Assembly (NCBI GenBank): GCA_965197905.1
Contig: CBDAOB010000005.1
Span: 32,001-96,000 of the forward strand
Length of the DNA stretch: 64,000 nt
Source: Candidatus Latescibacterota bacterium
GTDB lineage: Bacteria > Latescibacterota > UBA2968 > UBA8231
Reading direction: 5' to 3'
In this document: positions 1 through 64,000 of the stretch, piece by piece
Numbering within the stretch: the stretch's first letter is position 1
Layout of the letters: each line of letters opens with the position of its first letter
Notes under the pieces: generated by a model
Database searches by the model: none
What the model was told of the DNA's origin: nothing
The model's input: only the letters and a program-made list of their open reading frames with translations
Made by a program: the position numbers and the translations under genes

Positions 1-2
1 TC

Positions 3-725
3 AGGGGCAGCGCGGCGCTAGCTGTCCAGGTAGATTCGCTGGCCCCACCCGATGGCCCAGAGTTTGAGGTCTTCCGGTTACATTTTCGTCCCCCCGAGCC
101 TGTGGAGCAGCAATACGGGGGCTTGCGTTTCGCCTTCCACTCGGGCACATCGCAGTCCGTAGTTCTTCCGTTCCTATCGGTGTACCTCAATGGTCGTACC
201 ATCGTGGGGCTAGCGCTCAGTCCAGTGACAACTCCTCTCTCTCGCTTTCTCCTTGATGAGTCAATCCATGAGTGGCAGGTGGTAGAAGTGCCTCTGGATT
301 ACCCGGGGTTAGAAGGACCAATCGAGTCAATCGAAATGACAGGTTGGCTGCAAGGCACCTTCTACCTCGATGAGATAGAGTTGTTACCCCTTCCGCGGGC
401 ACCCTCGGTTACAGCAGTTCAGGAGTCGCGCGAGTCTCCACTACCGTCAGCTTTCAACCTTAAGCAGAACTATCCCAATCCGTTCAACAGGGGTACGGTG
501 ATTCGTTTCGAGCTGCCGGCGGGTGGCGAAACGGAACTGGCTGTCTACAACCTGGTGGGGCAGAAGATCGCCTCGCTGGTGCACGGAGCTCGCGAGGCGG
601 GGCAGTACACCGTGCACTGGGACGGTCGCGATAGCAGCAGGGAGCCCATCGCCAGCGGGGTCTACTTCTATCGGTTGAAGGCGGGTAATCAGGTTGAGAC
701 GCGGAAATTGCTGCTGTTACGCTAG
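3..725 (+). CDS. 3' part of a secreted protein with C-terminal FlgD-Ig/T9SS-like sorting domain (5'-partial)
   Basis: Frame open from nt 3; tail NYPNPFN..IRFELP..YNLVGQ..WDGRD..SGVYFYRL..TRKLLLLR; the preceding domain resembles that at 52100-52620. Confidence 0.8.
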   Translation, partial: RGSAALAVQVDSLAPPDGPEFEVFRLHFRPPEPVEQQYGGLRFAFHSGTSQSVVLPFLSVYLNGRTIVGLALSPVTTPLSRFLLDESIHEWQVVEVPLDYPGLEGPIESIEMTGWLQGTFYLDEIELLPLPRAPSVTAVQESRESPLPSAFNLKQNYPNPFNRGTVIRFELPAGGETELAVYNLVGQKIASLVHGAREAGQYTVHWDGRDSSREPIASGVYFYRLKAGNQVETRKLLLLR

Positions 726-735
726 GATATAACCC

Positions 736-3720
736 ATGGAATCCAAGCTAACCGACAAAAAGAGTCACAGCTTCTCGAGCCGCCCACGTCTCGGCAGTCT
801 ATGCTTCCTGAAACTCTATCTACAACCCAGACTGTGCCGTGTCGGCATCGTGCTGGTCCTGTTGATCGGGTGTTCCTTAGTCGGGTGCGCTGTACCTTCT
901 GCCGAACTATTCGTTGAGGCTCCGCTCCCCTCGGACTCGGAGGAGTTCGGCTTCGCCAAGAAGGCCAAACCCCTGCGCTCCATCGGCAAGGTGAAGGTTC
1001 TCGTAATCTTCGCCAAATTCAAGGACGAAGAGGGCAGTGACCTGGCACCTGACTATGCCGAAAAGCTTCTGGACCCTGACTACGAAGGCAGTTTCGCCCA
1101 TTTCTACCGCACCATGTCTTTTGGACAGCTAGAGGTTGGGGGTGCTGTGCTGCCCAAGCGATATTCCTCGGACCGGCCGCGTTTCGCCTATCTTGCCCGC
1201 CCCTCAGGAGGGTCGGGCCGTTTCGGCGAGTTCGTGCGGGAGATTCTTCACAAAGTTGACGCGGATGTCGATTTGAGCCAGTTCGACAGCGACGGACCGG
1301 ACGATGTCCCCAATTCCGGCGATGACGACGGCCGCGTGGACTACGTCCTGGTCAATGTCCTGTCGGCCCCAGAAGATTTCATAATCAAGGGGGCCACGGG
1401 CATCAGCCAGCTCGGGGGATTCACCCAGGACTACGCTTCAGCGGATACTTCTGTAAGCGGTAAGCCTATGCGCATCAGCTACAAGGACTACCACGGAGCC
1501 ATTCAGGAGGAAGGCAACTTCGCCCAGACGGTGGGGGTCATGGCGCATGAGTTCGGCCACGGGTTGGGTCTGCCCGACCTCTACGACAAGACGGTCCAAC
1601 CGCCGGCTGAAGACAGTGGCGGGATCGGCAAATGGGGGTTGATGGGCCAGGGAGCCCACGGCTGGGGCGGCAACGATGGACCCGTTCCATTCTGCGCCTG
1701 GAGTCTCGAGCAACTGGGCTGGATTGGTCGTGAAAACGAACGACTGGTTGAGGTTTCAGAGGACCAGGCTGGTCTGGCTATAACCGACCTGTACCGGCCA
1801 GGCCATATCTACAAGATCATTCTGCGAAACCACTTTACTGATCCCGATGGGTACTATCCGTCCTTTACCCAGGAGTATCTGCTCCTTGAGCACCGGGTCC
1901 GTAGCGGCCACTACTACGATCGCAATCTGCCCGCCGAGGGGTTGCTGGTCTGGCACGTCCGCGCGGCCGGCGAGAGCAACAATGATGAAACGAACAAGAA
2001 GGTAGATCTGGTCTGTGCCGACGGACTCTACACGGACGCCGGTTATCCGCTGGGAGGCAACGCCGACCCACACAGTGGCCGCGACAACCTCGATTTCTTG
2101 GGCCCACGGTGACAAGTATGAAGGCGATCGTGGGGGCAATCTCGGCGATTCCACCGACCCGTTCGACGGTGTCCGTTATACCAGCCTCGATCTTCGCTCG
2201 AATCCTTCTATCAATATCGGGGGCTTCCTATCCGCAGCCAGCACCGGCCCGGCCGTGACGCATATGCACCGTGAGGGGAACGCCATGGTTGTCGACATCG
2301 CCCTACCACGCTGGGCCGGGACCCTCACCGAGGAGGTCCATTGGGTAGGCGATATTCTGATCGACGGGAATCTGACCGTTGCTCCGGGAGGAAAGTTAAC
2401 CATCTACTCTCAAACACGGGTGCGCATAGCCGGCAGCGATCCGCTTGAAAGCCGGCGAGACCCCAGGCGATGCGAGCTGTACGTCGAAGGAGATTTGGAG
2501 ATTCACACCGGCAAGTTTCAACGCATATACGTCGAGGGCGCCACGCCCCAAACCAAGAATGAAATGTTTAAACCCCAACCTGTGGTCTTCGAGGCCATCG
2601 TGCCCGGCGATACCTGGTACGGCATTTTCTCCGCCGAGTCAGGCCAGGTCGACGCGCCGGACGGGAGTTTCGAACTCCGCGATACGGAGTATGGTTTTCT
2701 GGACTACAGCGATTTGTCCGACGTGGCCACCGTTATCGATGAAACACCCGTCGAAGGGTCGGCGACACCGTTCGCGCTGCTGCCAAACTACCCCAATCCC
2801 TTCGACCAGAGCACCACCATCCCCTACACCCTTGCCGCCACGGCGCCGGTGCGCCTGGTCGTCTACAACAGCTTGGGTCAAAAGGTGCGCACCCTGGTTG
2901 ACGACGATCAGTCAGCAGGGCGGCAGGACGTGGTGTGGAACGGGCAGGATGAGAGCGGCCAGCCGGTGGCCTGTATCTGTATCGCCTGGAAATCCCCGAG
3001 CACTATTCGGCCAACGGCAAGATGATGCTCCTGGGTTCGGGACTGGCGCAGCTTTCCAACCTCGACTCGACCCTGCAGTCTCACGGACAAGATTGGTCGC
3101 TGGTGGCCACCGAACTGACCAAGGGGCCAGCTCCCGCCTTCGGATTTGTCGCTGAACCCTCGCTGGCTCAAGCCGCTTTTACCGCCGGCGCGCTGTGGAT
3201 CAAACTACACGTGTTGCAGCAATACGGCGGGGATACGGAGGGCGCACAAAACCAGGCGCAGCACCTGAGCGAGCTGCTGCACCACTTCGACCCGAGCTCA
3301 GCGCAGCGCCAGATTTTCGAAGCCCTTGTCCAACAACTGGGGCCCGACGCCAAATCCCGTTCGCAGTTCGCCGATCGTTTCGACCGCGCGCACGTGACCC
3401 TCGCCCAGCTCGTCCAGGGTCACGGCGAGGAGGCCGCCAACTATTTCTATCTGGGTAAGTGGCTGCAGACCCTCAAAGCGGCTGCCCTAACTGTGCGGAC
3501 CTCGGGTTCGCCGTTGTCGACCGTTACAGACTTATCCGCGCACACGGCCACCGGCCGCCACCTGGACGAATCTCTGCGCACACTAGCTGCGGATGAAGGG
3601 CTGTTGACCGGGCTGAGCCGGCTGACGGCCCTCTTGGAATCGAACCCCGCAGGCCGACGAGAAGTCCGCGAATTGCTCAATATCATCGAAGGAATGGCGG
3701 AGCCTTTAACCATCCGCTAA
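736..3720 (+). CDS. M6 family (immune inhibitor A-like) metalloprotease with internal FlgD-Ig domain and C-terminal helical extension; split by two frameshifts (~2097, ~2968)
   Basis: HEFGHGLGLPDLY zinc motif, WGLMG, YLLLEHR and GLLVWH motifs; removing one T at ~2097 gives DFWAHGD joining ORF 2015-3025; GQPVA continues as LYLYRLEIPEHYSANGK in the frame of ORF 3022-3720. Confidence 0.75.
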
Positions 3721-3725
3721 CAGAC

Positions 3726-6719
3726 ATGTCCAGATACCTTGTCCTCGCTGTATCCACCCTGCTTCTGTGTGCCGATGCACCAGCACGCGCGCAACAGAGT
3801 CTGCCTCGAAGCCACCCCAAATACAAAACCGCCAGGAAAGTCTTCGACGACCTCGTCCGTGCTATCGGCGACGGCCGCACTAGTCCCGAGCTGCGCCTAC
3901 AGCCCAACAATGTCAGCAGCAGCATGCAGGTGGCGTGGTTCACGCCCAAGAAGAACACCCTGGCGCTCGAAGAGCGGGTCTACGACCTGTGCGTTGCCCT
4001 CGGTCCGGACTCACTGAACGCCCTGGCGACTCTCTTGGGCCACGAGCTGGCGCATTACTACAAGGATCACGGCTGGGTCGGCGATTTTGGTAACGGCTTT
4101 GCCGATCTACCGGTGGGCCAGCGGCTCAAGGCGTTGAGGCGCCAGGAAAGCAAGATGATCGAGATCGAAACCGAGGCCGACTACTTCGGCGGATTCTTCG
4201 GACATGTGGCCGGCTATAACACCTTGGAAGTAACGCCGCACCTTCTCCAAGAGATCTACCTCGAATACGGCCTGGATGACGACATGCCGGGCTATCCGTC
4301 CCTGCCCGAGCGCCAGGAAATTGCCCGGCGCTCCGCAGCCCAAGTGCAGCAGTTGATCCCGGTCTTCGAAGCCGGAAAGAACCTTTTGCTCCTCGCCAAG
4401 TACGAGGAAGGAGCCCGTTGTTTCGATTACATCGCCCGCACCTTTCCCAGCCGCGAGATCCTCAACAACGCGGGCGTCGCCCGCGCCCTAGAGGCCATCG
4501 ACCTGCTCGACGCGGGTCAACGAAGCTTCGCTTATCCCTTTGAACTGGACGCCGAAACCCGGTTGCGCCACGCCGGCAAGACGCAAAGAAGTGGGTTTGG
4601 CGAAAGTCGTCGAGCGCAGCGCGAAAGGCTGCTCAAGGAGGCGGTAGAGTCCTTCGAAAATGCGCGCAAGAAGGATCCCGACTACGCCACCGCATACGTG
4701 AACCTTGCCTGCGCTACCGACCTGCAAGGCGACTTCGATTCGGCGGCCTTCTACGCTGCAAAAGCTATTGAGATAGCCGGCAAGAACGGCGAAACAGACT
4801 CCCGAGCCCACGCGCTGATCGCACGGGGCATTGTCACAGCTCACGCCAATCTCCGGAATGAGGACGCTGCACGGAAGGACTTCGTCGATGCGAAAGCCGG
4901 CAACCCGACGCTGGCCTTATTGAATCTAGCCGTCCTTGAGGGGGCCGACGTTGCCGGAGCAACCGCCGGTGGCAGAGAAAAAAAGTCAGGTCCAATCGAA
5001 GAGAGCGTCGGAGCCGCCAGCCGCGTCTACGAGCGCATTATCTCGGCGCCTGATGCCAGAGCCGAGTTGCCGCAAAGCGCCGAAACCCAACCTGCCATGC
5101 TCATTTTCGCCAGGGAACTTGGAGACCGAGATGGCCTGGTGATCGACACCGGTCACAGCGAGATCACTTTGGTGGAGACCGGGAGCAATTACGACGGCCT
5201 CAGCGCACGGGGCATCAAAATTGGCAGCGACCTCGAACAGGTACACCATGCCTACGGCCATCCCACACGACTGGTATCAAGTCGTCAAGGAGCATTTCAC
5301 CTCTACGAGCACGCTCAGATCGTCTTCCAGACCAGCGCTGCCGATCGCGTGCGCGGGTGGATGCACTACGACATCGAAGAGGATTTCTACGATGTGCCAG
5401 ACGACCGGGAGACAGACGAAATGCAGACCGAACAGCGGGTCGCCCTGGTGATCGGCAATGGGGCCTATGGCGATGTTCCGTTGAAGAATCCGGTCAACGA
5501 TGCCCAGGCAGTCGCTCAAGCCCTCGAGTACTGCGGCTTTGAGGTGTCACGAAAGATCAACGCCGACCGCAAGGAGATGCGCCAGGCCATCCGCGACTTC
5601 GGCAACCAGCTCAAGAAAGGTGGAGTGGGCCTGTTCTACTATGCCGGCCACGGCCTTCAGGTCGACGGTTTGAACTACCTGGCGCCCGTAGGAGTAGACG
5701 TAGCCCATGAGGACGAAGTGGAGGACGAATGCATCCTTGTATCGTCGGTCATGCGCAAGATGGAAAGCGCCAGCAACCGCGTGAACATTGTCATCCTGGA
5801 CGCCTGCCGCAACAATCCGTTTGCGCGCAGCTTCCGCTCGCAGGGGCGCGGCCTGGCCGGAATGGATGCCGCCACCGGCTCGCTGGTAGCGTATGCGACC
5901 GCGCCTGGCAGGGTGGCAGCGGACGGCGACGGCACGAACGGCCTCTACACCTCGAGGTTACTCAAATACCTGCAGGTACCAGGTCTCAGTATTGAGCAGG
6001 TTTTCAAAAACGTGCGCCGTGACGTAAAGACAGCCAGCGCCGAAAAACAGGTCCCCTGGGAATCTTCCTCTTTGACCGGCGACTTCTATTTCGTATTGCC
6101 GCCAACCGAAGGACGAGAGAACGCAGGTGCTGGTCACGGGTACGCAGCGTCATCGCCCCCACCGGCTGTCATCTTCGGACACCTGCAGGTGAACGCGAGT
6201 GTGCCCGAATCCAGGGTGTACATCGACGGAACCCTTCGGGGCAATGCGGGCCCCGGCGATCCGCTGAACCTCGAGAACCTGGCCGTGGGCGAGATCGAGG
6301 TACGGGTGGAAGCTTTGGGTTACCAAAGCGCCACACAGGAGCACTCGCTGACCGCCGGACAATGGACACAGGCGGTATTTTCACTTCCGCCGGTGCTGCC
6401 GTCCGCTACATCATCGCAACCATCGGTTTCTGGTCCCGACTCAGCACCAGAGTCCATTGCCCGCCGCACAGCATCACCGCATGAAGAGATGGTATACGTC
6501 TCAGACTTCGCCTTTTACATCGACACCTATGAGGTGACGAATGCGGCCTTCGCCGCATTTCTCAATGCCCGCGGAAACCAGATTGAAGGCGAGGTTACCT
6601 GGTTGGATATGAGTGACCCAGATGCGCGCATTGAGAGACGAGGAGGTCGGTATTTGCCTGTGCCCGGCCATGAGGACCATCCCGTAGTCGAGGTGTCGTG
6701 GTTCGGGGCGCAGCGTTAG
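3726..6719 (+). CDS. Secreted multidomain protein: M48-like HExxH peptidase, TPR, caspase-like (C14) domain, PEGA domain, truncated FGE/SUMF1 domain
   Basis: Signal peptide ending APARA; LGHELAH and ETEADYFGG; ALVIGNGAY, LKNPVNDA, FYYAGHG and ILDACRNNPF; VYIDG PEGA; FYIDTYEVTN..HPVVEVSW. Confidence 0.85.
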   Translation: MSRYLVLAVSTLLLCADAPARAQQSLPRSHPKYKTARKVFDDLVRAIGDGRTSPELRLQPNNVSSSMQVAWFTPKKNTLALEERVYDLCVALGPDSLNALATLLGHELAHYYKDHGWVGDFGNGFADLPVGQRLKALRRQESKMIEIETEADYFGGFFGHVAGYNTLEVTPHLLQEIYLEYGLDDDMPGYPSLPERQEIARRSAAQVQQLIPVFEAGKNLLLLAKYEEGARCFDYIARTFPSREILNNAGVARALEAIDLLDAGQRSFAYPFELDAETRLRHAGKTQRSGFGESRRAQRERLLKEAVESFENARKKDPDYATAYVNLACATDLQGDFDSAAFYAAKAIEIAGKNGETDSRAHALIARGIVTAHANLRNEDAARKDFVDAKAGNPTLALLNLAVLEGADVAGATAGGREKKSGPIEESVGAASRVYERIISAPDARAELPQSAETQPAMLIFARELGDRDGLVIDTGHSEITLVETGSNYDGLSARGIKIGSDLEQVHHAYGHPTRLVSSRQGAFHLYEHAQIVFQTSAADRVRGWMHYDIEEDFYDVPDDRETDEMQTEQRVALVIGNGAYGDVPLKNPVNDAQAVAQALEYCGFEVSRKINADRKEMRQAIRDFGNQLKKGGVGLFYYAGHGLQVDGLNYLAPVGVDVAHEDEVEDECILVSSVMRKMESASNRVNIVILDACRNNPFARSFRSQGRGLAGMDAATGSLVAYATAPGRVAADGDGTNGLYTSRLLKYLQVPGLSIEQVFKNVRRDVKTASAEKQVPWESSSLTGDFYFVLPPTEGRENAGAGHGYAASSPPPAVIFGHLQVNASVPESRVYIDGTLRGNAGPGDPLNLENLAVGEIEVRVEALGYQSATQEHSLTAGQWTQAVFSLPPVLPSATSSQPSVSGPDSAPESIARRTASPHEEMVYVSDFAFYIDTYEVTNAAFAAFLNARGNQIEGEVTWLDMSDPDARIERRGGRYLPVPGHEDHPVVEVSWFGAQR

Positions 6720-6773
6720 TTGCATACGGCCACCTGTTGGTGGCGCCGACTAGATGGTGAGGGATCTACACGA

Positions 6774-7163
6774 TTAGATCTTGATAGCAGCCACGATGAT
6801 TCCGGCCAGCGCGATCATGGTCGTCATGAGCCATGTGAAGCGAGAGTCCATGCGCCGATTCGTTTCGTCGAAGCGCTCATTCATTGAGCGGTTTGTATCG
6901 TCAATGCGCTCACTGAGCGAACGGCTTGTTTCATCGATGCGCTCACCCAGTGAACGATTCGTCTCATCGATACGTTCAACTAGCGAACGATTTGTTTCGT
7001 CGATACGGTCGCCGAGAGAGCGATTACTGTCGTCGATGCGTCCGTGGACGCCGCGAATGTCCAGGCGCAGATCTTGGATGTCTTCACGCAAATAGGAAAT
7101 GCCCCACCGAAAGTCTTCGGGGGGCTGCGAAGGCGTCATACTGGGTTCGGGTGTGTCGGCCAT
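6774..7163 (-). CDS. Membrane-anchored coiled-coil protein with 11-residue repeats (DUF1640/CCDC90-like)
   Basis: Tandem RIDETNRSLxE repeats followed by a C-terminal hydrophobic helix; AGGAG RBS upstream. Confidence 0.75.
   Translation of the reverse strand: MADTPEPSMTPSQPPEDFRWGISYLREDIQDLRLDIRGVHGRIDDSNRSLGDRIDETNRSLVERIDETNRSLGERIDETSRSLSERIDDTNRSMNERFDETNRRMDSRFTWLMTTMIALAGIIVAAIKI
6850..7045 (-). repeat. About six imperfect 33-bp coding tandem repeats
   Basis: RIDDSNRSLGD/RIDETNRSLVE/RIDETNRSLGE/RIDETSRSLSE/RIDDTNRSMNE/RFDETNRRMDS. Confidence 0.85.
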
Positions 7164-7353
7164 ACTCTGCTCCTCCTAGGAATATACGAACGTCCCGCTG
7201 AAACCCCAACGTTCGCGGAGTGGAGCATGAAGTATGCCAACTGTTTCTGCTCGGAATAGCCCGAGGAAAACGCGTTTTGCGGTGTCGAGAACTACCCGAT
7301 CGTGAGTAGTTTGCGCTTCGCCAACTATCGGACCATCAGTCGAGGAAGGGAAA

Positions 7354-8250
7354 CTAGCCGGGCTCGACGTGCGCGCCGCTCAGCACCTCCTGATACCCGT
7401 AATACGGTGCCAGCTCGTTGCGCATCTTGTCTTCGATCCAGGCCACATCCTCAGCGCTCAGATAATCGCCGTAACCACCTACCTTTCCCTTCCTCACCTT
7501 GAACGATTCCTGGTCGCTCCGGTCGCCGGGTTTCATGTAGTGCGGATGGGCGAAAGAACCCTGCGACTCCATGGAGCGCATCTTATTGAAGCTGGCGAAC
7601 TCCACCGCCTCTTCGATGACCTGGGCCGACACGTCGGTCAGGCCTAGAAACGACAACAGCTGCTCCAACGCCTCACACGGTTGCTGGTGGATCTCCTCGT
7701 ATTTCATCAACAGAAGTCTCTGAGGCACGTGTCTGTTCTCCGCCCAGATGTTATAGAACCGGACGAAATGCCTCACGCCGCCGATCTCGCTGTGCAAGAA
7801 TTCGGTGATGCCGCCGTCGAAACCTCCGACCGCCCACTTCGGGTAGAACCGTTTGGTGCGCCGGGTTTCGTGGAAGTAATAGGACACCGCCACATCCCGC
7901 AGGTCGCGAATCAGCAGGATTACCTTGGTTCCAGCGTAACGCGATTTGTCCGCGGTGATCTTTGCCACCGGGCTTCGGTTCGGCCGGCTATCGTGCGTAA
8001 AAGACACCAACGGCATGGAGGACATCCGCTTCACCCCTTCGGGATACAGGAGGCGGGTGCCATCCGGTTTCTCGTCTTCGATGCCGGCGTGACGGTAGAG
8101 GGCTCGCCCCAGCATCACCCGTAGCCAGGTGCGGCCGCATTTGGGGAAAGAGACCAAATAGGCATCTGGCTCGCGCTTGCCAGCCAGTTTTCGGTAGGTT
8201 TTTCGAAGGAATTGAGAGATTTCCGCCGGCTCTCTATGGAAACTGTCCAC
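7354..8250 (-). CDS. PAPS-dependent sulfotransferase (Sulfotransfer_1-like)
   Basis: 5'-PSB motif SFPKCGRTWL, 3'-PB motif RDLRDVAVSYY, C-terminal RKGKVGGY. Confidence 0.9.
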   Translation of the reverse strand: MDSFHREPAEISQFLRKTYRKLAGKREPDAYLVSFPKCGRTWLRVMLGRALYRHAGIEDEKPDGTRLLYPEGVKRMSSMPLVSFTHDSRPNRSPVAKITADKSRYAGTKVILLIRDLRDVAVSYYFHETRRTKRFYPKWAVGGFDGGITEFLHSEIGGVRHFVRFYNIWAENRHVPQRLLLMKYEEIHQQPCEALEQLLSFLGLTDVSAQVIEEAVEFASFNKMRSMESQGSFAHPHYMKPGDRSDQESFKVRKGKVGGYGDYLSAEDVAWIEDKMRNELAPYYGYQEVLSGAHVEPG

Positions 8251-8323
8251 CTATTTGCTTTCAATTATAACGTCGGTTGGAGCAAAAGAGTAGCCTCCTC
8301 CCGATCCGCATGGAACCAATCAG

Positions 8324-9379
8324 ATGGGATCTCTCAACACGCCTCATATAATGAATAGGCGCAGGCAGCGGAGTAGGAGGTCGATTTGTCGCTCTCTGTA
8401 TCGTCTTTCAATCGCCTCGCTGCTTCTGACCGTCGTCGGCTGCGCTACTGCTCCACCCGGCCAAAGCACTGGACTGGAAAGTTTTAGCTTTGCGCTTATG
8501 GCCGATATGCCGTACTCGCTGGAGCAAGACTCCGAATTCTCGCGCTTGACCGACAACATAAACGCCGATAAAGATCTGCGCTGGGTCGTCCACCTGGGAG
8601 ATTTCAAGGGGGGATCCGCTCCATGCACGGATAGCGTGCTCGTGCACCGACTGGACCTGTTTCAGAAATTCGAGCATCCCTTCATATTCGTACCTGGAGA
8701 CAACGACTGGACCGACTGCCACCGCACCGGTTCCGATCCGCTGGAACGACTGATCATGATGCGTTCCGTTTTCTTCCCGGAACCCGGTCGTACGCTGGGA
8801 AGGCAGACGATGCCGGTAGTCACGCAGGCCGCCAACCCGATGTTTACGGAGTTCCCCGAGCACGTTCGTTGGAAGAAGAACGGAGTGACGTTCGCTGCCT
8901 TGCACATCGTGGGAAGTTTTAACGCCGGCTGGACTTTCGAGCGCCGAACTGAAGCGCACGACGACGAGGTAGCGCGCCGCACCAACGCCGCCATCGCCTG
9001 GATGCAGCAGAGTTTCGAGTCAGCGATCGCCGACAAGTCGGCCGGCCTGTTCCTGATGATCCACGGCAATCCCCGGTTCGAAGCGATCCCCACCGACACC
9101 TTATCCCAACAAGCGTACGGGGGGTTCGTCGGGGCCTTGGAACGCGAGGTCATCCGCTTCAACAAGCCGGTTATCCTGGCACATGGCGATTCCCACTACT
9201 TCCGTATCGACAAACCATTGCGAAACTCGGCCACCGGCCGCAGGTTAATGCGGTTCACTAGGGTGGAACCGTTTGGGGCCCCGGATATGCATTGGCTGCG
9301 GATCATCGTCGATCCGGTAGATGATCAGGTGTTCTCCATCCACCCGGAAATCGTTCCCGAGCATCTTTACGATCCGTAA
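8324..9379 (+). CDS. Calcineurin-like metallophosphoesterase, probable lipoprotein (start uncertain)
   Basis: DMPY, HLGDFK, PGDNDW, HGDSH motifs; LLLTVVGC lipobox-like sequence. Confidence 0.8.
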   Translation: MGSLNTPHIMNRRRQRSRRSICRSLYRLSIASLLLTVVGCATAPPGQSTGLESFSFALMADMPYSLEQDSEFSRLTDNINADKDLRWVVHLGDFKGGSAPCTDSVLVHRLDLFQKFEHPFIFVPGDNDWTDCHRTGSDPLERLIMMRSVFFPEPGRTLGRQTMPVVTQAANPMFTEFPEHVRWKKNGVTFAALHIVGSFNAGWTFERRTEAHDDEVARRTNAAIAWMQQSFESAIADKSAGLFLMIHGNPRFEAIPTDTLSQQAYGGFVGALEREVIRFNKPVILAHGDSHYFRIDKPLRNSATGRRLMRFTRVEPFGAPDMHWLRIIVDPVDDQVFSIHPEIVPEHLYDP

Positions 9380-9480
9380 CCGAGCGACCGTAGATTCGCA
9401 TTTTGGCGGGCACGACACGGCGGTTGTAAAGGCACAGCAATCGAATCTCACCCCCCTCACGACTTCTCAAAGGATCTGAT

Positions 9481-10446
9481 ATGACCATCGATTCTCCGAA
9501 TCCCCAGGTAAGTCCCTACGACCTGAGCGACGATGACGGCTACATGTGGCTCAAGGGCAACCTGCATTCCCACACCACCAACTCCGACGGCAAGCCGTCG
9601 CCGCAGGAACGGCTGGACGGCTACGTAAACCACGGGTACGACTTCCTGTGCCTTTCGGATCACTACAAGATCACCCGCACCGATACGGTGAAAGCGCCGA
9701 AGGAATTTGTCCTGATCCAGGGGGCTGAACTGCATCCCCACAATCCGTTCGGAGGCAGTACCCACCATTTCGTCTGTCTCAATATCCACGAGGACATGGA
9801 CACGCCGAAGATGCCGCCGCAGCATGTCATCGATGGGGTCAACGATCAGGGAGGCAGCATCTGGCTTGCTCACCCTCACTGGAGCTCGGTGAATATTCTG
9901 CGGGATACGATACCTCTTCATGGATTGGCGGGCATCGAGGTATTCAATACAACCTGTCGCGCCAAAGCCCGTGGTGAGTCGGGGGTGCACTGGGACGACT
10001 GGATGGAGCAGGAGGATCGAATCTATCCTGCTCTCGCAAACGACGATGCCCACGCGCTGGAGTCTGAGAACCATGACACCTACCAGGGGTGGACCATGGT
10101 GCGGGTCAAGGAGCGCAGTGCGACCGCGGTTACCGCCGCGCTCACCAGCGGTACCTCCTATTCCACCAACGGTCCCGAGATTCACGATATCAGCCTGCGC
10201 AGGGTCGATGAGGAGGGAGACGAACGCCAGCTGGTGGAAGCAACGGTGAAATCGTCGGAGGCCCTCCGAGTCTTTGGCGTTTGCAACCAGGTCGGCGAGG
10301 AGTATTACGACGGCGGACGCACCTTCGAAACCGCAACCTTTACGTTGCGTGCCAACTCGCGCTGGGTCCGTTTCGAGGTCCACGGCCCGGACGGGACCAA
10401 AGCCTGGTCGAATCCGTTCGACTTGACCGAGATGGAGCGGAACTAG
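9481..10446 (+). CDS. PHP-domain (CehA/McbA-like) metallohydrolase
   Basis: GNLHSHTTNSDG, LSDH, AHP, IEVFN, NDDAH motifs. Confidence 0.85.
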   Translation: MTIDSPNPQVSPYDLSDDDGYMWLKGNLHSHTTNSDGKPSPQERLDGYVNHGYDFLCLSDHYKITRTDTVKAPKEFVLIQGAELHPHNPFGGSTHHFVCLNIHEDMDTPKMPPQHVIDGVNDQGGSIWLAHPHWSSVNILRDTIPLHGLAGIEVFNTTCRAKARGESGVHWDDWMEQEDRIYPALANDDAHALESENHDTYQGWTMVRVKERSATAVTAALTSGTSYSTNGPEIHDISLRRVDEEGDERQLVEATVKSSEALRVFGVCNQVGEEYYDGGRTFETATFTLRANSRWVRFEVHGPDGTKAWSNPFDLTEMERN

Positions 10447-10468
10447 CCTGCTACTAGAAAGGATTTCA

Positions 10469-11221
10469 ATGGAGCCGGAGCGACACATAAAGGTAGAAGG
10501 TGCGTTCAATGTTCGAGATCTGGGGGGCTATGAGACCTGCGAAGGGCGCCGCACGAAGTGGAGGCGGTTTCTCCGGGCGGACTGCCTGGACAAGGTAGAC
10601 GGGGAACACCTTGCTTCCCGCTTCGATGGGGGATTGAAGACGGTGGTCGATCTCAGGAGCGCGAGAGAGATCGAAGAAGAACCCTCAGTTTTTCGTTCAT
10701 CAACGGAGGGCCCCAACTATTTGCATGTCGATCTGATCGGTGATCCCAGGTTGATCGACGATCCTACGAAATGGCCACAGCCGCCCGAACCGCCGCAACG
10801 TTATCTGGCCATCTACAAAACCTGGATAGACGATCGGCAAGATGCGATCCGCACAGTCCTCTCCAGCTTCGCCGAGTCCGACGCGTTGCCGGCGCTGTTC
10901 AACTGCCATGCGGGAAAGGATCGCACCGGCGTTATCGCAGCGCTGCTGCTGGGGCTGGCCGGCGTGCCCGATGAAACGATCGTCGCCGACTACGCCCTCA
11001 GCGGTCCTAACCTCTGGCACCGGGAGATGGCTACCTTTAGGGAAACGCACGGTGAAGAGTCCTCGATGGAGGATTTCAGCGCCGAGGTATCGTCCGCCCG
11101 GAACATGGAGCTTACCTTGGAATACCTGAACGAACGGTATGGAGGTATTCCAACCTATCTCACCACGATAGGGTTGAGCTCAGAAGAGCGCGACTGCTTG
11201 CGAAAGGCTTTGCTGGATTGA
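10469..11221 (+). CDS. Tyrosine-protein phosphatase (Y_phosphatase3 family)
   Basis: [15 protein letters not shown]-loop [17 protein letters not shown]. Confidence 0.9.
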
Positions 11222-12603
11222 ACGACGAAAAGCTCAGCATCTGCTGCGTTGGCGCCGGTTACGTCGGCGGTCCCACGATGGCCGTGATCGCCGACCGCTG
11301 CAAACGGGCTACGGTAACGGTTGTGGACCAGGACGACGCCCGCATCGCGGCGTGGAATTCCGACCGGCTTCCCATCTTCGAGCCGGGGCTGGAGGAGGTC
11401 GTGCGGCGCAACCGGGACCGCTCCCTCTTCTTCTCTACCGAGATCGACGCTACTATTCGCAAGTCGGACATAGTGTTCATCGCGGTGAATACGCCGACCA
11501 AGACCTACGGAATCGGCACTGGACGTGCGGCGGACATGGAGTTCCTCGAGATCTGCGCGCGACGGATCGCTGAAGTGGCCGAAGGTCACAAAGTGGTGGT
11601 GGAGAAGTCGACGGTGCCGGTGCGGACCGCGGAAACGGTGCGCACGATTCTCGATACCCGTACCGAGGGTGCCAGCTTCCAGGTGCTTTCCAACCCCGAG
11701 TTCATGGCGGAAGGTTCGGCCATTCGCGATCTGGAGCAGCCGGACCGGGTGTTGATCGGTGGCGAGCGCTCGCCGGAAGGGGACCGAGCGGTGGCGCAGC
11801 TGAAGTCGGTCTACTCCAGCTGGGTGCCCGAGGAAAAAATCCTCACCACGGATCTGTGGTCTTCAGAGCTCACCAAACTCATCGCCAATGCCTTTCTCGC
11901 CCAGCGCATCTCTTCCATCAACGCCGTCTCCGCATTGTGCGAGGCGACCGAGGCGGATGTGGAGGAGATCTCCAACGCCATCGGCAAGGATCGTCGCATT
12001 GGTCCCGATTTCCTCAAGAGCTCGGTTGGTTTCGGCGGCTCCTGTTTCCAGAAAGACATCCTCAACCTCGTGTATCTGTGCGAGACCTTCGGGCTGCGGG
12101 AGGTTGCGGACTACTGGGAGCACGTGGTGCGGATCAACGACTACCAGAAGCGGCGCTTTTCGAAACGGATCATCGAGGCGCTCTTTGGAACGGTGTCGGG
12201 AAAGCGAGTCGCGGTGCTCGGCTACGCCTTCAAGAAGGATACCAACGACATCCGCGAGTCGCCGGCCATCTACGTCTGCCGCGACCTTCTTGCCGAGCAG
12301 GCTTCGCTGGCGGTCTACGATCCGCGGGTCGAGCCGGAACAGCTGCGCTCATCCCTCGGCGCCGACGAGGACCCAACCGGCGCCGGAGCGCCGGAGGTGG
12401 AGATCTGCTCCGATCCGTACGCCGCCGCCCAGGGAGCTCACGCGATTGCCGTGCTGACCGACTGGGATGAATTCCGTGACCTGGATTACCAGCGGATCTT
12501 CGATTCGATGGCCAAACCGGCCTGTGTGTTCGACGGTCGCAATGTGGTCGATCTGGTCAAGTTGCAGCAAATCGGTTTTCGCACCTTCGGCATAGGCAAG
12601 TAG
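11218..12603 (+). CDS. ugd: UDP-glucose 6-dehydrogenase
   Basis: GAGYVG Rossmann motif, [21 protein letters not shown] catalytic Cys, AFKKDTND. Confidence 0.95.
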
Positions 12604-13884
12604 ATGGCTGAATATCCCGAGGTATTTCGCGTCCGTCAGCATTTCGACGTGCCCCAGGTCGACGACCTGGTCGCCGAGGTCGAGCAGCAACTGCAGCGAC
12701 TTTCCCTGAGCAAACAGGTCAAGCCGGGGCAAACCGTCGCTATCTCTGTGGGTAGTCGCGGCATCTCGGGCATCCACCAGATCGTCAAAGCCGCGGTCGG
12801 TCATTTCAAGCAGCTGGGAGCTGAGCCGTTTATCGTGCCGGCGATGGGGAGCCACGGTGGCGGTCGTGCCGAAGGGCAGCAGCAGCTGCTAGAAACGCTG
12901 GGCGTCACCGAAGAGTTCTGCGAATGCCCGATTCGCGCCAGCATGGAAACGGTGGTCGTGTGCGATGCGGCCGAGGGGTTTCCAGTGCACTTCGACAAAC
13001 ACGCTTACGGCGCCGACCACGTGGTGGTGTGCAACCGGATCAAGTCCCACACCCAGTTCGTCGGAGACATCGAGAGCGGCCTCATGAAGATGATGCTGAT
13101 CGGACTGGGGAAACATGCCGGCGCCAAGATCTATCACCGGGCGATCAAGGATTTCAGCTTCGGTCAGATCGTGCGCAGCGTGGCCAGTGTCGTACTGGAG
13201 CGCTGCTCGATTCTCGCCGGCATCGCCATCGTCGAGAACAGCTACTGCCGCACGGCAAAGATCGAAGCGGTGACCCCGGAACGATTCGAGGAACGCGAGA
13301 AGGCGCTGCTGTTGAATGCCAAGGAGTGGGCGGCGCGGCTACCGTTCAACGTCGCGGATGTCCTGCTCATCGACGAGGTGGGCAAGAATATCAGCGGTAC
13401 CGGATTCGACCTGAGCATCACCGGTCGCCGCAACCTGGTGCACCAACCTTCGGAGGAAGAGTATCCGAAGGTCAGGATGATCGGGCTCCGCGACCTGACC
13501 GAGGCTTCCCATGGAAATGGAGAAGGCATGGGTCTCGCCGAGTTCTGTCGCAAACGGGTGCTCGACAAGGTGGATCTCGAGGTCACCCGAATCAACGGGC
13601 TGACCAGCGGGCACTTCACTGGATCCATGATCCCCATCGACTTCGACACCGACGCACGGCTACTGGAGGTGATGTTGGCGCAGATCGGACTCACCGAACC
13701 GCCCGATGCCAAACTGATGTGGATTCGCAACACCGTCGATCTGGCCGAGGTCGAGTGTTCGGCCGCCTATATGGACGAAGCGAGGGAGCGCGACGATCTG
13801 GAGCTTCTCACCGAGCCGCGATCGTTGGAGTTCGACCCGGAGGGCAACCTGTCCGACGAGCATATGCGTCTCAGCAGCCCGTGA
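12604..13884 (+). CDS. LarA/DUF2088-like domain protein
   Basis: GSRGI, VPAMGSHGG, NRIKSHT, ESGLMKM..IGLGK, GKNISGTG motifs. Confidence 0.75.
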   Translation: MAEYPEVFRVRQHFDVPQVDDLVAEVEQQLQRLSLSKQVKPGQTVAISVGSRGISGIHQIVKAAVGHFKQLGAEPFIVPAMGSHGGGRAEGQQQLLETLGVTEEFCECPIRASMETVVVCDAAEGFPVHFDKHAYGADHVVVCNRIKSHTQFVGDIESGLMKMMLIGLGKHAGAKIYHRAIKDFSFGQIVRSVASVVLERCSILAGIAIVENSYCRTAKIEAVTPERFEEREKALLLNAKEWAARLPFNVADVLLIDEVGKNISGTGFDLSITGRRNLVHQPSEEEYPKVRMIGLRDLTEASHGNGEGMGLAEFCRKRVLDKVDLEVTRINGLTSGHFTGSMIPIDFDTDARLLEVMLAQIGLTEPPDAKLMWIRNTVDLAEVECSAAYMDEARERDDLELLTEPRSLEFDPEGNLSDEHMRLSSP

Positions 13885-13965
13885 CAAAACGCCATTTGGG
13901 CTGCGGCCGCAATTTCTCGGCCTCGCCGACAAAGCGCATTTCACCACGGGCCGCTACCCTCTGAC

Positions 13966-14270
13966 ATGGCAACAGACGCTCATCCGCGGCATCCCCGCGT
14001 CTACCTCGCGTGGTGCAGCGTCCTCCATGTAATTACGGACGGCTATATCGCCAGCATTTCGCTGCTGCTTCCTTTCATGGCGGCAGACCTGGGATTGAGC
14101 TACACCCAGTCCGGCCTGATCAAAACGGCCAGCCACGGAGCCATCAGCCTTTTCCAGATACCGGCCGGTTTACTGTCCGAGCGCATCGGCGAGGTGCTGA
14201 TCCTAGGACTCGGGTTGGCCTGGCACAGCGCCAGCTTCATGGCGCTCCTCATGGCGGTCGGTTTCCCCCT
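13966..14270 (+). pseudogene. 5' fragment of an MFS transporter
   Basis: HVITDGY..LLPF..DLGLSYTQSG..QIPAGLLSERIG (TM1-3), after which the resemblance is lost abruptly. Confidence 0.7.
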
Positions 14271-14274
14271 CACA

Positions 14275-14606
14275 CGCATGTTGTGGTCAACCTGCCGTTG
14301 CGCACCGGACTGCGAGAAAAGGTCGAAGCCCCGCCGTTATGGTGGGGCGGGGTAGGGGAAAAAGGATGCGCCGATCGAAGTCTGTATCGGCGATTCTTGA
14401 AAGCGGGGCTTACGGATGTAGAGATGTTGCCCCAGTTGGCTACCTACACGGACAAGGAGCGCCTGGAAGGGCAGTATCCGCAGTTCGCCGCTTTGCTGGA
14501 TCCGGAAGAGGTCGACGAGTGGTGGCAGGCGGTAAAGCTGGCCGATGCCGACGGAACGGCGTTCATCTCACAGCCGTTTCACAGTGCCGTGGGTATCAAG
14601 ACGTAA
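14275..14606 (+). pseudogene. 3' fragment of a probable SAM-dependent methyltransferase
   Basis: VVNLPL..GCADRSLYRRFLKAGLTDV..FISQPFHSAVGIK resembles class I methyltransferase C-termini; no SAM-binding N-terminus present. Confidence 0.45.
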
Positions 14607-14702
14607 CACCCAATGTCGTCTGGACTGGTACGGACATCGGTTGCAAGGACCCGCATCCGCAAACCTCCCTGCGGCCGGTTGCCTGGCGCACCAAGATATT
14701 CC

Positions 14703-14732
14703 TTGACGGTCGCCAGCACCGTCACGTACTTC
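14703..14732 (+). promoter_or_regulatory. Putative sigma70 promoter with operator for the MNT-HEPN module
   Basis: TTGACG (14703), 18-bp spacer, weak -10 TACTTC; inverted repeat TGACGGT-N7-ACCGTCA (14704-14724); ATG follows at 14738. Confidence 0.5.
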
Positions 14733-14737
14733 AAGAC

Positions 14738-15076
14738 ATGAGCCCAAACGAAGACACTGCGGTAACATCTGAGCTCGACGAGATCGTTGCCAAAATTATT
14801 GAAGAGGGCAACCCATTGAAGGTCGTGCTATTCGGTTCGCGGGCCCGGGGCGACCACCGTCCGGACAGCGACATCGATCTATTGATTGTGGAGCAATCCT
14901 CTTTGCCGCGGTACAAGCGTTCGGCACGTTATTACGTAGCCACCATGGGCTTGTTTCCGGCCATCGAAATCGTTGTCTGGACCCCGGGGGAAATACGCGA
15001 ATGGGAGCAAGTGCCGAACCACTTCGTCACGGCCGCCTTGAAAGAAGGCAAGGTGTTGCATGAACGGCCCGGCTGA
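14738..15076 (+). CDS. Minimal nucleotidyltransferase (MNT) antitoxin-like protein
   Basis: LFGSRARGD..DSDIDLLIV motif; overlaps the downstream HEPN gene. Confidence 0.9.
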   Translation: MSPNEDTAVTSELDEIVAKIIEEGNPLKVVLFGSRARGDHRPDSDIDLLIVEQSSLPRYKRSARYYVATMGLFPAIEIVVWTPGEIREWEQVPNHFVTAALKEGKVLHERPG

Positions 15077-15449
15077 CCTGGCACGGGGATGGCTGCAGAA
15101 AGCAGACAGCGATATCGCCGCGGCATCCCAGGTCGTCGCCGGTGAGGGGCCGTATGACACTGCCTGTTTCCACGCCCAACAGGCGATCGAGAAGTCGCTG
15201 AAGGCTGTTCTTGCCTACAAGGGCAAAGAAATTCCCCGCACGCACAACCTGGCGTATCTCGCTTCAGCCGTAGACAACTCGGTAGATTCCCTCGAGCTCG
15301 ACCCCAAAAAGCTCGGCGGCATTACCGCGTACGCCGTCGAGTTGCGGTACGACCCGGGGTTCTGGCCGGAGCGGGAGACCGCAGTGGAAGCCCTCGAAAT
15401 CGCTCGAGACGTCCAAAGAATCGTTGCCACCGCGCTGCCGAGTACCTGA
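15060..15449 (+). CDS. HEPN domain protein (partner of MNT)
   Basis: WLQKADSD, CFHAQQAIEKSLKA, THNL, RY motifs. Confidence 0.9.
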   Translation: MNGPADLARGWLQKADSDIAAASQVVAGEGPYDTACFHAQQAIEKSLKAVLAYKGKEIPRTHNLAYLASAVDNSVDSLELDPKKLGGITAYAVELRYDPGFWPERETAVEALEIARDVQRIVATALPST

Positions 15450-15551
15450 GCTGATTCCACCCACTGAAGACCTCGTTCACAGATTCCGGTGAGACTCTCA
15501 CCCTCTTTCGGAGGGTTGGCGCTAGCCAGCCAGTGGAGGGAACAACAGTTC

Positions 15552-17533
15552 ATGAAATCACCCAAATCAGACGCTCAACAAACCGACGAATCGATACAGG
15601 ACGGACTGGCCCATTACCAGGCCGGACGACTGCAACAAGCGGAAACCATCTTCCAATCCATCTTGCAGGAACATCCCCAACATCCCGACGCCTTGCATCT
15701 GCTGGGAGTCCTCAAACATAGAGAAGGAGACCACGAAACCGCCGTCGGTCTGATCGAAGAGGCCATAAAATCGAACCCGACGGCACCGGCCTTTTTCAAC
15801 AACTGCGGTGAAGTCTATCGTGCATTGCAAGACTACGATTCGGCCATTGCCCGCTATGAGCAGGCCCTTGCCCTCAATCCGAAATACGCCGAGGCGTTCT
15901 ACAACCTGGGGATCACCCTTAACCAACTGGGCCGGCACGAAGAGGCTATCGAGCGCTATAAACAGGCCCTTGCCCTCAAGCCGGGCCATGGCAAGGCACA
16001 CAACAACCTGGGGAATGCGCTACGGAATCTGGGCCGTCAGGAAGATGCCCTTACCCACTATGGTCAGGCCCTTGCCATCCGGCCGAACTACGCCGAGGCG
16101 CACTACAACCTGGGGAATGCCCTCCAAGAGCTGGGCCGTCATGAAGAAGCGATCGCTTGTTACGAGCGCGCCGTTGCCATTGAGCCCGACTTCGCCGAGG
16201 CATACAACAACCTGGGAAACGCCCTCCATAAGATCGGACGGCATGACGAAGCGATTGTCCCCCTCGAACAAGCCGTTGCCCTCAAGCCGCATCTTGCCGA
16301 GGCGCACAGCAACCTGGGAAATGTCCTGCAGGAGCTGAGCCGGCACGACGAAGCCATTGCCAGTTACGAGCAGGCCCTCGATCTAAAGCCAGATTTCGCC
16401 GAGGCACATTACAATCTGGGAATTCCCTCCAGGACCTGGGCCGGCAGGAAGACGCCATCGCCAGTTACGAGCAGGCTCTTGTTCTCAAGCCTGACCACGC
16501 CGAGGCGCGAAGAAGTTTGACCCTGATCAAACCAAGTCCCGATCAAATTCCGCTGTTGGAAAAGCGTCTGACAGACCCGTCAACATCAGAGGAAGACGCG
16601 ATCCACCTGCATTTCGCGCTTGCCGATCTTTTCGACCAGGCCAATTCCTGCACCGATGCATTTGAACACGTGAAGAAAGCCAACGACCTGAAACGAAAAA
16701 CGATCACCTATGATGCGCGACAGCATTCTGTTTTTGTAGACCGAGTGATCAAGACCTATGCGACAAGCTTTTTCGAAACCAACACTGCGCGCGGGTCCGA
16801 TTCGGAACTGCCCGTATTCATCGTTGGCTTACCACGCTCCGGAACTACCCTCGTAGAACAGATTGTATCTAGCCATCCGCAGGTGTTTGGAGCGGGCGAG
16901 CTTGGATCTCTTATGGCCATTGAAGAAGGGATATCCAAAGAGATAGAAACATCGCGCCCTTACCCGGAGGGAATTTCGTCTTGCAAGGACTCAGTCGCAG
17001 CTGAGTTTTCGACCAGATATCTGCGTGAGCTGCGCGAGTACTCGCCGTCCGCAATCCGAATTACCGACAAGATGCCGAGCAATTTTCTCAGGATTGGTCT
17101 TATCAAAATCCTGTTCCCGAAGGCGCGCATCATTCATTGCAAACGCAATGCGCTCGATACCTGTACTTCTATCTTTCTGAATTATTTGGTAAAAGGTCAT
17201 GATTACTCCTTCGACCTAGAGGAGTTAGGGCAATATTATCTGGACTACGAGAGATTGATGAGACACTGGCGCGGCGTGGTCGCCGATGAAATATTCGAAG
17301 TGCAGTACGAAGAATTGGTTACGGATCAGGAGTCGGTTAGCCGGCAACTCATCGAACATGTCGGATTGGAGTGGGATGACACCTGCCTCGATTTTCACGA
17401 GAACACACGGGTGGTGAAGACGGCCAGCAATCTGCAGGTGCGCAAGCCGATGTACAAAAACTCGATCAACAGATGGCGGCGGTATGAGAAACAGCTGGCA
17501 CCCCTGGTAGCAATGCTCGATACCCACATCTGA
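15552..17533 (+). CDS. TPR-repeat sulfotransferase (Sulfotransfer_3-like), about 660 aa; frameshift at ~16418
   Basis: About nine 34-aa TPRs (AEAHYNLGNAL); FIVGLPRSGTTL, DKMP, TASNLQVRKP; adding one G to the G run in CTGGGAAT restores LGNSLQDLGRQ and joins ORF 16517-17533. Confidence 0.85.
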
Positions 17534-17589
17534 ACTACGCGTGTGCCTGCGGCCACGCTTCTTGCAGACATCATATCCCCTTGCCCTAA

Positions 17590-17623
17590 TTGACCGGTGT
17601 AAACATTTTGTTTATAATTACAC
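17590..17623 (+). promoter_or_regulatory. Sigma70 promoter with palindromic operator for higBA (probably leaderless)
   Basis: TTGACC (17590-95), 17 bp, TATAAT (17613-18); TAAACA-N3-TGTTTA and GTGTAA..TTACAC inverted repeats; ATG at 17627. Confidence 0.8.
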
Positions 17624-17626
17624 TTC

Positions 17627-17909
17627 ATGATTCGGTCGTTTGCCGACACCGAGACTGAGCGTTTCTACAATGTTGGAAAATCCCGTCGTTATCCGCCCTC
17701 CATCCAAGCAAGGGCCGCGATGCGGCTGACACAATTGAACGCCGCCACGCGTCTGGACGACTTGCGTTTGCCACCATCGAATCGATTGGAAGCCCTGAAA
17801 AGCGATCGCGTCGGTCAGTGGAGCATCCGTATTAACGACCAATGGCGGGTGTGTTTCCGCTTTGAGAGCGGTGACGCGTTCAATGTCGAAATCCGACTAC
17901 CACAGATAG
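17627..17909 (+). CDS. higB: HigB (RelE/ParE superfamily) toxin; reads through into higA as assembled
   Basis: MIRSFAD..LRLPPSNRLEALK..GQWSIRINDQWRVCF; the canonical DYH end followed by TAG (17907-09) lies out of frame. Confidence 0.85.
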
Positions 17910-17917
17910 GAGTCAGC

Positions 17918-18217
17918 ATGAACAAGGACGGCCTGCCCCCGATCCATCCCGGAGAATTTCTGCGTGAGATTCTGGAGGAGTTGGACATTTCTCAAGCTAA
18001 GTTCGCTCGCGCCATCGGCATTTCGCCAATGCGGGTGTCACACGTGGTGAACGGAGCGCGACCTGTGACGGCCGAATTAGCGCTCCTGTTTAGCAGGGCC
18101 TTCCATCATCAATCGCCGCAATACTGGCTCAATCTGCAAGCTGCGTACGACTTGAAAACCACCGAAACGGCCATAGCCAAACAGCTGAGAGCGGTCCCCG
18201 ATCTTTCGTCTGTTTGA
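17918..18217 (+). CDS. higA: HigA antitoxin (Xre-type HTH)
   Basis: PIHPGEFLREIL..YWLNLQAAYDL; own AGGAG RBS at 17908-12. Confidence 0.9.
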   Translation: MNKDGLPPIHPGEFLREILEELDISQAKFARAIGISPMRVSHVVNGARPVTAELALLFSRAFHHQSPQYWLNLQAAYDLKTTETAIAKQLRAVPDLSSV

Positions 18218-18545
18218 CCCGGTCGTTTCGCGAGCCGAGGTCATCGCAGTACCAAGCGCCCAACCATAAATACAAGCGCCGCCCGACCTCGACCTGCACG
18301 AGTGTCCAAAACCTCCTTGACCGACTCGTTGCAGAGGACGCCCGGACTGTTCACCGGTCTCGATCTCCTCAAATACGGACAAAACCACCAATTATGGATA
18401 CAACCATTACAGATCTACACAAATTGCCTGGAATCTGAAAACGACTCCGATTACCTTCCATTGATCGCCGGGCCGAAGCTGCACGCCGCTGCTCTGTATA
18501 CCATTATAGTACCTCCGGCGACGGAACCTTCCCGGTCCGGACTCG

Positions 18546-19622
18546 ATGCTGCCTACCGAATCTCACTTCGACTCTACCCATACGCCTGACCTACCTCCAC
18601 TTCTAGCCGAACTCGGCATCACCCTCGCCGTCACTACCTACCAGGCTGGCAAGGTGATTCTCATCAGCTCCGACGGCCAAGGGTTGCAGCATCTGCCGCG
18701 CACCTTCGACACCCCGATGGGCATGGCGGTCAAAGAGAACCAGATGGCGCTGGCGCTCAAGGACCGGATCGTGCTGCTGGCCAACGAACCGCGCCTGGCC
18801 GCGAGCTATCCAAACAAACCCAGCTACTACGATTCGCTGTGGGTCCCACGCTCGGTGCATTACTGCGGCGAGCTCAACGCCCACGACCTGGCCTTCGGTG
18901 AAGACGGCCTGGTGGGTGTCAACACCCTGTTCTCCTGTCTCTTTCGACTCGACGAGCAACACAGCTTCGTTCCGGTCTGGGAGCCGCCGTTTATCAGCGC
19001 CCTGGTCTCCGAGGACCGCTGCCATCTCAACGGCCTGGCGCTGGCGCCGGGAGAAGGCGAACAAGCTCTGGTGTCGGCATTGGGCACGAGCAACGAGCGC
19101 GAGGGTTGGCGCGAGAACAAGATGGAAGGGGGCGTGTTGATGAGCGTCCCGGAGGGCGAGACGGTGCTAAGCGGTCTGCCCATGCCCCACAGCCCCCGTT
19201 GGATCGGGGGCGAGCTCTATCTGCTGCTCTCCGCCCGCGGGGAGCTGGCAGTGGTGGATCTCGACGACGGCAGTTACGAGGTGATCCAGCGGGTTCCCGG
19301 ATTCGCACGAGGACTGGCCTTTCACGGCGACTATCTATTCGTCGGCGTGTCGCGTTTGCGGCCGGGCCGGATTTTCGGTGACGTGCCGCTGGCGGAGGGT
19401 GACACCAAGTGCGGCGTGGCGGTGGTGCATCGACCGAGCGGAGCGCTGATGGGCATGGTCGAATACACCTCCTCCTGCGAGGAGGTCTACGATGTGCAGG
19501 TGCTCGCCGGCATGCGCAGGCCGGGCATCCTCGGACTGGAAACCCCGACTCACCTGAGCTCGCTCTCGATTCCGCAAGAAACCTTCTGGATGGCGCCTGA
19601 TGCTGAGGAAGATGAGGGCTGA
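18546..19622 (+). CDS. TIGR03032/DUF4915 family protein (function unknown)
   Basis: TTYQAGK, HDL, VNTLFSCL, WEPPFIS, EDRCHLNGLA, MPHSPRW, PGFARGL, EEVYDVQV motifs. Confidence 0.9.
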   Translation: MLPTESHFDSTHTPDLPPLLAELGITLAVTTYQAGKVILISSDGQGLQHLPRTFDTPMGMAVKENQMALALKDRIVLLANEPRLAASYPNKPSYYDSLWVPRSVHYCGELNAHDLAFGEDGLVGVNTLFSCLFRLDEQHSFVPVWEPPFISALVSEDRCHLNGLALAPGEGEQALVSALGTSNEREGWRENKMEGGVLMSVPEGETVLSGLPMPHSPRWIGGELYLLLSARGELAVVDLDDGSYEVIQRVPGFARGLAFHGDYLFVGVSRLRPGRIFGDVPLAEGDTKCGVAVVHRPSGALMGMVEYTSSCEEVYDVQVLAGMRRPGILGLETPTHLSSLSIPQETFWMAPDAEEDEG

Positions 19623-19729
19623 GCCACGGAAATCTCAACGAGGACGGGGTCGAAACCCTGCTGTAGTCGATAAGCGGCACACAAACGTCGAAAGCGGTAC
19701 ACTTTTCGCGCATCCGCTTTGACGGGTTG

Positions 19730-19954
19730 TTAACCAGCTTCTTCCCATTCCAGGACTGGTTTTCGATTGCTGGATACACAGTCGCGCAAATAAAGATTGA
19801 TCAGATTTTGGTATGACATGCCGGTTTCGTCAGCCAGCGCTTTGAAGTAGTCGATCACGTCCACCCCCAAGCGGATTGTCACCTGTTTCTTAAGGCGACT
19901 CGCAAAAGGGTTCTTGCGGCGCTTCATTCTGGAAAGGTTGTATTCTCTCTTCAT
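19730..19954 (-). CDS. brnA: BrnA/CopG-type RHH antitoxin
   Basis: MKREY..KKQVTIRL..DVIDYFK..GMSYQNLINLYL. Confidence 0.85.
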   Translation of the reverse strand: MKREYNLSRMKRRKNPFASRLKKQVTIRLGVDVIDYFKALADETGMSYQNLINLYLRDCVSSNRKPVLEWEEAG

Positions 19955-20238
19955 GACTCCTCCAGGTACTCGGCCCGCTCCTTTTTCGTTGGTTTGCGGG
20001 CAGATATAATGCGGATAACGGACTCCTCATCTCGAAAGCAGTGCACGACTACCAAAATACGGAGCTTGGAGCTGCAGCCCAGCATCAGAAAGCGGTCTTC
20101 TCCGAGCACATCGTCATCAAAGAACTGCAATGCATGCTCGTCGAAAAAGACAGTCTGAGCCTCTTCGAACGAAACGCCGTGTTTCCTTTGATTCGCCTTA
20201 TTCTTGGCTTCGTCCCAATCAAACTGCAGATCTGCCAT
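19951..20238 (-). CDS. brnT: BrnT toxin
   Basis: FDWDEAKNKANQRKHGVSFEEA..EDRF..IRIISARK; 4-bp overlap with the antitoxin; start placed at MADLQF. Confidence 0.9.
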   Translation of the reverse strand: MADLQFDWDEAKNKANQRKHGVSFEEAQTVFFDEHALQFFDDDVLGEDRFLMLGCSSKLRILVVVHCFRDEESVIRIISARKPTKKERAEYLEES

Positions 20239-20245
20239 CTTGGAG

Positions 20246-20268
20246 TTAATTATAATATACTTATACTG
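20246..20268. promoter_or_regulatory. AT-rich patch with overlapping divergent TATAAT boxes
   Basis: ATTATAAT palindrome: TATAAT on the - strand at 20249-54 (10 nt before the brnT ATG) and on the + strand at 20251-56. Confidence 0.5.
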
Positions 20269-20287
20269 TAGTGGACAGCTTGGAATC

Positions 20288-20425
20288 GGACAAATATTGG
20301 ATATCTCGCTGTGCTGCCAGTGCCGTGAAGCGGAAGTCGGGTCGGTCGCCATCGATCTCAACCGAGACGGGGTCATCGACGGCGGCGATCTCTTTATCGG
20401 TGACGCAGACAGCGATGATAACTGA
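20288..20425 (+). pseudogene. Degenerate 3' remnant of an additional giant-protein paralog
   Basis: GQILDISLCCQCREAEVGSVAIDLNRDGVIDGGDLF vs GQLDISLRGQGREPEKGQVSIDFN at 46033-46105; GGATATCTCGCTG shared at DNA level. Confidence 0.6.
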
Positions 20426-23400
20426 AGCCCACAACGCCAGCATCCACCACCTCAGCGACCGCGCCCTCTACCGCCGCAGCGAAGAGATGCTCTTCGAGGC
20501 GGCGCGGCTGCACTGCACCGGCCGGCGCTCCGGTCTGCGCCGGAGGGTCCGTCGCTATCTCAAGCCGTATCGCCGCGACCGCAACTTTCTCACCTCCCTC
20601 GCCTCGTCGGTGGGGCGGGCATTGGTGGTCGCCTTCCTGTTGGCGCAGCTGTGGGCGACGGAGGTGAACGCCCAGCCTTCCTTCAGTTCCTCCTCGCCGG
20701 CCAACGCCACCCACGCCACCGCGGTTAGCGCCAACATCAGCGCCACCTTCACCGAAGCGATCGCCGCCGGCACAGTGTCGAGTACGACCTTTGTATTGCA
20801 CGGCGGGTTCATCGGGAAGCATTCCACCGGAGGTACCGCTAGCACCCACAAGGACGCCACCTACACCGGCGGCGGTACGACGACGCTGACTATCAATCCC
20901 GGGGCCGACTTCGCGCCGGGGGAGCTGGTGAGCGTGTCGCTGACGACGGGGCTGCAGAACGGCAGCGCGCAGGCGCTGACGGCGGCGAAGGTGTATCAGT
21001 TCCGTGCGGCGGCAACGGGCGGGCCGGCGGTGTTCAGCAATGCGTCGCGTGATGTCGCAACCGCGACGAACGATACCCGCGCGACCTCACTGGGTGACTT
21101 GGATGGCGACGGCGATCTCGACCTGATCACCGGTAATAACCTCCAGGTGAACCAGGTGTATCTGGGCAATGGCAGTGGGTCCTTCGCCGCCGGCAACAAC
21201 GTCGAAACCGGGACGACGCTCAGGACCCACGCCACTTCGCTAGGTGACCTGGATGACGACGGCGATCTCGACCTGATCACCGGCAATAACCTCGAGGTGA
21301 ACCGGGTGTACTTGGGCAACGGCAGTGGGTCCTTCGCCGCTGGCAACAACGTCGAAACGGGTACGACGCTCAGGACCTACGCCACTTCACTAGGGGACCT
21401 GGACGGCGACGGCGACCTCGATCTGATTACCGGCAATAACGGCGAGGTGAATCGGGTATATCTGGGCAATGGCAGTGGGTCCTTCGCCGCCGGCAGCGAT
21501 GTCGAAACGGGCACGACGAACAATACCCGAGCCGTGTCGTTAGGGGACTTGGACGGCGACGGCGATCTCGATCTGATTACCGGAAACTACATCGCGGTGG
21601 ACCGGGTGTATTTGGGCAACGGTGACGGCACGTTCGCGGCCGGCAGCGATGTGGAAACCGGGACTCCGCTCAGGACCTTCGCCACCTCATTGGGGGACCT
21701 GGACGGCGACGGCGATCTCGATCTGGCCACTGGCAATCACAGTCCCCAGGTGAACAAGGTGTACTTGGGCAATGGCAACGGCACGTTCGCCGCCGGCAGC
21801 GACTTGGAATCGGGGATAACAAACGCTACTCGATCAACCCCGTTGGGAGACCTGGATGGTGATGGCGACCTCGATCTGATCACGGGCAACTACAGCAATC
21901 AGGCGAACCGGTTGTATTTAAGTAATGGCAATGGCACGTTTGCCGCTGGCAGCAATGCCGCTACGCCGACGAATCAGACCTGGAGCGTATCGTTAGGCGA
22001 CCTGGACGGCGACGGCGATCTCGATCTGATTACCGGTAATGAAGGCCAAGCGAACCGCGTCTATCTCAACAACAACACCAACTTCTCTTCTTCATCGCCA
22101 GCGGTAAACGCCCACAACGCAGCGACCACCTCGAACGTCAGCGCCACCTTCGGCCAATCGATGCAGGCGGCGACGAGCTCGACCTTTTTGGTGCACGGCG
22201 GTTTTACGGGCAAGCGGGCCGGCAGCTACAGCGGCGCCAGCAGTATGACCCTGACCTTCGATCCCACCAACGACTTCCGACCCGGCGAGGTGGTGGATGT
22301 GACCCTGACCGCCGGTTTGAAGAGCACCGCCGGCGATGCTTTTCAAAAGCCGAAGTCCTACCGCTTCCGCGCCACGGCGACCGCGGGGCCGGTGGTCTTC
22401 AGCTATGAGACGAGCGATGTCGAAACGGGTACGACGAACAAGGCCGGGTCCACCTCACTAGGCGACTTGGACGGCGATGGCGATCTCGATCTGATTGTCG
22501 GCAACACTGGCAGCCAGGTGAACCGGGTGTATCTGAATACCGCCAGCGGGGTCTTCGCCGCTGGCAGCGATGTCGAAACGGGCACGACGAACTCTACCTT
22601 TGCCACTTTGTTAGGTGACTTGGATGGCGACGGCGATCTCGATCTGATTACTGGCAATGACAACGGCCAGGTGAACCGGGTATATCTGGGCAATGGCAGC
22701 GGGGCTTTCGCCGCTGGCAGCGATGTCGCTACGCCGACGAACGCTACCCGATCCGCCTCGTTAGGTGACTTGGACGGCGACGGCGATCTCGATCTGATCA
22801 CGGGCAACTACAATAATCAGGTAAACCGGTTGTATTTAAGTAATGGCAGCGGGGCTTTCGCCGCTGGCAGCGATGTCGCTACGCCGACGAATCAGACCCG
22901 ATCTGTTTCGTTAGGTGACTTGGACGGGGATGGGGATCTCGATCTGATTACCGGCAATGGTAGCAGCCAGGTCAACCGAGTGTATTTAAGCAATGGGAAC
23001 GGGACCTTTGCCGCCGGCAGCGATGTCGAAACGGGCACGACGAATGTTACCCTTGCCACCTCGTTGGGTGATTTGGACGGCGACGGCGATCTCGATCTGA
23101 TTACCGGCAATCACAACCAGGTGAACCGGGTGTATTTGGGCAATGGCAGCGGGGCTTTCGCCGCCGGCAGCGATGTCGAATCGGGTACGACGAATAAAAC
23201 CTTTTCCACCTCGTTAGGTGATTTGGACGGCGACGGCGATCTCGATCTGATTACCGGCAATGACAGCCAGGTCAATCGGGTGTATTTGGGCAATGGCAGT
23301 GGTGCCTTCGCCGCCGGCAGCAATGTCGCTACGCCGACGAACGCTGCCCGATCCGTTTCGTTAGGCGACTTGGACTCAGATGGCGATCTCGATCTGATCG

Positions 23401-26400
23401 CTGGTAATTACAGCCAGGTCAATCGCGTATATCTCAATTCGGGCAACAAAGACGGCACCCTGACGGCGAGTGCCACCCTCGACGAGAGCAGCGCCATCGC
23501 CTTGCCGTCGACCGCTACGAGCTCGGGCGCGGCGGTCGATCTGTTCGACTTCACGCTCACCGACGGCGGTGGCGGTGACGGGTTTTCGCTGGGTGTGTCT
23601 AAGATCGTAATCCACACCTCGGGGACCGGTCCCTTCTCCCAGGTTACCTGGCTGCTCAACGGCCCCGACGCCACCAATGTCACCGGTACCTATAGCTCCG
23701 GTACCAACACCATCACCTTCTCCGGCCTGTCGGTCTCGGTGGCCGACGGAGGCAACGAGACCTACACCCTGCGGGGTTATTACGGCACCAACACCGGCCT
23801 GACCGAAGGACAGACCTTCTCGTTCTCCAGCGATGGCGACACCGATGTGACGATGACCAACAACCTCGGGTCGAGCATGGCGATCAGCAGCGCGGCGGTG
23901 AGCAACGGGGTGGCGGCTCAAGTGGGGATTACGGCGACGAAGCTCGCTTTTTCGACACAGCCGGCACCGCTGGCGCTGACCTCGGGCACCCAGCTCGATT
24001 TCACCACCGACCCGGCGGCGACGCTCAAAGACGCCGCGGGCAACCTCGACCTGACAGCGACGACGGTGACGCTGGCGGAAAACGGGGCGGGCACGTCGAC
24101 CTTCGTCAACAACACCGCGACCTCTGCCAGCGGGGTGGCGACCTTCAACGGACTGTTGCTGACCTACAATGCCCTCGACGCTTCGAGCATCGCGTTGGTG
24201 GCCTCCGCCGGCAGCCTGACAGCGACTTCCTCTTCGTTTGCGGTAACCGCCTTTCCCCTGGAGGCCAACAACACCGGGGTGTCCACTAGCGAGGGCGGGA
24301 CCGCGACGATTTCGTCGGACCAGCTGAAATTCACCGATGCTGCCAGCACCAATTCGCAGATCGTCTATACCATAGGCACCGCGCCCGCGGTGGGAGAGAT
24401 CCGCAAGAGCGGCACCGCCCTCGCCGCCAGTGGCACCTTCACGCAGGATGACATCGACAACGGCTTGGTGAGTTACACGCACAACGGCAGCGAAAACTTC
24501 ACCGACAGCTTCACCTACACGGTGTCGGGCAGTGCTGGCTTGTCAACCAGCAGCTTCGGATTCGGTTTCGAGATCGAGCCGGTCAACGACGCGCCTTCGC
24601 TGGACGTGCTGAGGGATGTGCCGGTGGAAGAGGGCGGCTACGTCGTCATCAGCAACGGGTATCTGCGTATCCTCGATGGGGACACCCACGCCAGTAAGCT
24701 GATCTTCACTGTGCAGGCGGCACCGGTCCATGGCCGCCTCAACCAGGGCAGCTTCTCCCAGGCCGACATCGATGAATCGCTGGTGACGTACATCCACAAC
24801 GGCTCCGATTCCAAAGCCGACAGCCTGCTTTTCAGCGTTGCCGATGCCAACGGTCTGGAGCTGATCAGCACTTGGCTACATTTCGTGATTCAGGCGCGCA
24901 ACGATGCACCGGTTATCCCGTCGATCGAGCATCTCTCTATAAAGGAAGGGGAGCTGCTGGTGCTGGACCTTACGGCCACCGATCCGGAAGGCGCATCGGT
25001 GGCGACGACGGTGACTGGACTTCCCACCGGTGCTACGCTGGACGGTACGATCCTCAAGTGGTTGCCGTTGTACGACCAATCCGGCACCTATCCGCTGGGT
25101 GTGGACTACGACGACGGCGAGGGCGGGACCAGCCGGCTGCGCTTCGAGATTCATGTGGGCGAGACCCCGATCCCAATGCTGATGCCGGAACCGAGTCTGC
25201 TGGACTTCGGGGACGTCGCTGCCGGCGAAACGGCGGACCTGACGTTTGTCCTGGTGAACAACGCGCCGATATCGATGGACCTGGCTCCTTTTGCGAGCAC
25301 GTCCGCTTACCTGAAGGTGGTGAGTCCGGCTTTTCCAGTTAGTCTACTGCCGGGCGCACAGTTGGATGTCACGGTGCGTTTCGCAGCCACCGACGACCGG
25401 GTAGAGATGCAGCAGGGCCGACTTACCTGCTCCAGTGAACTTGGTCAGGTGGAGGTGTCTGCCTTGGGTCGCAGTATCTGGTCGCGGCTGGTGGCCGACG
25501 AAGACGAGGTGCGTTTTCTTCCGGCGACCATCGGCGACATCCGCTGGCGCCACCTGACGTTGAGCAATCCCGGGAATCTACCGTTGGATATTTCCACGCA
25601 GCTTCCCGAGGACTCTGCATTCGGAGTCGAGCCGATAAAACTGACCATTCCCGGCGGTGAGGAGCGAACCATGCGCGTCCGTTTCGCGCCCTCGACCAAC
25701 CATCCCGTCGAGACGAGTCTGACGTTGATTAGCGCGGCGGGGCAACTGGACATCCCGCTGCGTTGCCAGGGTCGTGAGCCGGAGGAAGGACCGGTGTCCA
25801 TCGACTTCGACCTGGATCAGGGGAACCAGCAGCAAGACCAAATCGGCGGCGCCACTGCCGGCTTGGTTTACCAGCTACAGCTATATGCCAACGACGCACC
25901 GGCGATCTCGGGGTGGAGTGTGCGGGTCGACTTCGACGCCAGGCAGGTGTCGTACGTGGACGGCAGCTTTGCCCCCGGCGCTTTTCTCAGCCAGCTGGTA
26001 CCCCTGGCCAGCGTCGGCGACGGTTATGTGGAAATCGGTGGCGACGTTCTGGCCCGGCAGCGCGCGGCGTCGGGTAACGGGATCCTCGGCACGCTATCGT
26101 TTCAAGTGCAGGACGGCTTTTCAGAGGAAACCGAGCTGGCTGTCAGTCGCGTAACCTGGCATCGCGAGGACTGGATCGGTCCCGACCGTACCATCGTACA
26201 TGCGCCGGCCAGCATTTCCGCGGTTGATCTGGTTCCCATCGAGGATGGAGATGTTGACGTTCTCAGCGATGCCGGCGGTGGGGACGTCCCTATCGAGGAT
26301 GTAGATGTCGACGTCCCCCTCAAGGTTGGGGATTTCAACGCCGATGGCCGTGTCACCATGGACGATCTGTTTCTGATGGCGGACCAGTTCAATCAGACGG

Positions 26401-26498
26401 TGCCGCCGGCGGAAGTCCGCTTCGATTTCAACGAAGATGGCCGCATCGACAATACTGACGTATTGTTTTTGATCGATCTGATCAAACAGGACCGGTAA
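20415..26498 (+). CDS. Giant surface protein 1 (2027 aa): extended leader, 2x[Ig-like + 7 FG-GAP blades], Ig, 2 cadherin-like/CSPG repeats, Ig, 2 ASH-like domains, cohesin, dockerin/EF-hand
   Basis: 14 GDLDGDGDLD repeats; TFTQDDIDNGLVSYTHNGSE; LDFGDV; GWSVRVDFD..GILGTLSF; DFNADG..DFNEDG; start chosen by alignment with paralogs. Confidence 0.85.
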   Translation: MITEAHNASIHHLSDRALYRRSEEMLFEAARLHCTGRRSGLRRRVRRYLKPYRRDRNFLTSLASSVGRALVVAFLLAQLWATEVNAQPSFSSSSPANATHATAVSANISATFTEAIAAGTVSSTTFVLHGGFIGKHSTGGTASTHKDATYTGGGTTTLTINPGADFAPGELVSVSLTTGLQNGSAQALTAAKVYQFRAAATGGPAVFSNASRDVATATNDTRATSLGDLDGDGDLDLITGNNLQVNQVYLGNGSGSFAAGNNVETGTTLRTHATSLGDLDDDGDLDLITGNNLEVNRVYLGNGSGSFAAGNNVETGTTLRTYATSLGDLDGDGDLDLITGNNGEVNRVYLGNGSGSFAAGSDVETGTTNNTRAVSLGDLDGDGDLDLITGNYIAVDRVYLGNGDGTFAAGSDVETGTPLRTFATSLGDLDGDGDLDLATGNHSPQVNKVYLGNGNGTFAAGSDLESGITNATRSTPLGDLDGDGDLDLITGNYSNQANRLYLSNGNGTFAAGSNAATPTNQTWSVSLGDLDGDGDLDLITGNEGQANRVYLNNNTNFSSSSPAVNAHNAATTSNVSATFGQSMQAATSSTFLVHGGFTGKRAGSYSGASSMTLTFDPTNDFRPGEVVDVTLTAGLKSTAGDAFQKPKSYRFRATATAGPVVFSYETSDVETGTTNKAGSTSLGDLDGDGDLDLIVGNTGSQVNRVYLNTASGVFAAGSDVETGTTNSTFATLLGDLDGDGDLDLITGNDNGQVNRVYLGNGSGAFAAGSDVATPTNATRSASLGDLDGDGDLDLITGNYNNQVNRLYLSNGSGAFAAGSDVATPTNQTRSVSLGDLDGDGDLDLITGNGSSQVNRVYLSNGNGTFAAGSDVETGTTNVTLATSLGDLDGDGDLDLITGNHNQVNRVYLGNGSGAFAAGSDVESGTTNKTFSTSLGDLDGDGDLDLITGNDSQVNRVYLGNGSGAFAAGSNVATPTNAARSVSLGDLDSDGDLDLIAGNYSQVNRVYLNSGNKDGTLTASATLDESSAIALPSTATSSGAAVDLFDFTLTDGGGGDGFSLGVSKIVIHTSGTGPFSQVTWLLNGPDATNVTGTYSSGTNTITFSGLSVSVADGGNETYTLRGYYGTNTGLTEGQTFSFSSDGDTDVTMTNNLGSSMAISSAAVSNGVAAQVGITATKLAFSTQPAPLALTSGTQLDFTTDPAATLKDAAGNLDLTATTVTLAENGAGTSTFVNNTATSASGVATFNGLLLTYNALDASSIALVASAGSLTATSSSFAVTAFPLEANNTGVSTSEGGTATISSDQLKFTDAASTNSQIVYTIGTAPAVGEIRKSGTALAASGTFTQDDIDNGLVSYTHNGSENFTDSFTYTVSGSAGLSTSSFGFGFEIEPVNDAPSLDVLRDVPVEEGGYVVISNGYLRILDGDTHASKLIFTVQAAPVHGRLNQGSFSQADIDESLVTYIHNGSDSKADSLLFSVADANGLELISTWLHFVIQARNDAPVIPSIEHLSIKEGELLVLDLTATDPEGASVATTVTGLPTGATLDGTILKWLPLYDQSGTYPLGVDYDDGEGGTSRLRFEIHVGETPIPMLMPEPSLLDFGDVAAGETADLTFVLVNNAPISMDLAPFASTSAYLKVVSPAFPVSLLPGAQLDVTVRFAATDDRVEMQQGRLTCSSELGQVEVSALGRSIWSRLVADEDEVRFLPATIGDIRWRHLTLSNPGNLPLDISTQLPEDSAFGVEPIKLTIPGGEERTMRVRFAPSTNHPVETSLTLISAAGQLDIPLRCQGREPEEGPVSIDFDLDQGNQQQDQIGGATAGLVYQLQLYANDAPAISGWSVRVDFDARQVSYVDGSFAPGAFLSQLVPLASVGDGYVEIGGDVLARQRAASGNGILGTLSFQVQDGFSEETELAVSRVTWHREDWIGPDRTIVHAPASISAVDLVPIEDGDVDVLSDAGGGDVPIEDVDVDVPLKVGDFNADGRVTMDDLFLMADQFNQTVPPAEVRFDFNEDGRIDNTDVLFLIDLIKQDR

Positions 26499-26504
26499 GG
26501 CCAG

Positions 26505-29500
26505 ATGACCACAGAAGCTCACGACGCAACTATAGCCCACTTGAGCGACCGGGCGCTGTATCGTCGCAGCGAAGAGATGCTCTTCGAGGCGGCGCGGCTC
26601 CACTGCAGCGGCCGGCGCTCCGGCCTGCGCAAGCGGGTGCGCCGCTACCTGAAGCCCTATCGGCGCGACCGGGTCTTTCTGACCTCGCTCGCCTCTTCGA
26701 TTGGGCGGTTGTTAGTCGTCGCCTTCCTGCTGGCGCAGCTGTGGGCCACCGAGGCGAACGCCCAGCCTTCCTTCAGCTCCTCCTCGCCGGCCAACGCCAC
26801 TCACGCCACCGCCCCCACCGGCAACATAAGCGCGACGTTTACCGAGGCGATCGCTGGCGGGACCGTCTCCAGCACAACGTTTGTAGTGCACGGAGGTTTT
26901 ATCGGCAAACACTCTACAGGCGGCACAGCCAGCACGCACCAGGATGCTACCTACACCGGGCAAGGCACGACGACCTTGACCTTTGATCCAGGGGAAAATC
27001 TTACTCCAGGTGAGCTGTTGAGCGTGTCGTTGACGACCGGGTTGCAAAACGGCAGCGCCCAGGCGTTGACGGCGGGCAAAGTATTCCAGTTCCGGGCGGC
27101 GGCGGGAGCGGGTCCGAGAGTTTTCGACAACACCTCCAACAACATCGATACTCCGACGAACGACACCCGCGAAGTGATGTTGGGCGATTTCGACGGCGAC
27201 GGCGATCTGGATGTTGTTGCGGCGAACTATGCTGTCGTGAATCGAGTGTATCTGGGCAACGGCAACGGCACTTTCGCCGTGGGCAGCAATATTGATACTC
27301 CGACCAACAACACGCGACACCTATCGACAGGCGATCTCGACGGCGATGGGGACCTTGACGTGGTCATCGCCAACAACAACCAGGTTAACAGGGTGTATCT
27401 GGGCAACGGCAATGGCACCTTCGCCGTCGGTAGCAACGTAGACACGCCGACCAATGCGACGCTCGAACTAATTCTGGGCGATCTCGACGCCGACGGGGAT
27501 CTGGATCTGGTCACCGGCAATAACAACCAGGTCAACCGAGTCTATCTCAGCAATGGCAACGGGACCTTCGCTACCGGAAACGACGTAGGTACGCCGGCAA
27601 ACGCTACGAGATCGGTCGAGCTGGGAGATGTGGATGCGGATGGGGATCTGGATCTGATCGTGGCCAACTATAATCAGACGAATCGCATTTACTCAGGAAA
27701 TGGCAATGGCACGTTCGCCGTGGGCACCAATGTTGACACGCCGACGAACCAAACCCAGACCGTGCGCTTGGGGGACCTGGATGGGGACGGCGATTTCGAT
27801 CTGGTCGCCGGCAATCGCTATCAGGTGAACCGGGTTTATCTGGGCAATGGCAATGGCACCTTTGCCTCTGGATCCAATATCGACACCCCGACGAATCAAA
27901 CCATGTCCGTCTCGCTGGGGGACCTGGATGGGGACGGTGATCTCGATTTGATCACCAGCAACAACACGCAGGTGAATAGGATGTATCTGGGTACCGGCAC
28001 CGGGACGTTTGCGTCGGGTACAGATGTCGACACACCGACCAATAATACCCGGGCGGTGCCCCTAGGGGATGTGGACGGGGACGGCGACCTGGATCTGGCG
28101 ACGGGCAATTCCACTCAGGTCAACCGGGTGTATCTGAACAACGGAGCGGTGTTTTTGTCGTCGTCGCCGACCGCCAACAACAAAAGCGTGACGACCACAT
28201 CCAACGTCAGCGCCACCTTCAACCAGTCGATGAATGCGGCGACGACCTCGACCTTCCTCGTCCACGGCAGCATGACGGGCAAGCGCGCCGGGTCGTATAG
28301 CGGTGCCAGCAGCACGACCCTGACCTTCGATCCGACCAGCGACTTCAAGTCTGGCGAGCGCGTGGACGTAACGCTGACGACGAGTCTGCAGAACACCGCC
28401 AGCGAAGCATTGCAAACAGCCCGGACATTTCAGTTTGTCGCGGCGGCCAGCGGGGGACCGGCGGTGTTCAGCAACGCGTCGCATGCCGTCGATACGCCAA
28501 CGAATGCTACGCATACCGTGTCGTTAGGGGATCTGGATGGTGACGGCGATCTGGATATGGTTACTGGAAACGATAATCAGGTAAACCGGGTGTATTCGGG
28601 CAACGGCAACGCCACCTTCGCCTCGGGTAGCGATGTCGACACACCGACGAACAGGACTTTTTCCGTGTCGTTAGGCGATCTCGACGGGGACGGCGATCTG
28701 GATTTGGCTACCGGCAATCGCAATCAAGTGAACCGAGTATATCTGGGCAATGGCAGTGGCACCTTCGCCACGGGCAACAATATAGATACCCCAACCAATG
28801 ATTCTACCGCCATATTGTTAGGGGATATGGATGGTGACGGCGACCTGGATGTCGTAACAGGTAATCGAAGTCAAGTAAATCGGATATATCTGGGCAATGG
28901 CAATGGTACTTTCGCTGCGGGCAACGATGTCGATACCCCGACCAACGTGTCCTATTCAGCGCAGTTGGGAGATGTAGATGGGGACGGCGACCTCGATCTG
29001 GTAACGGGCAATAATCCTCAAGTGAACCGAGTATATCTGGGCAATGGCAATGGCACCTTCGCCTCGGGCAACGATGTCGATACGCCAACCAATGCGACCA
29101 CTTTCGTTCAGCTAGGAGATTTGGATGGGGATGGCGATCTGGATTTGGTCGCAGGCAATAACGCTCAAGTAAACCGGATTTACTTGGGCAACGGCAACGG
29201 GACGTTTGCCTCAGGCAACGATGTCGATACCCCAACCAATATAACTTTCTCCATGGTATTGGGGGATATAGATGGGGACGGTGATCTGGATCTGGTCGCG
29301 GGCAATCAGAGTGGAGTGAACCGGATGTATCTGGGCAACGGCAACGGTACCTTCGCCTCGGGCAGCGATGTCGATACGCCGGCGAATCAGACCATATCCG
29401 TTTCATTGGGGGATGTCGATGTGGACGGCGATATAGATTTGGTTACGGGCAATAACGGTGCTGTGAACCGCGTCTATCTGAACAACAATACCAAGTTTTC

Positions 29501-32500
29501 TTCCTCTTCACCGGCGGTCAACGCCAACAATGCGGCGACCACTTCCAACGTGAGCCCTACCTTCACACAGTCGATGAATGCGGCAACGAGCTCGACCTTT
29601 GTGGTGCGGGGCGATATGACGGGCAAGCGCGCAGGTACTTACAGCGGGGCGAGCAGTACGACCCTGTCCTTCGATCCGACCAATGACTTCCGGCCGGGCG
29701 AGCTGGTGGAGGTCACGCTGAAGACCGGCTTGAAGAGCACCAGCGGAGATGCGATGCAACCTCCTCGGGTGTATCGGTTTTTCGGTGCGGCGACTGGCGG
29801 GCCGGCGGTGTTCAGCAATAAGACGCACGATGTCGACGCGCCGACGAACAGTACCCTTTCCCTGCCGTTAGGAGATGTTGACGGGGACGGCGATCTCGAT
29901 CTAGTCGCGGGCAATTCCACTCAAGTGAACCGGGTGTACTTAGGCAACGGCAATGGCACTTTCGCCGCTGGAAGCAATGTCGATACGCCGACGAATTCAC
30001 CCAGTCCGTGTCGTTCGGCGATCTGGATGGCGATGGCGATCTGGATAGTGTCGTGGGCAATTACACTCAAGTGAACCGCTTGTACTTAGGGAACGGAAAC
30101 GGCACCTTTGCCTCTGGAAGCAATGTCGATACCCCGACGAACAACACCTATTCAGGCTTGTTGGGGGATGTGGATGGGGACAGCGATCTGGATCTGGTGA
30201 CGGGCAATGGCAACCAGGTGAATCGGGTGTACTTAGGGAACGGAAACGGCACATTTGCGACCGGCAACAACATCGCTACTCCGACGAATGACACCCGATC
30301 CATGTCTCTAGGGGACTTGGATGGCGATGGCGATCTGGATGTGGTCACCGGTAACAATACTCAAGTGAACCGGGTGTATCTGGGCAATGGCAACGGTACG
30401 TTTGCAACGGGCACCAATGTCGCTACGCCGACGAATAATACCCAGGAAATTCGTCTAGGGGATTTGGACGGGGACGGCGATCTGGATCTGGTCACCGGCA
30501 ATTCCAGTCAGGTGAATCGGGTGTATCTGGGCAATGGCAACGGCACCTTCGCGGCGGGAAACAACGTCGCCACGCCGACAGATCAGACCTTTTCCGTGCC
30601 GTTAGCTGATGTTGATGGGGACGGCGATCTGGATCTGGTCACCGGCAATTCGGGTGCCGTGAACCGGCTCTATCTGGGCAATGGCAACGGCACCTTCGCC
30701 GCGGGTACCAATCTCGATACGCCGACGAATCAGACCCGGTTCGTATCGTTGGGAGATCTGGATGGGGACGGCGATCTGGATATAGCCACAGGCAATCTTG
30801 GCGAGGTTAACCGGGCGTATCTAAATAACAACACCTCCTTCTCCTTCTCCTCCCCCACGGCGAACAACAAAAGTGTGACGCCCACCTCCAACGTCAGCGC
30901 TACCTTCAACAAGGCGATGAATGCCGCCAGCTCCTCGACCTTCCTCGTCCACGGCAGCATGAGCGGCAAACGCGCGGGTACCTACAGCGGGGCGAGCAGT
31001 TCAACATTGACCTTCGACCCGACTAGCGACTTCAAATCCGGCGAGTTGATAGACGTCTCGCTTACCACCGGACTCAAAGCCACGACCGGCGATGCAGTGC
31101 AGCCACCCCGGGTGTTCCAGTTTCGTGCGGCGGCGACGGCAGGGCCGGTGGTATTTAGTCATGTCTCTAATGATGTGGACACTCCGACAAATACCACTCT
31201 TGCTGTCTCGTTAGGTGATATGGACGGTGACGGCGATCTCGATCTCGTTACCGGCAACGTTAGCCAGGCAAACCGGGCCTACCTGAGCAATGGCAATGGA
31301 ACCTTCGCCTCGGGAGCCGACGTGGCCACGCCGACGCATCAGACCCGGGCCGTGCCGTTGGGTGATCTTGATGGAGATGGCGATCTGGATCTGGTTACGG
31401 GAAACTACGGCCAAGTGAACCGGGTATATTTGAGCAACGGCAATGGGTCCTTCGCTTCAGGCAACGATGTGTCCACGCCGACGCATCAGACCCAGTCCGT
31501 GTCGTTGGGTGATGTGGACGGGGATGGCGATATAGATCTCGTCATGGGCAACCGGAATGTCGTAAATCGGGTCTACCTGGGCAGCGGCAGTGGTTCGTTC
31601 TCCTCCGGGACCGATGTGGACACACCGACGGATAACACCGCTAGTGTATCATTGGGTGATTTGGATGGGGATGGCGATCTGGATCTGGTCACAGGTAATC
31701 TTGGTGTCGTGAACCGGGTGTATCTGGGTAAAGCAACGGGATCTTCGCAACGGGAAACAATGTGGATACACCGACTCATCAGACCCGATATGTGTCGTTA
31801 GGTGATTTGGATGCAGATGGGGATCTGGACCTTGTCACAGGCAACAATGGTCAGGCGAACCGTCGATACCTGGGCAATGGCAACGGTACGTTTGCGTCCG
31901 GCAGCGATGTGGCCACGCCCGCGAATGGCACTTTGTCCATTGCGTTAGGGGATTTTGACGGGGATGGCGATCTGGATCTGGCTGCGGGCAATTCGGGGGT
32001 AAACCGGGTGTATTTGGGTGCTGGCAACGGTACGTTCGCATCCGGAAGCGATGTTGACACGCCGGCAAATACCACCCGGGGTATCGCGCTGGGCGATCTG
32101 GACGGAGACCTCGATCTGGATATCCTTGCAGGTAATGACAATACGGTGAATCGCTTTTACCTCAATTCAGGCAACAAAGACGGCTCCCTGACCGCCAGCG
32201 GCACCCTCGACGAGAGCAGCGCCATCGCCCTGCTTGCCGGAGCCGACACCCAGGCCGAAGCGATCGACCTGTTCGACTTCAAGCTCACCGACGGTGGCGG
32301 AGGTGATGGCTTGGCGCTGGCGGTTTCACAGATAGTTGTCAACACCTCGGGAACCGGTCCCTTCTCCCAGGTCACCTGGCTGCTCAACGGCCCCGACGCC
32401 AGCAATGTCACCGGCACCTACAATGCCGGCACGAACAAGATCACATTCACCGGCCTCTCGATTTCCATCGCCGACGGCGCCAGCGAAACCTACACAGTGC

Positions 32501-34821
32501 GCGGTCACTACAACAACACCAGCGGTCTGGTGAACGAAAAGACCTTTTCGCTATCGGTGGACGGGGACACCGATCTGACTACAAGCAACACCGGCACCAG
32601 CATGGTGCTCAGCAGCGCGGCGGTGAGCAATGCCGCCGCAGCCAAGGTTTCAGCGGCGCCGTTGCCGACGAACAACACCGGGGTGCGTTTGTCCGAGAAC
32701 GGCACGGCCTTGCTTTCCACGAGTGCGCTCTCCTTCGCGGATGGTCTCAGCACAAACGCTCAGATCGTCTACACCGTCCAGGTCGTGCCAACAGCGGGCC
32801 GGCTGAGTAAGAGCGGATCGGTTCTTGGTGTGGGCAGCACCTTTGCGCAAGACGATATCGACAACAGCAGGATCAGCTATATGCACGACGGGTCTGAGCT
32901 GTTCAGTGACAGCTTTACGTTCACAGTAACGGGCTCCCTGGGCCAGGCCACCGCCAACACCGTCTTCCCATTTGAGATCGATCCCGTGAACGACGCCCCA
33001 CAGCTAGATGTGTTGCGCGAGGTTCAGGTGGACGAAGGGGGAAGTGTCGTTATCAGTAACGGGTACTTGCGGGTGTTGGACGGGGACTCTCATGCCAGTA
33101 AGCTGAATTTCTCGGTGCTTGAAGGTCCGTTTTATGGTCGCGTCGACCGCAGCAGCTTTTCACAGGCCGACATTGACGAATCACGAGTACGCTACGTGCA
33201 CGACGGATCTGAAAGCCGACGGGACAGTTTGCGTTTCAGTGTCGCTGATGCCAGCGGCGCCCAGTTTGTCAGCACCTGGCTGCGTTTTGCGATTCGGGCG
33301 CTCAACGACGGCCCCATCATCCCGACGATTGAAAATCCCAGCGTAAACGAAGGAGAGCTTCTCGTACTGGACCTGGCGGCTACCGACCCGGAAGGCGCCG
33401 CGATCCAGATGACGGTGACCGGACTTCCCACTGGCGCAACGCTCGACGGCACCATGCTCAAGTGGCTGCCCCTCTATGACCAGGCCGGCACCTATCCGTT
33501 CGCAGCGATTTACGACGACGGTCAAGGCGGGATCAGTCGACTCCGAATCGATATCCAGGTGGGCGAAGCTCCCGTGCCGGTGCTGATGCCCGAACCGGCC
33601 CTGCTGGATTTCGGTGACGTGCCGGCGGGAGAGACCGCGGACAAGACGTTTGCGCTGGTCAATCAGACGCAGGTTGCGCTGGAGCTGGGCCCCTTTTCGA
33701 GCACCTCCGCCAACCTGAGTGTGTTGAGTCCGGCCTTTCCCGTTGGGCTCGACCCGGCAAAGAGGGTGGACATCGCCGTCCGCTTTGCTGCGACCAACGA
33801 CCGCGCCGACCTGCAGCAAGCACAACTGCTCAGCTCGACGAGACTGGGGCCCGTTGAAGTACCGGTCATAGGACGCAGTGTCTGGCGCAGACTGGTGGCA
33901 GACTACACCGAAATCACCTTTCTTCCCGCTGTAATCGGCGACACCCGTTGGAAACATCTGACCTTGAGCAACCCGGGAAACCTGCCGCTAGAAGTCGCTG
34001 CGCAGATTTCGAGCGACAGCCCTTTTGGCATCGAACCCGCCGCCATCACTTTACCCGGTGGTGAAAAGGCGATCATGCGGGTTCGCTTTGTGCCAGTGAT
34101 AGAAGAATCGGTGGAGGCATTATTGGCGTTGACGAGCGAGCTGGGACAAATGGACGTCCATCTACGTGGTCAGGGCCGTGAACGCGAAGAAGGACGGGTT
34201 ACCATCGACTTCAACCTGGCCAATGGGAATCAACAACAGAGTCTCGTTGGCGATGCTATACCCGGTTCCGTATACGTGCTTCAGCTTCACGCCAAGGGAG
34301 CGCCACAGGCTTCGGGATGGAGTGTCCGTGTCGACTACGACTCGGACGCTGTGTCTTATGTTGTAGGCAGCTTCGCCCCCGGCTCGTTTCTCAGCCGCTT
34401 GACACCGCTGGAGCGTGTTGAGCTAGGTTACGTGGAAGTCGGTGGTGATGCCCTGGGTCGAGAGAGTCCAGAATCGGGAAGTGGCATACTGGGCACGCTC
34501 TCCTTCCAAGTCGAAGACGGTTTCTCGGGCGCGACCGAGCTGGCGGTAAGCCGTGTAGCATGGCGTCGAGAAGGTTGGATTGGGCCGGACCGGGACCTGG
34601 TTTATGCGCCGGCCAACATCACTTCAGCGCCGGTGATTTTCTTGAGTGCCGGAGACTTCAATGAAGACGGCAGCGTCGACATCGACGATTTTTTTCTGTT
34701 CGCCGAGCAGTTTGATCGGAGCGTGCCCCCCGCCGAGCCCCGCTTCGATCTGGATGACGACGGTCGCATCGGCCAGGTCGATTTCTTTCTCTTCGCTGAC
34801 CTGGTTGTCCAAGGGTTGTAA
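26505..34821 (+). CDS. Giant surface protein 2 (about 2772 aa) with four 7-bladed FG-GAP propellers; split by two 1-bp deletions (~29997, ~31729)
   Basis: ORFs 26505-30074, 30008-31801 and 31762-34821 join in repeat register to give exactly 4x7 blades; same leader and C-terminal modules as the paralogs. Confidence 0.85.
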
Positions 34822-35152
34822 CTCCGCGCACGAAGTCGTTTAGCTGCTAGTGGTGACTGAACTGGCACGCGCGACCGGCTCCGAGTAAATTCCTCTGTTC
34901 AACGCTGCGGGGGTGCGTCACCCACTTTACCGTTGGTCCTCCCAATTTTCTCGTCATTTCAAGGTGTTTGACGCAACCCTCTATATTCGACGGGCACCGG
35001 ACCAACGTGTGAAGGCATCACAACCTTTCATCCCTTCGATTGCTACATTGGGCCATCACTTAGCCCGGATTCTGCGACGTTGGTTGCAAGCGTTTTAGGG
35101 GGAAGACTGTGCAGAGGTCTCGAAACCGGTTCAGGTGCCCGACAAGAAAGCA

Positions 35153-38100
35153 ATGACGACTGAACGTCCCAACGCCAACATAGCCCAGCTGAGCGACCGT
35201 GCCCTCTACCGTCGCAGCGAAGAGATGCTGTTCGAGGCGGCGCGGCTGCACTGCAGCGGCCGGCGCTCCGGTTTGCGCAAGCGGGTGCGTCGTTACCTGA
35301 AGCCGTATCGGCGGGATCGGACCTTTCTCGCCTCCCTCGTGTCTTCGGTAGGCCGGGCCCTGGTCGTTGCCTACCTGTTGGCGCAGCTGTGGGCTACCGA
35401 GGTGAGTGCCCAACCCTCTTTCAGCTCCTCCTCGCCGGCCAACGCTAAACACAACATCACGGTCGGCAGCAACATCACGGCGACTTTCAGCCAAGCGATC
35501 GCCTCCGGTACGGTCTCGAGCTCTACGTTTGTGGTGCACGGTGGGTTCATCGGCAAACATTCAACCGGAGGCACCGCCAGCACTCACAAGGACGCCACCT
35601 ACACCGGCGGCGGCACGACGACCTTGACCATCAATCCAGGGGCCAACCTCGCGCCGGGTGAGCTGTTGAGCGTGACGCTGACGACGGGGCTGCAGAATGG
35701 TAGTGCCCAGGCGCTGTCGTCCGCAAAGGTGTTTCAGTTCCGGGCGGCGACGACTGGTGGACCGGCGGTGTTCAGTAACAATTCGCATAACGTCGATGCG
35801 TCGACCAATGCAACCCGATCAATTTCGTTGGGTGATCTGGATGGCGATGGCGATCTGGATCTGGTCACCGGGGATTACAGTCAGGTAAACCGCGTGTACT
35901 TGGGCAACAGCAATGGCACGTTCGCTGCGGGCAGCAACGTCGCTACGCCGACGAATCAAACCTGGTCCGTGTCACTGGGTGATCTGGATGGAGACGGCGA
36001 TCTTGATTTTCTCGCGGGTAATCGATTTCAGGCAAACCGGGTATACCTGGGCAATGGCAATGGTACCTTCGCTTCGGGCAATAATGCCGATACGCCGGCG
36101 AATTCGACCTTGTCGGTGTCTTTAGGTGATCTGGACGGGGATGGTGATCTGGATCTGGTAACAGGTAATGGGAACTCTCAGGTGAACCGCGTATACCTGG
36201 GCAATGGCAATGGCACGTTTGCTTCGGGCAACAATGTCGATACCCCGGCGAATGTTACCCAATTCGTGTCTTTGGGGGATTTGGACGGAGACGGCGATCT
36301 GGATCTGGTTACTGGAAATTTCAACCAGGTGAACCGGGTATATCTGGGTGATGGCGACGGAACGTTCGCCTCGGGCAGCGATATCGACGCGGCAACGAAT
36401 TCCACTCAGTCCGTGACGCTAGGGGACTTCGATGAGGATGGCGATCTGGATCTGGTTACAGGCGATAATGGCCAGGTGACCCGACTCCATTTGGGCAACG
36501 GCAATGGCTCGTTCGCGGCGGGCAGTGCAATCGCCACGCCTACCAACGGGACCCTCATAGCGTTGGTGGGAGATGTGGACGGGAATGGCGACCTGGACCT
36601 TGTCACGGGCAACTGGAACCAGGTGAACCGGGTGTATTTGGGCAATGGAAACGGAACCTTTTCCTCGGGCAGCGATGTCGACACACCGACCAATCAAACC
36701 TTTAAGGCGTTATTGGGGGATCTGGACGGAGATGGCGATTTGGATCTGGTCGCCGCCAATTATACTCAAGTGAACCGGATCTATCTGAACAATAACACCA
36801 AATTCTCGTCGTCCTCTCCGGCGGCCAACGCCAACAGCGCGGCGACCACTACCAACATCAGCCCCACTTTCACTCAGTCGATGCAGGCCGCCACGAATTC
36901 GACCTTTGTAGTGCACGGCAGTATGACGGGCAAACGCACTGGGACCTACAGCGGGTCGAACAGCACGACCCTGTCTTTTGATTCAACCAAAGACTTCCTG
37001 CCGGGTGAGGTCGTGGATGTAACGCTGACGGCAGGATTGCAGAACACCAGTGGTGATGCAATGCAACCGCCCCGGGCGTATCGGTTGCGCACGGCCGCGG
37101 TACAGGGGCCGGCGGTGTTCAGTAATATCTCTAATGATGTGGCTACGCCGACGAACCAGACCTATTCTGTATCGTTAGGTGATTTGGATGGCGACGGCGA
37201 TATCGATATCGTCGCCGGCAATGCCGGTCCGGTAAACCGGGTATATTTAGGCAACGGCAACGGCACCTTCGCTTCCGGCAGCGATGTCGACACCCCGACG
37301 AATACTACCCGGGCTGTTCCCTTAGGAGATGTGGATGGGGACGGCGATCTGGATCTGGTCGCAGGAAATCAGAATCAAGCGAATCGCGTCTATTTAGGTA
37401 CCGGAAACGGTACCTTCGCCACCGGCAACGACGTCGATACGCCGACGAATCAAACCTACTCCCTGTCGTTAGGAGATATAGATGGAGACGGTGATCTGGA
37501 TCTACTCGTAGGCAATCAGAATCAAGTAAATCGCGTCTATTTAGGCAACGGCAACGGTACTTTCGCCACCGGCAACGATGTCGATGCCGCGACGAATAAT
37601 ACCATTTTCGTATCGTTAGGGGATGTGGATGGGGACGGCGATTTGGATCTGGTCACTGGTGATTACAATCAAGTGAATCGGGTGTACCAAGGCGACGGCA
37701 ACGGCACCTTCGGCTCGCCCAGCAATGTCGACACTCCAACGAATAATACTAATTCCATATCGTTAGGGGATCTAGATAGCGACGGCGATTTGGATCTGGC
37801 CACCGGCAATTTCAATCAGGTGAACCGGATATATCTGGGCAATGGCAATGGCACGTTTGCCTCGGGCAACGATGTCGACACTCCGACGAACGCGACCATT
37901 TCCTTATCGCTAGGGGATGTGGATGGGGATGGTGACCTGGATCTGCTCGCGGGCAATTACAATCAGGTGAACCGGTTTTATTTAGGTATCGGCAATGGCG
38001 CGTTTGCCTCGGGCAGCGATGTCGATACGCCGGCGAACAATACCGACGCCGTATCGTTAGGGGATCTAGATGGTGACAATGATCTCGATTTGGTTACAGG

Positions 38101-40783
38101 AAATCGCAGTGAAGTGAACCGAGTCTACCTCAATTCGGGCAACAAGGACGGTACCCTGACCGCCAGCGCCACTCTGGATGAGAGCAGCACCATCAACCTC
38201 ACCTCCACCGTCGATACCGCAGCCGAGGCTGTGGACTTATTCGACTTCACATTCACCGACGGTTCCGGCGGCGACGGTCTGGCGCTGATCGTTTCAAAGA
38301 TCGTGCTCAATACTTCCGGCACAGGTGCCTTCTCGCAAGTTGTCTGGCTGCTCAACGGCCCCGACGCCAGCAACGTCGGCGGCACCTACAGCTCCAGCGC
38401 CAACACCATTACGTTTTCTGGTCTTTCGATCTCGGTGGCCGACGGCGCCAACGAGACCTACAAGATTCGGGGTTATTACAGCGACACGACCGGTTTGGTC
38501 GATGGCGCGACCTTCTCGCTGTCCTTGGACGGTGATACCGAGGTTACCGCGACCGCCGGTTCGAGCATGTCGGGCGGTAACAGTGCGGTGAGCAATGCGG
38601 CCGCCGCCAAGGTGGTAGCGCCTCCCTTGCCCACCAGCAACCGGGTCGTGCACCTGCCGGAAAACAGCTCGGTAATGCTCGCCTCGAACCTGCTGACCTT
38701 CGCCGATGCCTCCAGCACGACTGGACAGATCGTCTACACCGTGCAGGCTGTTCCCACCGCTGGTAAACTCATCAAGAGTGGCTCAACACTTGGTGCGGGT
38801 GGCACCTTCACCCAGGACGATATCGACAACAACCGCATCAGCTATGCACATGGCGGCTCCGAGTTTTCCAATGACCATTTCCTTTTCACAGTAATCGGCA
38901 CGCCGGGGCTGACTACCGCCAATACCGCCTTCCAAATCGAGGTCGATCCGGTCAACGACGCACCCGCTCTCGATGTGCTGCGCGAGGTCCATGTGGACGA
39001 AGGTGGAACCGTTGTCATCAGCAATGGGTATTTGCGAGTTCTGGACAGCGATGCAAAAGCCAGCGCAGTGACGTTTACCGTACACGAGGGTCCGTTCCAT
39101 GGCCGACTCGGCCGCAGCACCTTTTCTCAAGCCGACATCGACCGATCGCTGGTGAGCTACGTGCACGACGGCTCCGAAACCCAGCGGGACAGTCTGTTGT
39201 TCAGCGTCTCCGACGGCAACGGCGCTGGGCTCGTCACTACCTGGCTGAGCTTTGCGGTACGCTCGCTCAACGATGGACCGATCATCCCGTCCATCGAAAA
39301 CCCCAATATCAAGGAAGGAGAGCTACTGGTCCTGGACCTGACGGCAACCGACCCAGAAGGGGCGGCGCTCACGACCACCGTCACCGGACTTCCAACCGGG
39401 GCGACGCTCGACGGCACCATGCTCAAGTGGCTGCCCCTCTACGACCAGGCCGGATCCTATCCGTTGGCTGCTGTCTACGATGACGGTCAAGGCGGAACCA
39501 GCCGGCTTCGCATCGACATAAACGTCGCCGATTCCCCGGTGCCGATGCTTTTGCCCGAGCCGAGCTTGGTGGACTTTGGAGATGTTCCCGCCGGAGAGAC
39601 CGCGGACAGGTCGTTCGCACTGGTCAATCAGGCGCCAGTTGCTCTGGACCTGGCTCCTTTTTCGAGTACGTCCTCTAATCTGAACATTTCCAGTCCCGTG
39701 TTCCCGCAAACTCTAGAACCTGGGGAGCGCGTCGACATTGCTGTGCGTTTTACCGCCACTGCCGACCGCGCCGACCTGCAGCAAGCACTGCTGACCAGCG
39801 CTACGAAACTTGGACCGGCGGAAGTGCCGGTCGTGGGACGCAGCGTCTGGCGGCGACTCGTCGCCGACAATGACGAAATCGCTTTCCTGCCGGCGGTGAT
39901 CGGTGACACGCGCTGGAAGCATCTGAACCTGAGCAATCCGGGAAACCTTGCACTCGAAGTTTCGGCTCAACTTCCAGACCCCACGCCCTTTGGCGTCGAG
40001 CCCAGTGAATTGACCTTGCCGGGCGGCCAAGACAAAATCATGCGCGTTCGCTTCGTACCTATCACAATCGAACCTGCAGAGGAACTGCTAACGTTGACGA
40101 GCGAGCTAGGGCAAGTGGATATCCCGCTAAGGGGACAAGGGCGCGAACCCGAAAAGGGCCAGGTTAGCATAGACTTCAATCCGGACCAGGGGAATCAGCA
40201 GCAGAACCTCATCGGCGGTGCCATTTCCGGTTCGGTGTACGTGCTTCAGCTCCATGCCAGTGGAGTGCCACAGGTGTCGGGATGGAGCGTACGCATCGAC
40301 TACGACCCGGACGAGTTGTCGTACGTGGAAGGCAGCTTTGCTCCGGGTTCGTTTCTCCGCCGGATTACGCCGCTAGAGCGTGTCGGCGAGGGTTATGTGG
40401 AGGCCGGTGGTGAGGCACTCGGTGGCGAGAGCTTAGCAAGGGGGAACGGCGTTCTGGGGACCCTCTCATTCCAGGTGGACGACGGATTCTCGGGTCAGAC
40501 CGAGCTGTCCGTGAGTCGGGTGACGTGGCATCGGGAGGACCGGATAGGCCTGGATCGAAACTTTGTCTACGCCTCGGCCAACATAACCGCCGCCGCCGTG
40601 ACCTTCATCAGCCCTGCAGATTTCAACGCCGATGGCAGTGTCGACACCGACGATTTCCTGTTGTTTGCGGATCAGTTTGGTCGCCGCGTGCCGCCGGCCG
40701 AGCCCCGCTTCGATCTGGATGGCGATGGTCGGGTCAGCCACCTGGATTTCTTTCTCTTTGCCGACCTGGTTTTCCAGGAGTAG
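35153..40783 (+). CDS. Giant surface protein 3 (1876 aa), two FG-GAP propellers, same architecture
   Basis: Conserved leader, 14 FG-GAP repeats, cadherin-like/ASH/cohesin/dockerin tail. Confidence 0.88.
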   Translation: MTTERPNANIAQLSDRALYRRSEEMLFEAARLHCSGRRSGLRKRVRRYLKPYRRDRTFLASLVSSVGRALVVAYLLAQLWATEVSAQPSFSSSSPANAKHNITVGSNITATFSQAIASGTVSSSTFVVHGGFIGKHSTGGTASTHKDATYTGGGTTTLTINPGANLAPGELLSVTLTTGLQNGSAQALSSAKVFQFRAATTGGPAVFSNNSHNVDASTNATRSISLGDLDGDGDLDLVTGDYSQVNRVYLGNSNGTFAAGSNVATPTNQTWSVSLGDLDGDGDLDFLAGNRFQANRVYLGNGNGTFASGNNADTPANSTLSVSLGDLDGDGDLDLVTGNGNSQVNRVYLGNGNGTFASGNNVDTPANVTQFVSLGDLDGDGDLDLVTGNFNQVNRVYLGDGDGTFASGSDIDAATNSTQSVTLGDFDEDGDLDLVTGDNGQVTRLHLGNGNGSFAAGSAIATPTNGTLIALVGDVDGNGDLDLVTGNWNQVNRVYLGNGNGTFSSGSDVDTPTNQTFKALLGDLDGDGDLDLVAANYTQVNRIYLNNNTKFSSSSPAANANSAATTTNISPTFTQSMQAATNSTFVVHGSMTGKRTGTYSGSNSTTLSFDSTKDFLPGEVVDVTLTAGLQNTSGDAMQPPRAYRLRTAAVQGPAVFSNISNDVATPTNQTYSVSLGDLDGDGDIDIVAGNAGPVNRVYLGNGNGTFASGSDVDTPTNTTRAVPLGDVDGDGDLDLVAGNQNQANRVYLGTGNGTFATGNDVDTPTNQTYSLSLGDIDGDGDLDLLVGNQNQVNRVYLGNGNGTFATGNDVDAATNNTIFVSLGDVDGDGDLDLVTGDYNQVNRVYQGDGNGTFGSPSNVDTPTNNTNSISLGDLDSDGDLDLATGNFNQVNRIYLGNGNGTFASGNDVDTPTNATISLSLGDVDGDGDLDLLAGNYNQVNRFYLGIGNGAFASGSDVDTPANNTDAVSLGDLDGDNDLDLVTGNRSEVNRVYLNSGNKDGTLTASATLDESSTINLTSTVDTAAEAVDLFDFTFTDGSGGDGLALIVSKIVLNTSGTGAFSQVVWLLNGPDASNVGGTYSSSANTITFSGLSISVADGANETYKIRGYYSDTTGLVDGATFSLSLDGDTEVTATAGSSMSGGNSAVSNAAAAKVVAPPLPTSNRVVHLPENSSVMLASNLLTFADASSTTGQIVYTVQAVPTAGKLIKSGSTLGAGGTFTQDDIDNNRISYAHGGSEFSNDHFLFTVIGTPGLTTANTAFQIEVDPVNDAPALDVLREVHVDEGGTVVISNGYLRVLDSDAKASAVTFTVHEGPFHGRLGRSTFSQADIDRSLVSYVHDGSETQRDSLLFSVSDGNGAGLVTTWLSFAVRSLNDGPIIPSIENPNIKEGELLVLDLTATDPEGAALTTTVTGLPTGATLDGTMLKWLPLYDQAGSYPLAAVYDDGQGGTSRLRIDINVADSPVPMLLPEPSLVDFGDVPAGETADRSFALVNQAPVALDLAPFSSTSSNLNISSPVFPQTLEPGERVDIAVRFTATADRADLQQALLTSATKLGPAEVPVVGRSVWRRLVADNDEIAFLPAVIGDTRWKHLNLSNPGNLALEVSAQLPDPTPFGVEPSELTLPGGQDKIMRVRFVPITIEPAEELLTLTSELGQVDIPLRGQGREPEKGQVSIDFNPDQGNQQQNLIGGAISGSVYVLQLHASGVPQVSGWSVRIDYDPDELSYVEGSFAPGSFLRRITPLERVGEGYVEAGGEALGGESLARGNGVLGTLSFQVDDGFSGQTELSVSRVTWHREDRIGLDRNFVYASANITAAAVTFISPADFNADGSVDTDDFLLFADQFGRRVPPAEPRFDLDGDGRVSHLDFFLFADLVFQE

Positions 40784-41058
40784 CTGAGCAGCTGGTTTAC
40801 GACTGGCTGCTATACTCCCACGACCGTGATTCAGGCTTCGTGGTGCTGGCGGATCTCACACCAAGCTATGCCCAGATATCGGTAGCAGCTTCACGTGCGA
40901 CAGGCTCACGATAGATCACCACCCCCCCTCCGTTCATTTATTATATTGAGCGATTAATTCGCGTCGAGTTTCGGCCAATAGCCCATTCCTTATGCAGGGA
41001 TGGCGCGAACCGCCCCGCAACGTCACCGAGGTTGAGTCGCCCTATGCATAAAGCGATA

Positions 41059-44000
41059 ATGACCGAGGGTAGGGCCAACGTCGATCACCTGAGCGACCGG
41101 GCGCTCTACCGCCGCAGCGAGGAGATGCTCTTCGAGGCGGCGAGGCTGCACTGCAGCGGCCGGCGCTCCGGCCTGCGCAAGCGGATACGCCGCTACCTGA
41201 AGCCGTATCGGCGGGATCGGACCTTTCTCGCCTCCCTCGTTTCTTCGGTAGGCCGGGCCCTGGTCGTTGCCTACCTCTTGGCGCAGCTGTGGGCTGCCGA
41301 GGTGAGTGCCCAACCTTCCTTCAGCTCCTCCTCGCCGGCCAACGCTAAACACAACATCGCAGTCGGCAGCAACATCACGGCTACCTTTTCCCAGGCGATC
41401 GCTTCGGGCACTGTGTCGAGCTCCACCTTCGTGCTGCACGGCGGTTTCATTGGCAAACATTCAACCGGGGGCACCGCCAGCACCCACAAGGACGCTACCT
41501 ACACCGGCGGCGGCACGACGACTCTGACCCTCAATCCGGGAGCTAACTTCGCGCCGGGAGAGCTGTTGAGCGTGACCTTGACGACGGGCTTGCAGAATGG
41601 GAGCGCACAGGCGTTGTCGGCGGCGAAAGTGTTTCAGTTTATGGCGGCAACCAGCGGTGGGCCGGCGGTGTTCAGCAATGAATCGCAAAACTTTGGGACG
41701 GGCAGCGATGGGACCTTCGAGGTTGTTGCTGGCGATGTGGACGGAGACGGCGATCTGGACCTGGCGGTCGGCAACCATACTGGGCAGAATGTCGTGTATC
41801 TGGGCGATGGGGACGGGACGTTTGCTACGGCCGGTAACAATTTCGGCCCAGGGGGCGGGCAAACATGGACGGTGCAGTTCGGCGACGTGGACGGAGACGG
41901 CGATCTGGACGCAGCCTCGGCTGAGTACAACAGCCAGAATCGCGTCTACTTCGGAGACGGAGACGGCACCTTCGACACGACGAACACCAACTACGGTACC
42001 GGCATTGACAAAACGGTTCAGGTACTGCTTGGGGATCTGGACGGGGACGGCGACCTCGACCTGGTTGGCGGAACCTACACGTTGCAAAACGTAGTGTATA
42101 TGGGGGATGGAGACGGGTCCTTCGATACGACCAGTCACAATTTCGGCACCGGTACCGACAATACTCGAGCCCTGGCACTTGGCGATGCGGACGGGGATGG
42201 CGATCTGGATCTATTCGTCGGCAACAACGCGGCGCAGAATGTCGTGTATATGGGGGATGGAGACGGCACGTTCGATACAACCAGCAACAACTTCGGACCG
42301 GGTACCCAGGCGACAGTCGATCTTACGCTAGGTGATGTGGACGGGGACGGGGATCTGGACTTGCTCGTGGGGAATGCAGCCGCGCAACAGAATGTCCTGC
42401 ATTTAGGCGATGGCGACGGCACTTTCGACACGACTAGCATCAACTTCGGCACTGGATCTGACGGGACCTACGCCGTGAGGTTGGGCGATCTGGACGGGGA
42501 CGGCGATCTGGACTTGTTCGCGGGCAACTACGGTGGACAGGATGTCGTGTACCTAGGGGATGGGGACGGGACCTTTGATACGACCAGTCGCAACTTAGGT
42601 ACTGGAAGTGAGAAGACATCGACCGGCTCGATGGGAGACCTGGACGGGGATGGTGACCTGGACATCGTCGTGGGAAGCAGAAATGAGCAAAATGTGGTCT
42701 ATCTAAACAACGAAACGGCGTTCTCGTCATCTTCGCCGGCGGCCAACGCCAACAGTGTGGCCACCACCACCAACGTCAGCGCCACCTTCAATAAGACCAT
42801 GAAGGCGGCGACGAGCTCGACCTTTTTGGTGTACGGCAGTATGACGGGTAAACGCGCGGGGAGCTACAGCGGTGCGGGAAGCACGACCGCGACGTTCGAT
42901 CCGACGAAGGACTTCAAGCCCGGTGAGCTGGTGGAAGTAACGGTGACACCGGGCCTGCAGAGCACCGCCGGCGATGCGGTGCAACCGCCTCGGGTGTATC
43001 AGTTTCGCGCAGCGGCAGCCAAGGGGCCGGTGGTGTTCAGTCATGTTTCGAGCGATGTCGCCACGCCAACGAACGATACCTGGGAGGCTTTGTTGGGAGA
43101 TCTTGACGCGGACGGCGATCTGGATCTGGTCACTGGCAATAACAATCAAGTGAACCGGGTGTATTTGGGTAATGGCAATAGCACGTTCGCCTCCGGTAAC
43201 GACCTGGCCACGCCAGCGAATAGCACCCGAACCGCGGCGTTAGGTGATTTGGACGGGGACGGCGACGTGGATCTGGTTACCGGTAATGCCAGCTCCACTG
43301 TAAACCGGGTGTATTTGAGCAACGGCAACGGCACCTTCGCTTCGGGCAACGATGTCGCTACGCCGACCAACAACACCTGGTCGGTGTCATTGGGTGATTT
43401 GGATGGGGACAGCGACCTAGATCTGGTCACCACCAACGCAAATCAGGTGAACCGGGTGTATCTAAGCAACGGCAATGGCATCTTTGCGACGGGCAGCGAT
43501 GTCGATACGCCGACAAATAATAGCCAGACCGCATTGTTAGGCGATTTGGACGGGGACGGCGACGTGGATCTGGTTACCGGTAATGCCAGCTCCACTGTAA
43601 ACCGGGTGTATTTGGGCAATGGCAATGGCTCCTTCGCGTCGGGCAGCGACGTTGCCACGCCGGCGAATACCACCCGAACCGCGGCGTTAGGTGATTTGGA
43701 CGGGGACGGCGACCTGGATCTGGTTACCGGCAATGACGGTCAAGTGAACCGGGTGTATTTGAGCAACGGCAACGGCACCTTCGCTTCGGGCAACGATGTC
43801 GCCACGCCGACCAACAACACCTGGTCGGTGTCATTGGGAGATATGGATGGGGATGGCGATCTGGACTTCGTCGCAGGCAATTACCCTCAGGTGAACCGGG
43901 TGTATTTGGGTAATGGCAATGGCACGTTCGCTACCGGCAGTGATGTCGATACGCCGACCAACAAGACCTTCGCCGTGCCGTTGGGAGACTTGGATGGGGA

Positions 44001-46710
44001 CGGCGATCTGGATCTAGTCACGGGCAATTCAACTCAAGTAAACCGGGTCTACCTCAATTCGGGCAATAAGGATGGCACCCTCACCGCCAGCGCCACCCTC
44101 GACGAGAGCAGCACCATCAATCTGCTCTCCACCGTCGACAGTCAGGCCGAAGGGGTCGATCTCTTCGACTTCACCTTCACCGACGGCGCTGGTGGTGACG
44201 GACTCGCACTCATCGTATCGAAGCTCGTACTCAACACCTCCGGCACCGGCGCGTTCTCCCAGGTTGCCTGGCTGCTCAACGGCCCCGACGCCAGCAATGT
44301 CAGCGGCACCTACAGTTCCAGTTCCAACACCATCACCTTCTCCGGTTTGTCGATCTCGGTCGCCGACGGCGCCAGCGAGACCTACACCGTACGGGGCTAC
44401 TACACTAACACGACCGGTTTAGTGGATGGCGCGACCTTCGCTCTATCCCTGGACGGCGATACCGAGGTGACGGCAACCGCGGGTTCAAGCATGTCGGGTA
44501 GTAACGTAGCGGTTAGCAACGCAGCAGCGGCGAAGGTTGTTACTTCTCCCCTGCCGACCAACAACCGCGGGGTCCGACTGTCAGAGAGCAGTTCCGTAAC
44601 GATTTCCTCGAATTTGCTCACCTTCGCTGATGCGTCCAGCACCGCCGGACAGATCGTCTACACCATACTGGCCGCACCGACGCTGGGTCGGCTCACCAAG
44701 AGCGGTTCCACGCTGGGTGCGGGCTCTACCTTCACCCAGGACGATATCGACAACAGCCGAATCAGCTACGTCCACGGGGGTTCCGAGTTTTTTACTGACA
44801 ATTTCTCTTTTACGGTCAAAGGAACTCCGGGTTTGGCCACCGCCAACACCGCCTTCCACATCGAGATCGACCCGGTCAACGATGCGCCCCGGTTGGACGT
44901 GTTGCGTGAGGTCCAGGTGGATGAGGGTGGTAGTGTGGTCGTCAACAACGGGTATTTGCGAATACTGGACGGCGATACCCATGCCAGCAAGCTCACCTTC
45001 ACCGTGCACGAGGGTCCGTACTATGGCCGCGTCGGCCGCAGCACCTTTTCCCAGGCCGACATCGACCGATCGTTGGTAAGCTATGTGCATGATGGTTCCG
45101 AAACCCAGCGCGACAGCCTGCGTTTCAGCGTTGCCGATGCCGGCGGCGCCCAGCTTGCAAGCACCTGGCTGAGTTTCGCGATTCGGTCGCTCAACGACGG
45201 GCCGATCATCCCGTCGATTGAAAGTCCCCATATAAAGGAAGGAGAGCTACTGGTACTGGACCTGGCGGCAACCGACCCAGAAGGCGCGGCGATCACGACC
45301 ACGGTCACCGGACTTCCAACCGGGGCGACGCTCGATGGCACCATGCTCAAGTGGCTGCCCCTTTACGACCAGGCCGGATCCTATCCGTTGGCTGCTGTCT
45401 ACGACGACGGCCAGGGCGGTACCAGCCGGCTTCGCATCGATATCAACGTGTCAGACGCCCAGGTGCCGATGCTTTTGCCCGAGCCGGCTCTCGTGGACTT
45501 TGGGGACGTGCCCGCAGGGGAAACCGAGGACAAAACCTTTGCGCTGGTCAACCAGGCGCCGGTGGCGCTCGAGCTGGCACCGTTTTCCAGTACCTCCGCC
45601 AATCTCAGCGTAGCCAGTCCAGCATTTCCGGTGAATCTGGATCCGGGTCAGCGGGTGGAGATCACCGCGCGGTTTACGGCTGCCGCCGACCACGCCGACG
45701 TGCAGCAAGCGTTGCTGACCAGTGCTACGAAGCTGGGGCCGGCGGAAGTGCCGGTTGTGGGACGCAGCGTCTGGAATCGACTGGTTGCAGACAACGACGA
45801 AATCGCTTTTCTACCGGCGGTGATCGGTGACACGCGCTGGAAGCATCTGAACCTGAGCAATCCGGGGAACCTGCCGCTGGATGTCGTTGCTCAGCTGCCC
45901 GACGACACGCCCTTTGGCGTCGAGCCCAATGAATTGACCGTGCCGGGTGGCGAAGAAAAAGTCATGCGCGTTCGCTACGTGCCGGTAACGGTAGAGCCGG
46001 TGGAAGAATTGCTAACGTTGACGAGTGAGCTAGGGCAGCTGGATATCTCGCTGCGGGGACAAGGGCGTGAACCCGAGAAGGGCCAGGTTAGCATAGACTT
46101 CAATCCGGACCAGGGGAATCAGCAGCAGAACCTCATCGGCGGTGCCATTTCGGGTTCGGTGTACGTGCTTCAACTCCATGCCAGTGGAGTGCCACAGGTG
46201 TCGGGATGGAGCGTACGCATCGACTACGACCCGGAAGAGTTGTCGTACGTGGAAGGCAGCTTTGCTCCGGGTTCGTTTCTCCGCCGGTTGACGCCGCTAG
46301 AACGTGTCGGCGAGGGTTATGTGGAAGCTGGTGGTGATGCACTAGGTGGGGAGAGCTTGGCAAACGGGAACGGTGTTCTGGGGACCCTCTCATTCCAGGT
46401 GGACGACGGATTCTCGGGTCAGACCGAGCTGTCCGTAAGCCGGGTGACCTGGCATCGGGAGGACCGGATCGGGCTGGATCGCAACGTTGTGTATGCCTCT
46501 GCAAACATAACCGCCGCCGCCGTGACCTTCATCAACCCTGCAGATTTCAACGCCGATGGCAGTGTCGACACCGACGATTTCCTGTTGTTTGCGGACCAGT
46601 TTGGTCATCGCGTACCTCCGGCCGAGCCCCGCTTCGATCTGGATGGCAATGGCCGGATCAACCACCTGGATTTCTTCCTCTTTGCCGACCTGGTGCTGGA
46701 GGAGGAGTGA
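41059..46710 (+). CDS. Giant surface protein 4 (1883 aa), two FG-GAP propellers, the first with a distinct blade type
   Basis: Conserved leader, 14 FG-GAP repeats, tail very similar to protein 3. Confidence 0.88.
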   Translation: MTEGRANVDHLSDRALYRRSEEMLFEAARLHCSGRRSGLRKRIRRYLKPYRRDRTFLASLVSSVGRALVVAYLLAQLWAAEVSAQPSFSSSSPANAKHNIAVGSNITATFSQAIASGTVSSSTFVLHGGFIGKHSTGGTASTHKDATYTGGGTTTLTLNPGANFAPGELLSVTLTTGLQNGSAQALSAAKVFQFMAATSGGPAVFSNESQNFGTGSDGTFEVVAGDVDGDGDLDLAVGNHTGQNVVYLGDGDGTFATAGNNFGPGGGQTWTVQFGDVDGDGDLDAASAEYNSQNRVYFGDGDGTFDTTNTNYGTGIDKTVQVLLGDLDGDGDLDLVGGTYTLQNVVYMGDGDGSFDTTSHNFGTGTDNTRALALGDADGDGDLDLFVGNNAAQNVVYMGDGDGTFDTTSNNFGPGTQATVDLTLGDVDGDGDLDLLVGNAAAQQNVLHLGDGDGTFDTTSINFGTGSDGTYAVRLGDLDGDGDLDLFAGNYGGQDVVYLGDGDGTFDTTSRNLGTGSEKTSTGSMGDLDGDGDLDIVVGSRNEQNVVYLNNETAFSSSSPAANANSVATTTNVSATFNKTMKAATSSTFLVYGSMTGKRAGSYSGAGSTTATFDPTKDFKPGELVEVTVTPGLQSTAGDAVQPPRVYQFRAAAAKGPVVFSHVSSDVATPTNDTWEALLGDLDADGDLDLVTGNNNQVNRVYLGNGNSTFASGNDLATPANSTRTAALGDLDGDGDVDLVTGNASSTVNRVYLSNGNGTFASGNDVATPTNNTWSVSLGDLDGDSDLDLVTTNANQVNRVYLSNGNGIFATGSDVDTPTNNSQTALLGDLDGDGDVDLVTGNASSTVNRVYLGNGNGSFASGSDVATPANTTRTAALGDLDGDGDLDLVTGNDGQVNRVYLSNGNGTFASGNDVATPTNNTWSVSLGDMDGDGDLDFVAGNYPQVNRVYLGNGNGTFATGSDVDTPTNKTFAVPLGDLDGDGDLDLVTGNSTQVNRVYLNSGNKDGTLTASATLDESSTINLLSTVDSQAEGVDLFDFTFTDGAGGDGLALIVSKLVLNTSGTGAFSQVAWLLNGPDASNVSGTYSSSSNTITFSGLSISVADGASETYTVRGYYTNTTGLVDGATFALSLDGDTEVTATAGSSMSGSNVAVSNAAAAKVVTSPLPTNNRGVRLSESSSVTISSNLLTFADASSTAGQIVYTILAAPTLGRLTKSGSTLGAGSTFTQDDIDNSRISYVHGGSEFFTDNFSFTVKGTPGLATANTAFHIEIDPVNDAPRLDVLREVQVDEGGSVVVNNGYLRILDGDTHASKLTFTVHEGPYYGRVGRSTFSQADIDRSLVSYVHDGSETQRDSLRFSVADAGGAQLASTWLSFAIRSLNDGPIIPSIESPHIKEGELLVLDLAATDPEGAAITTTVTGLPTGATLDGTMLKWLPLYDQAGSYPLAAVYDDGQGGTSRLRIDINVSDAQVPMLLPEPALVDFGDVPAGETEDKTFALVNQAPVALELAPFSSTSANLSVASPAFPVNLDPGQRVEITARFTAAADHADVQQALLTSATKLGPAEVPVVGRSVWNRLVADNDEIAFLPAVIGDTRWKHLNLSNPGNLPLDVVAQLPDDTPFGVEPNELTVPGGEEKVMRVRYVPVTVEPVEELLTLTSELGQLDISLRGQGREPEKGQVSIDFNPDQGNQQQNLIGGAISGSVYVLQLHASGVPQVSGWSVRIDYDPEELSYVEGSFAPGSFLRRLTPLERVGEGYVEAGGDALGGESLANGNGVLGTLSFQVDDGFSGQTELSVSRVTWHREDRIGLDRNVVYASANITAAAVTFINPADFNADGSVDTDDFLLFADQFGHRVPPAEPRFDLDGNGRINHLDFFLFADLVLEEE

Positions 46711-46900
46711 GGTGTTTCAAGCAGGTCTCAGGTAGTTTCTTCAGCGCAAACCCTCGCATGAGCCTCCTGCTGACCCACCATTGGGAACGTCCGCCGAGTT
46801 TGTGAGGGCGATCACTTCGTATTTTCCGTCACATTGCTATATTGAGCCATCACTCGCTCCTATTTTCTTAAGGAGCATTTTCCATTCTAGGGAGGAAGAT

Positions 46901-48910
46901 ATGGAACGGTCCGGGTACAGCAGGATTTTGCCTTGTCTCGCAGTTGCGATTTTTATGGCTCTCGGTGGAGCCGGCACGGTCACCGCCGTAGAAACACCAG
47001 AGGTCGAACCAGTGGAGCTCACCGTCGCCGCCTCGGGAGCCAAGGTGTCCTTCTCCATGTTTGGCACCGATCTCCGATTGTTCACGGCTATCCGCATCGT
47101 TTCTGACACCGATGATGATACCGATGGTATCAGGGTTGCCATGGGAAGGGCCCGGGGTGAACGCCGCAATGCGTCGATTCGCACCACTGGTGCGACACCC
47201 GGCTCGTATTCTGTGGAGCTTGTGGATATGGAAGGTGAGGTCGTCACCCTCGATCTCGCAGTGATCGTCGAGGGTTTCGAAGCTCCATCAGTACCCGACG
47301 TCAACAGGCCGCACATCAACATTCCGATCGACGGTGGGCGCGAGTCCTTCTCCATGCAGGGCCCGGATGTAGGATCGTTCACGGCGATTCGAGTTGTGTC
47401 CGACGGCGACGGAGACACGGATGGCATCGTCATCCGTATGGGTCGGGCAAGGGGTCAGCGCCGAAACGCGTCCATCCGTACCAACGATGCCGAGCCGGGC
47501 GAATATTCGGTTGAACTCGTCCACGGGCAAGGTGGGCCGACCCAACTAGGGATGACATTGCTCGTCTTCGAGCTTGCAGCTCCGCGTGTACGACCGGAAC
47601 GAATCGAACTTGCGCTCGATGGCCAGCAGGTGGATTTCGAATTGAGAGGCCCCGGTCTCAGTCTTTTTGAGGAGATTCACCTGCTAGACGATGAGGGTGG
47701 CGACAATACGGAAGGAATGGCCGTTGGGATGTCACCAAGAGCAGCTGCAGACAGGCGCGGCGCCTGGGCGAGGGCCGATGACGGAGCTTCTCCCGGTCTC
47801 TATCGCGTCGAACTGCTCGACGGAGACGGTGAGGTCTACGAGCTGGACCTGGAGATAGCGGTTGAAGGGGAGCCGCCGCAGGATGAAGGGGACTCTGACG
47901 TTGTCGCTGAGGATGACGATCGATCGTTTGGTGGAGGGGGCGGCGGTAGCTTTGATGACGACGTGGACCAGATGGTCGTCGCGAAAGCGTTCAACGTCGA
48001 AATCAACGGTGAGTTCATACCCGTAGTGAGTTATTCCGGTGGGGATATTACAGGTGAGAAAGCTGAAGCTAGCTCTGGCAGCAGCCAGCACAACGAATCC
48101 ACCATGGGTCACAACTACATCACCAACCTGACGTTGGAGTCTTTCTTTACTGCGGACAGTCACATGATTCAGGATCTGGTGATGGGATGGATCCAGGAGT
48201 CCGGTGGCCCCGTTGATGTTGCAATCACCGAACTGGCCAAAGACAAGTCCGTCGTGAAGACCTACGTCTATTCGGATTGTATTCCCGTTTCCTACCAGCC
48301 GCCTAGGGTGGCGGCCAACGCTAGCGAACTGTTGAAGCACCAATTGACCCTGAAGCCGGCTCGGTTAGAGGTATCCAGCGCCGAACCAAACCCAGAAGAG
48401 TATTTTGCGCCCGAGGCAAGGGACCTGCTGTACTCATTCCTCGAAGCGCTTGTGCCCAGTGCGGAGGCTGCACAAACGGAATCAGACCAGATGATCTTCT
48501 CGAAGTACTTCGAACTGGAGGTGGTAGGCATATATCAAAGCGTCCCGGGAGCCGTGAGCGTCTTTCCGGGGACTGTGTATTGGTCAAGCGAGGAAGCGAC
48601 CAGGGGGGATAAGCCAGATTGGCGCGAGTACACCTGGTCGTTCGATCGTTTTGAAGACTGGACTATCGAAGTCCAGCAAGGTCCCGGAATGATTAATCTG
48701 CAGAAGTATGCGGACGATGCTCTCAAAGAGGGAGCTCAATCACGAACGTTTTCTGTGCGTTTTCTGGCGCGGGACAAGTCAACGGTGCTTGGAAGTATGC
48801 ATGCACTCGGCACGCCGGTCGAGGTTATGGAGGCCGGTGATCCCGATTCGCAAGTGAAGCGGATCCAATACACCATAGAGGTTGAGAATCTTACCTTTGG
48901 GGACGATTGA
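46901..48910 (+). CDS. Exported protein (669 aa): signal peptide, three ~90-aa Ig-like repeats, two tandem phage tail-tube (T4 gp19/Afp1-like) domains
   Basis: GGAGG RBS; signal ending GTVTA; repeats ending PGxYxVEL; FNVEING..SGG..E..G..Y.TNLTL..W..V.I..L..D..V..Y.Y.DC.P.SY..P..A follows the gp19-family pattern (by eye). Confidence 0.65.
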   Translation: MERSGYSRILPCLAVAIFMALGGAGTVTAVETPEVEPVELTVAASGAKVSFSMFGTDLRLFTAIRIVSDTDDDTDGIRVAMGRARGERRNASIRTTGATPGSYSVELVDMEGEVVTLDLAVIVEGFEAPSVPDVNRPHINIPIDGGRESFSMQGPDVGSFTAIRVVSDGDGDTDGIVIRMGRARGQRRNASIRTNDAEPGEYSVELVHGQGGPTQLGMTLLVFELAAPRVRPERIELALDGQQVDFELRGPGLSLFEEIHLLDDEGGDNTEGMAVGMSPRAAADRRGAWARADDGASPGLYRVELLDGDGEVYELDLEIAVEGEPPQDEGDSDVVAEDDDRSFGGGGGGSFDDDVDQMVVAKAFNVEINGEFIPVVSYSGGDITGEKAEASSGSSQHNESTMGHNYITNLTLESFFTADSHMIQDLVMGWIQESGGPVDVAITELAKDKSVVKTYVYSDCIPVSYQPPRVAANASELLKHQLTLKPARLEVSSAEPNPEEYFAPEARDLLYSFLEALVPSAEAAQTESDQMIFSKYFELEVVGIYQSVPGAVSVFPGTVYWSSEEATRGDKPDWREYTWSFDRFEDWTIEVQQGPGMINLQKYADDALKEGAQSRTFSVRFLARDKSTVLGSMHALGTPVEVMEAGDPDSQVKRIQYTIEVENLTFGDD

Positions 48911-49066
48911 TGATATCACTCGTCCGCGTCCCCCGCGCTGCACGGCCATGAGGTCTTGTTCGGCGGCGCCCCGTTCATCATATTATCATCGCTTGCCATG
49001 TGAGGAGCATCCGTGCTCCTCATATTCATTTTTGATTCTGTCCCCGCTATCCCAAGGAGGTGAACC

Positions 49067-49381
49067 GTGAAATACATGGTTGAGCTGAGCGTGGATGCGC
49101 AGACCGGCAACGAGATCGAATCCCAACCGGGCGGTCCGGGTCCCGTCGTAGAGAGAATTCTCGACAGGTTCAAGCCGGAAGCGGTCTATATGACCGTGAC
49201 CGAGCGCAAGATCTACATGGTCGTAGATCTCGACGACCCCGCATCGACGGCCGAACTGATGGTCGCCGGCGCGAAAATCGCGGGAAGTTATCCCAAATTC
49301 ACGCCCGTCATTGCCGGCGCCGATTTTCCCGAAGTGGTCGGGAAAGCACTTCCCGCCGCAAACGCGATCGTTAACGGTTAA
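49067..49381 (+). CDS. Small conserved hypothetical protein (GYD/DUF3303-like)
   Basis: AGGAGG RBS; FKPEAVY..ERKIYMVVDL..TPV pattern. Confidence 0.6.
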   Translation: MKYMVELSVDAQTGNEIESQPGGPGPVVERILDRFKPEAVYMTVTERKIYMVVDLDDPASTAELMVAGAKIAGSYPKFTPVIAGADFPEVVGKALPAANAIVNG

Positions 49382-49397
49382 CAAGAGGAGGAGGCCA

Positions 49398-50057
49398 ATG
49401 GCACTCAGAATAAACGACGAAGCCCCCGATTTCACCGCCGAGAGCACGGAAGGCACGATAAGCTTCCACGACTGGATCGGCGACGGATGGGCGATTCTAT
49501 TTTCACACCCGAAGGATTTCACGCCGGTCTGCACGACTGAGCTAGGCGCCATGGCCGGGTTGAAACCCGAGTTCGCCAAACGCAATTGTAAGGTTCTGGG
49601 CATAAGCGTCGACGGCGTCAGCGACCATCAGAAATGGTCGAAGGATATCGAATCTTCCCAGGGTCATGCCGTCAATTACCCGCTGGTCGGCGATCCCGAG
49701 CTGAAGGTAGTCAAAGCCTTTGATATGCTGCCTGCCGATGCCGGCGACAGCTCCGAAGGCCGCACGCCGATGGACAACGCCACGGCTCGTTCGGTTTTCC
49801 TCATCGGTCCTGACAAGAAGATCAAAGCGTCGTTGACTTATCCGATGAGCACCGGCCGCAACTTCGCCGAGATCCTGCGCCTGCTGGATTCATGCCAGCT
49901 CACCGCGGAAAAGAAAGTGGCCACGCCGGTCAACTGGCAGCAGGGTGACGATGTGATCATCGTGCCGGCGGTCTCGGACGAGGATGCCAAAAAGACCTAT
50001 CCGGATGGCTGGAAGACGCCGTTGCCGTATATCCGCATCGTGCCGCAGCCGAAATAA
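49398..50057 (+). CDS. 1-Cys peroxiredoxin (Prx6 family)
   Basis: FSHPKDFTPVCTTELG, YPMSTGRNF, ATPVNW; GAGGAGG RBS. Confidence 0.95.
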   Translation: MALRINDEAPDFTAESTEGTISFHDWIGDGWAILFSHPKDFTPVCTTELGAMAGLKPEFAKRNCKVLGISVDGVSDHQKWSKDIESSQGHAVNYPLVGDPELKVVKAFDMLPADAGDSSEGRTPMDNATARSVFLIGPDKKIKASLTYPMSTGRNFAEILRLLDSCQLTAEKKVATPVNWQQGDDVIIVPAVSDEDAKKTYPDGWKTPLPYIRIVPQPK

Positions 50058-50060
50058 CGG

Positions 50061-50084
50061 GTGAAACCGCTTTGAGCGGTTCAC
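50061..50084 (+). terminator. Hairpin after the peroxiredoxin gene
   Basis: GTGAAACCGCT-TTG-AGCGGTTCAC inverted repeat immediately after the stop; no U-tract. Confidence 0.35.
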
Positions 50085-50269
50085 AAATCAAGCCTCCGGC
50101 TCTGCCGGAGGTCCCGGTGACTGACGATATTTTCTCATTCGGCGAAAAGCCAACTAATAACGGGTGCCTTTGCCACAGGGATGGTGAAGGCACCCGTTTT
50201 CTTGCGGTCAAGGCGGTCAGAAGCGTAGATGCATCTGATGCAACTTCACCAGCATCCAATGATACAGCT

Positions 50270-52944
50270 ATGCGCCGAATCAAAGAGAAGATCCTGATTG
50301 TCCGGTTCGCCCTCGTTCCGAGTTTCCTGGCATTTCTCGCCATGCCCGCCACGGCTCAAACCATTTTCGAGGACGCGACCGCCAATTCCATAGGCGTACT
50401 GAGTTTCCCACCCGCGGGTATGGTGTTTGCAGACTACAACAACGACGGGCGCCCAGATCTCTTTCTTGCGAGCGGGGCCGGATTTGGCCAAGGCGACCGT
50501 ATCGCTCTCATGAACAATCTGGGGAACGGCCGTTTCGCAAATCACACACCGCAAATGGAATTGGCTATCGACGTTGGCCTCGGCGACGGTGCCGCTTTCG
50601 CCGACTACGACAACGATGGGGACCTTGACGCATTCCTGACTATTGGCTCTATAAACCAGTCGGGCCGAGACCTGCTTTTGCGCAACGACCGCGGCCCGTT
50701 TCACCCAGTCTCGCTGGAAGCGGGCCTTGTCGACAGCCTGCCGACCGAAAACGCCATCTGGCTCGATTACGACCGCGATGGACATCTGGATCTGTACTTG
50801 GGCCACTGGTCGATCGAGGACAGACCGGATCTACGCAACCGGCTGTGGCGCAATCAGGGCGACGGTAGCTTCACGGATGTTACGGAGGATGCGGGATTGG
50901 ATGTGCAGCTGCATCCGAGTGGGGGAGGCAGCGCCCACGGCATGGTTGGCGCCGATTTCAACAACGATGGCTGGCCGGATCTTTATCTCGCCGTCTGGCA
51001 GGGGGCAAACCGTATGTTCCTCAACACCGGAGAGGGACGATTCTTCGACGCCACGACCACCGAGATTGGTGATCCAGGCAGGGCGTTTGGTGCTGCCGTC
51101 GGGGACGTCGACAACGATGGCGATCTCGATCTATTCCATGCCAGCGGTGCCAGCATTGGTTCTCCCGTTCCGTCCCGCTCGCTGATGCTGTTGAACCTGG
51201 GCGACGCAACCTACCTGGATGTCACCGAGGGTGTGGGGCTGGGGGACACCTACGCGCTGGACGTCACCGGTCCCGGATTGCAGGACATCGACAACGACGG
51301 TGATCTGGACCTGCTGATCGCCTCTCCTCAGTTTTTGTTCCTCAACGACGGACAGGGTCTGTTCGAAAATCACACGGAGCTGTCGGGATTGGCGCCGTCG
51401 ACCATTCCCCTATCGGTACCGCCCGTCTTCGGAGATTACGATGGCGATGGCTTCCTCGACCTGATCTTTACCGAGGGCAAGCTCTATCGCAATCGAGGCA
51501 ATACCAACCACTGGCTGCGGGTCGAGCTCGTGGGCACCGAAAGCAACCGCAGCGCCATCGGAAGCCGGATCTTTGCCACGTCCGGCGGGCGCAGGCAGAT
51601 GCGTGAGATTCTGGGCGGGAACGGCTTCTCGCAAGACGAGTTCGTGGCACACTTCGGTCTTGGCGAAATTACTACTGTGGATACCCTGGAGATTCACTGG
51701 CCTTCCGGCACTGTGGATCACTTGTTCGACGTCGTTGCCGACCAGAAAATCCGCGCGTTCGAGGGCCGTCCGTGGTACCACTTCGTGACCCCCTCGGAGT
51801 GGGAACACAATATTCCGGATACCGTTTTGTCAGCGACCGTTGTCGAAATTTCGGCTACGGTTCGCCCTGCTTTGTTTGAGCCCGACGCCAAGGTCAACAA
51901 CGTGTCAGCGGATTTGAGCGCCATCGGGGGTCCCAGCCTGATACAACTCGACGCCCAGAATGACGGTAGCTTTCGATTGGAAACGGTCGTGGAGGTGAAT
52001 GGAGAGGTAGGCTCGAACCTCCTCTTTTTTCGGATCGAACAAGCAACGTTCCTCGGCCCCTATTGGACCGAGTTGTCACGTCGGGTAATCCTGAGGTCTC
52101 CGGGCGCGGACCTGGTGCTTTTTGGAGACGAGCCGGCGGAGATCGTGCGTTTGGTAATACTCGAGGGGCACTTTTCCGACGCAGCAGAATCTCAGGAGGC
52201 GTTCGAGGGAACCGTGTCAGTTGCATTGGAGAGTGTCGACCCCATGGGATCCGCATTTCTATTCGAACTATCGGATCCGGTTTCGCCTGCGGACTACTCC
52301 GCTCTACACTTTGCGTTTCATCCAGGCACCGCGACGGTTTCTGAGTCACCACATGACGCAGGCGGTCCACCAGGGGATCGCCACCTCCCACAGGGGGCGC
52401 CGGATCGCCGTTTGCAGTCGGGTTTGAAGGAGAGGAGGGAATGCACTTCGTAGAGTTCGGCGAGCAGGTGGATCTGGAGCTGAAAGCCTGGCAGGAGGTG
52501 AATATTCCCTTGGCAACGGATGAGATTCTGGCACTGGGTCCTATCTCGGTATTCTTCTTCGGTTTTGCTTTGGATGGGCAGTTTTTCATCGATGATATCC
52601 GGCTGGTCGGCCGAGCCGAATCCGTGACCGCGGTGTCTCAAGAAGCAGCCAGTGCCCGACCACTACGATTAGACTTGGCGCAGAACTACCCCAATCCGTT
52701 CAACAGCGAGACCGTGATCCGCTTCATTTTGCCCCGGCGCGGCGAGGTAAATCTGGAGATCTACAACCTGGCGGGCCAGCGGGTAGCGAGATTGGCGGAC
52801 GGAGTGCGCGAAGCTGGAGTCCATACCATTCGCTGGGATGGAGCGGATGAGCATGGTCGTCCGCTGGGCAGCGGCGTGTATCTGTATCGGTTGCGTGCTG
52901 GCGATAGGAATCACGAAACCCGGAAACTCCTGCTCTTGCGATAA
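50270..52944 (+). CDS. CRTAC1/ASPIC-UnbV FG-GAP protein with FlgD-Ig C-terminal domain; frame break at ~52350-52410
   Basis: DYNNDG/DYDNDG repeats, NHWLRVELVG..SNRSAIG..HFGLG..IHWPSG; ORF 52441-52944 supplies the NYPNPFN..TRKLLLLR tail. Confidence 0.8.
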
Positions 52945-53112
52945 CCACCGAGCAGCTGAAGTAGCAAACACTCAGCGTTCCGCATACCAATTTGCACCGA
53001 GTAATCTTGGTTGATTCGCTCCCCGCGATTCGACTTTCTATATTCTGCATCAGCACAGCAGTGAAGCTCGTCTTGGGCTAAAGTGTTGACTACCAGGCAG
53101 GGAGATGAAGCC

Positions 53113-53994
53113 ATGATACCGAAACTTCCGTTCGGATCTACCGGCCACCACAGCACCCGCACGCTCTTCGGCGGTGCCGCCTTCAAGAGGGATTCCGGAC
53201 CTAAAGAAGCGGAGCGCGGGATCGCGATGCTGCTCGAGCACGGCGTCAACCATATCGACACCGCCCGCAGTTACGGCGGTGGCAACGCCGAGACCCTCAT
53301 CGGCACCTGGATGGGGGAGCACCGGGGCAAGTTCTTCCTGGCTACCAAAACCGGTGAGCGGACCAGAGAAGGTGCGGAGAAGGAGCTCGCCACCTCCTTC
53401 GAGCAGCTGCAAACAGACCGGATCGACCTGATCCAGATGCACGGCCTTACCGGCGAAGAAGACTGGGCCACGGCGATGGGCGCCGACGGGGCACTAGAGG
53501 CGCTGGTTGAGGCGCGAGATCGCGGCCAGGTTCGGTTTATCGGGGTGACGGGACATGGTCTGGTGGCGCCCAGCATGCATGCGAAGAGCCTGGAGCGTTT
53601 TCCGTTCGACTCGGTTCTGTTTCCCTACAACTACGTGCTGGCGCAAGACACCGAATATTTGGAAGACGTCCAGCGCTTGGTCGAGCTATGCGCCGAACGT
53701 CAGGTGGCGGTGCAGATCATCAAGTCGATCGCCCGACGACCCTGGGGCGAGCGGGAACGCACCCGCGACCCATGGTACGAGCCGCTGGAGGAGCCGGAGG
53801 ATGTTCAGCGGGCCGTAGACTTCGTCTTTGACCTGGGCGACGTGTTCATCAATACCGTGTCCGATCTGAACGTCCTGCCGCTGGTTCTCGAGGCGGCAGG
53901 CCATGCGGGTCCCTGCCCGCCGGACGCGGAAATGGCGGAAATGGCGTTGCGCATGGAGATGGCCACGATCTTCGAGCAGCGCGAGACCGTATAG
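53113..53994 (+). CDS. Aldo/keto reductase
   Basis: GVNHIDTARSYG, FLATK, IDLIQMH, VRFIGVTGH. Confidence 0.9.
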   Translation: MIPKLPFGSTGHHSTRTLFGGAAFKRDSGPKEAERGIAMLLEHGVNHIDTARSYGGGNAETLIGTWMGEHRGKFFLATKTGERTREGAEKELATSFEQLQTDRIDLIQMHGLTGEEDWATAMGADGALEALVEARDRGQVRFIGVTGHGLVAPSMHAKSLERFPFDSVLFPYNYVLAQDTEYLEDVQRLVELCAERQVAVQIIKSIARRPWGERERTRDPWYEPLEEPEDVQRAVDFVFDLGDVFINTVSDLNVLPLVLEAAGHAGPCPPDAEMAEMALRMEMATIFEQRETV

Positions 53995-54007
53995 ACCATC
54001 TTTGGAA

Positions 54008-54046
54008 GCCGGGGGGCTCGGTGACAGCAGAGACGAGCCCCCAGGC
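54008..54046. terminator. GC-rich hairpin between convergent genes
   Basis: GGGGGCTCG..CGAGCCCCC stem. Confidence 0.45.
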
Positions 54047-54055
54047 TCCTCGTGC

Positions 54056-55596
54056 CTACACCTGGTAGGCAAACACCTTGGCCTGGAACATCCTTATGCG
54101 AATTGCGACCATGTCGCCGATCTCAGACAGGTCGCTCTTTCCGTTCCACGTAACGACCTGATCGACCGTATCCCCCCTCAGGATATCGCATTCATCAAAG
54201 GTCAGGCCGGCGACCGGATCCACGTCCGGGTGAATCCGCGATGGGATGAGACGCAAGATCTCGACCTTGATCCACCCGCCCGGTCGGCAGCGGTAGTTAA
54301 GCCGCAGCTGGTCCGCGGTTCGCGTTACGGTCGGGATGGTGAATCGACCTTCGACCTTCGTCTCTAATCCACAGAATCGATGCGGGCGCCAGCGCGCCCA
54401 CTGTGCAGCCCCGTTTGGCCGCCATAGAGCGCACCCCAGAAGCCGTCGGGTAGTTCCGCGAGGCCGCTGCCCCACGGTTGAACCATCGCCGAATCTGTCG
54501 CTCCCGGTCCCCCCACTGGAATAATCGGCTTGCGCTCGGGGCGCTGCCATATCAGGCCGTCACGGCTGATGGCGAGCTGGCAATCCATATGGTCGGTGGC
54601 GTGATGGTAAGCCTGCACCAACATGCAGTGCAGATCATCCCCACCCGGATACGGAAAGTAGTCGCCACCATAGAAGGAGAGGTCCGGCTCGTCCTGGCCG
54701 TCGGGGAAGATGAGGAGTTTGGGAGCGGGCCAATTCCAAAAATCCTTGGTTCGGGTCAGACCAATCGCCCGGTGGAAGATACCGTCCTCCGAAACGCCGC
54801 TGCCCACAAGTTCGAACTGTTCCTGGGGTACCCCCCTGAATGCGGCAGTAGGCATAATAGTAGCCGGAGCGTTCGTCGTATCGCACCGCGAGTCCCCCAT
54901 CCATCGGAAAATTCGCCAATACCTTGTCGGACCTCCTCCAGTGGATGCGATCGGGTGAGGTCCACCCGATTACCCGGCCTTTGAGAATCAGTAGGGGCCT
55001 TTGTACGCCGGTCCCAGGTATTCCTGATCCGCCCACCACTTCTGGATATATTCATCGTCGACCTCCTCGCCTTCGTTGGCGACCTCCCCGGTCTCCGAGT
55101 TGATCAGTCCCCCCTGGCATCCCATCCCCTTGAAGCGTTCCTCCGGAGGAGCGGTTGGATCCTCGCATACCGCCTTGAGCATATCGCCCCCTACCTCCGT
55201 GACCAGATTGTTCTCTTTGGATCCGTTCTTCTCGATGATGCCCAAGGCAGGGCGAGTCCACTTGTAGCCATCTTCACTAACGGCATAGGCGACGTGTTTA
55301 CCCTCATAGTAGAGCAGCTGGTAGCCGTCGTCCGCTTTCCAAACCCGGACGGTATTGCTCAAATCTTCGGCATCGCCATCGAATTCGAGGGGATCCGATT
55401 TGTCTGCTTCCTCTATCGCCAGGCGAACGCCGATCGGCGCATCGTAGAGCTCGAAGGCACCGCTCCGGTCTACGGCACGATGCCCCGGAAACACGTCGGT
55501 GAGATCGACCAGCGGCCGCCAGGTGCCGGAGTTTTTTCTCGGTCTGACCCAATCCCCCGGAAAATAGCCTCTTCCATCCTTCCATCCGTTGTTCAT
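54056..55596 (-). CDS. Hypothetical glycoside-hydrolase-like beta-propeller protein, split by about three frameshifts
   Basis: YAVSEDGYKWTRP, TSPDRIHW and ISRDGLIW Asp-box-like motifs spread over ORFs 54988-55596, 54635-55039, 54364-54900 and 54056-54550; two junctions lie in C/G runs. Confidence 0.6.
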
Positions 55597-55637
55597 CTAG
55601 ATCTTGTCTCCGTTCTTATTAGGTTCCGTTCCACCAT

Positions 55638-56069
55638 CTATGCTGAAGGAGGGCTGACCGTTTCAGCCTTGCCGCGCAGCATCGCCGCAATGGCGACGCC
55701 GCCTATTCCCTGCTCGACCATATGCCAGACGGCATCCACAAGGATAAGCTCGCCCATAGCTCCATACTCGACGCCGTGCAAAACAACAGCGTGGGGCAGG
55801 ACCCAGAGGAGCCCCATGACCGCGCCGAAACGCAGGCCTTCGCTGACGGCACCGCCACCTCCGTAGCCCTTGGGAAAGATGTAAGCCATCAGGAATCCGA
55901 GGATCAGGTAGCCGAGGACAATGAACTGTAATTTTGGTTCCTGCAACGGGGCTGCTACGCTGTGTTCATCGTAGAAACTGCTCATAATCGACATGTGCCA
56001 GAGGCCACCGAGAAGGAACATAACTAAGCCACCCCCGATCGCCGCGGCAGCGAGCTTTCCGTAGTTCAT
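55638..56069 (-). CDS. Small 4-TM membrane protein (DUF1761-like)
   Basis: Four hydrophobic segments; GGGAG RBS. Confidence 0.65.
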   Translation of the reverse strand: MNYGKLAAAAIGGGLVMFLLGGLWHMSIMSSFYDEHSVAAPLQEPKLQFIVLGYLILGFLMAYIFPKGYGGGGAVSEGLRFGAVMGLLWVLPHAVVLHGVEYGAMGELILVDAVWHMVEQGIGGVAIAAMLRGKAETVSPPSA

Positions 56070-56207
56070 GATAGAACTCCCTGTTTTGATGGACGGATTC
56101 GACCATACTATACTTCTGATACAGCCTGAAGGCTATAGAAATCTGAACCGGGCGTTCGCCGCCATATGGCAGGGCACTTCGGCGCCACTCGTTCGACGGA
56201 GGACGCA

Positions 56208-56651
56208 TTGAGGTACTTCGCATTCGGATCCAACATGGGAACCGAGCAGATGAAGGAGCGCGGCGTCCGCTTCTCGAAGCGACTAGCTGCCGTATTGGAT
56301 GGGTGGCGCATGGAATTTAGCAAGCAGGCCGCCAGGAACCCGCTTGAGGGTTTTGCCAATATTGTGCCGGATCCAGCCAACCGCGTCGAAGGTGTTCTGT
56401 ATGAGATGGAAGCTGAAGATCTGGCGAAGCTCGATGTCTACGAAGGCTACCCCGACCATTACACCCGACGGGAAATTGTCGTTTCCTGCAGTGGGCGGCA
56501 GGAAACAGCCGTTGTCTGCATCGCCCATCCGGACAAGATGAAGGCCGGATTGCAACCGTCGTCCGAATATCTGGACCGCATCCAGAACGGAAGCGATCTG
56601 CTCTCCGATGCGTACCGCGACCAACTGTCGAACTGGGAGTCCATCGATTGA
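56208..56651 (+). CDS. Gamma-glutamylcyclotransferase family protein
   Basis: YFAFGSNM, ANIVP, VEGVLYE, LDVYEG, PSSEYL; TTG start after GGAGG (alternative ATG at 56166). Confidence 0.85.
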   Translation: MRYFAFGSNMGTEQMKERGVRFSKRLAAVLDGWRMEFSKQAARNPLEGFANIVPDPANRVEGVLYEMEAEDLAKLDVYEGYPDHYTRREIVVSCSGRQETAVVCIAHPDKMKAGLQPSSEYLDRIQNGSDLLSDAYRDQLSNWESID

Positions 56652-56685
56652 TCGCGTCTCTCCATAAACCGGTCTCCGGGTAGAA

Positions 56686-57606
56686 ATGCAACGCATCGTA
56701 TCGCTGCTTCCCAGCAGCACTGAAATCGTTTGTGCCCTCGGCTGTGAGGAAAATCTCGTCGGTCGCTCCCATGAGTGTGATTTTTCAACGTCCGTGCGCA
56801 AGCTTCCCGTCTGTACCGAACCCAAGTTTGATCCGGATGGCACCAGCTACGAAATCGACCAACGGGTGAAGGCTATTCTGCAGGAAGCGGTTTCGGTATA
56901 CCGCGTCGACGCCGACCTGCTGGATGAGCTGTCACCCGACCTACTGGTGACCCAGTCTCAGTGCGAGGTCTGCGCGGTGAGCCTCGAGGAAGTGGAGGAA
57001 GCGGCCTGCAAACTGCTGCATTCAAACCCGTCGATCGTTGCTCTGGAGCCCCGACGGCTGGAGGATCTTTGGAATGATATTGCCACCGTTGCGGCAGCGC
57101 TAGATCTGCCAGATCGAGGCAGCGATCTCGTCAAGCGACTGAAGCTCAGGCTCGACCACATCTCCGCGTCGGTTAGCCACGTCCGTCGGCCGCGGGTCGC
57201 CTGCATCGAATGGTTCGATCCGCTCATGGCAGCGGGAAACTGGATGCCCGAATTGGTAGAGCTTGCCGGCGGCAGCAGCCTCTTCGGTGAGGCCGGCAAA
57301 CATTCTCCGTGGATGGAGTGGCAGGTCCTGGCCGGGCACGATCCCGAGATTGTTCTGCTTTTGCCCTGCGGATTCGACATGGAAACCTGCCGGCGTGAAA
57401 TGAGTTCACTGACACAACGTCCGGAGTGGTACGAGCTGGAGGCGGTCCGCACCGGAAGTGTGTATGTGACTGACGGCAATCAGTATTTCAATCGCCCCGG
57501 ACCGCGGCTGGTGGAGTCGGCCGAGATCATAGCTGAGATTCTCCATCCCGATCTCTTACCCGCCCAACATGAAGGCACCGGGTGGCAGCGGCTCGAGATG
57601 CTCTGA
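56686..57606 (+). CDS. BtuF-like cobalamin/iron-siderophore binding protein family member
   Basis: RIVSLLPSSTEIVCALG, VGRSHECDF, QSQCEVCAV, YFNRPGPRL. Confidence 0.85.
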   Translation: MQRIVSLLPSSTEIVCALGCEENLVGRSHECDFSTSVRKLPVCTEPKFDPDGTSYEIDQRVKAILQEAVSVYRVDADLLDELSPDLLVTQSQCEVCAVSLEEVEEAACKLLHSNPSIVALEPRRLEDLWNDIATVAAALDLPDRGSDLVKRLKLRLDHISASVSHVRRPRVACIEWFDPLMAAGNWMPELVELAGGSSLFGEAGKHSPWMEWQVLAGHDPEIVLLLPCGFDMETCRREMSSLTQRPEWYELEAVRTGSVYVTDGNQYFNRPGPRLVESAEIIAEILHPDLLPAQHEGTGWQRLEML

Positions 57607-58016
57607 TGAAAACGAGAGGTTACGTAGGCTGGGGGCTGCTCTTTGCAGCCGCGTTATGGAGCGGGTGTGGCGACGATGACAACCCGATGGCTCCGGGGAC
57701 CGAGCTTGTTGGATCGTGGATTCTGGTTTCGTCCAACGAGCTGAACGCCGAGAGCGTCGCACGCGTTCAACCGCGGCTCACCTTCGAGGCCGACGGAACG
57801 ATGACCATCACGCGGACGCTCGACGGGGTTGTCACCGAGGACACGCGCCGCTGGAGGGTCGTTACGGAGGGGGCCCTCGAAGAAACCTTGACGATTGACG
57901 GGCAGGAAGTGGTGCGGACCTGGCAGTACACTCTGGAAGGTGGGACTCTAACATTGCTGCACGAGGGTGACGACGGAGAGACGCGTTTTCTGGAGGTGTA
58001 CGAGAGAGGCAGTTGA
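57606..58016 (+). CDS. Lipoprotein with lipocalin-like domain
   Basis: LWSGC lipobox; LVGSWILVS, LTFEADGT. Confidence 0.75.
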   Translation: MKTRGYVGWGLLFAAALWSGCGDDDNPMAPGTELVGSWILVSSNELNAESVARVQPRLTFEADGTMTITRTLDGVVTEDTRRWRVVTEGALEETLTIDGQEVVRTWQYTLEGGTLTLLHEGDDGETRFLEVYERGS

Positions 58017-58127
58017 GACATTCTGCTCGACTGGCAGCTGTCATCGGGATCGCGGCGCCGAGTGGCACGTGCATTGCATTCCATGATGCATAAGGCCGAC
58101 ATCGGCCTAACCGCAAGGAGGTGGGTA

Positions 58128-58334
58128 ATGGATGTATTCCAGCCCGGAGACACGGTGGCATTCACCTGCAGCAGCGATCGAATCGTCGGACAGGTGGAAG
58201 AGATCAGAGACGGTCACGAGGGGAATTTTTTGCTCGTGGTGAGGCAGGGTCTTCCGCTATTGGGATCGCGTTACGTGGTTCTTTCGAGCTACGCAAAGAA
58301 ACTCGCCGCCAGACAGGCTCCCCGGGTCGCCTGA
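58128..58334 (+). CDS. Small hypothetical protein
   Basis: AAGGAGG RBS before ATG; fills the gap between genes. Confidence 0.45.
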   Translation: MDVFQPGDTVAFTCSSDRIVGQVEEIRDGHEGNFLLVVRQGLPLLGSRYVVLSSYAKKLAARQAPRVA

Positions 58335-58344
58335 GCGGTTTTCC

Positions 58345-60528
58345 CTAACGTCCTTCGAGGGCTTGAAAGATGACGTCCTCAACCTCGGCCTTGCGGAACG
58401 GTTTCTCCAGACGCCAGTCGAACTCACGCAGGCGGGGATCGTCGGCCGTTATGCCCCATCCGGTGGACAGCACGGTGACAAGGTGCGGATCGATCTGTTT
58501 CAAGGTGCGCGCCAACTCGTCGCCCGGGACTCCAGGCATTCCCAAGTCAATCACCGCTACATCCCAACATCCCGGTTCGAACTGCGCCTGGGCCTCGCGA
58601 GGATCTAGAAAAGTCGCCACCTCGTGGTCCTTCGATAGGAAACTCGAGATAATCTGGCACACAGCCGGCTCATCGTCGACGACGAGAACCCGGCCCCGTG
58701 CAGAGCGATCAATCTCCCCAGGCGGCTCCGGGCGATCCTCGGTGACAGTAGGCTCCTTCCACATCGGAAGGAAGATCTCGAACTCAGCGCCTTGACCCGG
58801 AGAGCTCCGGACACTGATACGGCCACCCCATCGGTTCAGGGTATCTTGAACCGTGGTCAGTCCCAATCCGCTGCCCACACTGCTTTTGGTGGTGAATAGC
58901 GGCTCGAAGATCCGTCTTTTCGTCTCCTCGTGCAGTCCGATGCCCGTATCGCGAATTATGAGCTGGACACCATCATCCGTCGGCCTGGTGACAATGGTGA
59001 TGCTGCCCCCGTCGGGCATGGCATCGACGGCATTGAGGAGGAGATTGGTCAGCATGTCGAAGGTCTCGGACTCAGTGCCACCTATGGCGGGAACCTCCTC
59101 CAGCTGCATATCCACACGTATCGCAATGCCCTCAGCTTCAGAATGGTCTTTCCACCTGGGCCTCGTTCCTTCTACGGCCTGTTCCACGATCTCGTTGAGG
59201 ATCACGGGATACAGATGGCTGAGATCCTCTCGACGCGCGGATCCACGCAGGCGCTTCACCAGCTCGTTGGCGCGCAGGGTGGCGGAAATAACCAGATCGA
59301 TTTCCTCTTCTACGATCGGATCCAGGTTGTGCAGCTTGGTCAGCTCGGCGTGCCCGAGGATCGCTGTCAGCATGTTGTTGAAGTTGTGAGCGATGCCTTC
59401 GGCCATTTCTCCGATAGCGCGCACGCGCTCCATACGGACCCACTCTCTCGCGTGATCTTGAGCCTCCTTGAAGAGGCGGGCGTGGTCGATGGAGATGGCC
59501 ACCTGTCCCAGTAGGGGACGCATGGCATCGATACGGTGCAGGATCTCCTCCTTCTGTTCGGGAGGACTGGCGGTGGCCATCACCGCCAGAACCCGGTCGT
59601 CTTTCTTGACCGGAATGAAATAGGAGACCTTGTTGTCGGAGTTCTTCGAGAGGTCGACTTTCGCGTCGAAGCGCTCATCCCAACCGTCGAGGACCTGCAG
59701 CTCTCCTGTGCGTGCGGTCAGTGCGGTGATGTTGGCATCGTCCAGGTCGTAGCGCAGCCCGATCACGTCAGATGATGTCATCACAACCGTGCCGGGCACG
59801 ACGCGACCATCCTCGTATCGGCAGATGAAGCTGCGCACCACCTCGACGCTGTGGGTAGCCTCGTCCACCAGTGCCACCATCAGGCTGCGAAAGATACCCG
59901 CTTTCACGATCTGCTGGGCCAGACTGTCCAGCACCTGGTCGAGATTGAGGGAGGCCGCCGCCATGTCACCGATGGCCTGCAGAGCACTCAGAAGCCGGCT
60001 TTTCTCCTCGAGGGTCTCGTTCACGTTCTGGAGTTCCGCGGCCTGTTTTTTTAACATCACCTCGGTCTGCTTGCGGTCGGTAATGTCGATCAACTGCACC
60101 TGGATGGCGCGTTTATCCCCATACATCACCGGTACGTTGTTAACCTCCACCACCTGGAGCTCCTTGTCTTTCCTGACAAGAACTAATTCGTACGGCGGGA
60201 TGTGCTCGCCAGCCATTCTCCTGCGGATATTGTCTCCCATCAACGCCCTGTCCTCTTCCTTGAAGAGCTCCATGACATCGAAATCGGGACTTATCACCTC
60301 CTCTATCTCGTACCCGGTGATGTCGGCGAGGCGCTGGTTGCAGAATACAAGAGGCTCCCCCGGGATGTAGAGACCCAGCCCCACAACCGAGTTCTCTACC
60401 AGGGTGAGGTAGAGGTCGTCGGTCCGGCGTTCCAAGACGGGCCCGGCTGCCTCGTCCTGCCGGTGCCGGCTCCGGCGGCCGGGGGGTGTCTGGTCTGATG
60501 CGGCCATACTCTGTTTTTCCGTGCTCAT
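58345..60528 (-). CDS. Hybrid sensor histidine kinase (PAS-GAF-HisKA-HATPase-REC)
   Basis: PAS ending DITDRK; IAHNFNNML H-box; NLLLNAVDAM, DTGIG, GSGLGL; VLVVDDE..DLGMP..KPF. Confidence 0.92.
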   Translation of the reverse strand: MSTEKQSMAASDQTPPGRRSRHRQDEAAGPVLERRTDDLYLTLVENSVVGLGLYIPGEPLVFCNQRLADITGYEIEEVISPDFDVMELFKEEDRALMGDNIRRRMAGEHIPPYELVLVRKDKELQVVEVNNVPVMYGDKRAIQVQLIDITDRKQTEVMLKKQAAELQNVNETLEEKSRLLSALQAIGDMAAASLNLDQVLDSLAQQIVKAGIFRSLMVALVDEATHSVEVVRSFICRYEDGRVVPGTVVMTSSDVIGLRYDLDDANITALTARTGELQVLDGWDERFDAKVDLSKNSDNKVSYFIPVKKDDRVLAVMATASPPEQKEEILHRIDAMRPLLGQVAISIDHARLFKEAQDHAREWVRMERVRAIGEMAEGIAHNFNNMLTAILGHAELTKLHNLDPIVEEEIDLVISATLRANELVKRLRGSARREDLSHLYPVILNEIVEQAVEGTRPRWKDHSEAEGIAIRVDMQLEEVPAIGGTESETFDMLTNLLLNAVDAMPDGGSITIVTRPTDDGVQLIIRDTGIGLHEETKRRIFEPLFTTKSSVGSGLGLTTVQDTLNRWGGRISVRSSPGQGAEFEIFLPMWKEPTVTEDRPEPPGEIDRSARGRVLVVDDEPAVCQIISSFLSKDHEVATFLDPREAQAQFEPGCWDVAVIDLGMPGVPGDELARTLKQIDPHLVTVLSTGWGITADDPRLREFDWRLEKPFRKAEVEDVIFQALEGR

Positions 60529-60542
60529 CGAGTGTGCCGTTT

Positions 60543-61412
60543 CTATCGTAGACTCTCGAAGACGATGGACAACCACCGATTGTCATCGACGAACCCCTGG
60601 CCCCAGGAGGACCATTCGTCTGGAACACCGCCGCTCTGGATCTGCTCTAACGACTTTCCAGCTGCTATTCCGGCGCGCACCAGCGCCGTAGATTCCTCGA
60701 GCATTCTCAGAAATCTCTTGAGATCGTCGTGTGTTGCCAAGTCGCCGTGCCCCGGAATGATCCGGGTGTCGGAGGGGATCTGCTGTACGAGGGCGCGCGC
60801 CGCATCGGTGTACCCAGCCACGGAACCGCCCGATCCCAGGTCGATGTACGGAAAGCGGCCGTTGAAAAAGAGGTCGCCCATGTGAACGACGTTCGATTTG
60901 GTGAAGAATACAACGCCGTCCCCATCGGTGTGGGCTTTCGGGAAATGCACCACCCGTAGCTCTTCCCCGTTGAAATGGACCGAAAGGCCTTGTCTATAGG
61001 TGATTTTCGGAAACGCAGACCGGGACAGGGGTTGGTCGTTCACCCTTCGTGCCAATAATCGGAGGCGAACATTCTCGTGCGCCACGATTACACCGCGATC
61101 GCCAAAGATCGCGTTTCCACCGGTGTGATCGCCGTGGTGATGGGTGTTAAGGATGAACACCGGAGCCGAACCACCGAGCTTTTGGATAACCGCCTGGATC
61201 TTTGCCGCCAGTGGGGTGAACTGATCGTCGATGATCAAGGCGCCATCCTCACCAATGGATAGACCGATGTTGCCTCCCCGGCCCTGCAGCATGTAAATCC
61301 CGGCCGCAACCTCGATAGGCTCAATCTGAACCTGGGAGAAGTCCCGCTGGGCTTCGGCGCTTGCGAACACCACGAGGGCGCCAAGAAGGGCAAGTTTGGG
61401 TCGATAAACCAT
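60543..61412 (-). CDS. Secreted MBL-fold metallo-hydrolase
   Basis: Signal peptide ending AEA; NTHHHGDHTGGN, AHTDGD, HMGDL, IIPGHG. Confidence 0.9.
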   Translation of the reverse strand: MVYRPKLALLGALVVFASAEAQRDFSQVQIEPIEVAAGIYMLQGRGGNIGLSIGEDGALIIDDQFTPLAAKIQAVIQKLGGSAPVFILNTHHHGDHTGGNAIFGDRGVIVAHENVRLRLLARRVNDQPLSRSAFPKITYRQGLSVHFNGEELRVVHFPKAHTDGDGVVFFTKSNVVHMGDLFFNGRFPYIDLGSGGSVAGYTDAARALVQQIPSDTRIIPGHGDLATHDDLKRFLRMLEESTALVRAGIAAGKSLEQIQSGGVPDEWSSWGQGFVDDNRWLSIVFESLR

Positions 61413-61562
61413 GGTATATCTCGAACCAGGGTTAGCTGTCGCCGGCCGGCCATTTGGCGGCCTTCGGTGAATCAACTGGTGTTGCCAAGTCAGCAAATAT
61501 ATAATACGCGTCATATCTGCGCGATCGCTAAGGATCTCGCTCACAATCTGCGGAGAATCAAA

Positions 61563-62750
61563 GTGAAGATTACCGATCTCAAATGTGCCATCATTGGCAG
61601 CAATCCCGTCGTTCGCATCACCACCGATGAAGGTATCGACGGGTTTGGGCAGGCGGAACACGCCAAACGCTACTTGAAACCCCACGTCCTGTTCTACCGC
61701 GATATGATCCTCGGCAAGGATCCCACCGATGTGGAGCGGGTTATGACCACGATCCGTCGGCTCGGTGCATTCAAGCCGTGGGGCAGCGCCGTGAGTGCCA
61801 TCGAATTCGCGCTCTGGGACATCGCCGGCAAGGCGGCGGGCGTGCCGGTACACAAGCTGCTCGGCGGCAAGGTGCGGGACAGGGTGCGGGTTTACAACGG
61901 CGCCGTCCGTTTCGAATTGGCAGGGCACCAGCCGGAGGACTACGCCGAAGACATGCGCAAGATGAAGGCGTTGCCGGAAGGGTTCAGCATCATCAAACAG
62001 GCAGTAGCCTTCCACGGTTCTATGGCGGCCTCGGTGCCGGAGTTTCACTACGGGCAGGTGCAGACCGATCACCGCCATCCCCATCGCGGGGTGCTGACCC
62101 CGAAGGGTTTCAATCATCTGATCGCCTGCATCGAAGCGATGAAAGAGGTGTGTGGGGATGAGGTGGGACTCGCCCTCGACGCGGGACCCGGGATGACTCC
62201 GGTCGACCTGTTGCGACTGGCGAAGGAGTGCGAGCGCTTCAACCTGATGTGGATCGAGGATGCGCTGACCGGCGACTATGTCCCGTACGTGAACGCCGAT
62301 GTCTATCGCGATGTGACTATCGCCACCTCCACGCCGATCCACACCGGCGAGCAGATCTACTTGAGGGAGAACTTCAAGGAGCTGATCGAGCGGCAGGCGG
62401 TGAATGTCCTCGGACCTGACCCGTGCGATATAGGCGGTATCGCCGAACTGAAACGGGTCGCCGAATACGCCGACTTGCACGGGATCCTGATGGCACCCCA
62501 CGGCACCGGTGATGGTCTCATCGGTCTCGCCGCGCTGGTGCACATGTCCGCGGCGCTGCCGCCTAACTACATCGCCTTCGAGTACCCCACCGGGAATCCG
62601 GAGTGGTGGTACGACATCGTCGACGGCTTACCCGATCCGATTGTCGCCGACAGCTTCATCGACGTCTGGGACGCGCCCGGGCTCGGTGTCACCTTCAACG
62701 AGAAGGCACGAGAGTACCTCAAAGAGGAAGACCGGGATTTCTTCGACTGA
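61563..62750 (+). CDS. Mandelate racemase/muconate lactonizing enzyme family (enolase superfamily) protein
   Basis: SAIEFALWDIAGKAAGVPVHKLLGGKVRD, WIED, TGEQ, PGLGV; GTG start after GGAG. Confidence 0.92.
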   Translation: MKITDLKCAIIGSNPVVRITTDEGIDGFGQAEHAKRYLKPHVLFYRDMILGKDPTDVERVMTTIRRLGAFKPWGSAVSAIEFALWDIAGKAAGVPVHKLLGGKVRDRVRVYNGAVRFELAGHQPEDYAEDMRKMKALPEGFSIIKQAVAFHGSMAASVPEFHYGQVQTDHRHPHRGVLTPKGFNHLIACIEAMKEVCGDEVGLALDAGPGMTPVDLLRLAKECERFNLMWIEDALTGDYVPYVNADVYRDVTIATSTPIHTGEQIYLRENFKELIERQAVNVLGPDPCDIGGIAELKRVAEYADLHGILMAPHGTGDGLIGLAALVHMSAALPPNYIAFEYPTGNPEWWYDIVDGLPDPIVADSFIDVWDAPGLGVTFNEKAREYLKEEDRDFFD

Positions 62751-62787
62751 GATATAATCCCCATCCTACTTTTTTGCTGCCGCCGAA

Positions 62788-64000
62788 TCACTCCAGGTCA
62801 ACCAGCACCACCTCGTGCAACTCGACCCTGGGCACCACGATCACCTGCGGTGCTCCCGCGATCTCCAGAGTTGAATCCTGGAGGGGAAGTGTGGCCGCCT
62901 TGGCGTTGAAGCCGTTGAGGACAATCCGGATGTCGTGGACCGGGACGATCTCCTGAGTGAAGAAATAACGGTAGATATCCTCGCCGTCTATCTGCGGCGG
63001 ATACGGCGGCGACGGGTTGTTGAGCAGATGGATCATCAGCTCGCCGGAAGGACGCATGGCGGCAGTAACCTCGATCGCCTGGGGTGCGTCCACCTGGATC
63101 GGCGACGGTGTCCGTCCCACCAGGTTGGCGAGCAGATGCATCAAAGGCGGGTAAGGAACCTCGACGTAGGCGCGTCCGATGTCGCCGCTGAGGTAATACG
63201 CCGTACCCTTGCCGAACCGGTTGACGGTCACGGTGGGCTCGCCGGTGTCGTACTCCATATTCGGATTGAACTCGGGCAGCGTGTCTCCCTGCAGGCTGCT
63301 GCGGGTGCACAGGACCTCGATGTCGGCGTCAGGTCTGATTGCGACGGTAGACTCGATGCCGTAAAACGGTAGCAGCTGATACCCCGTCTCCGCGGCCAGC
63401 TCGCCCTGGGGCACGTAGACGACGCCGTCTCCGGGTCCCGTCTGGTGCGGCCCGGTGTGGTCGAGACCGAGAACCTCTGCCAGCGCGAAGTTGCCCCGGC
63501 GCTGACCCAGCTCATCCATGGTGGAGGTCTGATGGGTCGCGATGAGGGTGCCACCCTGTTCCACGTAGCGGCGGATGTTGTCCACCTGCGCATCGGACAG
63601 GCAGGCGCTGTTGGAGAGCACCAGGAGGGGGTAATCGAACAGGGTGTCGTCCCCCAGCTGCTTGTCGTGCAGGAAATCCAGCAGGATGTGGGAGCGGCCC
63701 AGCATGTCGTAGAGGCCGTAGATATCCTTTAGGGTGTACCCTCCCTCCTTGCCGATGTTCTTGTAGAGCTCTGCGGAACGAAAGTCGCGGTTTAGGGTAG
63801 AATAGTGGACGGCGGCGTATTTAACCGTATCGCCGGCGACGTACTCTCGTCGCTTCTTGGCTTCGGCGAAGCCGAAACGGATCATATCGTCCTGGAGATA
63901 GGGCGAGGTGTAGTTGGAGAAGGCGCTGCCCCCGTTGGCGATGGCGCCCAGTATATGCTGGGTGAAGATCCAGCGCTCCGGGTAAACCGTCAGGCCGGAC
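62788..64000 (-). CDS. Beta-galactosidase trimerisation-domain protein (glycoside-hydrolase-like), 5'-partial
   Basis: YPLLVLSNSACLSD..YVEQGGTLIAT..FGKG..Y..IHLLN; the frame stays open to the window end. Confidence 0.7.
   Translation of the reverse strand, partial: SGLTVYPERWIFTQHILGAIANGGSAFSNYTSPYLQDDMIRFGFAEAKKRREYVAGDTVKYAAVHYSTLNRDFRSAELYKNIGKEGGYTLKDIYGLYDMLGRSHILLDFLHDKQLGDDTLFDYPLLVLSNSACLSDAQVDNIRRYVEQGGTLIATHQTSTMDELGQRRGNFALAEVLGLDHTGPHQTGPGDGVVYVPQGELAAETGYQLLPFYGIESTVAIRPDADIEVLCTRSSLQGDTLPEFNPNMEYDTGEPTVTVNRFGKGTAYYLSGDIGRAYVEVPYPPLMHLLANLVGRTPSPIQVDAPQAIEVTAAMRPSGELMIHLLNNPSPPYPPQIDGEDIYRYFFTQEIVPVHDIRIVLNGFNAKAATLPLQDSTLEIAGAPQVIVVPRVELHEVVLVDLE

Follow-up and report, generated by a model that had tools for sequence, protein, structure and literature searches.

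Among the closest described counterparts of the locus analyzed here is the HMW1C system, in which a cytoplasmic enzyme is co-encoded with a giant surface protein and modifies it before export, the protein often bearing an extended signal peptide (PMC8151025). Ogt of Synechococcus elongatus, a TPR-GT41 protein, is a TPR-bearing cytoplasmic enzyme that modifies the nearby-encoded surface protein PilA (PMC9306852), and RaxST sulfates a linear peptide before its leader is removed (PMC11143521). Sulfate is also transferred by PAPS-independent arylsulfate sulfotransferases (ASSTs), whose catalytic residues are His252, His356, Asn358, Arg374, and His436 in the E. coli enzyme (PMC13426309) and His220, His283, Asn285, Arg301, and His350 in that of D. 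hafniense (bioRxiv 10.64898/2026.10.08.757636). 

The locus lies in a 64,000-nucleotide stretch of DNA (the window) from a genome of 6.69 Mb. On the + strand, it encodes a TPR array, a Sulfotransfer_3 domain, a HigB/HigA module, a DUF4915 protein, and then four giant FG-GAP proteins. An ORF map and family scans confirmed this order, which an earlier note on the DNA had given as TPR-sulfotransferase, TIGR03032 protein, and four leader-bearing paralogous giants. Like HMW1C/HMW1A, other NGT-adhesin pairs, and the heptosyltransferases Aah/TibC, the locus joins a co-encoded cytoplasmic enzyme with a giant secreted protein, and other DUF4915 loci carry GT41. Unlike in the HMW1C/NGT pairs, the enzyme is a TPR-sulfotransferase, the cargo consists of FG-GAP/Ig proteins and not of type V proteins, the leader has no ESPR match, and there is a second conserved factor, DUF4915. 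By analogy, the locus would work like HMW1C- or Aah-type modification of adhesins before export but falls outside those systems as defined by GT41 and by type V/ESPR. The Ogt-PilA pair differs in that Ogt glycosylates a pilin, and the accessible part of its description makes no mention of DUF4915 or FG-GAP cargo (PMC9306852). In the literature searched, which left most subscription journals outside its scope, no paper was found under the names TIGR03032 or DUF4915 (PF16261), nor was a description of such a DUF4915 cassette.

We give an even chance to the reading that the locus represents a widespread type of cassette, anchored by DUF4915, that modifies the neighboring giants in the cytoplasm before export, here probably by sulfation.

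Layout of the locus

The observed gene order is detailed in Table 1. The TPR array and the sulfotransferase domain lie in two ORFs with a one-base shift near 16420, and the TPR ORF (15489-16520) is out of frame past ~16420. In the relative G098, the equivalent site reads through, while a frameshift of its own is found further upstream. Since the two genomes break at different sites, we infer a single fused TPR-sulfotransferase gene, which was split by assembly indels. Giant 2 is split into three ORFs, with shifts near 29997 and 31765.

Table 1. Features of the locus, with positions in the window
Feature	Position	Strand	Basis or remark
TPR array, N-terminal part of the putative TPR-sulfotransferase fusion	15552..16420	+	Pfam TPR families; three-frame reading; G098 comparison
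PAPS-dependent Sulfotransfer_3 domain, TPST-like, no signal peptide seen	16420..17533	+	Pfam E 1.3e-44; PDB matches
HigB/HigA toxin-antitoxin insertion	17627..18217	+	Reads as one ORF; HigB end apparently shifted near 17893; HigA from 17918
DUF4915 / TIGR03032 protein, 358 aa, predicted six-bladed beta-propeller, no signal peptide	18546..19622	+	Pfam, TIGR03032, model
BrnT/BrnA toxin-antitoxin insertion	19730..20238	-	Family scan; absent in G098
Leader 1 (86 aa): conserved 44-aa core in a basic N-region, then a hydrophobic stretch and an AxA|Q-type end	20415..20672	+	
Giant protein 1 (2027 aa): leader, Big_5 + FG-GAP propeller x2, cadherin-like, ASH/Cep192 Ig, dockerin-like end	20415..26498	+	
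Leader 2 (86 aa)	26505..26762	+	
Giant protein 2 (about 2770 codons; FG-GAP content roughly doubled)	26505..34821	+	Three ORFs
Leader 3 (86 aa)	35153..35410	+	
Giant protein 3 (1876 aa)	35153..40783	+	
Leader 4 (84 aa)	41059..41310	+	
Giant protein 4 (1883 aa)	41059..46710	+	

Frameshifts recur throughout the window. At 736-3025 (+), ORFs for an M6 peptidase and a FlgD tail overlap out of frame and are probably one gene with another indel. Similarly, an ASPIC/UnbV FG-GAP protein at 50072-52944 (+) has its FlgD tail in the next ORF, probably as one frameshifted gene. The latter protein has no leader match, so the leader is not on every FG-GAP protein in the window.

The toxin-antitoxin modules of the locus are passengers, since G098 differs at both insertion spots: it has a different two-gene module between the sulfotransferase and DUF4915, and no module follows DUF4915, the stop of which and the giant gene's start overlap. 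A third toxin-antitoxin-like module, a nucleotidyltransferase and HEPN pair (14339-15449, +), lies directly upstream of the TPR gene. Also upstream, at 7354-8250 (-) and 11218-13884 (+), a Sulfotransfer_1 protein (a second sulfotransferase), a UDP-glucose dehydrogenase, and a nickel-pincer isomerase (group 22) are encoded.

DUF4915 is present in one copy in the genome, as is a sulfotransferase of the TPR-sulfotransferase type (tblastn, E<1e-5); together with the four leaders, all copies are at the locus. The Sulfotransfer_3 Pfam family has five matches in the genome. Among named relatives, the closest is a Candidatus Latescibacterota genome, the DUF4915 protein of which is 96% identical to that of the window.

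The Sulfotransfer_3 domain carries PAPS-binding motifs, and its closest solved relatives are tyrosylprotein sulfotransferases (TPSTs): the best seven of nine PDB matches are protein-tyrosine sulfotransferases (E 4.5e-8 to 6e-7). This supports the part of the earlier note in which the surface proteins are modified, for example by sulfation. The TPST residues line up with what we take to be the 5'-phosphosulfate loop, the Glu following it, a Lys, and the 3'-phosphate Arg/Ser. The cytoplasmic location of the enzymes was judged by eye from their N-termini. The locus differs from TPST1/2 and from RaxST/RaxX in its cytoplasmic TPR fusion, its Sec-type signal, and the paucity of tyrosines in acidic context; furthermore, RaxX is a short RiPP precursor, whereas the cargo here is 1876-2770 aa long and has a hydrophobic signal core.

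Common to the giants are the leader of 84-86 aa, Big_5 and FG-GAP propeller units, cadherin-like and ASH-type Ig domains, and a dockerin-like end, and their C-terminal halves are 60-86% identical. A Pfam scan detected no autotransporter or TPS domain in them and no C-terminal Por/FlgD-type sorting domain (T9SS cargo). Three or more acidic neighbors were found for 10 of the 174 tyrosines counted (the third ORF of giant 2 was left out). So few acidic-context tyrosines fit classical TPST sites poorly, and sulfate may instead be placed on Ser/Thr or on a sugar carried by the protein. N-x-S/T sequons are enriched (30-45 observed versus 22-26 expected). N-glycosylation was nevertheless set aside as the chemistry of the locus, GT41 (PF13844) having no match in the genome, which is 91% complete.

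Directly after giant 4, the window encodes a protein (46904-48910, +) that begins with what looks like a signal peptide, contains repeated Ig-like units, and carries at its C-terminus a domain resembling the T4 gp19 tail tube (PF06841, E 8e-8). A similar tail-tube-like protein adjoins a giant gene in G098 (L125:6357-8381). Such a secreted tail-tube fusion is odd.

Neighborhoods of DUF4915 across bacteria

The DUF4915 protein of the locus is a full member of its family, with 369 bits against a Pfam cut-off of 35 and 360 against the TIGR03032 cut-off of 251.5. Among 7999 candidates scored, 7101 matched DUF4915. The family is common and is also present in Synechococcus elongatus, and no match was detected in phages. 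Neighborhoods were analyzed in 80 metagenome loci (selected as the best among roughly 6000, with a bias toward the window's clade), 4 GTDB loci, and 13 of 15 plasmid records. An adhesin-like ORF was located within 3 kb of DUF4915 in 21 of the 29 metagenome loci with both flanks of at least 1.5 kb (41/80 for all), in 2/4 GTDB loci, and, by the automatic test, in 10/13 plasmid loci, counts that include kin and hence are not independent. The background was 1/50 for distal anchors and 19/300 for random anchors in the own genome. By annotation, 12 of the 13 plasmid loci, a set that spans three phyla, have an adhesin-like gene within two genes of DUF4915. We conclude that the linkage between DUF4915 and adhesins is not due to chance.

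The cargo beside DUF4915 is varied and includes leader-bearing FG-GAP proteins, proteins with planctomycete-type leaders, autotransporters, CTERM proteins, and RTX-bearing proteins. At four cyanobacterial loci (L142, L145, L146, and L147), the FG-GAP neighbors, which are of RTX type, start at the first repeat and are leaderless, and the DUF4915 protein beside them keeps the same invariant residues. Because of these neighbors, leader recognition, the job suggested in the earlier note, cannot be the general role of DUF4915.

The partner enzymes also vary. DUF4915 was found fused to AspH and Sulfotransfer_3 (L003, L094, and L106), to Sulfotransfer_3 (L100 and L110), to GT41 (L142 and L144), to GNAT (L142 and L145-L147), to GT2, and to TPR. 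TPR-GT41 adjoins it in L021, L032, L079, and L095, and sulfate-activation genes adjoin the DUF4915 locus in L003 and L142. A sulfotransferase is present at at least 4 of the 80 metagenome loci, many of which are short; with a sulfotransferase so rare, most DUF4915 proteins are without an adjacent sulfate donor enzyme. The leader, DUF4915, and sulfotransferase had been expected to form a fixed trio. This expectation failed, since G066 combines leader and DUF4915 with a TPR-GT41 and since a sulfotransferase of the window's type was not found in G131 or G066 with the window query. What holds of the proposed pathway of modification before export is that DUF4915 is tied, across phyla, to large secreted repeat proteins and protein-modifying enzymes; an obligate trio is not part of it. 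Since both the leader of the cargo and the partner enzyme change between loci, DUF4915 and its repeat cargo are the core of the cassette, and leader type and enzyme are exchangeable modules.

In a quick tree of 104 DUF4915 domains, from which the G066 and G098 rows are absent, the window protein belongs to a 42-row clade (SH-aLRT 95) with G131 and Bacteroidota-like loci. The FG-GAP partners of this clade, where seen, have extended N-termini. Divergent DUF4915-like propellers that keep the His motifs were also observed (L022, L024, L025, and L016-L018; G053, G074, G089, G041, and G043). Genes for glycosyltransferases and sugar enzymes surround the divergent genes of G053 and G074, and the one of G053 adjoins a Sulfotransfer_3 gene. 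Sugar clusters containing a divergent gene and no adhesin are L022, L024, and L143.

Conserved residues of the DUF4915 propeller

AlphaFold predicts a confident propeller for DUF4915 (pLDDT 94), which resembles six-bladed propellers of many functions. The invariant residues are H113, D157-R-C-H160-L-N162, W188-R189, P-H215-S-P-R, R255, and E313. H113, H160, H215, R255, and E313 are conserved in 106-107 of 107 diverse DUF4915 proteins; for N162 and R189, the number is 105. According to the model, H113, H160, H215, R255, and E313 are positioned at the first strand of consecutive blades. This conservation looks more like that of an enzyme active site than like that of the recognition or chaperone factor proposed earlier.

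Structure matches include the ASSTs 3ELQ (Z 19.9; 277 aligned, rmsd 4.1) and 9KF6 (Z 19.6; 264 aligned, rmsd 3.5), and YWTD propellers scored higher (Z 23.8). DUF4915 thus shares the beta-propeller of ASSTs, a fold for which many propellers reach an equal or higher Z. For profile comparisons, ASST sets were built from PF14269 matches; the 14-sequence set finds Cpz4 (E 1e-21) and E. coli ASST (E 9e-15). In five of eight alignment runs, D157, H160, N162, R189, and H215 fell on conserved D, H, N, R, and H of ASSTs, with H160, N162, R189, and H215 on the invariant H195, N197, R225, and H256 of the ASST set; the other three runs, all global, collapsed to one column. With NHL/SGL control propellers, the residue set was matched in none of eight alignments. 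H113 fell on the first ASST His (E. coli His252) in one profile alignment and not in the others, and it has the same blade position by secondary structure. This apparent register between DUF4915 and the PAPS-independent arylsulfate sulfotransferases is a new observation.

The profile probability between DUF4915 and ASST ranged from 1.5% to 90%, depending on the alignment. It was rejected as proof of ASST kinship, since the NHL control scored as high (92-96%). None of 118 DUF4915 members matched any ASST Pfam family at E<=10, and PDB profile searches with DUF4915 returned no ASST.

In summary, DUF4915 is like the ASSTs of E. coli (3ELQ), D. hafniense, and Streptomyces (Cpz4, 9KF6) in its predicted beta-propeller and in the order and register of its His-x-Asn, Arg, and third His. 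It also adjoins a sulfotransferase, as Cpz4 adjoins the PAPS-dependent sulfotransferase Cpz8 (PMC6731281). It differs from them in that it is without a sequence-level family match, an N-terminal beta-sandwich, or a signal peptide, in its extra invariant residues R255, R272, E313, and C159, and in its protein rather than small-molecule context. We do not file DUF4915 as an ASST. That it works like an ASST-type histidine enzyme is a tentative reading, to which we give somewhat less than an even chance.

The leader and the proposed order of events

With 16-17 K+R in its basic N-region, its hydrophobic stretch, and its AxA|Q-type end, the leader reads, by eye, as an extended Sec signal. It has no Pfam match below E 0.2, no NCBIfam match, and no ESPR match. 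Among the four paralogs, its 44-aa core shows 93-100% identity, and the codon differences per pair (10-16 synonymous versus 0-3 nonsynonymous) indicate purifying selection.

A leader profile search of 1.84 billion representatives yielded 53 matches. FG-GAP motifs were present in 31 of the 34 matches of at least 170 aa, and the remaining three comprise one truncated protein of the window type, one unclear case, and one false match. Three members are named Myxococcota. The members differ in their terminal sorting signals, which are FlgD/T9SS-like or PEP-CTERM-like; P0138, P0147, and P0148 have a C-terminal Por/FlgD-type sorting domain. Judging from these sequences, the leader defines an unnamed extended signal-peptide family of Latescibacterota and Myxococcota and is a new marker for finding such cargo. 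Outside these phyla, one weak match was obtained in 401 relatives of an Acidobacteriota genome and three in 401 Planctomycetota genomes (E >= 1.9e-4).

Among 168 genomes of the phylum Latescibacterota, the leader is present in 5 and DUF4915 in 12 (10 over the cut-off). DUF4915 lies within two genes of the leader in four of the five leader-bearing genomes, toxin-antitoxin insertions aside, a count that is partly circular, since the same four genomes built the first leader model. In the fifth (G161, outside the first model), which is 92% complete and has both leader loci near contig ends, no DUF4915 was found. 

A second unnamed family of extended leaders (72-85 aa, basic, ending in AQ) is found on FG-GAP proteins beside DUF4915 in contigs that are Bacteroidota-like (phylum inferred). 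It comprises L049, L036, L057, and 25 similar loci (28 aligned), and the two tested have no Pfam family at cut-off. These leaders have the same architecture as that of the window and are not detectably homologous to it (hhalign P 1.9% and 9.2%), so a single family spanning both was rejected. ESM Atlas searches with the leader and DUF4915 (own family excluded) gave weak leads, the best at 0.90 and 0.89, in NHL/SGL/strictosidine-synthase clusters. A complex prediction for DUF4915, the TPR, and leader residues 8-70, run without controls, scored 0.00 and counts neither way.

The near-identity of the leader core, with its mostly synonymous changes, contrasts with the lower identity of the C-terminal halves. 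Together with the proximity of DUF4915 in four of five leader-bearing genomes and the extended N-termini in the 42-row clade, it would fit a RiPP-like recognition tag that is bound by DUF4915 or the TPR domain and recruits the modifying enzyme. Such a tag is nevertheless unlikely, considering that DUF4915 keeps its invariant residues beside leaderless FG-GAP proteins, that homology to the Bacteroidota-like leaders is undetectable, and that no DUF4915 was found in G161. Alternatively, DUF4915 could be a noncatalytic scaffold or holdase for the unfolded Asp/Asn/Gly/Thr-rich repeats, which it would bind and offer to whichever enzyme is attached. We give this little credence, since three His, one Asn, two Arg, and one Glu are near-invariant at the channel mouth and four of them match the ASST set, although the structures that it matches best are YWTD and Kelch propellers that bind peptides, many DUF4915 loci are without an adjacent enzyme, and an adaptor would suit a protein that stays constant while the partner chemistry shifts from sulfation to glycosylation to acetylation.

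The partner enzymes belong mostly to families known for protein acceptors (TPR-GT41, TPST-like, and Asp/Asn hydroxylase), and a large repeat protein is found as the neighbor irrespective of how it is exported (autotransporter, RTX, CTERM, or T9SS-like). Both observations make it improbable that the enzymes act on a small molecule or an envelope glycan and that the giants bind or display the product. This alternative is in line with the activity of known ASSTs on phenolics and sugars (PMC13426309), the divergent DUF4915-like genes among glycosyltransferases and sugar enzymes (L022, L024, and L143), the rarity of acidic-context tyrosines in the giants, and the second sulfotransferase and UDP-glucose dehydrogenase 3-8 kb upstream. 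Finally, adhesin duplicates, toxin-antitoxin modules, and enzymes might have clustered by chance in a plastic island, as could be suspected from three toxin-antitoxin modules in 6 kb and from the giant array of G098, which is IS-disrupted and rearranged. This explanation is largely refuted and very improbable in view of the 21/29 versus 1/50 linkage, the gene fusions, the stop/start overlap in G098, and a core order that stays while the modules change.

For the preferred reading, a DUF4915-anchored cassette acting before export, we propose the following chemical steps. The long basic leader would serve as a Sec signal, the extension of which would slow export, as proposed for autotransporter ESPRs, and thereby give time for modification; it would not be an obligatory recognition tag. 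The TPR-sulfotransferase would use PAPS (an APS kinase is encoded in the genome), and its TPRs would hold the unfolded chain. DUF4915 would be the catalytic partner with an ASST-like His/His-x-Asn/Arg/His site, where a sulfo or similar oxyanion group would be taken up on H215 and passed to hydroxyl groups of the repeats or of sugars that they carry. Possibly, the two proteins form a relay like Cpz8/Cpz4 (PMC6731281). The chain would then be exported, and the calcium-binding propellers would fold outside. Weighing against this reading are the remoteness of the ASST link, the scarcity of sulfotransferases at DUF4915 loci, the small number of acidic-context tyrosines in the giants, the divergent DUF4915-like genes in adhesin-free sugar clusters, and the frameshifts in the sulfotransferase gene and giant 2.

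In its most specific form, the proposal would make DUF4915 a cytoplasmic, protein-directed branch of ASST-like histidine-relay enzymes, which together with the TPR-sulfotransferase poly-sulfates the giants before export while the extended signal holds the cargo in the cytoplasm. We consider this form doubtful. If true, ASST-type chemistry, for which few natural substrates are known (PMC13426309), would be extended by a branch that acts on proteins, and bacteria would have a general modular route by which giant adhesins are sulfated, glycosylated, or hydroxylated ahead of export. The locus gives DUF4915 a substrate class and a testable catalytic hypothesis, the ASST-like histidine site.

Two further relatives of the giants were observed. 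A fifth copy of their C-terminal half, 67% identical, is encoded elsewhere (G000:C5:2285183-2286997); its N-terminus is a different one, which bears a CxxCH-like motif and lacks the leader. In G098, a giant gene with the leader minus its first third (L125:10577-15787) is joined in frame, as judged by eye, to an enolase/racemase-like ORF, with IS-like genes nearby and at a distance of 550 kb from DUF4915.

Follow-up and report, generated by a model that had tools for sequence, protein, structure and literature searches.

An uncatalogued family of extended signal peptides on large FG-GAP proteins and its apparent link to TIGR03032 in Latescibacterota

The leader of 84–86 residues with which four giant proteins begin in the 64,000-nucleotide stretch of Latescibacterota DNA analysed here (the window) belongs, judged by sequence comparison, to a so far uncatalogued family of extended signal peptides that occurs on comparable proteins of at least two phyla. 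Our preferred reading, with a probability of about 0.5, is that the leader serves as a cleaved Sec signal whose Arg-rich extension would mark FG-GAP proteins for a cytoplasmic TIGR03032 protein and a TPR-linked enzyme before export.

Four leaders and their cargo proteins

The features discussed below all lie on the forward (+) strand of the window:

15489..17533 (+), TPR-repeat ORF (15489–16520) and sulfotransferase ORF (16517–17533), which read as a single TPR-sulfotransferase gene with a change of frame between its two parts
18546..19622 (+), TIGR03032/DUF4915 protein, single copy in the genome, no hydrophobic signal stretch
20415..26498 (+), cargo gene 1, 2027 aa: leader, Big_5, FG-GAP repeats, cadherin-like, ASH/Ig and dockerin-like tail
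20415..20672 (+), leader of giant protein 1, 86 aa: residues 1–12 variable, core 13–56 basic and conserved; predicted parts are helices 15–33 and 38–52 around G36, a hydrophobic stretch at ~58–81 and a cleavage site between V-N-A and Q
20451..20582 (+), conserved core, residues 13–56 of leader 1
26505..34821 (+), cargo gene 2, in three frames (26505–30074, 30008–31801 and 31762–34821)
26505..26762 (+), leader of giant protein 2, 86 aa, starting 6 nt past the gene 1 stop
35153..40783 (+), cargo gene 3, 1876 aa, architecture as gene 1
35153..35410 (+), leader of giant protein 3, 86 aa
41059..46710 (+), cargo gene 4, 1883 aa, architecture as gene 1
41059..41310 (+), leader of giant protein 4, 84 aa

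All four leaders that the original prediction had placed on these genes are present, each followed directly by QPSF, and a six-frame HMM search of the window's genome (G000, 6.69 Mb) recovered exactly these four copies (E ~1e-50; next match E 0.08). They carry a net charge of +8 to +10 and reach Kyte–Doolittle means of 1.5–1.8 over 15 residues in segments starting at residues 58–70. The AlphaFold model of the leader consists of helices at 15–33, 38–52 and 56–85 (pLDDT 74; 7 sequences); the best match in a fold search with this model (Z 7.1, rmsd 7.8, 75 residues aligned) lies within the background for helical models, and helix amphipathicity in the window's leader was not significant (p 0.15 and 0.22).

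Cargo gene 2 is split over three frames; of the four giant ORFs in the window, three are thus intact. The frame breaks lie near 30040 and at 31750–31800; the first is bridged without gaps in three sequencing runs, and near 31732 two runs have one extra base. In P0004, a relative built along similar lines, the protein is one chain of 2565 aa. The NxS/T sequons of the cargo proteins are mildly enriched (39, 43 and 30 against an expected 24.5, 25.9 and 22.4), and no autotransporter or TPS family was found in the window cargo or among the families (best five each) of 56 relatives. The genome encodes 30 ORFs with at least three FG-GAP-like motifs, five of them from the window locus, and the leader occurs only on the four window proteins. 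Because most of these ORFs, including ~25 elsewhere in the genome and among them one of 4514 codons, lack the leader, it is not required for FG-GAP proteins generally.

The leader family and its conservation

Distant copies of the leader in G162 (65% identity), G140 (38%) and G102 (32%, another family) were used to build a leader profile, with which a search of 1.84 billion representatives returned 61 proteins at the 50%-cluster level; a wider profile returned 70. After two false matches (P0046, P0073) had been dropped from 124 candidate proteins, the 122 kept gave 107 leaders non-redundant at 90%, a set that is weighted to Myxococcota-type rows and from part of which profile A4 was built. The leader is thus a portable module that extends beyond the window locus, to 107 non-redundant N-terminal leaders. 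The family is named from Latescibacterota and Myxococcota, two members being named Myxococcota by NCBI, and the two leader types align in hhalign with a probability of 96.8% (E 2e-10).

The leader consensus reads R-x-L-x-R-R-C-E-x-x-L-x-x-x-A-R-x-x-W-x-G-x-R-x-x-L-R-R-x-V-R-R-x-x-R-x-H-R-R-D-x-x-x-L, followed by an h-region and A-x-A, and near-invariant positions across the family are L26, A30, R31, G36, R38, R/K42, R46 and R53 in the core, then L59 (retained among the 107 leaders: R46 in 106, L59 in 104, R38 in 101, L26 in 100 and G36 in 94). The leaders have a median length of 82, and the charge of their n-region has a median of +10. A signal-peptidase-like cleavage site had been proposed, and [AVS]-x-A indeed stands at the model end in 92/107 leaders against 166/914 control windows; one protein, P0067, has a lipobox-like Cys at the leader end in place of AxA. 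With its basic n-region, hydrophobic h-region and AxA at –3/–1, the leader has the features of a Sec signal cut by signal peptidase I, and such cleavage is predicted.

FG-GAP families were found on 66 of the 70 proteins of the wider profile, and on 34 of the 56 leader proteins displayed from the 61 matches, many of which are short fragments. The first domain after the leader varies, being Big_5 in the window and FG-GAP directly in others, and a rough pattern sort of the C-terminal tails of 56 proteins longer than 600 aa gave 37 PEP-CTERM-like, 5 FlgD/T9SS-like, 2 dockerin-like and 12 other or truncated. Since first domains and tails vary while the cargo is almost always FG-GAP, the leader tracks the type of cargo and not the anchor, as a portable extended signal peptide would.

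Whether the leader matched a characterised family had been raised at the outset; sequence searches of Pfam, NCBIfam and PDB gave no meaningful match, and the ESM Atlas held no usable match for either leader type. No leader was found in plasmid sequences, in viral contigs or, at E 1e-5 with 14 candidates scored per genome, in 233 genomes of other phyla. A search for genomes of the Myxococcota-type lineage gave no strong match in 232 screened, and the query was found in 0/6, 0/191 and 0/6 genomes of three further phyla, none of which was known to hold it. Weak matches in G083, G037, G163 and L020 were set aside as they have internal stops or are not N-terminal. Literature searches on TIGR03032, DUF4915 or this leader found no paper, subscription journals and bioRxiv supplements being outside their coverage.

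The upstream start of the leader is favoured by gene packing: gene 2 starts just past the gene 1 stop (6 nt), and in G002 there is an 11-nt overlap between the first ATG of the leader gene and the stop codon of TIGR03032. A true start at an internal Met or later is not borne out; Met25 occurs in only 13/107 leaders, 80/107 have no Met in columns 16–60, and a start at Met25 was rejected. An RNA element as the cause of conservation was likewise rejected, as Rfam gave no match over 14000–47000 of the window and the conservation across phyla is at the protein level. Among the data sets listed as containing the locus there was no RNA set.

Among the four paralogues, 41 of the 44 columns of the core (13–56) are invariant (pS 0.39, dN 0.022, dN/dS 0.04), against 85/114 in the adjacent Big_5 domain (87–200; dN 0.094, dN/dS 0.11; Fisher p 0.008 for variable columns), and the core is therefore under stronger purifying selection than the neighbouring Big_5. 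The suggestion that the leader is translated and that selection acts on the peptide accordingly stands, and none of the refutations foreseen at the outset was clearly borne out. The accompanying description of the core as almost invariant stands among the paralogues only; across phyla, leader identity falls to 24–41%. On the question of whether the core is more conserved than adjacent sequence, it is ahead of Big_5 among the paralogues and, in 12 relatives sharing Big_5, exceeds the mature part in conservation in 8 and falls below it in 4, which include three of the four most distant relatives (0.64–0.73 vs. 0.81–0.84). The dS of the core is lower than that of the adjacent mature part (0.54 vs. 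0.89), and some homogenisation among the four copies is therefore possible. Because of this lower dS, the reversal in 4/12 relatives and the low identity across phyla, we consider that the near-invariance of the core in part reflects recent paralogy, the selection on the peptide being, on these comparisons, real.

An invariant His-Cys pair had also been pointed out; as a functional feature it did not survive comparison, being invariant only among the close paralogues: His33 and Cys34 occur together in 14/107 leaders, column 34 is mostly W/G/R and Cys is more common at column 22 (74/107). A metal or catalytic role for the pair was rejected.

TIGR03032 and TPR-linked enzymes at the leader loci

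Among 168 Latescibacterota genomes, a clear leader was found in five (G000, G002, G140, G102 and G162) and TIGR03032 above the cut-off in five (G000, G002, G140, G102 and G158); the four genomes with both represent three genera and hold them at one locus in every case. The two genes overlap in G002, which is of the same genus as G000, and lie ~20–40 nt apart in G140, and in G102 cargo, TPR-GT41 and TIGR03032 genes follow in a row. The genus-level overlap is 3/4, with a nominal p of 9e-4 that overstates the association because kin are not independent. In G000, G002 and G102 the leader gene is co-located with modifying-enzyme genes, as in leader-guided modification systems, the enzyme type varying between loci (split TPR-sulfotransferase in G000 and G002, TPR-GT41 in G102); no modifying-enzyme gene was seen at the leader locus of G162, and the G140 contig is too short for a judgement. 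No GT41 match was found in the window.

The TPR-sulfotransferase lies in two ORFs in both G000 and G002, and the break in G000 is bridged without gaps by contigs of four runs (two studies), although the best of these may itself be the source of the window. Given these frame breaks, together with insertion-sequence-like ORFs and orphan fragments, the loci may be decaying.

The TIGR03032/DUF4915 family comprises at least 7099 sequences. The window's member is modelled as a beta-propeller (pLDDT 93) and carries the invariant motifs D157-x-C159-H160-L161 and P214-H215-x-P217-R218. Because its fold matches are generic six-bladed propellers (best nidogen, Z 23.7, rmsd 3.0, 241 aligned; arylsulfate sulfotransferase, Z 20.2, does not stand out), no function can be deduced from the fold. 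In a tree of 37 rows, the leader-linked copies fall in one 99/99 clade, with G158 and six plasmid copies outside; the G102 and G140 copies in it were found by a family-wide HMM, the placement of 17 database rows is no test since they were picked as close matches, and the long-branch row L043 inside the clade is unreliable. Leader-adjacent TIGR03032 proteins have charges of –11 to –24, against 0 to –13 for most others and a median of –7 for 120 close homologues; charge complementarity with the basic leader is weak, which counts against the preferred reading.

The link between leader and DUF4915/TIGR03032 that the original prediction had anticipated is thus borne out within Latescibacterota, by a shared locus in four genomes, and from these gene neighbourhoods we regard it as good but unproven. 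Outside the window's genus, a hint of linkage comes from leader protein P0234 and the close TIGR03032 protein P0166, which have the same listed length of longest contig (1,066,424) and the same sources. The association is not exclusive in either direction. In all six plasmid loci examined (of 15 records) TIGR03032 adjoins large secreted proteins without this leader (autotransporters, choice-of-anchor Q and IPTL-CTERM proteins), and it adjoins leaderless RTX-type proteins in G158, L068 and G386; its neighbour in G337 is a leaderless FG-GAP gene of lipoprotein-like type, and in G306 a gene whose product looks secreted. TIGR03032 therefore does not need this leader. Around the high-scoring TIGR03032 of G284, 30 kb of sequence contained no gene for a large secreted protein; in G006, where no leader was matched, a TIGR03032 fragment of the clade type sits at the end of a contig. 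Conversely, a leader gene without any TIGR03032 match in the genome occurs in G162 (92% complete); the cargo there is a short one of 1193 aa, with an orphan leader fragment nearby.

Possible action of the leader

The proposed sequence of events would begin with the leader as an N-terminal module, conserved at the protein level, on FG-GAP proteins whose first domains are unrelated and whose C-terminal tails differ. Two predicted helices (15–33 and 38–52) around Gly36 would be followed by the h-region and an AxA site cut by signal peptidase I. In the four Latescibacterota genomes where leader and TIGR03032 genes lie together, in three of them beside a TPR-sulfotransferase or TPR-GT41 gene, the basic extension (~+10) may dock on TIGR03032 or the TPR domain, delay Sec entry, or both, so that the unfolded chain of 100–250 kDa would be held and modified before export, by sulfation in the window's genome and glycosylation in G102. 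Once exported, the chain would lose its leader, and its propellers would take up their Ca2+-dependent fold in the extracellular space. A more specific version, which we put forward tentatively and consider unlikely in its full detail, is that one TIGR03032 clade reads the Arg face of the two helices and hands the giant FG-GAP proteins to interchangeable TPR-linked writers in the cytoplasm (a sulfotransferase in the window, a GT41 glycosyltransferase elsewhere), Sec and signal peptidase then discarding the leader.

It is less likely that the leader is instead a partner-independent export timer, similar to ESPR, which slows or reroutes Sec so that long FG-GAP chains fold or reach the anchoring machinery, TIGR03032 being a co-inherited neighbour. 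This would suit the association with FG-GAP cargo in 66/70 proteins, the leader without TIGR03032 in G162 and the many leaderless cargoes beside TIGR03032, and ESPRs slow export without a dedicated partner according to one review (PMC8151025). It sits poorly, however, with the ~25 leaderless FG-GAP-motif ORFs of G000, the 4514-codon one included, and with the finding that leader and TIGR03032 are each rare (5/168) yet share one locus in four genomes; the conserved single surface-type residues E23, R31, R38, R46 and R53 would also suit a binding face better than bulk charge. Simple descent is improbable as a full account: an ordinary long signal peptide, inherited with one FG-GAP lineage and one mobile cassette and conserved through descent and gene conversion, would explain the lower dS of the core (0.54 < 0.89), its lesser conservation than Big_5 in 4/12 relatives and the signs of locus decay (frame breaks, insertion-sequence-like ORFs, orphan fragments), but not a core dN/dS of 0.04, nor the retention of spacing and residues at 24–41% identity across phyla while first domains and anchors were exchanged.

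Two further readings are very improbable. The predicted helical unit of ~45 aa ahead of a hydrophobic helix would be compatible with an uncleaved cytoplasmic domain and transmembrane anchor signalling into the cell, as had been suggested, but this is disfavoured because the AxA site is conserved (92/107) and many members have separate C-terminal membrane-anchor-like tails of their own; the lipobox-like Cys that ends the leader of P0067 also speaks against it. Just as improbable is a divergent twin-arginine signal exporting folded propellers. The Tat consensus is S/T-R-R-x-F-L ahead of the h-region, and FG-GAP repeats fold with Ca2+. RR pairs are many, TatC is present in G000 and a loose RRx[FGAVML][LITMVF] occurs in 26/107 leaders, but the strict [ST]RRxF[LIVM] occurs in 0/107, the position of the window's GRRSGL pair is T/S-R in 80/107, and the cargoes reach 1900–2500 aa with folds that need Ca2+. 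The twin-arginine-like motifs are, as originally described, imperfect, and the leader is not a typical Tat signal.

Our preferred reading, the cleaved Sec signal with a modification-directing extension, has parallels in known systems. The leader is comparable to ESPR and to the signal of SRR adhesins, yet is a member of neither family, as it has no PF13018 match, no type V cargo and only one SecA in its host. Like ESPR, it precedes a canonical-looking signal on large surface proteins as a conserved N-terminal extension, and some type V proteins are glycosylated in the cytoplasm by co-encoded enzymes, as PMC8151025 describes; the same review states that extended signal peptides slow export, that adhesins are glycosylated before export, in the cytoplasm, by HMW1C-type and BAHT enzymes, that ESPR has little role in targeting, that substrate recognition by NGTs is unknown and that the mode of action of extended signal peptides is still open (PMC8151025). 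In contrast to ESPR (PF13018), which 0/32 leader members match at E up to 1, the extension is ~56 aa, predicted helical and Arg-rich (ESPR 25), and the FG-GAP cargo ends in dockerin-like, FlgD-like or PEP-CTERM-like tails, no autotransporter barrel having been found.

The SRR adhesins (GspB type, SecA2/SecY2) have a signal of ~90 aa, close to the 84–86 aa of the leader and its family median of 82, and their genes are clustered with cytoplasmic modifying enzymes acting before export (PMC6973325). The leader differs from them in having no sequence match, in the absence of serine-rich repeats, AST domain or LPXTG from the window cargo, in its diderm host and in the one SecA_DEAD match in G000 (91% complete). 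Co-location of an adhesin gene with a cytoplasmic modifying enzyme is also described for HMW1/HMW1C and EtpA/EtpC (PMC8151025). The G102 locus, with its TPR-GT41 gene between cargo and TIGR03032, has an HMW1C-like feature. HMW1C is a GT41 enzyme. Unlike those systems, no TpsB transporter was seen here, the enzyme in the window is a TPR-sulfotransferase, and nothing in them corresponds to TIGR03032. RiPP leaders are conserved, removable N-terminal segments on variable cargo, encoded beside modification enzymes; in contrast to them, the cargo here is a folded protein of 100–250 kDa, the leader itself includes an h-region and a site for peptidase I, and a domain that binds the leader was not identified here.

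Few families of extended signal peptides are known (ESPR, the SRR-adhesin signal), and the leader adds a separate, uncatalogued one on surface proteins of uncultured phyla, with a profile usable for annotation. For TIGR03032/DUF4915 it provides a short, defined candidate ligand. Leader-guided modification, if true, would amount to RiPP-style logic applied to surface proteins of 200 kDa, including cytoplasmic sulfation of a bacterial surface protein, and if the leader directs the modifying enzymes, it may offer a portable tag for the cytoplasmic sulfation or glycosylation of secreted proteins.

Genes around TIGR03032 and the giant genes in the window

The gene for the predicted beta-propeller protein TIGR03032 is flanked in the window by two further features, and a third lies directly 3' of the fourth giant gene:

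17627-18217: HigB-like toxin domain and HTH domain in one fusion, flanking TIGR03032
19951-20376, opposite strand: BrnT-like gene, flanking TIGR03032
46781-48910: 709-aa ORF, directly 3' of the fourth giant gene

In G002, a genome of the same genus, an insert that separates TIGR03032 from the leader gene is missing. The N-terminus of the 709-aa ORF is signal-like and its residues 403-525 form a domain resembling the T4 gp19 tail tube; the syntenic counterpart of this ORF in G002 was located at L010:6357-8438. The TPR-sulfotransferase is present as two ORFs both in the source genome, G000 (window 15489-17533), and in G002 (L008:11112-13110), with a break point that differs between the two.

Altered leaders, altered cargo genes and a duplication

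Rearranged or repeated genes were located as follows:

L010:15805-10577, (-): second cargo gene of G002
L034:15361-14978, (-): orphan leader fragment, a 128-codon ORF, in G162, another Latescibacterota genome
G000:C3 1191737-1196556 and 717010-721829: duplicated block

In the second cargo gene of G002, leader residues 1-27 are missing, and an in-frame fusion joins the gene to an enolase-like ORF. A transposase-like ORF disrupts the 3' end of this gene. The G162 fragment contains the leader core without the h-region, and fragments of this type were also found in two metagenome contigs (L018, L019). The duplicated block consists of two FG-GAP ORFs (681 and 968 codons), each of which G000 carries twice with identical starts.

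TIGR03032 in viral contigs and at other loci

Homologues of TIGR03032 were also identified in viral contigs, a phage-like one and a giant-virus-like one:

L072:2057-3121: TIGR03032 homologue
L073/L074:9971-10990: TIGR03032 homologue

No large secreted cargo adjoins the homologues in these contigs. At other loci, the homologue is adjoined by a TPR-GT41 gene (L071) or by an RTX/FG-GAP gene (L068). In a further set of loci (L060-L065, L045, L088 and L089), a large secreted protein adjoins TIGR03032 irrespective of the route by which that protein is exported, these routes comprising autotransporter, type I and Sec with a sorting tail. In the same set, cyanobacterial-type copies of TIGR03032 have TPR domains fused on, and the copy in Diaphorobacter is adjoined by an Asp/Asn hydroxylase-sulfotransferase fusion.

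Follow-up and report, generated by a model that had tools for sequence, protein, structure and literature searches.

The locus and its features

Within the window (i.e., the whole 64,000-nucleotide stretch analyzed here), positions 46901 to 48910 form a single open frame encoding a protein of 669 amino acids (aa). The following features were delineated at this locus.

46891..46895, plus strand: ribosome-binding site GGAGG, 5 nt upstream of the ATG (from the sequence)
46901..46987, plus strand: putative signal peptide of the Sec/SPase I type, residues 1-29, with VTA/V as the predicted cleavage site (hydropathy, homologue N-termini, substitutions relative to genome G002)
47000..47278, plus strand: Ig-fold repeat 1, residues 34-126, with a conserved Arg-rich hairpin (1row_B, Z 8.6, rmsd 2.8, 86 aligned)
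47300..47578, plus strand: Ig-fold repeat 2, residues 134-226 (4unm_A C-terminal domain, Z 8.2, rmsd 2.4, 86 aligned)
47585..47872, plus strand: Ig-fold repeat 3, residues 229-324 (self-comparison, AlphaFold model); skipped in frame in natural variants
47873..47959, plus strand: acidic, Gly-rich flexible linker, residues 325-353 (pLDDT < 50; length and sequence variable)
47960..48385, plus strand: tube domain type A, residues 354-495 (PF06841 above cut-off; 55% identical to the A tube of eCIS locus L026; 6j0b_a, Z 12.2)
48386..48469, plus strand: inter-domain linker with a helix predicted at residues 504-515 (AlphaFold model)
48470..48910, plus strand: tube domain type B, residues 524-669, and stop codon (45% identical to the B tubes of eCIS loci L025 and L026)
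48998..49025, plus strand: 12-pair stem-loop with a T-rich tail downstream of the gene, likely an intrinsic terminator (consensus scan)

A first-pass annotation made from the sequence had proposed a ribosome-binding site and a classical signal peptide, and both readings stood: GGAGG lies ahead of the ATG, and the N-terminus combines a basic n-region, a hydrophobic h-region, and an AxA-type site. This N-terminus is the sole strongly hydrophobic stretch of the protein (19-residue hydropathy maximum, 2.09), and homologues with a complete N-terminus have a comparable cleavage site (e.g., VAA/QD). Relative to G002, a genome of the same genus, the signal peptide shows three synonymous and no nonsynonymous differences. 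The features of a Sec/SPase I substrate are thus present, export itself being predicted from sequence. The mature protein is strongly acidic (pI 4.3). The terminator scan gave three terminator-like sites (2.0 expected in shuffles), of which 48998..49025 has the longest stem, and the promoter scan gave no plus-strand site.

The frame is intact in contigs of runs X1 and X6, a stop or frameshift between the signal-bearing part and the tube domains being an event that the first-pass annotation had regarded as fatal to a fusion. Run X1 is possibly the source sample; its contigs tile the frame with no differences and no gaps, and contigs of run X6, from a different study, span the repeat-linker-tube junction without gaps. 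One extra G (+1) at 47935 occurs in just one contig, from run X5 and with a depth of 2.3, and an in-frame 297-nt skip of repeat 3 occurs in both X5 and X6. Translation initiation at the methionines of the DQM motifs (see below) was ruled out, since the domain 1 motif reads DQK, DKK, or DTK in homologues and its Met is therefore not an ancestral start.

Two tube domains and three Ig-fold repeats

The domain starts given previously, 47972 and 48491, correspond to the Met codons in two DQM motifs, and the patterns DQMxxxKxFxxE and LA(K/R)DKSxV are found in both domains, which share 25% identity over 112 columns (equaled by 0 of 2,000 shuffles). Domain 1 (type A) follows the gp19 pattern, as had been suggested: it scores 32.7 bits against Pfam PF06841 (cut-off, 28.2), and its family profile matches Pvc1 and Afp1 (E 3e-9). 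Its TIGR02241 score of 30.7 is under the cut-off (62.4), and the tube protein matched neither the CIS1 nor the CIS5 family. Domain 2 (type B) alone had no match in NCBIfam or PHROGs; its family profile matches T4 gp19 (E 1.8e-4) and the domain 1 profile (hhalign, 98.3%). Profiles were needed, since a phmmer search of the PDB with the tube region reached just E 0.05 to 0.09 (Afp1, 9qgl). Domain B has retained the N-terminal words seen in the free eCIS B gene, and the hairpin is full length in both A (approximately residues 381-404) and B (approximately residues 557-580).

The search for a tube fold called for by the first-pass annotation returned fold matches for both domains, domain 2 also folding as a tube domain in the AlphaFold model. 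The four best structural matches each span both domains and are phage proteins of the tube family with two domains in tandem (8xan_B, Z 17.6, rmsd 4.2, 270 aligned; P74-26 8ed0_A, Z 17.2, rmsd 4.3, 276 aligned; T5 7qg9_I, Z 15.0; T5 pb6 5ngj_A, Z 14.2), with Z 14.2 to 17.6 over 248 to 276 residues; the domains lie side by side in the model. The pTM is only 0.45, so how the domains sit relative to one another is poorly constrained, and the pb6 arrangement may have been part of what AlphaFold learned. A single-sequence AlphaFold model was rejected (pLDDT 34.5), and alignments A8 and A10, which misplaced free B tubes on domain A, were excluded from folding. A three-copy complex prediction (residues 355-667; score 0.00) carries no weight for or against assembly, its controls having failed to fold in a job unlike the calibration.

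The three repeats proved mutually similar, as first described (56%, 44%, and 36% pairwise identity; scores reached by 0 of 2,000 shuffles per pair). Their supposed Ig-like fold is borne out by a model consisting of strands only (pLDDT mostly 80 to 90), by Z scores of 8.2 to 9.3, and by a Foldseek list filled by Ig-type structures. The repeats had no Ig family match in Pfam, matched only GxPGS_dom (E 0.095) in NCBIfam, and had no match at ≥0.9 in the ESM Atlas. The Ig-like arms of bacterial adhesins and S-layers (FdeC 4e9l, Sap 8s80, MSP-domain 1row) are likewise all-beta sandwich repeats (Z 8 to 9 in the full-length model), but the repeats here lie outside all Pfam Ig families, and Z 8 to 9 denotes a common fold and says nothing on function. 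Among proteins of 337 to 2,000 aa, the repeat was found on tube fusions only (14 matches), and a homologue with two repeats exists (P0003).

Genomic context

Sheath and baseplate genes, noted earlier as lacking from the window, are also absent from the whole source genome (G000; 91% complete, 5 contigs) in profile searches. Sheath families PF04984 and PF17482 had no matches in G000, nor did Baseplate_J, gp25, or Phage_GPD, and the controls for all of them were detected. No Hcp or hub family matched the tube protein or G000, and Hcp (PF05638) was found in none of four genomes (G000, G002, G003, and G042), the E. coli control being detected. The contractile-system families searched in G002 (one contig), G003, and G042 gave no matches, with controls detected. 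Pvc16/DUF4255 matched none of the four genomes in a search in which no control was detected, and tblastn of G000 with the L012 Pvc16 was also empty, as it was with the donor sheath and chaperone-like proteins. The 24 flanking ORFs matched no phage family (a weak NCTSP_N score inside an FG-GAP protein was far under the cut-off). Among 15 carrier genomes, 12 have no sheath of their own, and in the other 3 sheath and baseplate matches lie on different contigs.

These data bear on the possibility that the protein is one component of an eCIS, T6SS, or prophage tail, the remaining genes of this contractile system being encoded elsewhere or absent from the assembly. The incompleteness of G000 and the three carriers with sheath and baseplate matches leave some room for it, but we regard it as highly improbable given the empty searches above. 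A sheath would presumably collide with Ig arms projecting from the tube, and eCIS are described as assembling in the cytoplasm and exiting by lysis (PMC12961389, PMC8213781).

Few genomes carry the gene (4 of 168 in the phylum, counting the source genome), and it was not found in G001 of the same genus (89% complete). Cooperation with the adjacent giant proteins, proposed in the first-pass annotation, was not borne out: the neighborhood is kept only in G002 (one of the three relatives with the gene), and the leader or C-terminal domains of the giant protein occur in none of the other 19 loci searched. A partnership with the giant FG-GAP proteins is therefore unsupported by locus comparison. 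No route across an outer membrane was apparent: the FlgD-type C-terminal tail carried by the neighbors is absent from the tube protein, and the genome has a single secretin gene with no obvious type II secretion operon adjoining (by eye).

Origin from an eCIS operon and the family of fusions

An eCIS subtype with two adjacent tube genes in the order sheath-B-A occurs at loci L012, L025, and L026. The idea of a captured tube-gene pair thus has its donor operon type and, judging from sequence identity (55% for A with L026; 45% for B with L025/L026), the neighboring tube genes of such an operon are the ancestors of A and B. The domains share N-terminal words, fold, and hairpin with eCIS inner tubes (Pvc1 6j0b, Afp1 6rao, Alg1; PF06841, TIGR02241). 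Those tubes are single-domain and signal-less and are encoded beside sheath, Pvc16, gp25, and Baseplate_J genes, whereas here two are fused, signal-bearing, Ig-decorated, and orphaned.

Both A and B are present in 94 of 189 relatives. According to our own script, a signal-like N-terminus occurs in 76 of the 94 two-domain proteins versus 13 of the 95 single-domain proteins; the script reads only the stretch ahead of the first tube domain and overlooks some obvious signals (P0045, P0063, P0126, and P0132), and several of the 18 two-domain rows called signal-less look N-terminally cut. Exactly one A and one B are found in 88 of the 94, in three topologies (B-A, 51; A-B, 16; complete B nested in A at roughly one position, 21), which fits A and B lying side by side. 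A single origin of the fusions was rejected by quick trees, including those of the A domain, with 18 chosen fused rows (omitting near-duplicates, fragments of <105 aa, P0038, P0057, P0034, and P0027, and for B also P0046 and P0062). Exported A+B tube fusions are a wide, repeatedly formed family, most of whose members have no Ig arms, and related fusions are present in several bacterial groups. Membership in this family had been overlooked in the first-pass annotation.

Many members consist of a signal and the two domains alone (about 300 to 390 aa). Of 77 fused A domains, 75 have a hairpin that differs from full length by no more than 3 residues, and of 87 fused B domains, 83 have one at least as long as the full-length form; the B hairpin is largely lost in four repeat-bearing homologues (P0009, P0010, P0011, and P0022), which may not stack. 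Passengers other than Ig repeats include collagen repeats, which require a trimerizing domain, in front of the B-A pair of P0068, a PD40 beta-propeller in P0025 and P0066, and RHS in L013. Two sheathless operons (L027 and L028) pair a Tat-signal B with a signal-less A, as expected if A travels out bound to B.

A different view of the gene is that it encodes no assembly at all, its tube domains being monomeric beta-sandwich spacers or the whole a recent, decaying, functionless product of domain shuffling. The copies in G003 and G042, i.e., two of the three relatives, are broken by frameshifts and deletions, and P0004, P0007, P0008, and P0015 have cut or shifted C-termini (decay or assembly error). 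Fragmentary fusions (P0027, P0051, L020, and L022) and mosaic giants (L021 and L023) also fit such a relic, as does a GC3 of 0.62 compared with 0.68 to 0.80 in five other window genes. This reading is nonetheless distinctly improbable, because dN/dS relative to G002 is 0.17 to 0.33 in each of the five domains (one pair only, with uneven dS of 0.09 to 1.26), full-length frames are retained in homologues down to about 35% identity, and one-to-one A/B pairing with intact hairpins in three topologies makes little sense for a monomer.

Proposed assembly by analogy with phage tail tubes

A trimer of tandem domains, one of the geometries offered in the first-pass annotation, is the best structural analogy, the top matches being trimeric double-domain phage tubes. 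T5 pb6 (5ngj), the P74-26 tube protein (8ed0), and the SH-Ab15497 major tail protein (8xan) have two tube domains per chain in the same arrangement (Z 14 to 18). T5 pb6 and the tube protein of P74-26 assemble unaided into trimeric rings and long tubes, and loop deletions abolish this (PMC5717097, PMC10034513); pb6 also has an Ig domain and polymerizes without a tape measure (PMC5717097). Long inter-ring loops, a trait of the pb6-like proteins, are present here as the two hairpins, both of eCIS donor length. The pb6-like tubes differ in being virion parts without an export signal whose genes lie in phage tail modules (tape measure, Dit, and Tal), whereas the closest relatives here are in eCIS operons, and the Ig domains here are N-terminal, three in number, and of family-specific sequence. 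Identity to the phage tubes is only 6 to 8%, so that the fusion is convergent, two distinct eCIS paralogues having been joined here. T6SS Hcp and the gp27/VgrG hub also fall in this superfamily, whose beta-barrel domains form rings (Hcp5 7yw0, Z 11.1), and the hub is likewise a trimer of doubled domains (PMC5717097).

We therefore propose, with a probability of roughly one half, that the protein forms trimers that close into pseudo-hexameric rings, which stack into a noncontractile tube outside the cytoplasm. Loci and trees show that, on more than one occasion, the pair was copied from a sheath-B-A operon and became a single chain with an export signal, the direction of this move being presumed. 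The chain would pass the inner membrane by Sec, lose its signal, and fold into three Ig domains and a side-by-side A/B double tube domain. Three chains would close a ring as in T5 pb6 and the P74-26 protein, and the retained hairpins would plug ring to ring, giving a tube without sheath, baseplate, or tape measure and with nine Ig arms per ring on its exterior. Such a tube could perhaps be a scaffold in the periplasm or on the cell surface, or a filament for adhesion, and the Arg-rich repeat hairpin might bind an acidic polymer (e.g., a polysaccharide), these being the least certain steps. The acidity of the protein may hinder ring stacking.

Assembly could also stop at a closed ring, with the A/B pair acting as a trimerization hub of the gp27/VgrG type or as a single pb6-type ring that clusters passengers for avidity. 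The shortened B hairpin of the four repeat-bearing homologues and the bulky passengers of some members (propeller, collagen, and RHS) would suit this arrangement, which we consider rather unlikely: hairpins are retained in nearly all fused domains, the source protein included, the many short members have no passenger to cluster, and for P74-26 a trimer on its own was not observed and is considered unstable (PMC10034513).

Rings or tubes might instead act as an envelope decoy or cargo cage, binding incoming eCIS or phage-tail parts or trapping lumen effectors and so protecting the cell. Repeated independent capture from eCIS, the 12 carriers without a sheath, and a patchy gain and loss that suits a conflict-related gene are consistent with this role, and cargo proteins are described as sitting in eCIS tube lumens (PMC8894135). 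We nevertheless regard it as improbable, since the loci whose ORFs were inspected showed no defense-island or immunity context, and incoming tubes are preassembled, which leaves free subunits little to poison.

A possible undescribed class of envelope nanotubes

The stacked tube outside the cytoplasm, if correct, may be one instance of a wider class, which we put forward tentatively: envelope nanotubes made of obligate A+B heterodimers that were taken from a single eCIS subtype on repeated occasions, in at least Planctomycetota, Verrucomicrobiota, Hydrogenedentota, Chloroflexota, and the source lineage, that leave by Sec when fused or by Tat with A carried on B, and that polymerize outside the cytoplasm as hollow, sheathless filaments with swappable passengers. 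As a corollary, the donor eCIS tube would be a heteromeric A3B3 with three-fold symmetry, unlike the one-protein inner tube of AlgoCIS. The bacterial gp19-type tubes known to us are cytoplasmic parts of contractile machines that leave by lysis, and the open-access literature, most subscription papers being outside this scope, gave no description of exported sheathless double tube proteins. A Tat-exported contractile system has reportedly been seen in Bradymonas-like bacteria, although searches of the open-access literature yielded no account of it. If the proposal is true, it adds a new envelope use of the phage-tail fold that has arisen several times, and a secretable, self-assembling nanotube with surface arms would be of engineering interest. 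A single recombinant protein makes testable both tail-tube assembly after membrane export and a two-subunit tube in one eCIS subtype.

Among viral contigs, two short-pattern scans derived from close alignments gave 46 and 152 pattern matches with no confirmed relatives. Searching the ESM Atlas with the tandem homologue P0036 yielded two clusters of approximately 345 to 350 aa carrying PF06841 (93 and 111 members; score, 0.94), which we treat as a lead only.

Architecture and integrity of the 669-aa protein

The open reading frame (ORF) at 46901-48910, preceded by a GGAGG site, encodes 669 aa in a single frame. Below, A and B denote domains of the T1 and T2 types, both gp19-type tube domains.

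Features of the 669-aa protein and its gene
Residues 1-29, signal-like N-terminus
Residues 34-126, 134-226, and 229-324, three repeats (pairwise identity, 36 to 56%; 0 of 2,000 shuffles as high)
Between repeat 3 and T1, acidic Gly-rich linker
Residues 354-495, domain T1
Between T1 and T2, short helical linker
Residues 524-669, domain T2
3' of the stop codon of 46901-48910, stem-loop of 12 pairs with a T-rich tail

Both tube motifs named by the first-pass annotation are present, and the domain starts that it proposed coincide with the "DQM" Met codons. Contigs of one sequencing run (X1, possibly the source sample) tile the ORF with 0 differences and 0 gaps, and contigs from another study span the repeat-to-tube junction gap-free. 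In two runs from one sample, 297 and 42 nt are skipped without loss of frame, which takes out about one repeat and some of the linker; a single low-depth contig has one extra G in the linker. Given the gap-free contigs and the in-frame skips, the fusion is real and the repeat number is variable.

Predicted fold

T1 scores above the gp19 (PF06841) profile cut-off. The A profile matches Pvc1 and Afp1 (E = 3e-9), the B profile matches T4 gp19 (E = 1.8e-4), and the two profiles align with each other (probability, 98.3%). An AlphaFold2 model built from a 27-row alignment (mean pLDDT, 74.3; pTM, 0.45) has all-beta repeats and two tube domains. Among 48,161 solved chains, its four best structural matches are double-domain phage proteins, each covering both tube domains (8xan_B, Z = 17.6; P74-26 8ed0_A, 17.2; T5 7qg9_I, 15.0; pb6 5ngj_A, 14.2), followed by single tubes of extracellular contractile injection systems (eCIS; Pvc1, Z = 12.2). 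The tube fold proposed for both domains is thus upheld by profiles and model alike. The description of the repeats as Ig-like also holds, since they match Ig-type sandwiches (Z = 8 to 9) and their Foldseek lists are full of Ig-type proteins. They have no Pfam name and were seen solely on tube fusions (14 matches among 4,311 candidate proteins of 337 to 2,000 aa); the features best conserved over 37 copies are a hairpin rich in Gly and Arg and the motif PG-x-Y.

Orphan status and neighborhood

In the genome of origin (5 contigs; 91.16% complete), this gene is the one PF06841 match, and no sheath, Baseplate_J, gp25, Phage_GPD, or Hcp family match was obtained (positive controls were detected), which extends to the genome the lack of sheath and baseplate genes first noticed in the window. 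A Pvc16 search gave 0 matches, its positive control being likewise silent. A six-frame search with the A, B, and repeat profiles found nothing beyond this ORF at E under 0.1. Across 15 genomes with an orphan copy (completeness given for 4), 12 had no sheath-C match, and in 3 both sheath and baseplate families were matched, on other contigs. A contractile system hidden behind the 669-aa protein is extremely improbable.

Elsewhere in the phylum, 3 of 167 genomes have a related gene. The copy in the same genus (G002) is intact, 84% identical, and in the same neighborhood, and those in G003 and G042 are broken and surrounded by unrelated genes. Against G002, dN/dS values are 0.17, 0.25, and 0.28 (repeats), 0.33 (A), and 0.19 (B), demonstrating selection in this one pair, in which dS is uneven. 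Between the broken copies and the selected pair, a non-assembling relic is very unlikely. The suggested tie to the adjacent giant FG-GAP/dockerin proteins was given no weight, because among 20 loci searched the adjacency is kept in G002 alone.

Neighboring genes in the window
15489-19622 (+), TPR protein, sulfotransferase, and DUF4915 genes directly upstream of the giant-protein cluster
17627-18217 (+), HigB-like toxin and HTH_3 domains in a single 196-aa frame
20271-46710 (+), four tandem giant FG-GAP/Big_5/cadherin-like/ASH proteins
26505-34821, second giant gene, broken up into three ORFs

The 196-aa frame is a toxin-antitoxin pair, fused or read-through. Common to the giant proteins is an Arg-rich leader, unusual and strongly conserved (~85 aa; these four places alone in the genome), which is followed by a hydrophobic segment. 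In G002, the giant gene that lies upstream of the tube-fusion copy is disrupted at its 3' end by an ORF that we take to be transposase-like (L010 13144-14535).

Donor eCIS and the family of fusions

Pattern scans yielded 13 genome loci and at least 4 metagenome loci. L012 (Planctomycetota MAG) encodes an eCIS (Pvc16, sheath, tube B, tube A, second sheath, third gp19 tube, and eCIS_core, with CIS_tube-LysM, gp25, and Baseplate_J farther along), and L025 and L026 have the same order (sheath C-terminus, B, A). Among the matches listed, no free tubes are closer to the 669-aa protein than those of L025/L026 (A, 55% identity; B, 45%), and N-terminal words of free eCIS tube genes are retained inside the fusion. 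The idea of a captured tube-gene pair therefore gains its donor operons. The donor sheath was matched at these 3 of 20 loci only; the remainder are orphans, comprising six signal-B-A fusions (two Hydrogenedentota, two Anaerolineales of Tat type, a Planctomycetaceae, and a Verrucomicrobiota), an RHS-linked form, partial/mosaic forms, one weak match (L024), and two operons. The latter (L027 2985-3979 and L028 4058-5233) encode a Tat-signal B and then a signal-less A, with no sheath nearby, and are candidates for Tat co-export of a tube heterodimer. The sheath C-termini L012 9037-9363 and L026 2-328 are 92% identical, yet their tube pairs fall in different lineages, which suggests tube-pair replacement or much faster divergence of tubes.

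Three pooled searches (the third represented by the best 120 of 157 matches) gave 189 proteins. A and B occur together in 94 of the 189 listed matches, tandem queries favoring tandem matches. Our own script assigned signal-like N-termini to 76 of these 94 (69 Sec-like, 7 Tat) and to 13 of the 95 listed single-type proteins (6 being Tat-signal B). Fusion is repeated and is linked to an export signal. By topology, the listed two-type proteins divide into 51 B-A, 16 A-B, 21 with B inserted into A, and 6 others. Each of the 21 insertions interrupts A near model position 70 and leaves two complementary halves. Quick trees built separately for the two domain types concur on two main lineages, and in each of these the eCIS tubes nest among exported fusions. 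Grouping all fused B domains in one clade is rejected by an AU test (18 fused versus 4 other rows; p = 8e-5), and the sequences thus indicate that capture happened at least twice. We infer from the operon context that it ran from eCIS to export; the trees have no firm root.

Proposed assembly

To the demonstrated architecture, fold, donor, and orphan status we add, by analogy, a reading as stacked sheathless tubes (probability, about 0.5). The protein would be exported from the cytoplasm, three chains would form a pseudo-hexameric ring like those of pb6 and the P74-26 tube protein, and hairpins would stack the rings, each with nine Ig arms, into a sheathless tube that may serve as a scaffold or in adhesion. 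PMC5717097 describes pb6 as arising by duplication and fusion, as carrying an Ig domain, and as forming tubes several micrometers long without a tape measure that are lost when the long loops are cut; PMC10034513 describes loop-dependent in vitro polymerization of the P74-26 protein.

Among the matches listed, 75 of 77 fused A domains have a hairpin that differs from full length by no more than 3 residues. Of 87 fused B domains, 70 have the full-length hairpin, 13 a longer one, and 4 a cut one, these 4 all being in repeat-bearing homologs. These short-loop homologs count against stacked tubes, as do the low pTM, the rarity of the gene, and the broken copies in two of three relatives. Set between cut and full-length hairpins, a closed ring serving as a hub is unlikely. 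No route past the periplasm was found, which also weighs against stacked tubes. A decoy or cargo cage seems quite unlikely.

Stacked like pb6, the protein would work as a pb6-type subunit, but its 6 to 8% identity, lack of a phage module, and eCIS ancestry place it outside that family. eCIS, described in PMC8213781, PMC12961389, and PMC8894135 as operons of 15 to 28 genes whose particles form in the cytoplasm and exit through cell lysis, supplied the ancestors of its tube domains; unlike eCIS tubes, it bears a signal and has no sheath or baseplate match. Searches of open-access literature gave no description of exported orphan tube fusions, and the protein might, tentatively, be the first representative of a separate secreted-nanotube class.

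Other tube-domain proteins

Database labels of family members are "phage tail protein," "phage tail-like protein," or "hypothetical protein" only. The same domains are joined to collagen repeats, PD40 beta-propellers, or RHS repeats in P0068, P0025, P0066, L013 8300-10441, and L022 4175-10444. Many listed single tubes (141 to 154 aa; P0019 cluster, P0139-P0199) lie on ~1-kb contigs that possibly represent assembled mRNA from a strongly expressed B-A operon. P0038 (1,112 aa; signal-bearing) gave no PF06841 match and resembles A weakly, in several stretches; its relationship may be remote or spurious. Mosaic proteins of ~4,450 aa (L021 14-13393 and L023 32-13384) are encoded in genomes where neither sheath-C nor Baseplate_J was matched; that of L021 combines Hcp (five stretches), gp19 (three stretches), an OB piece of Phage_base_V, and fragments of DUF1559 and FG-GAP.
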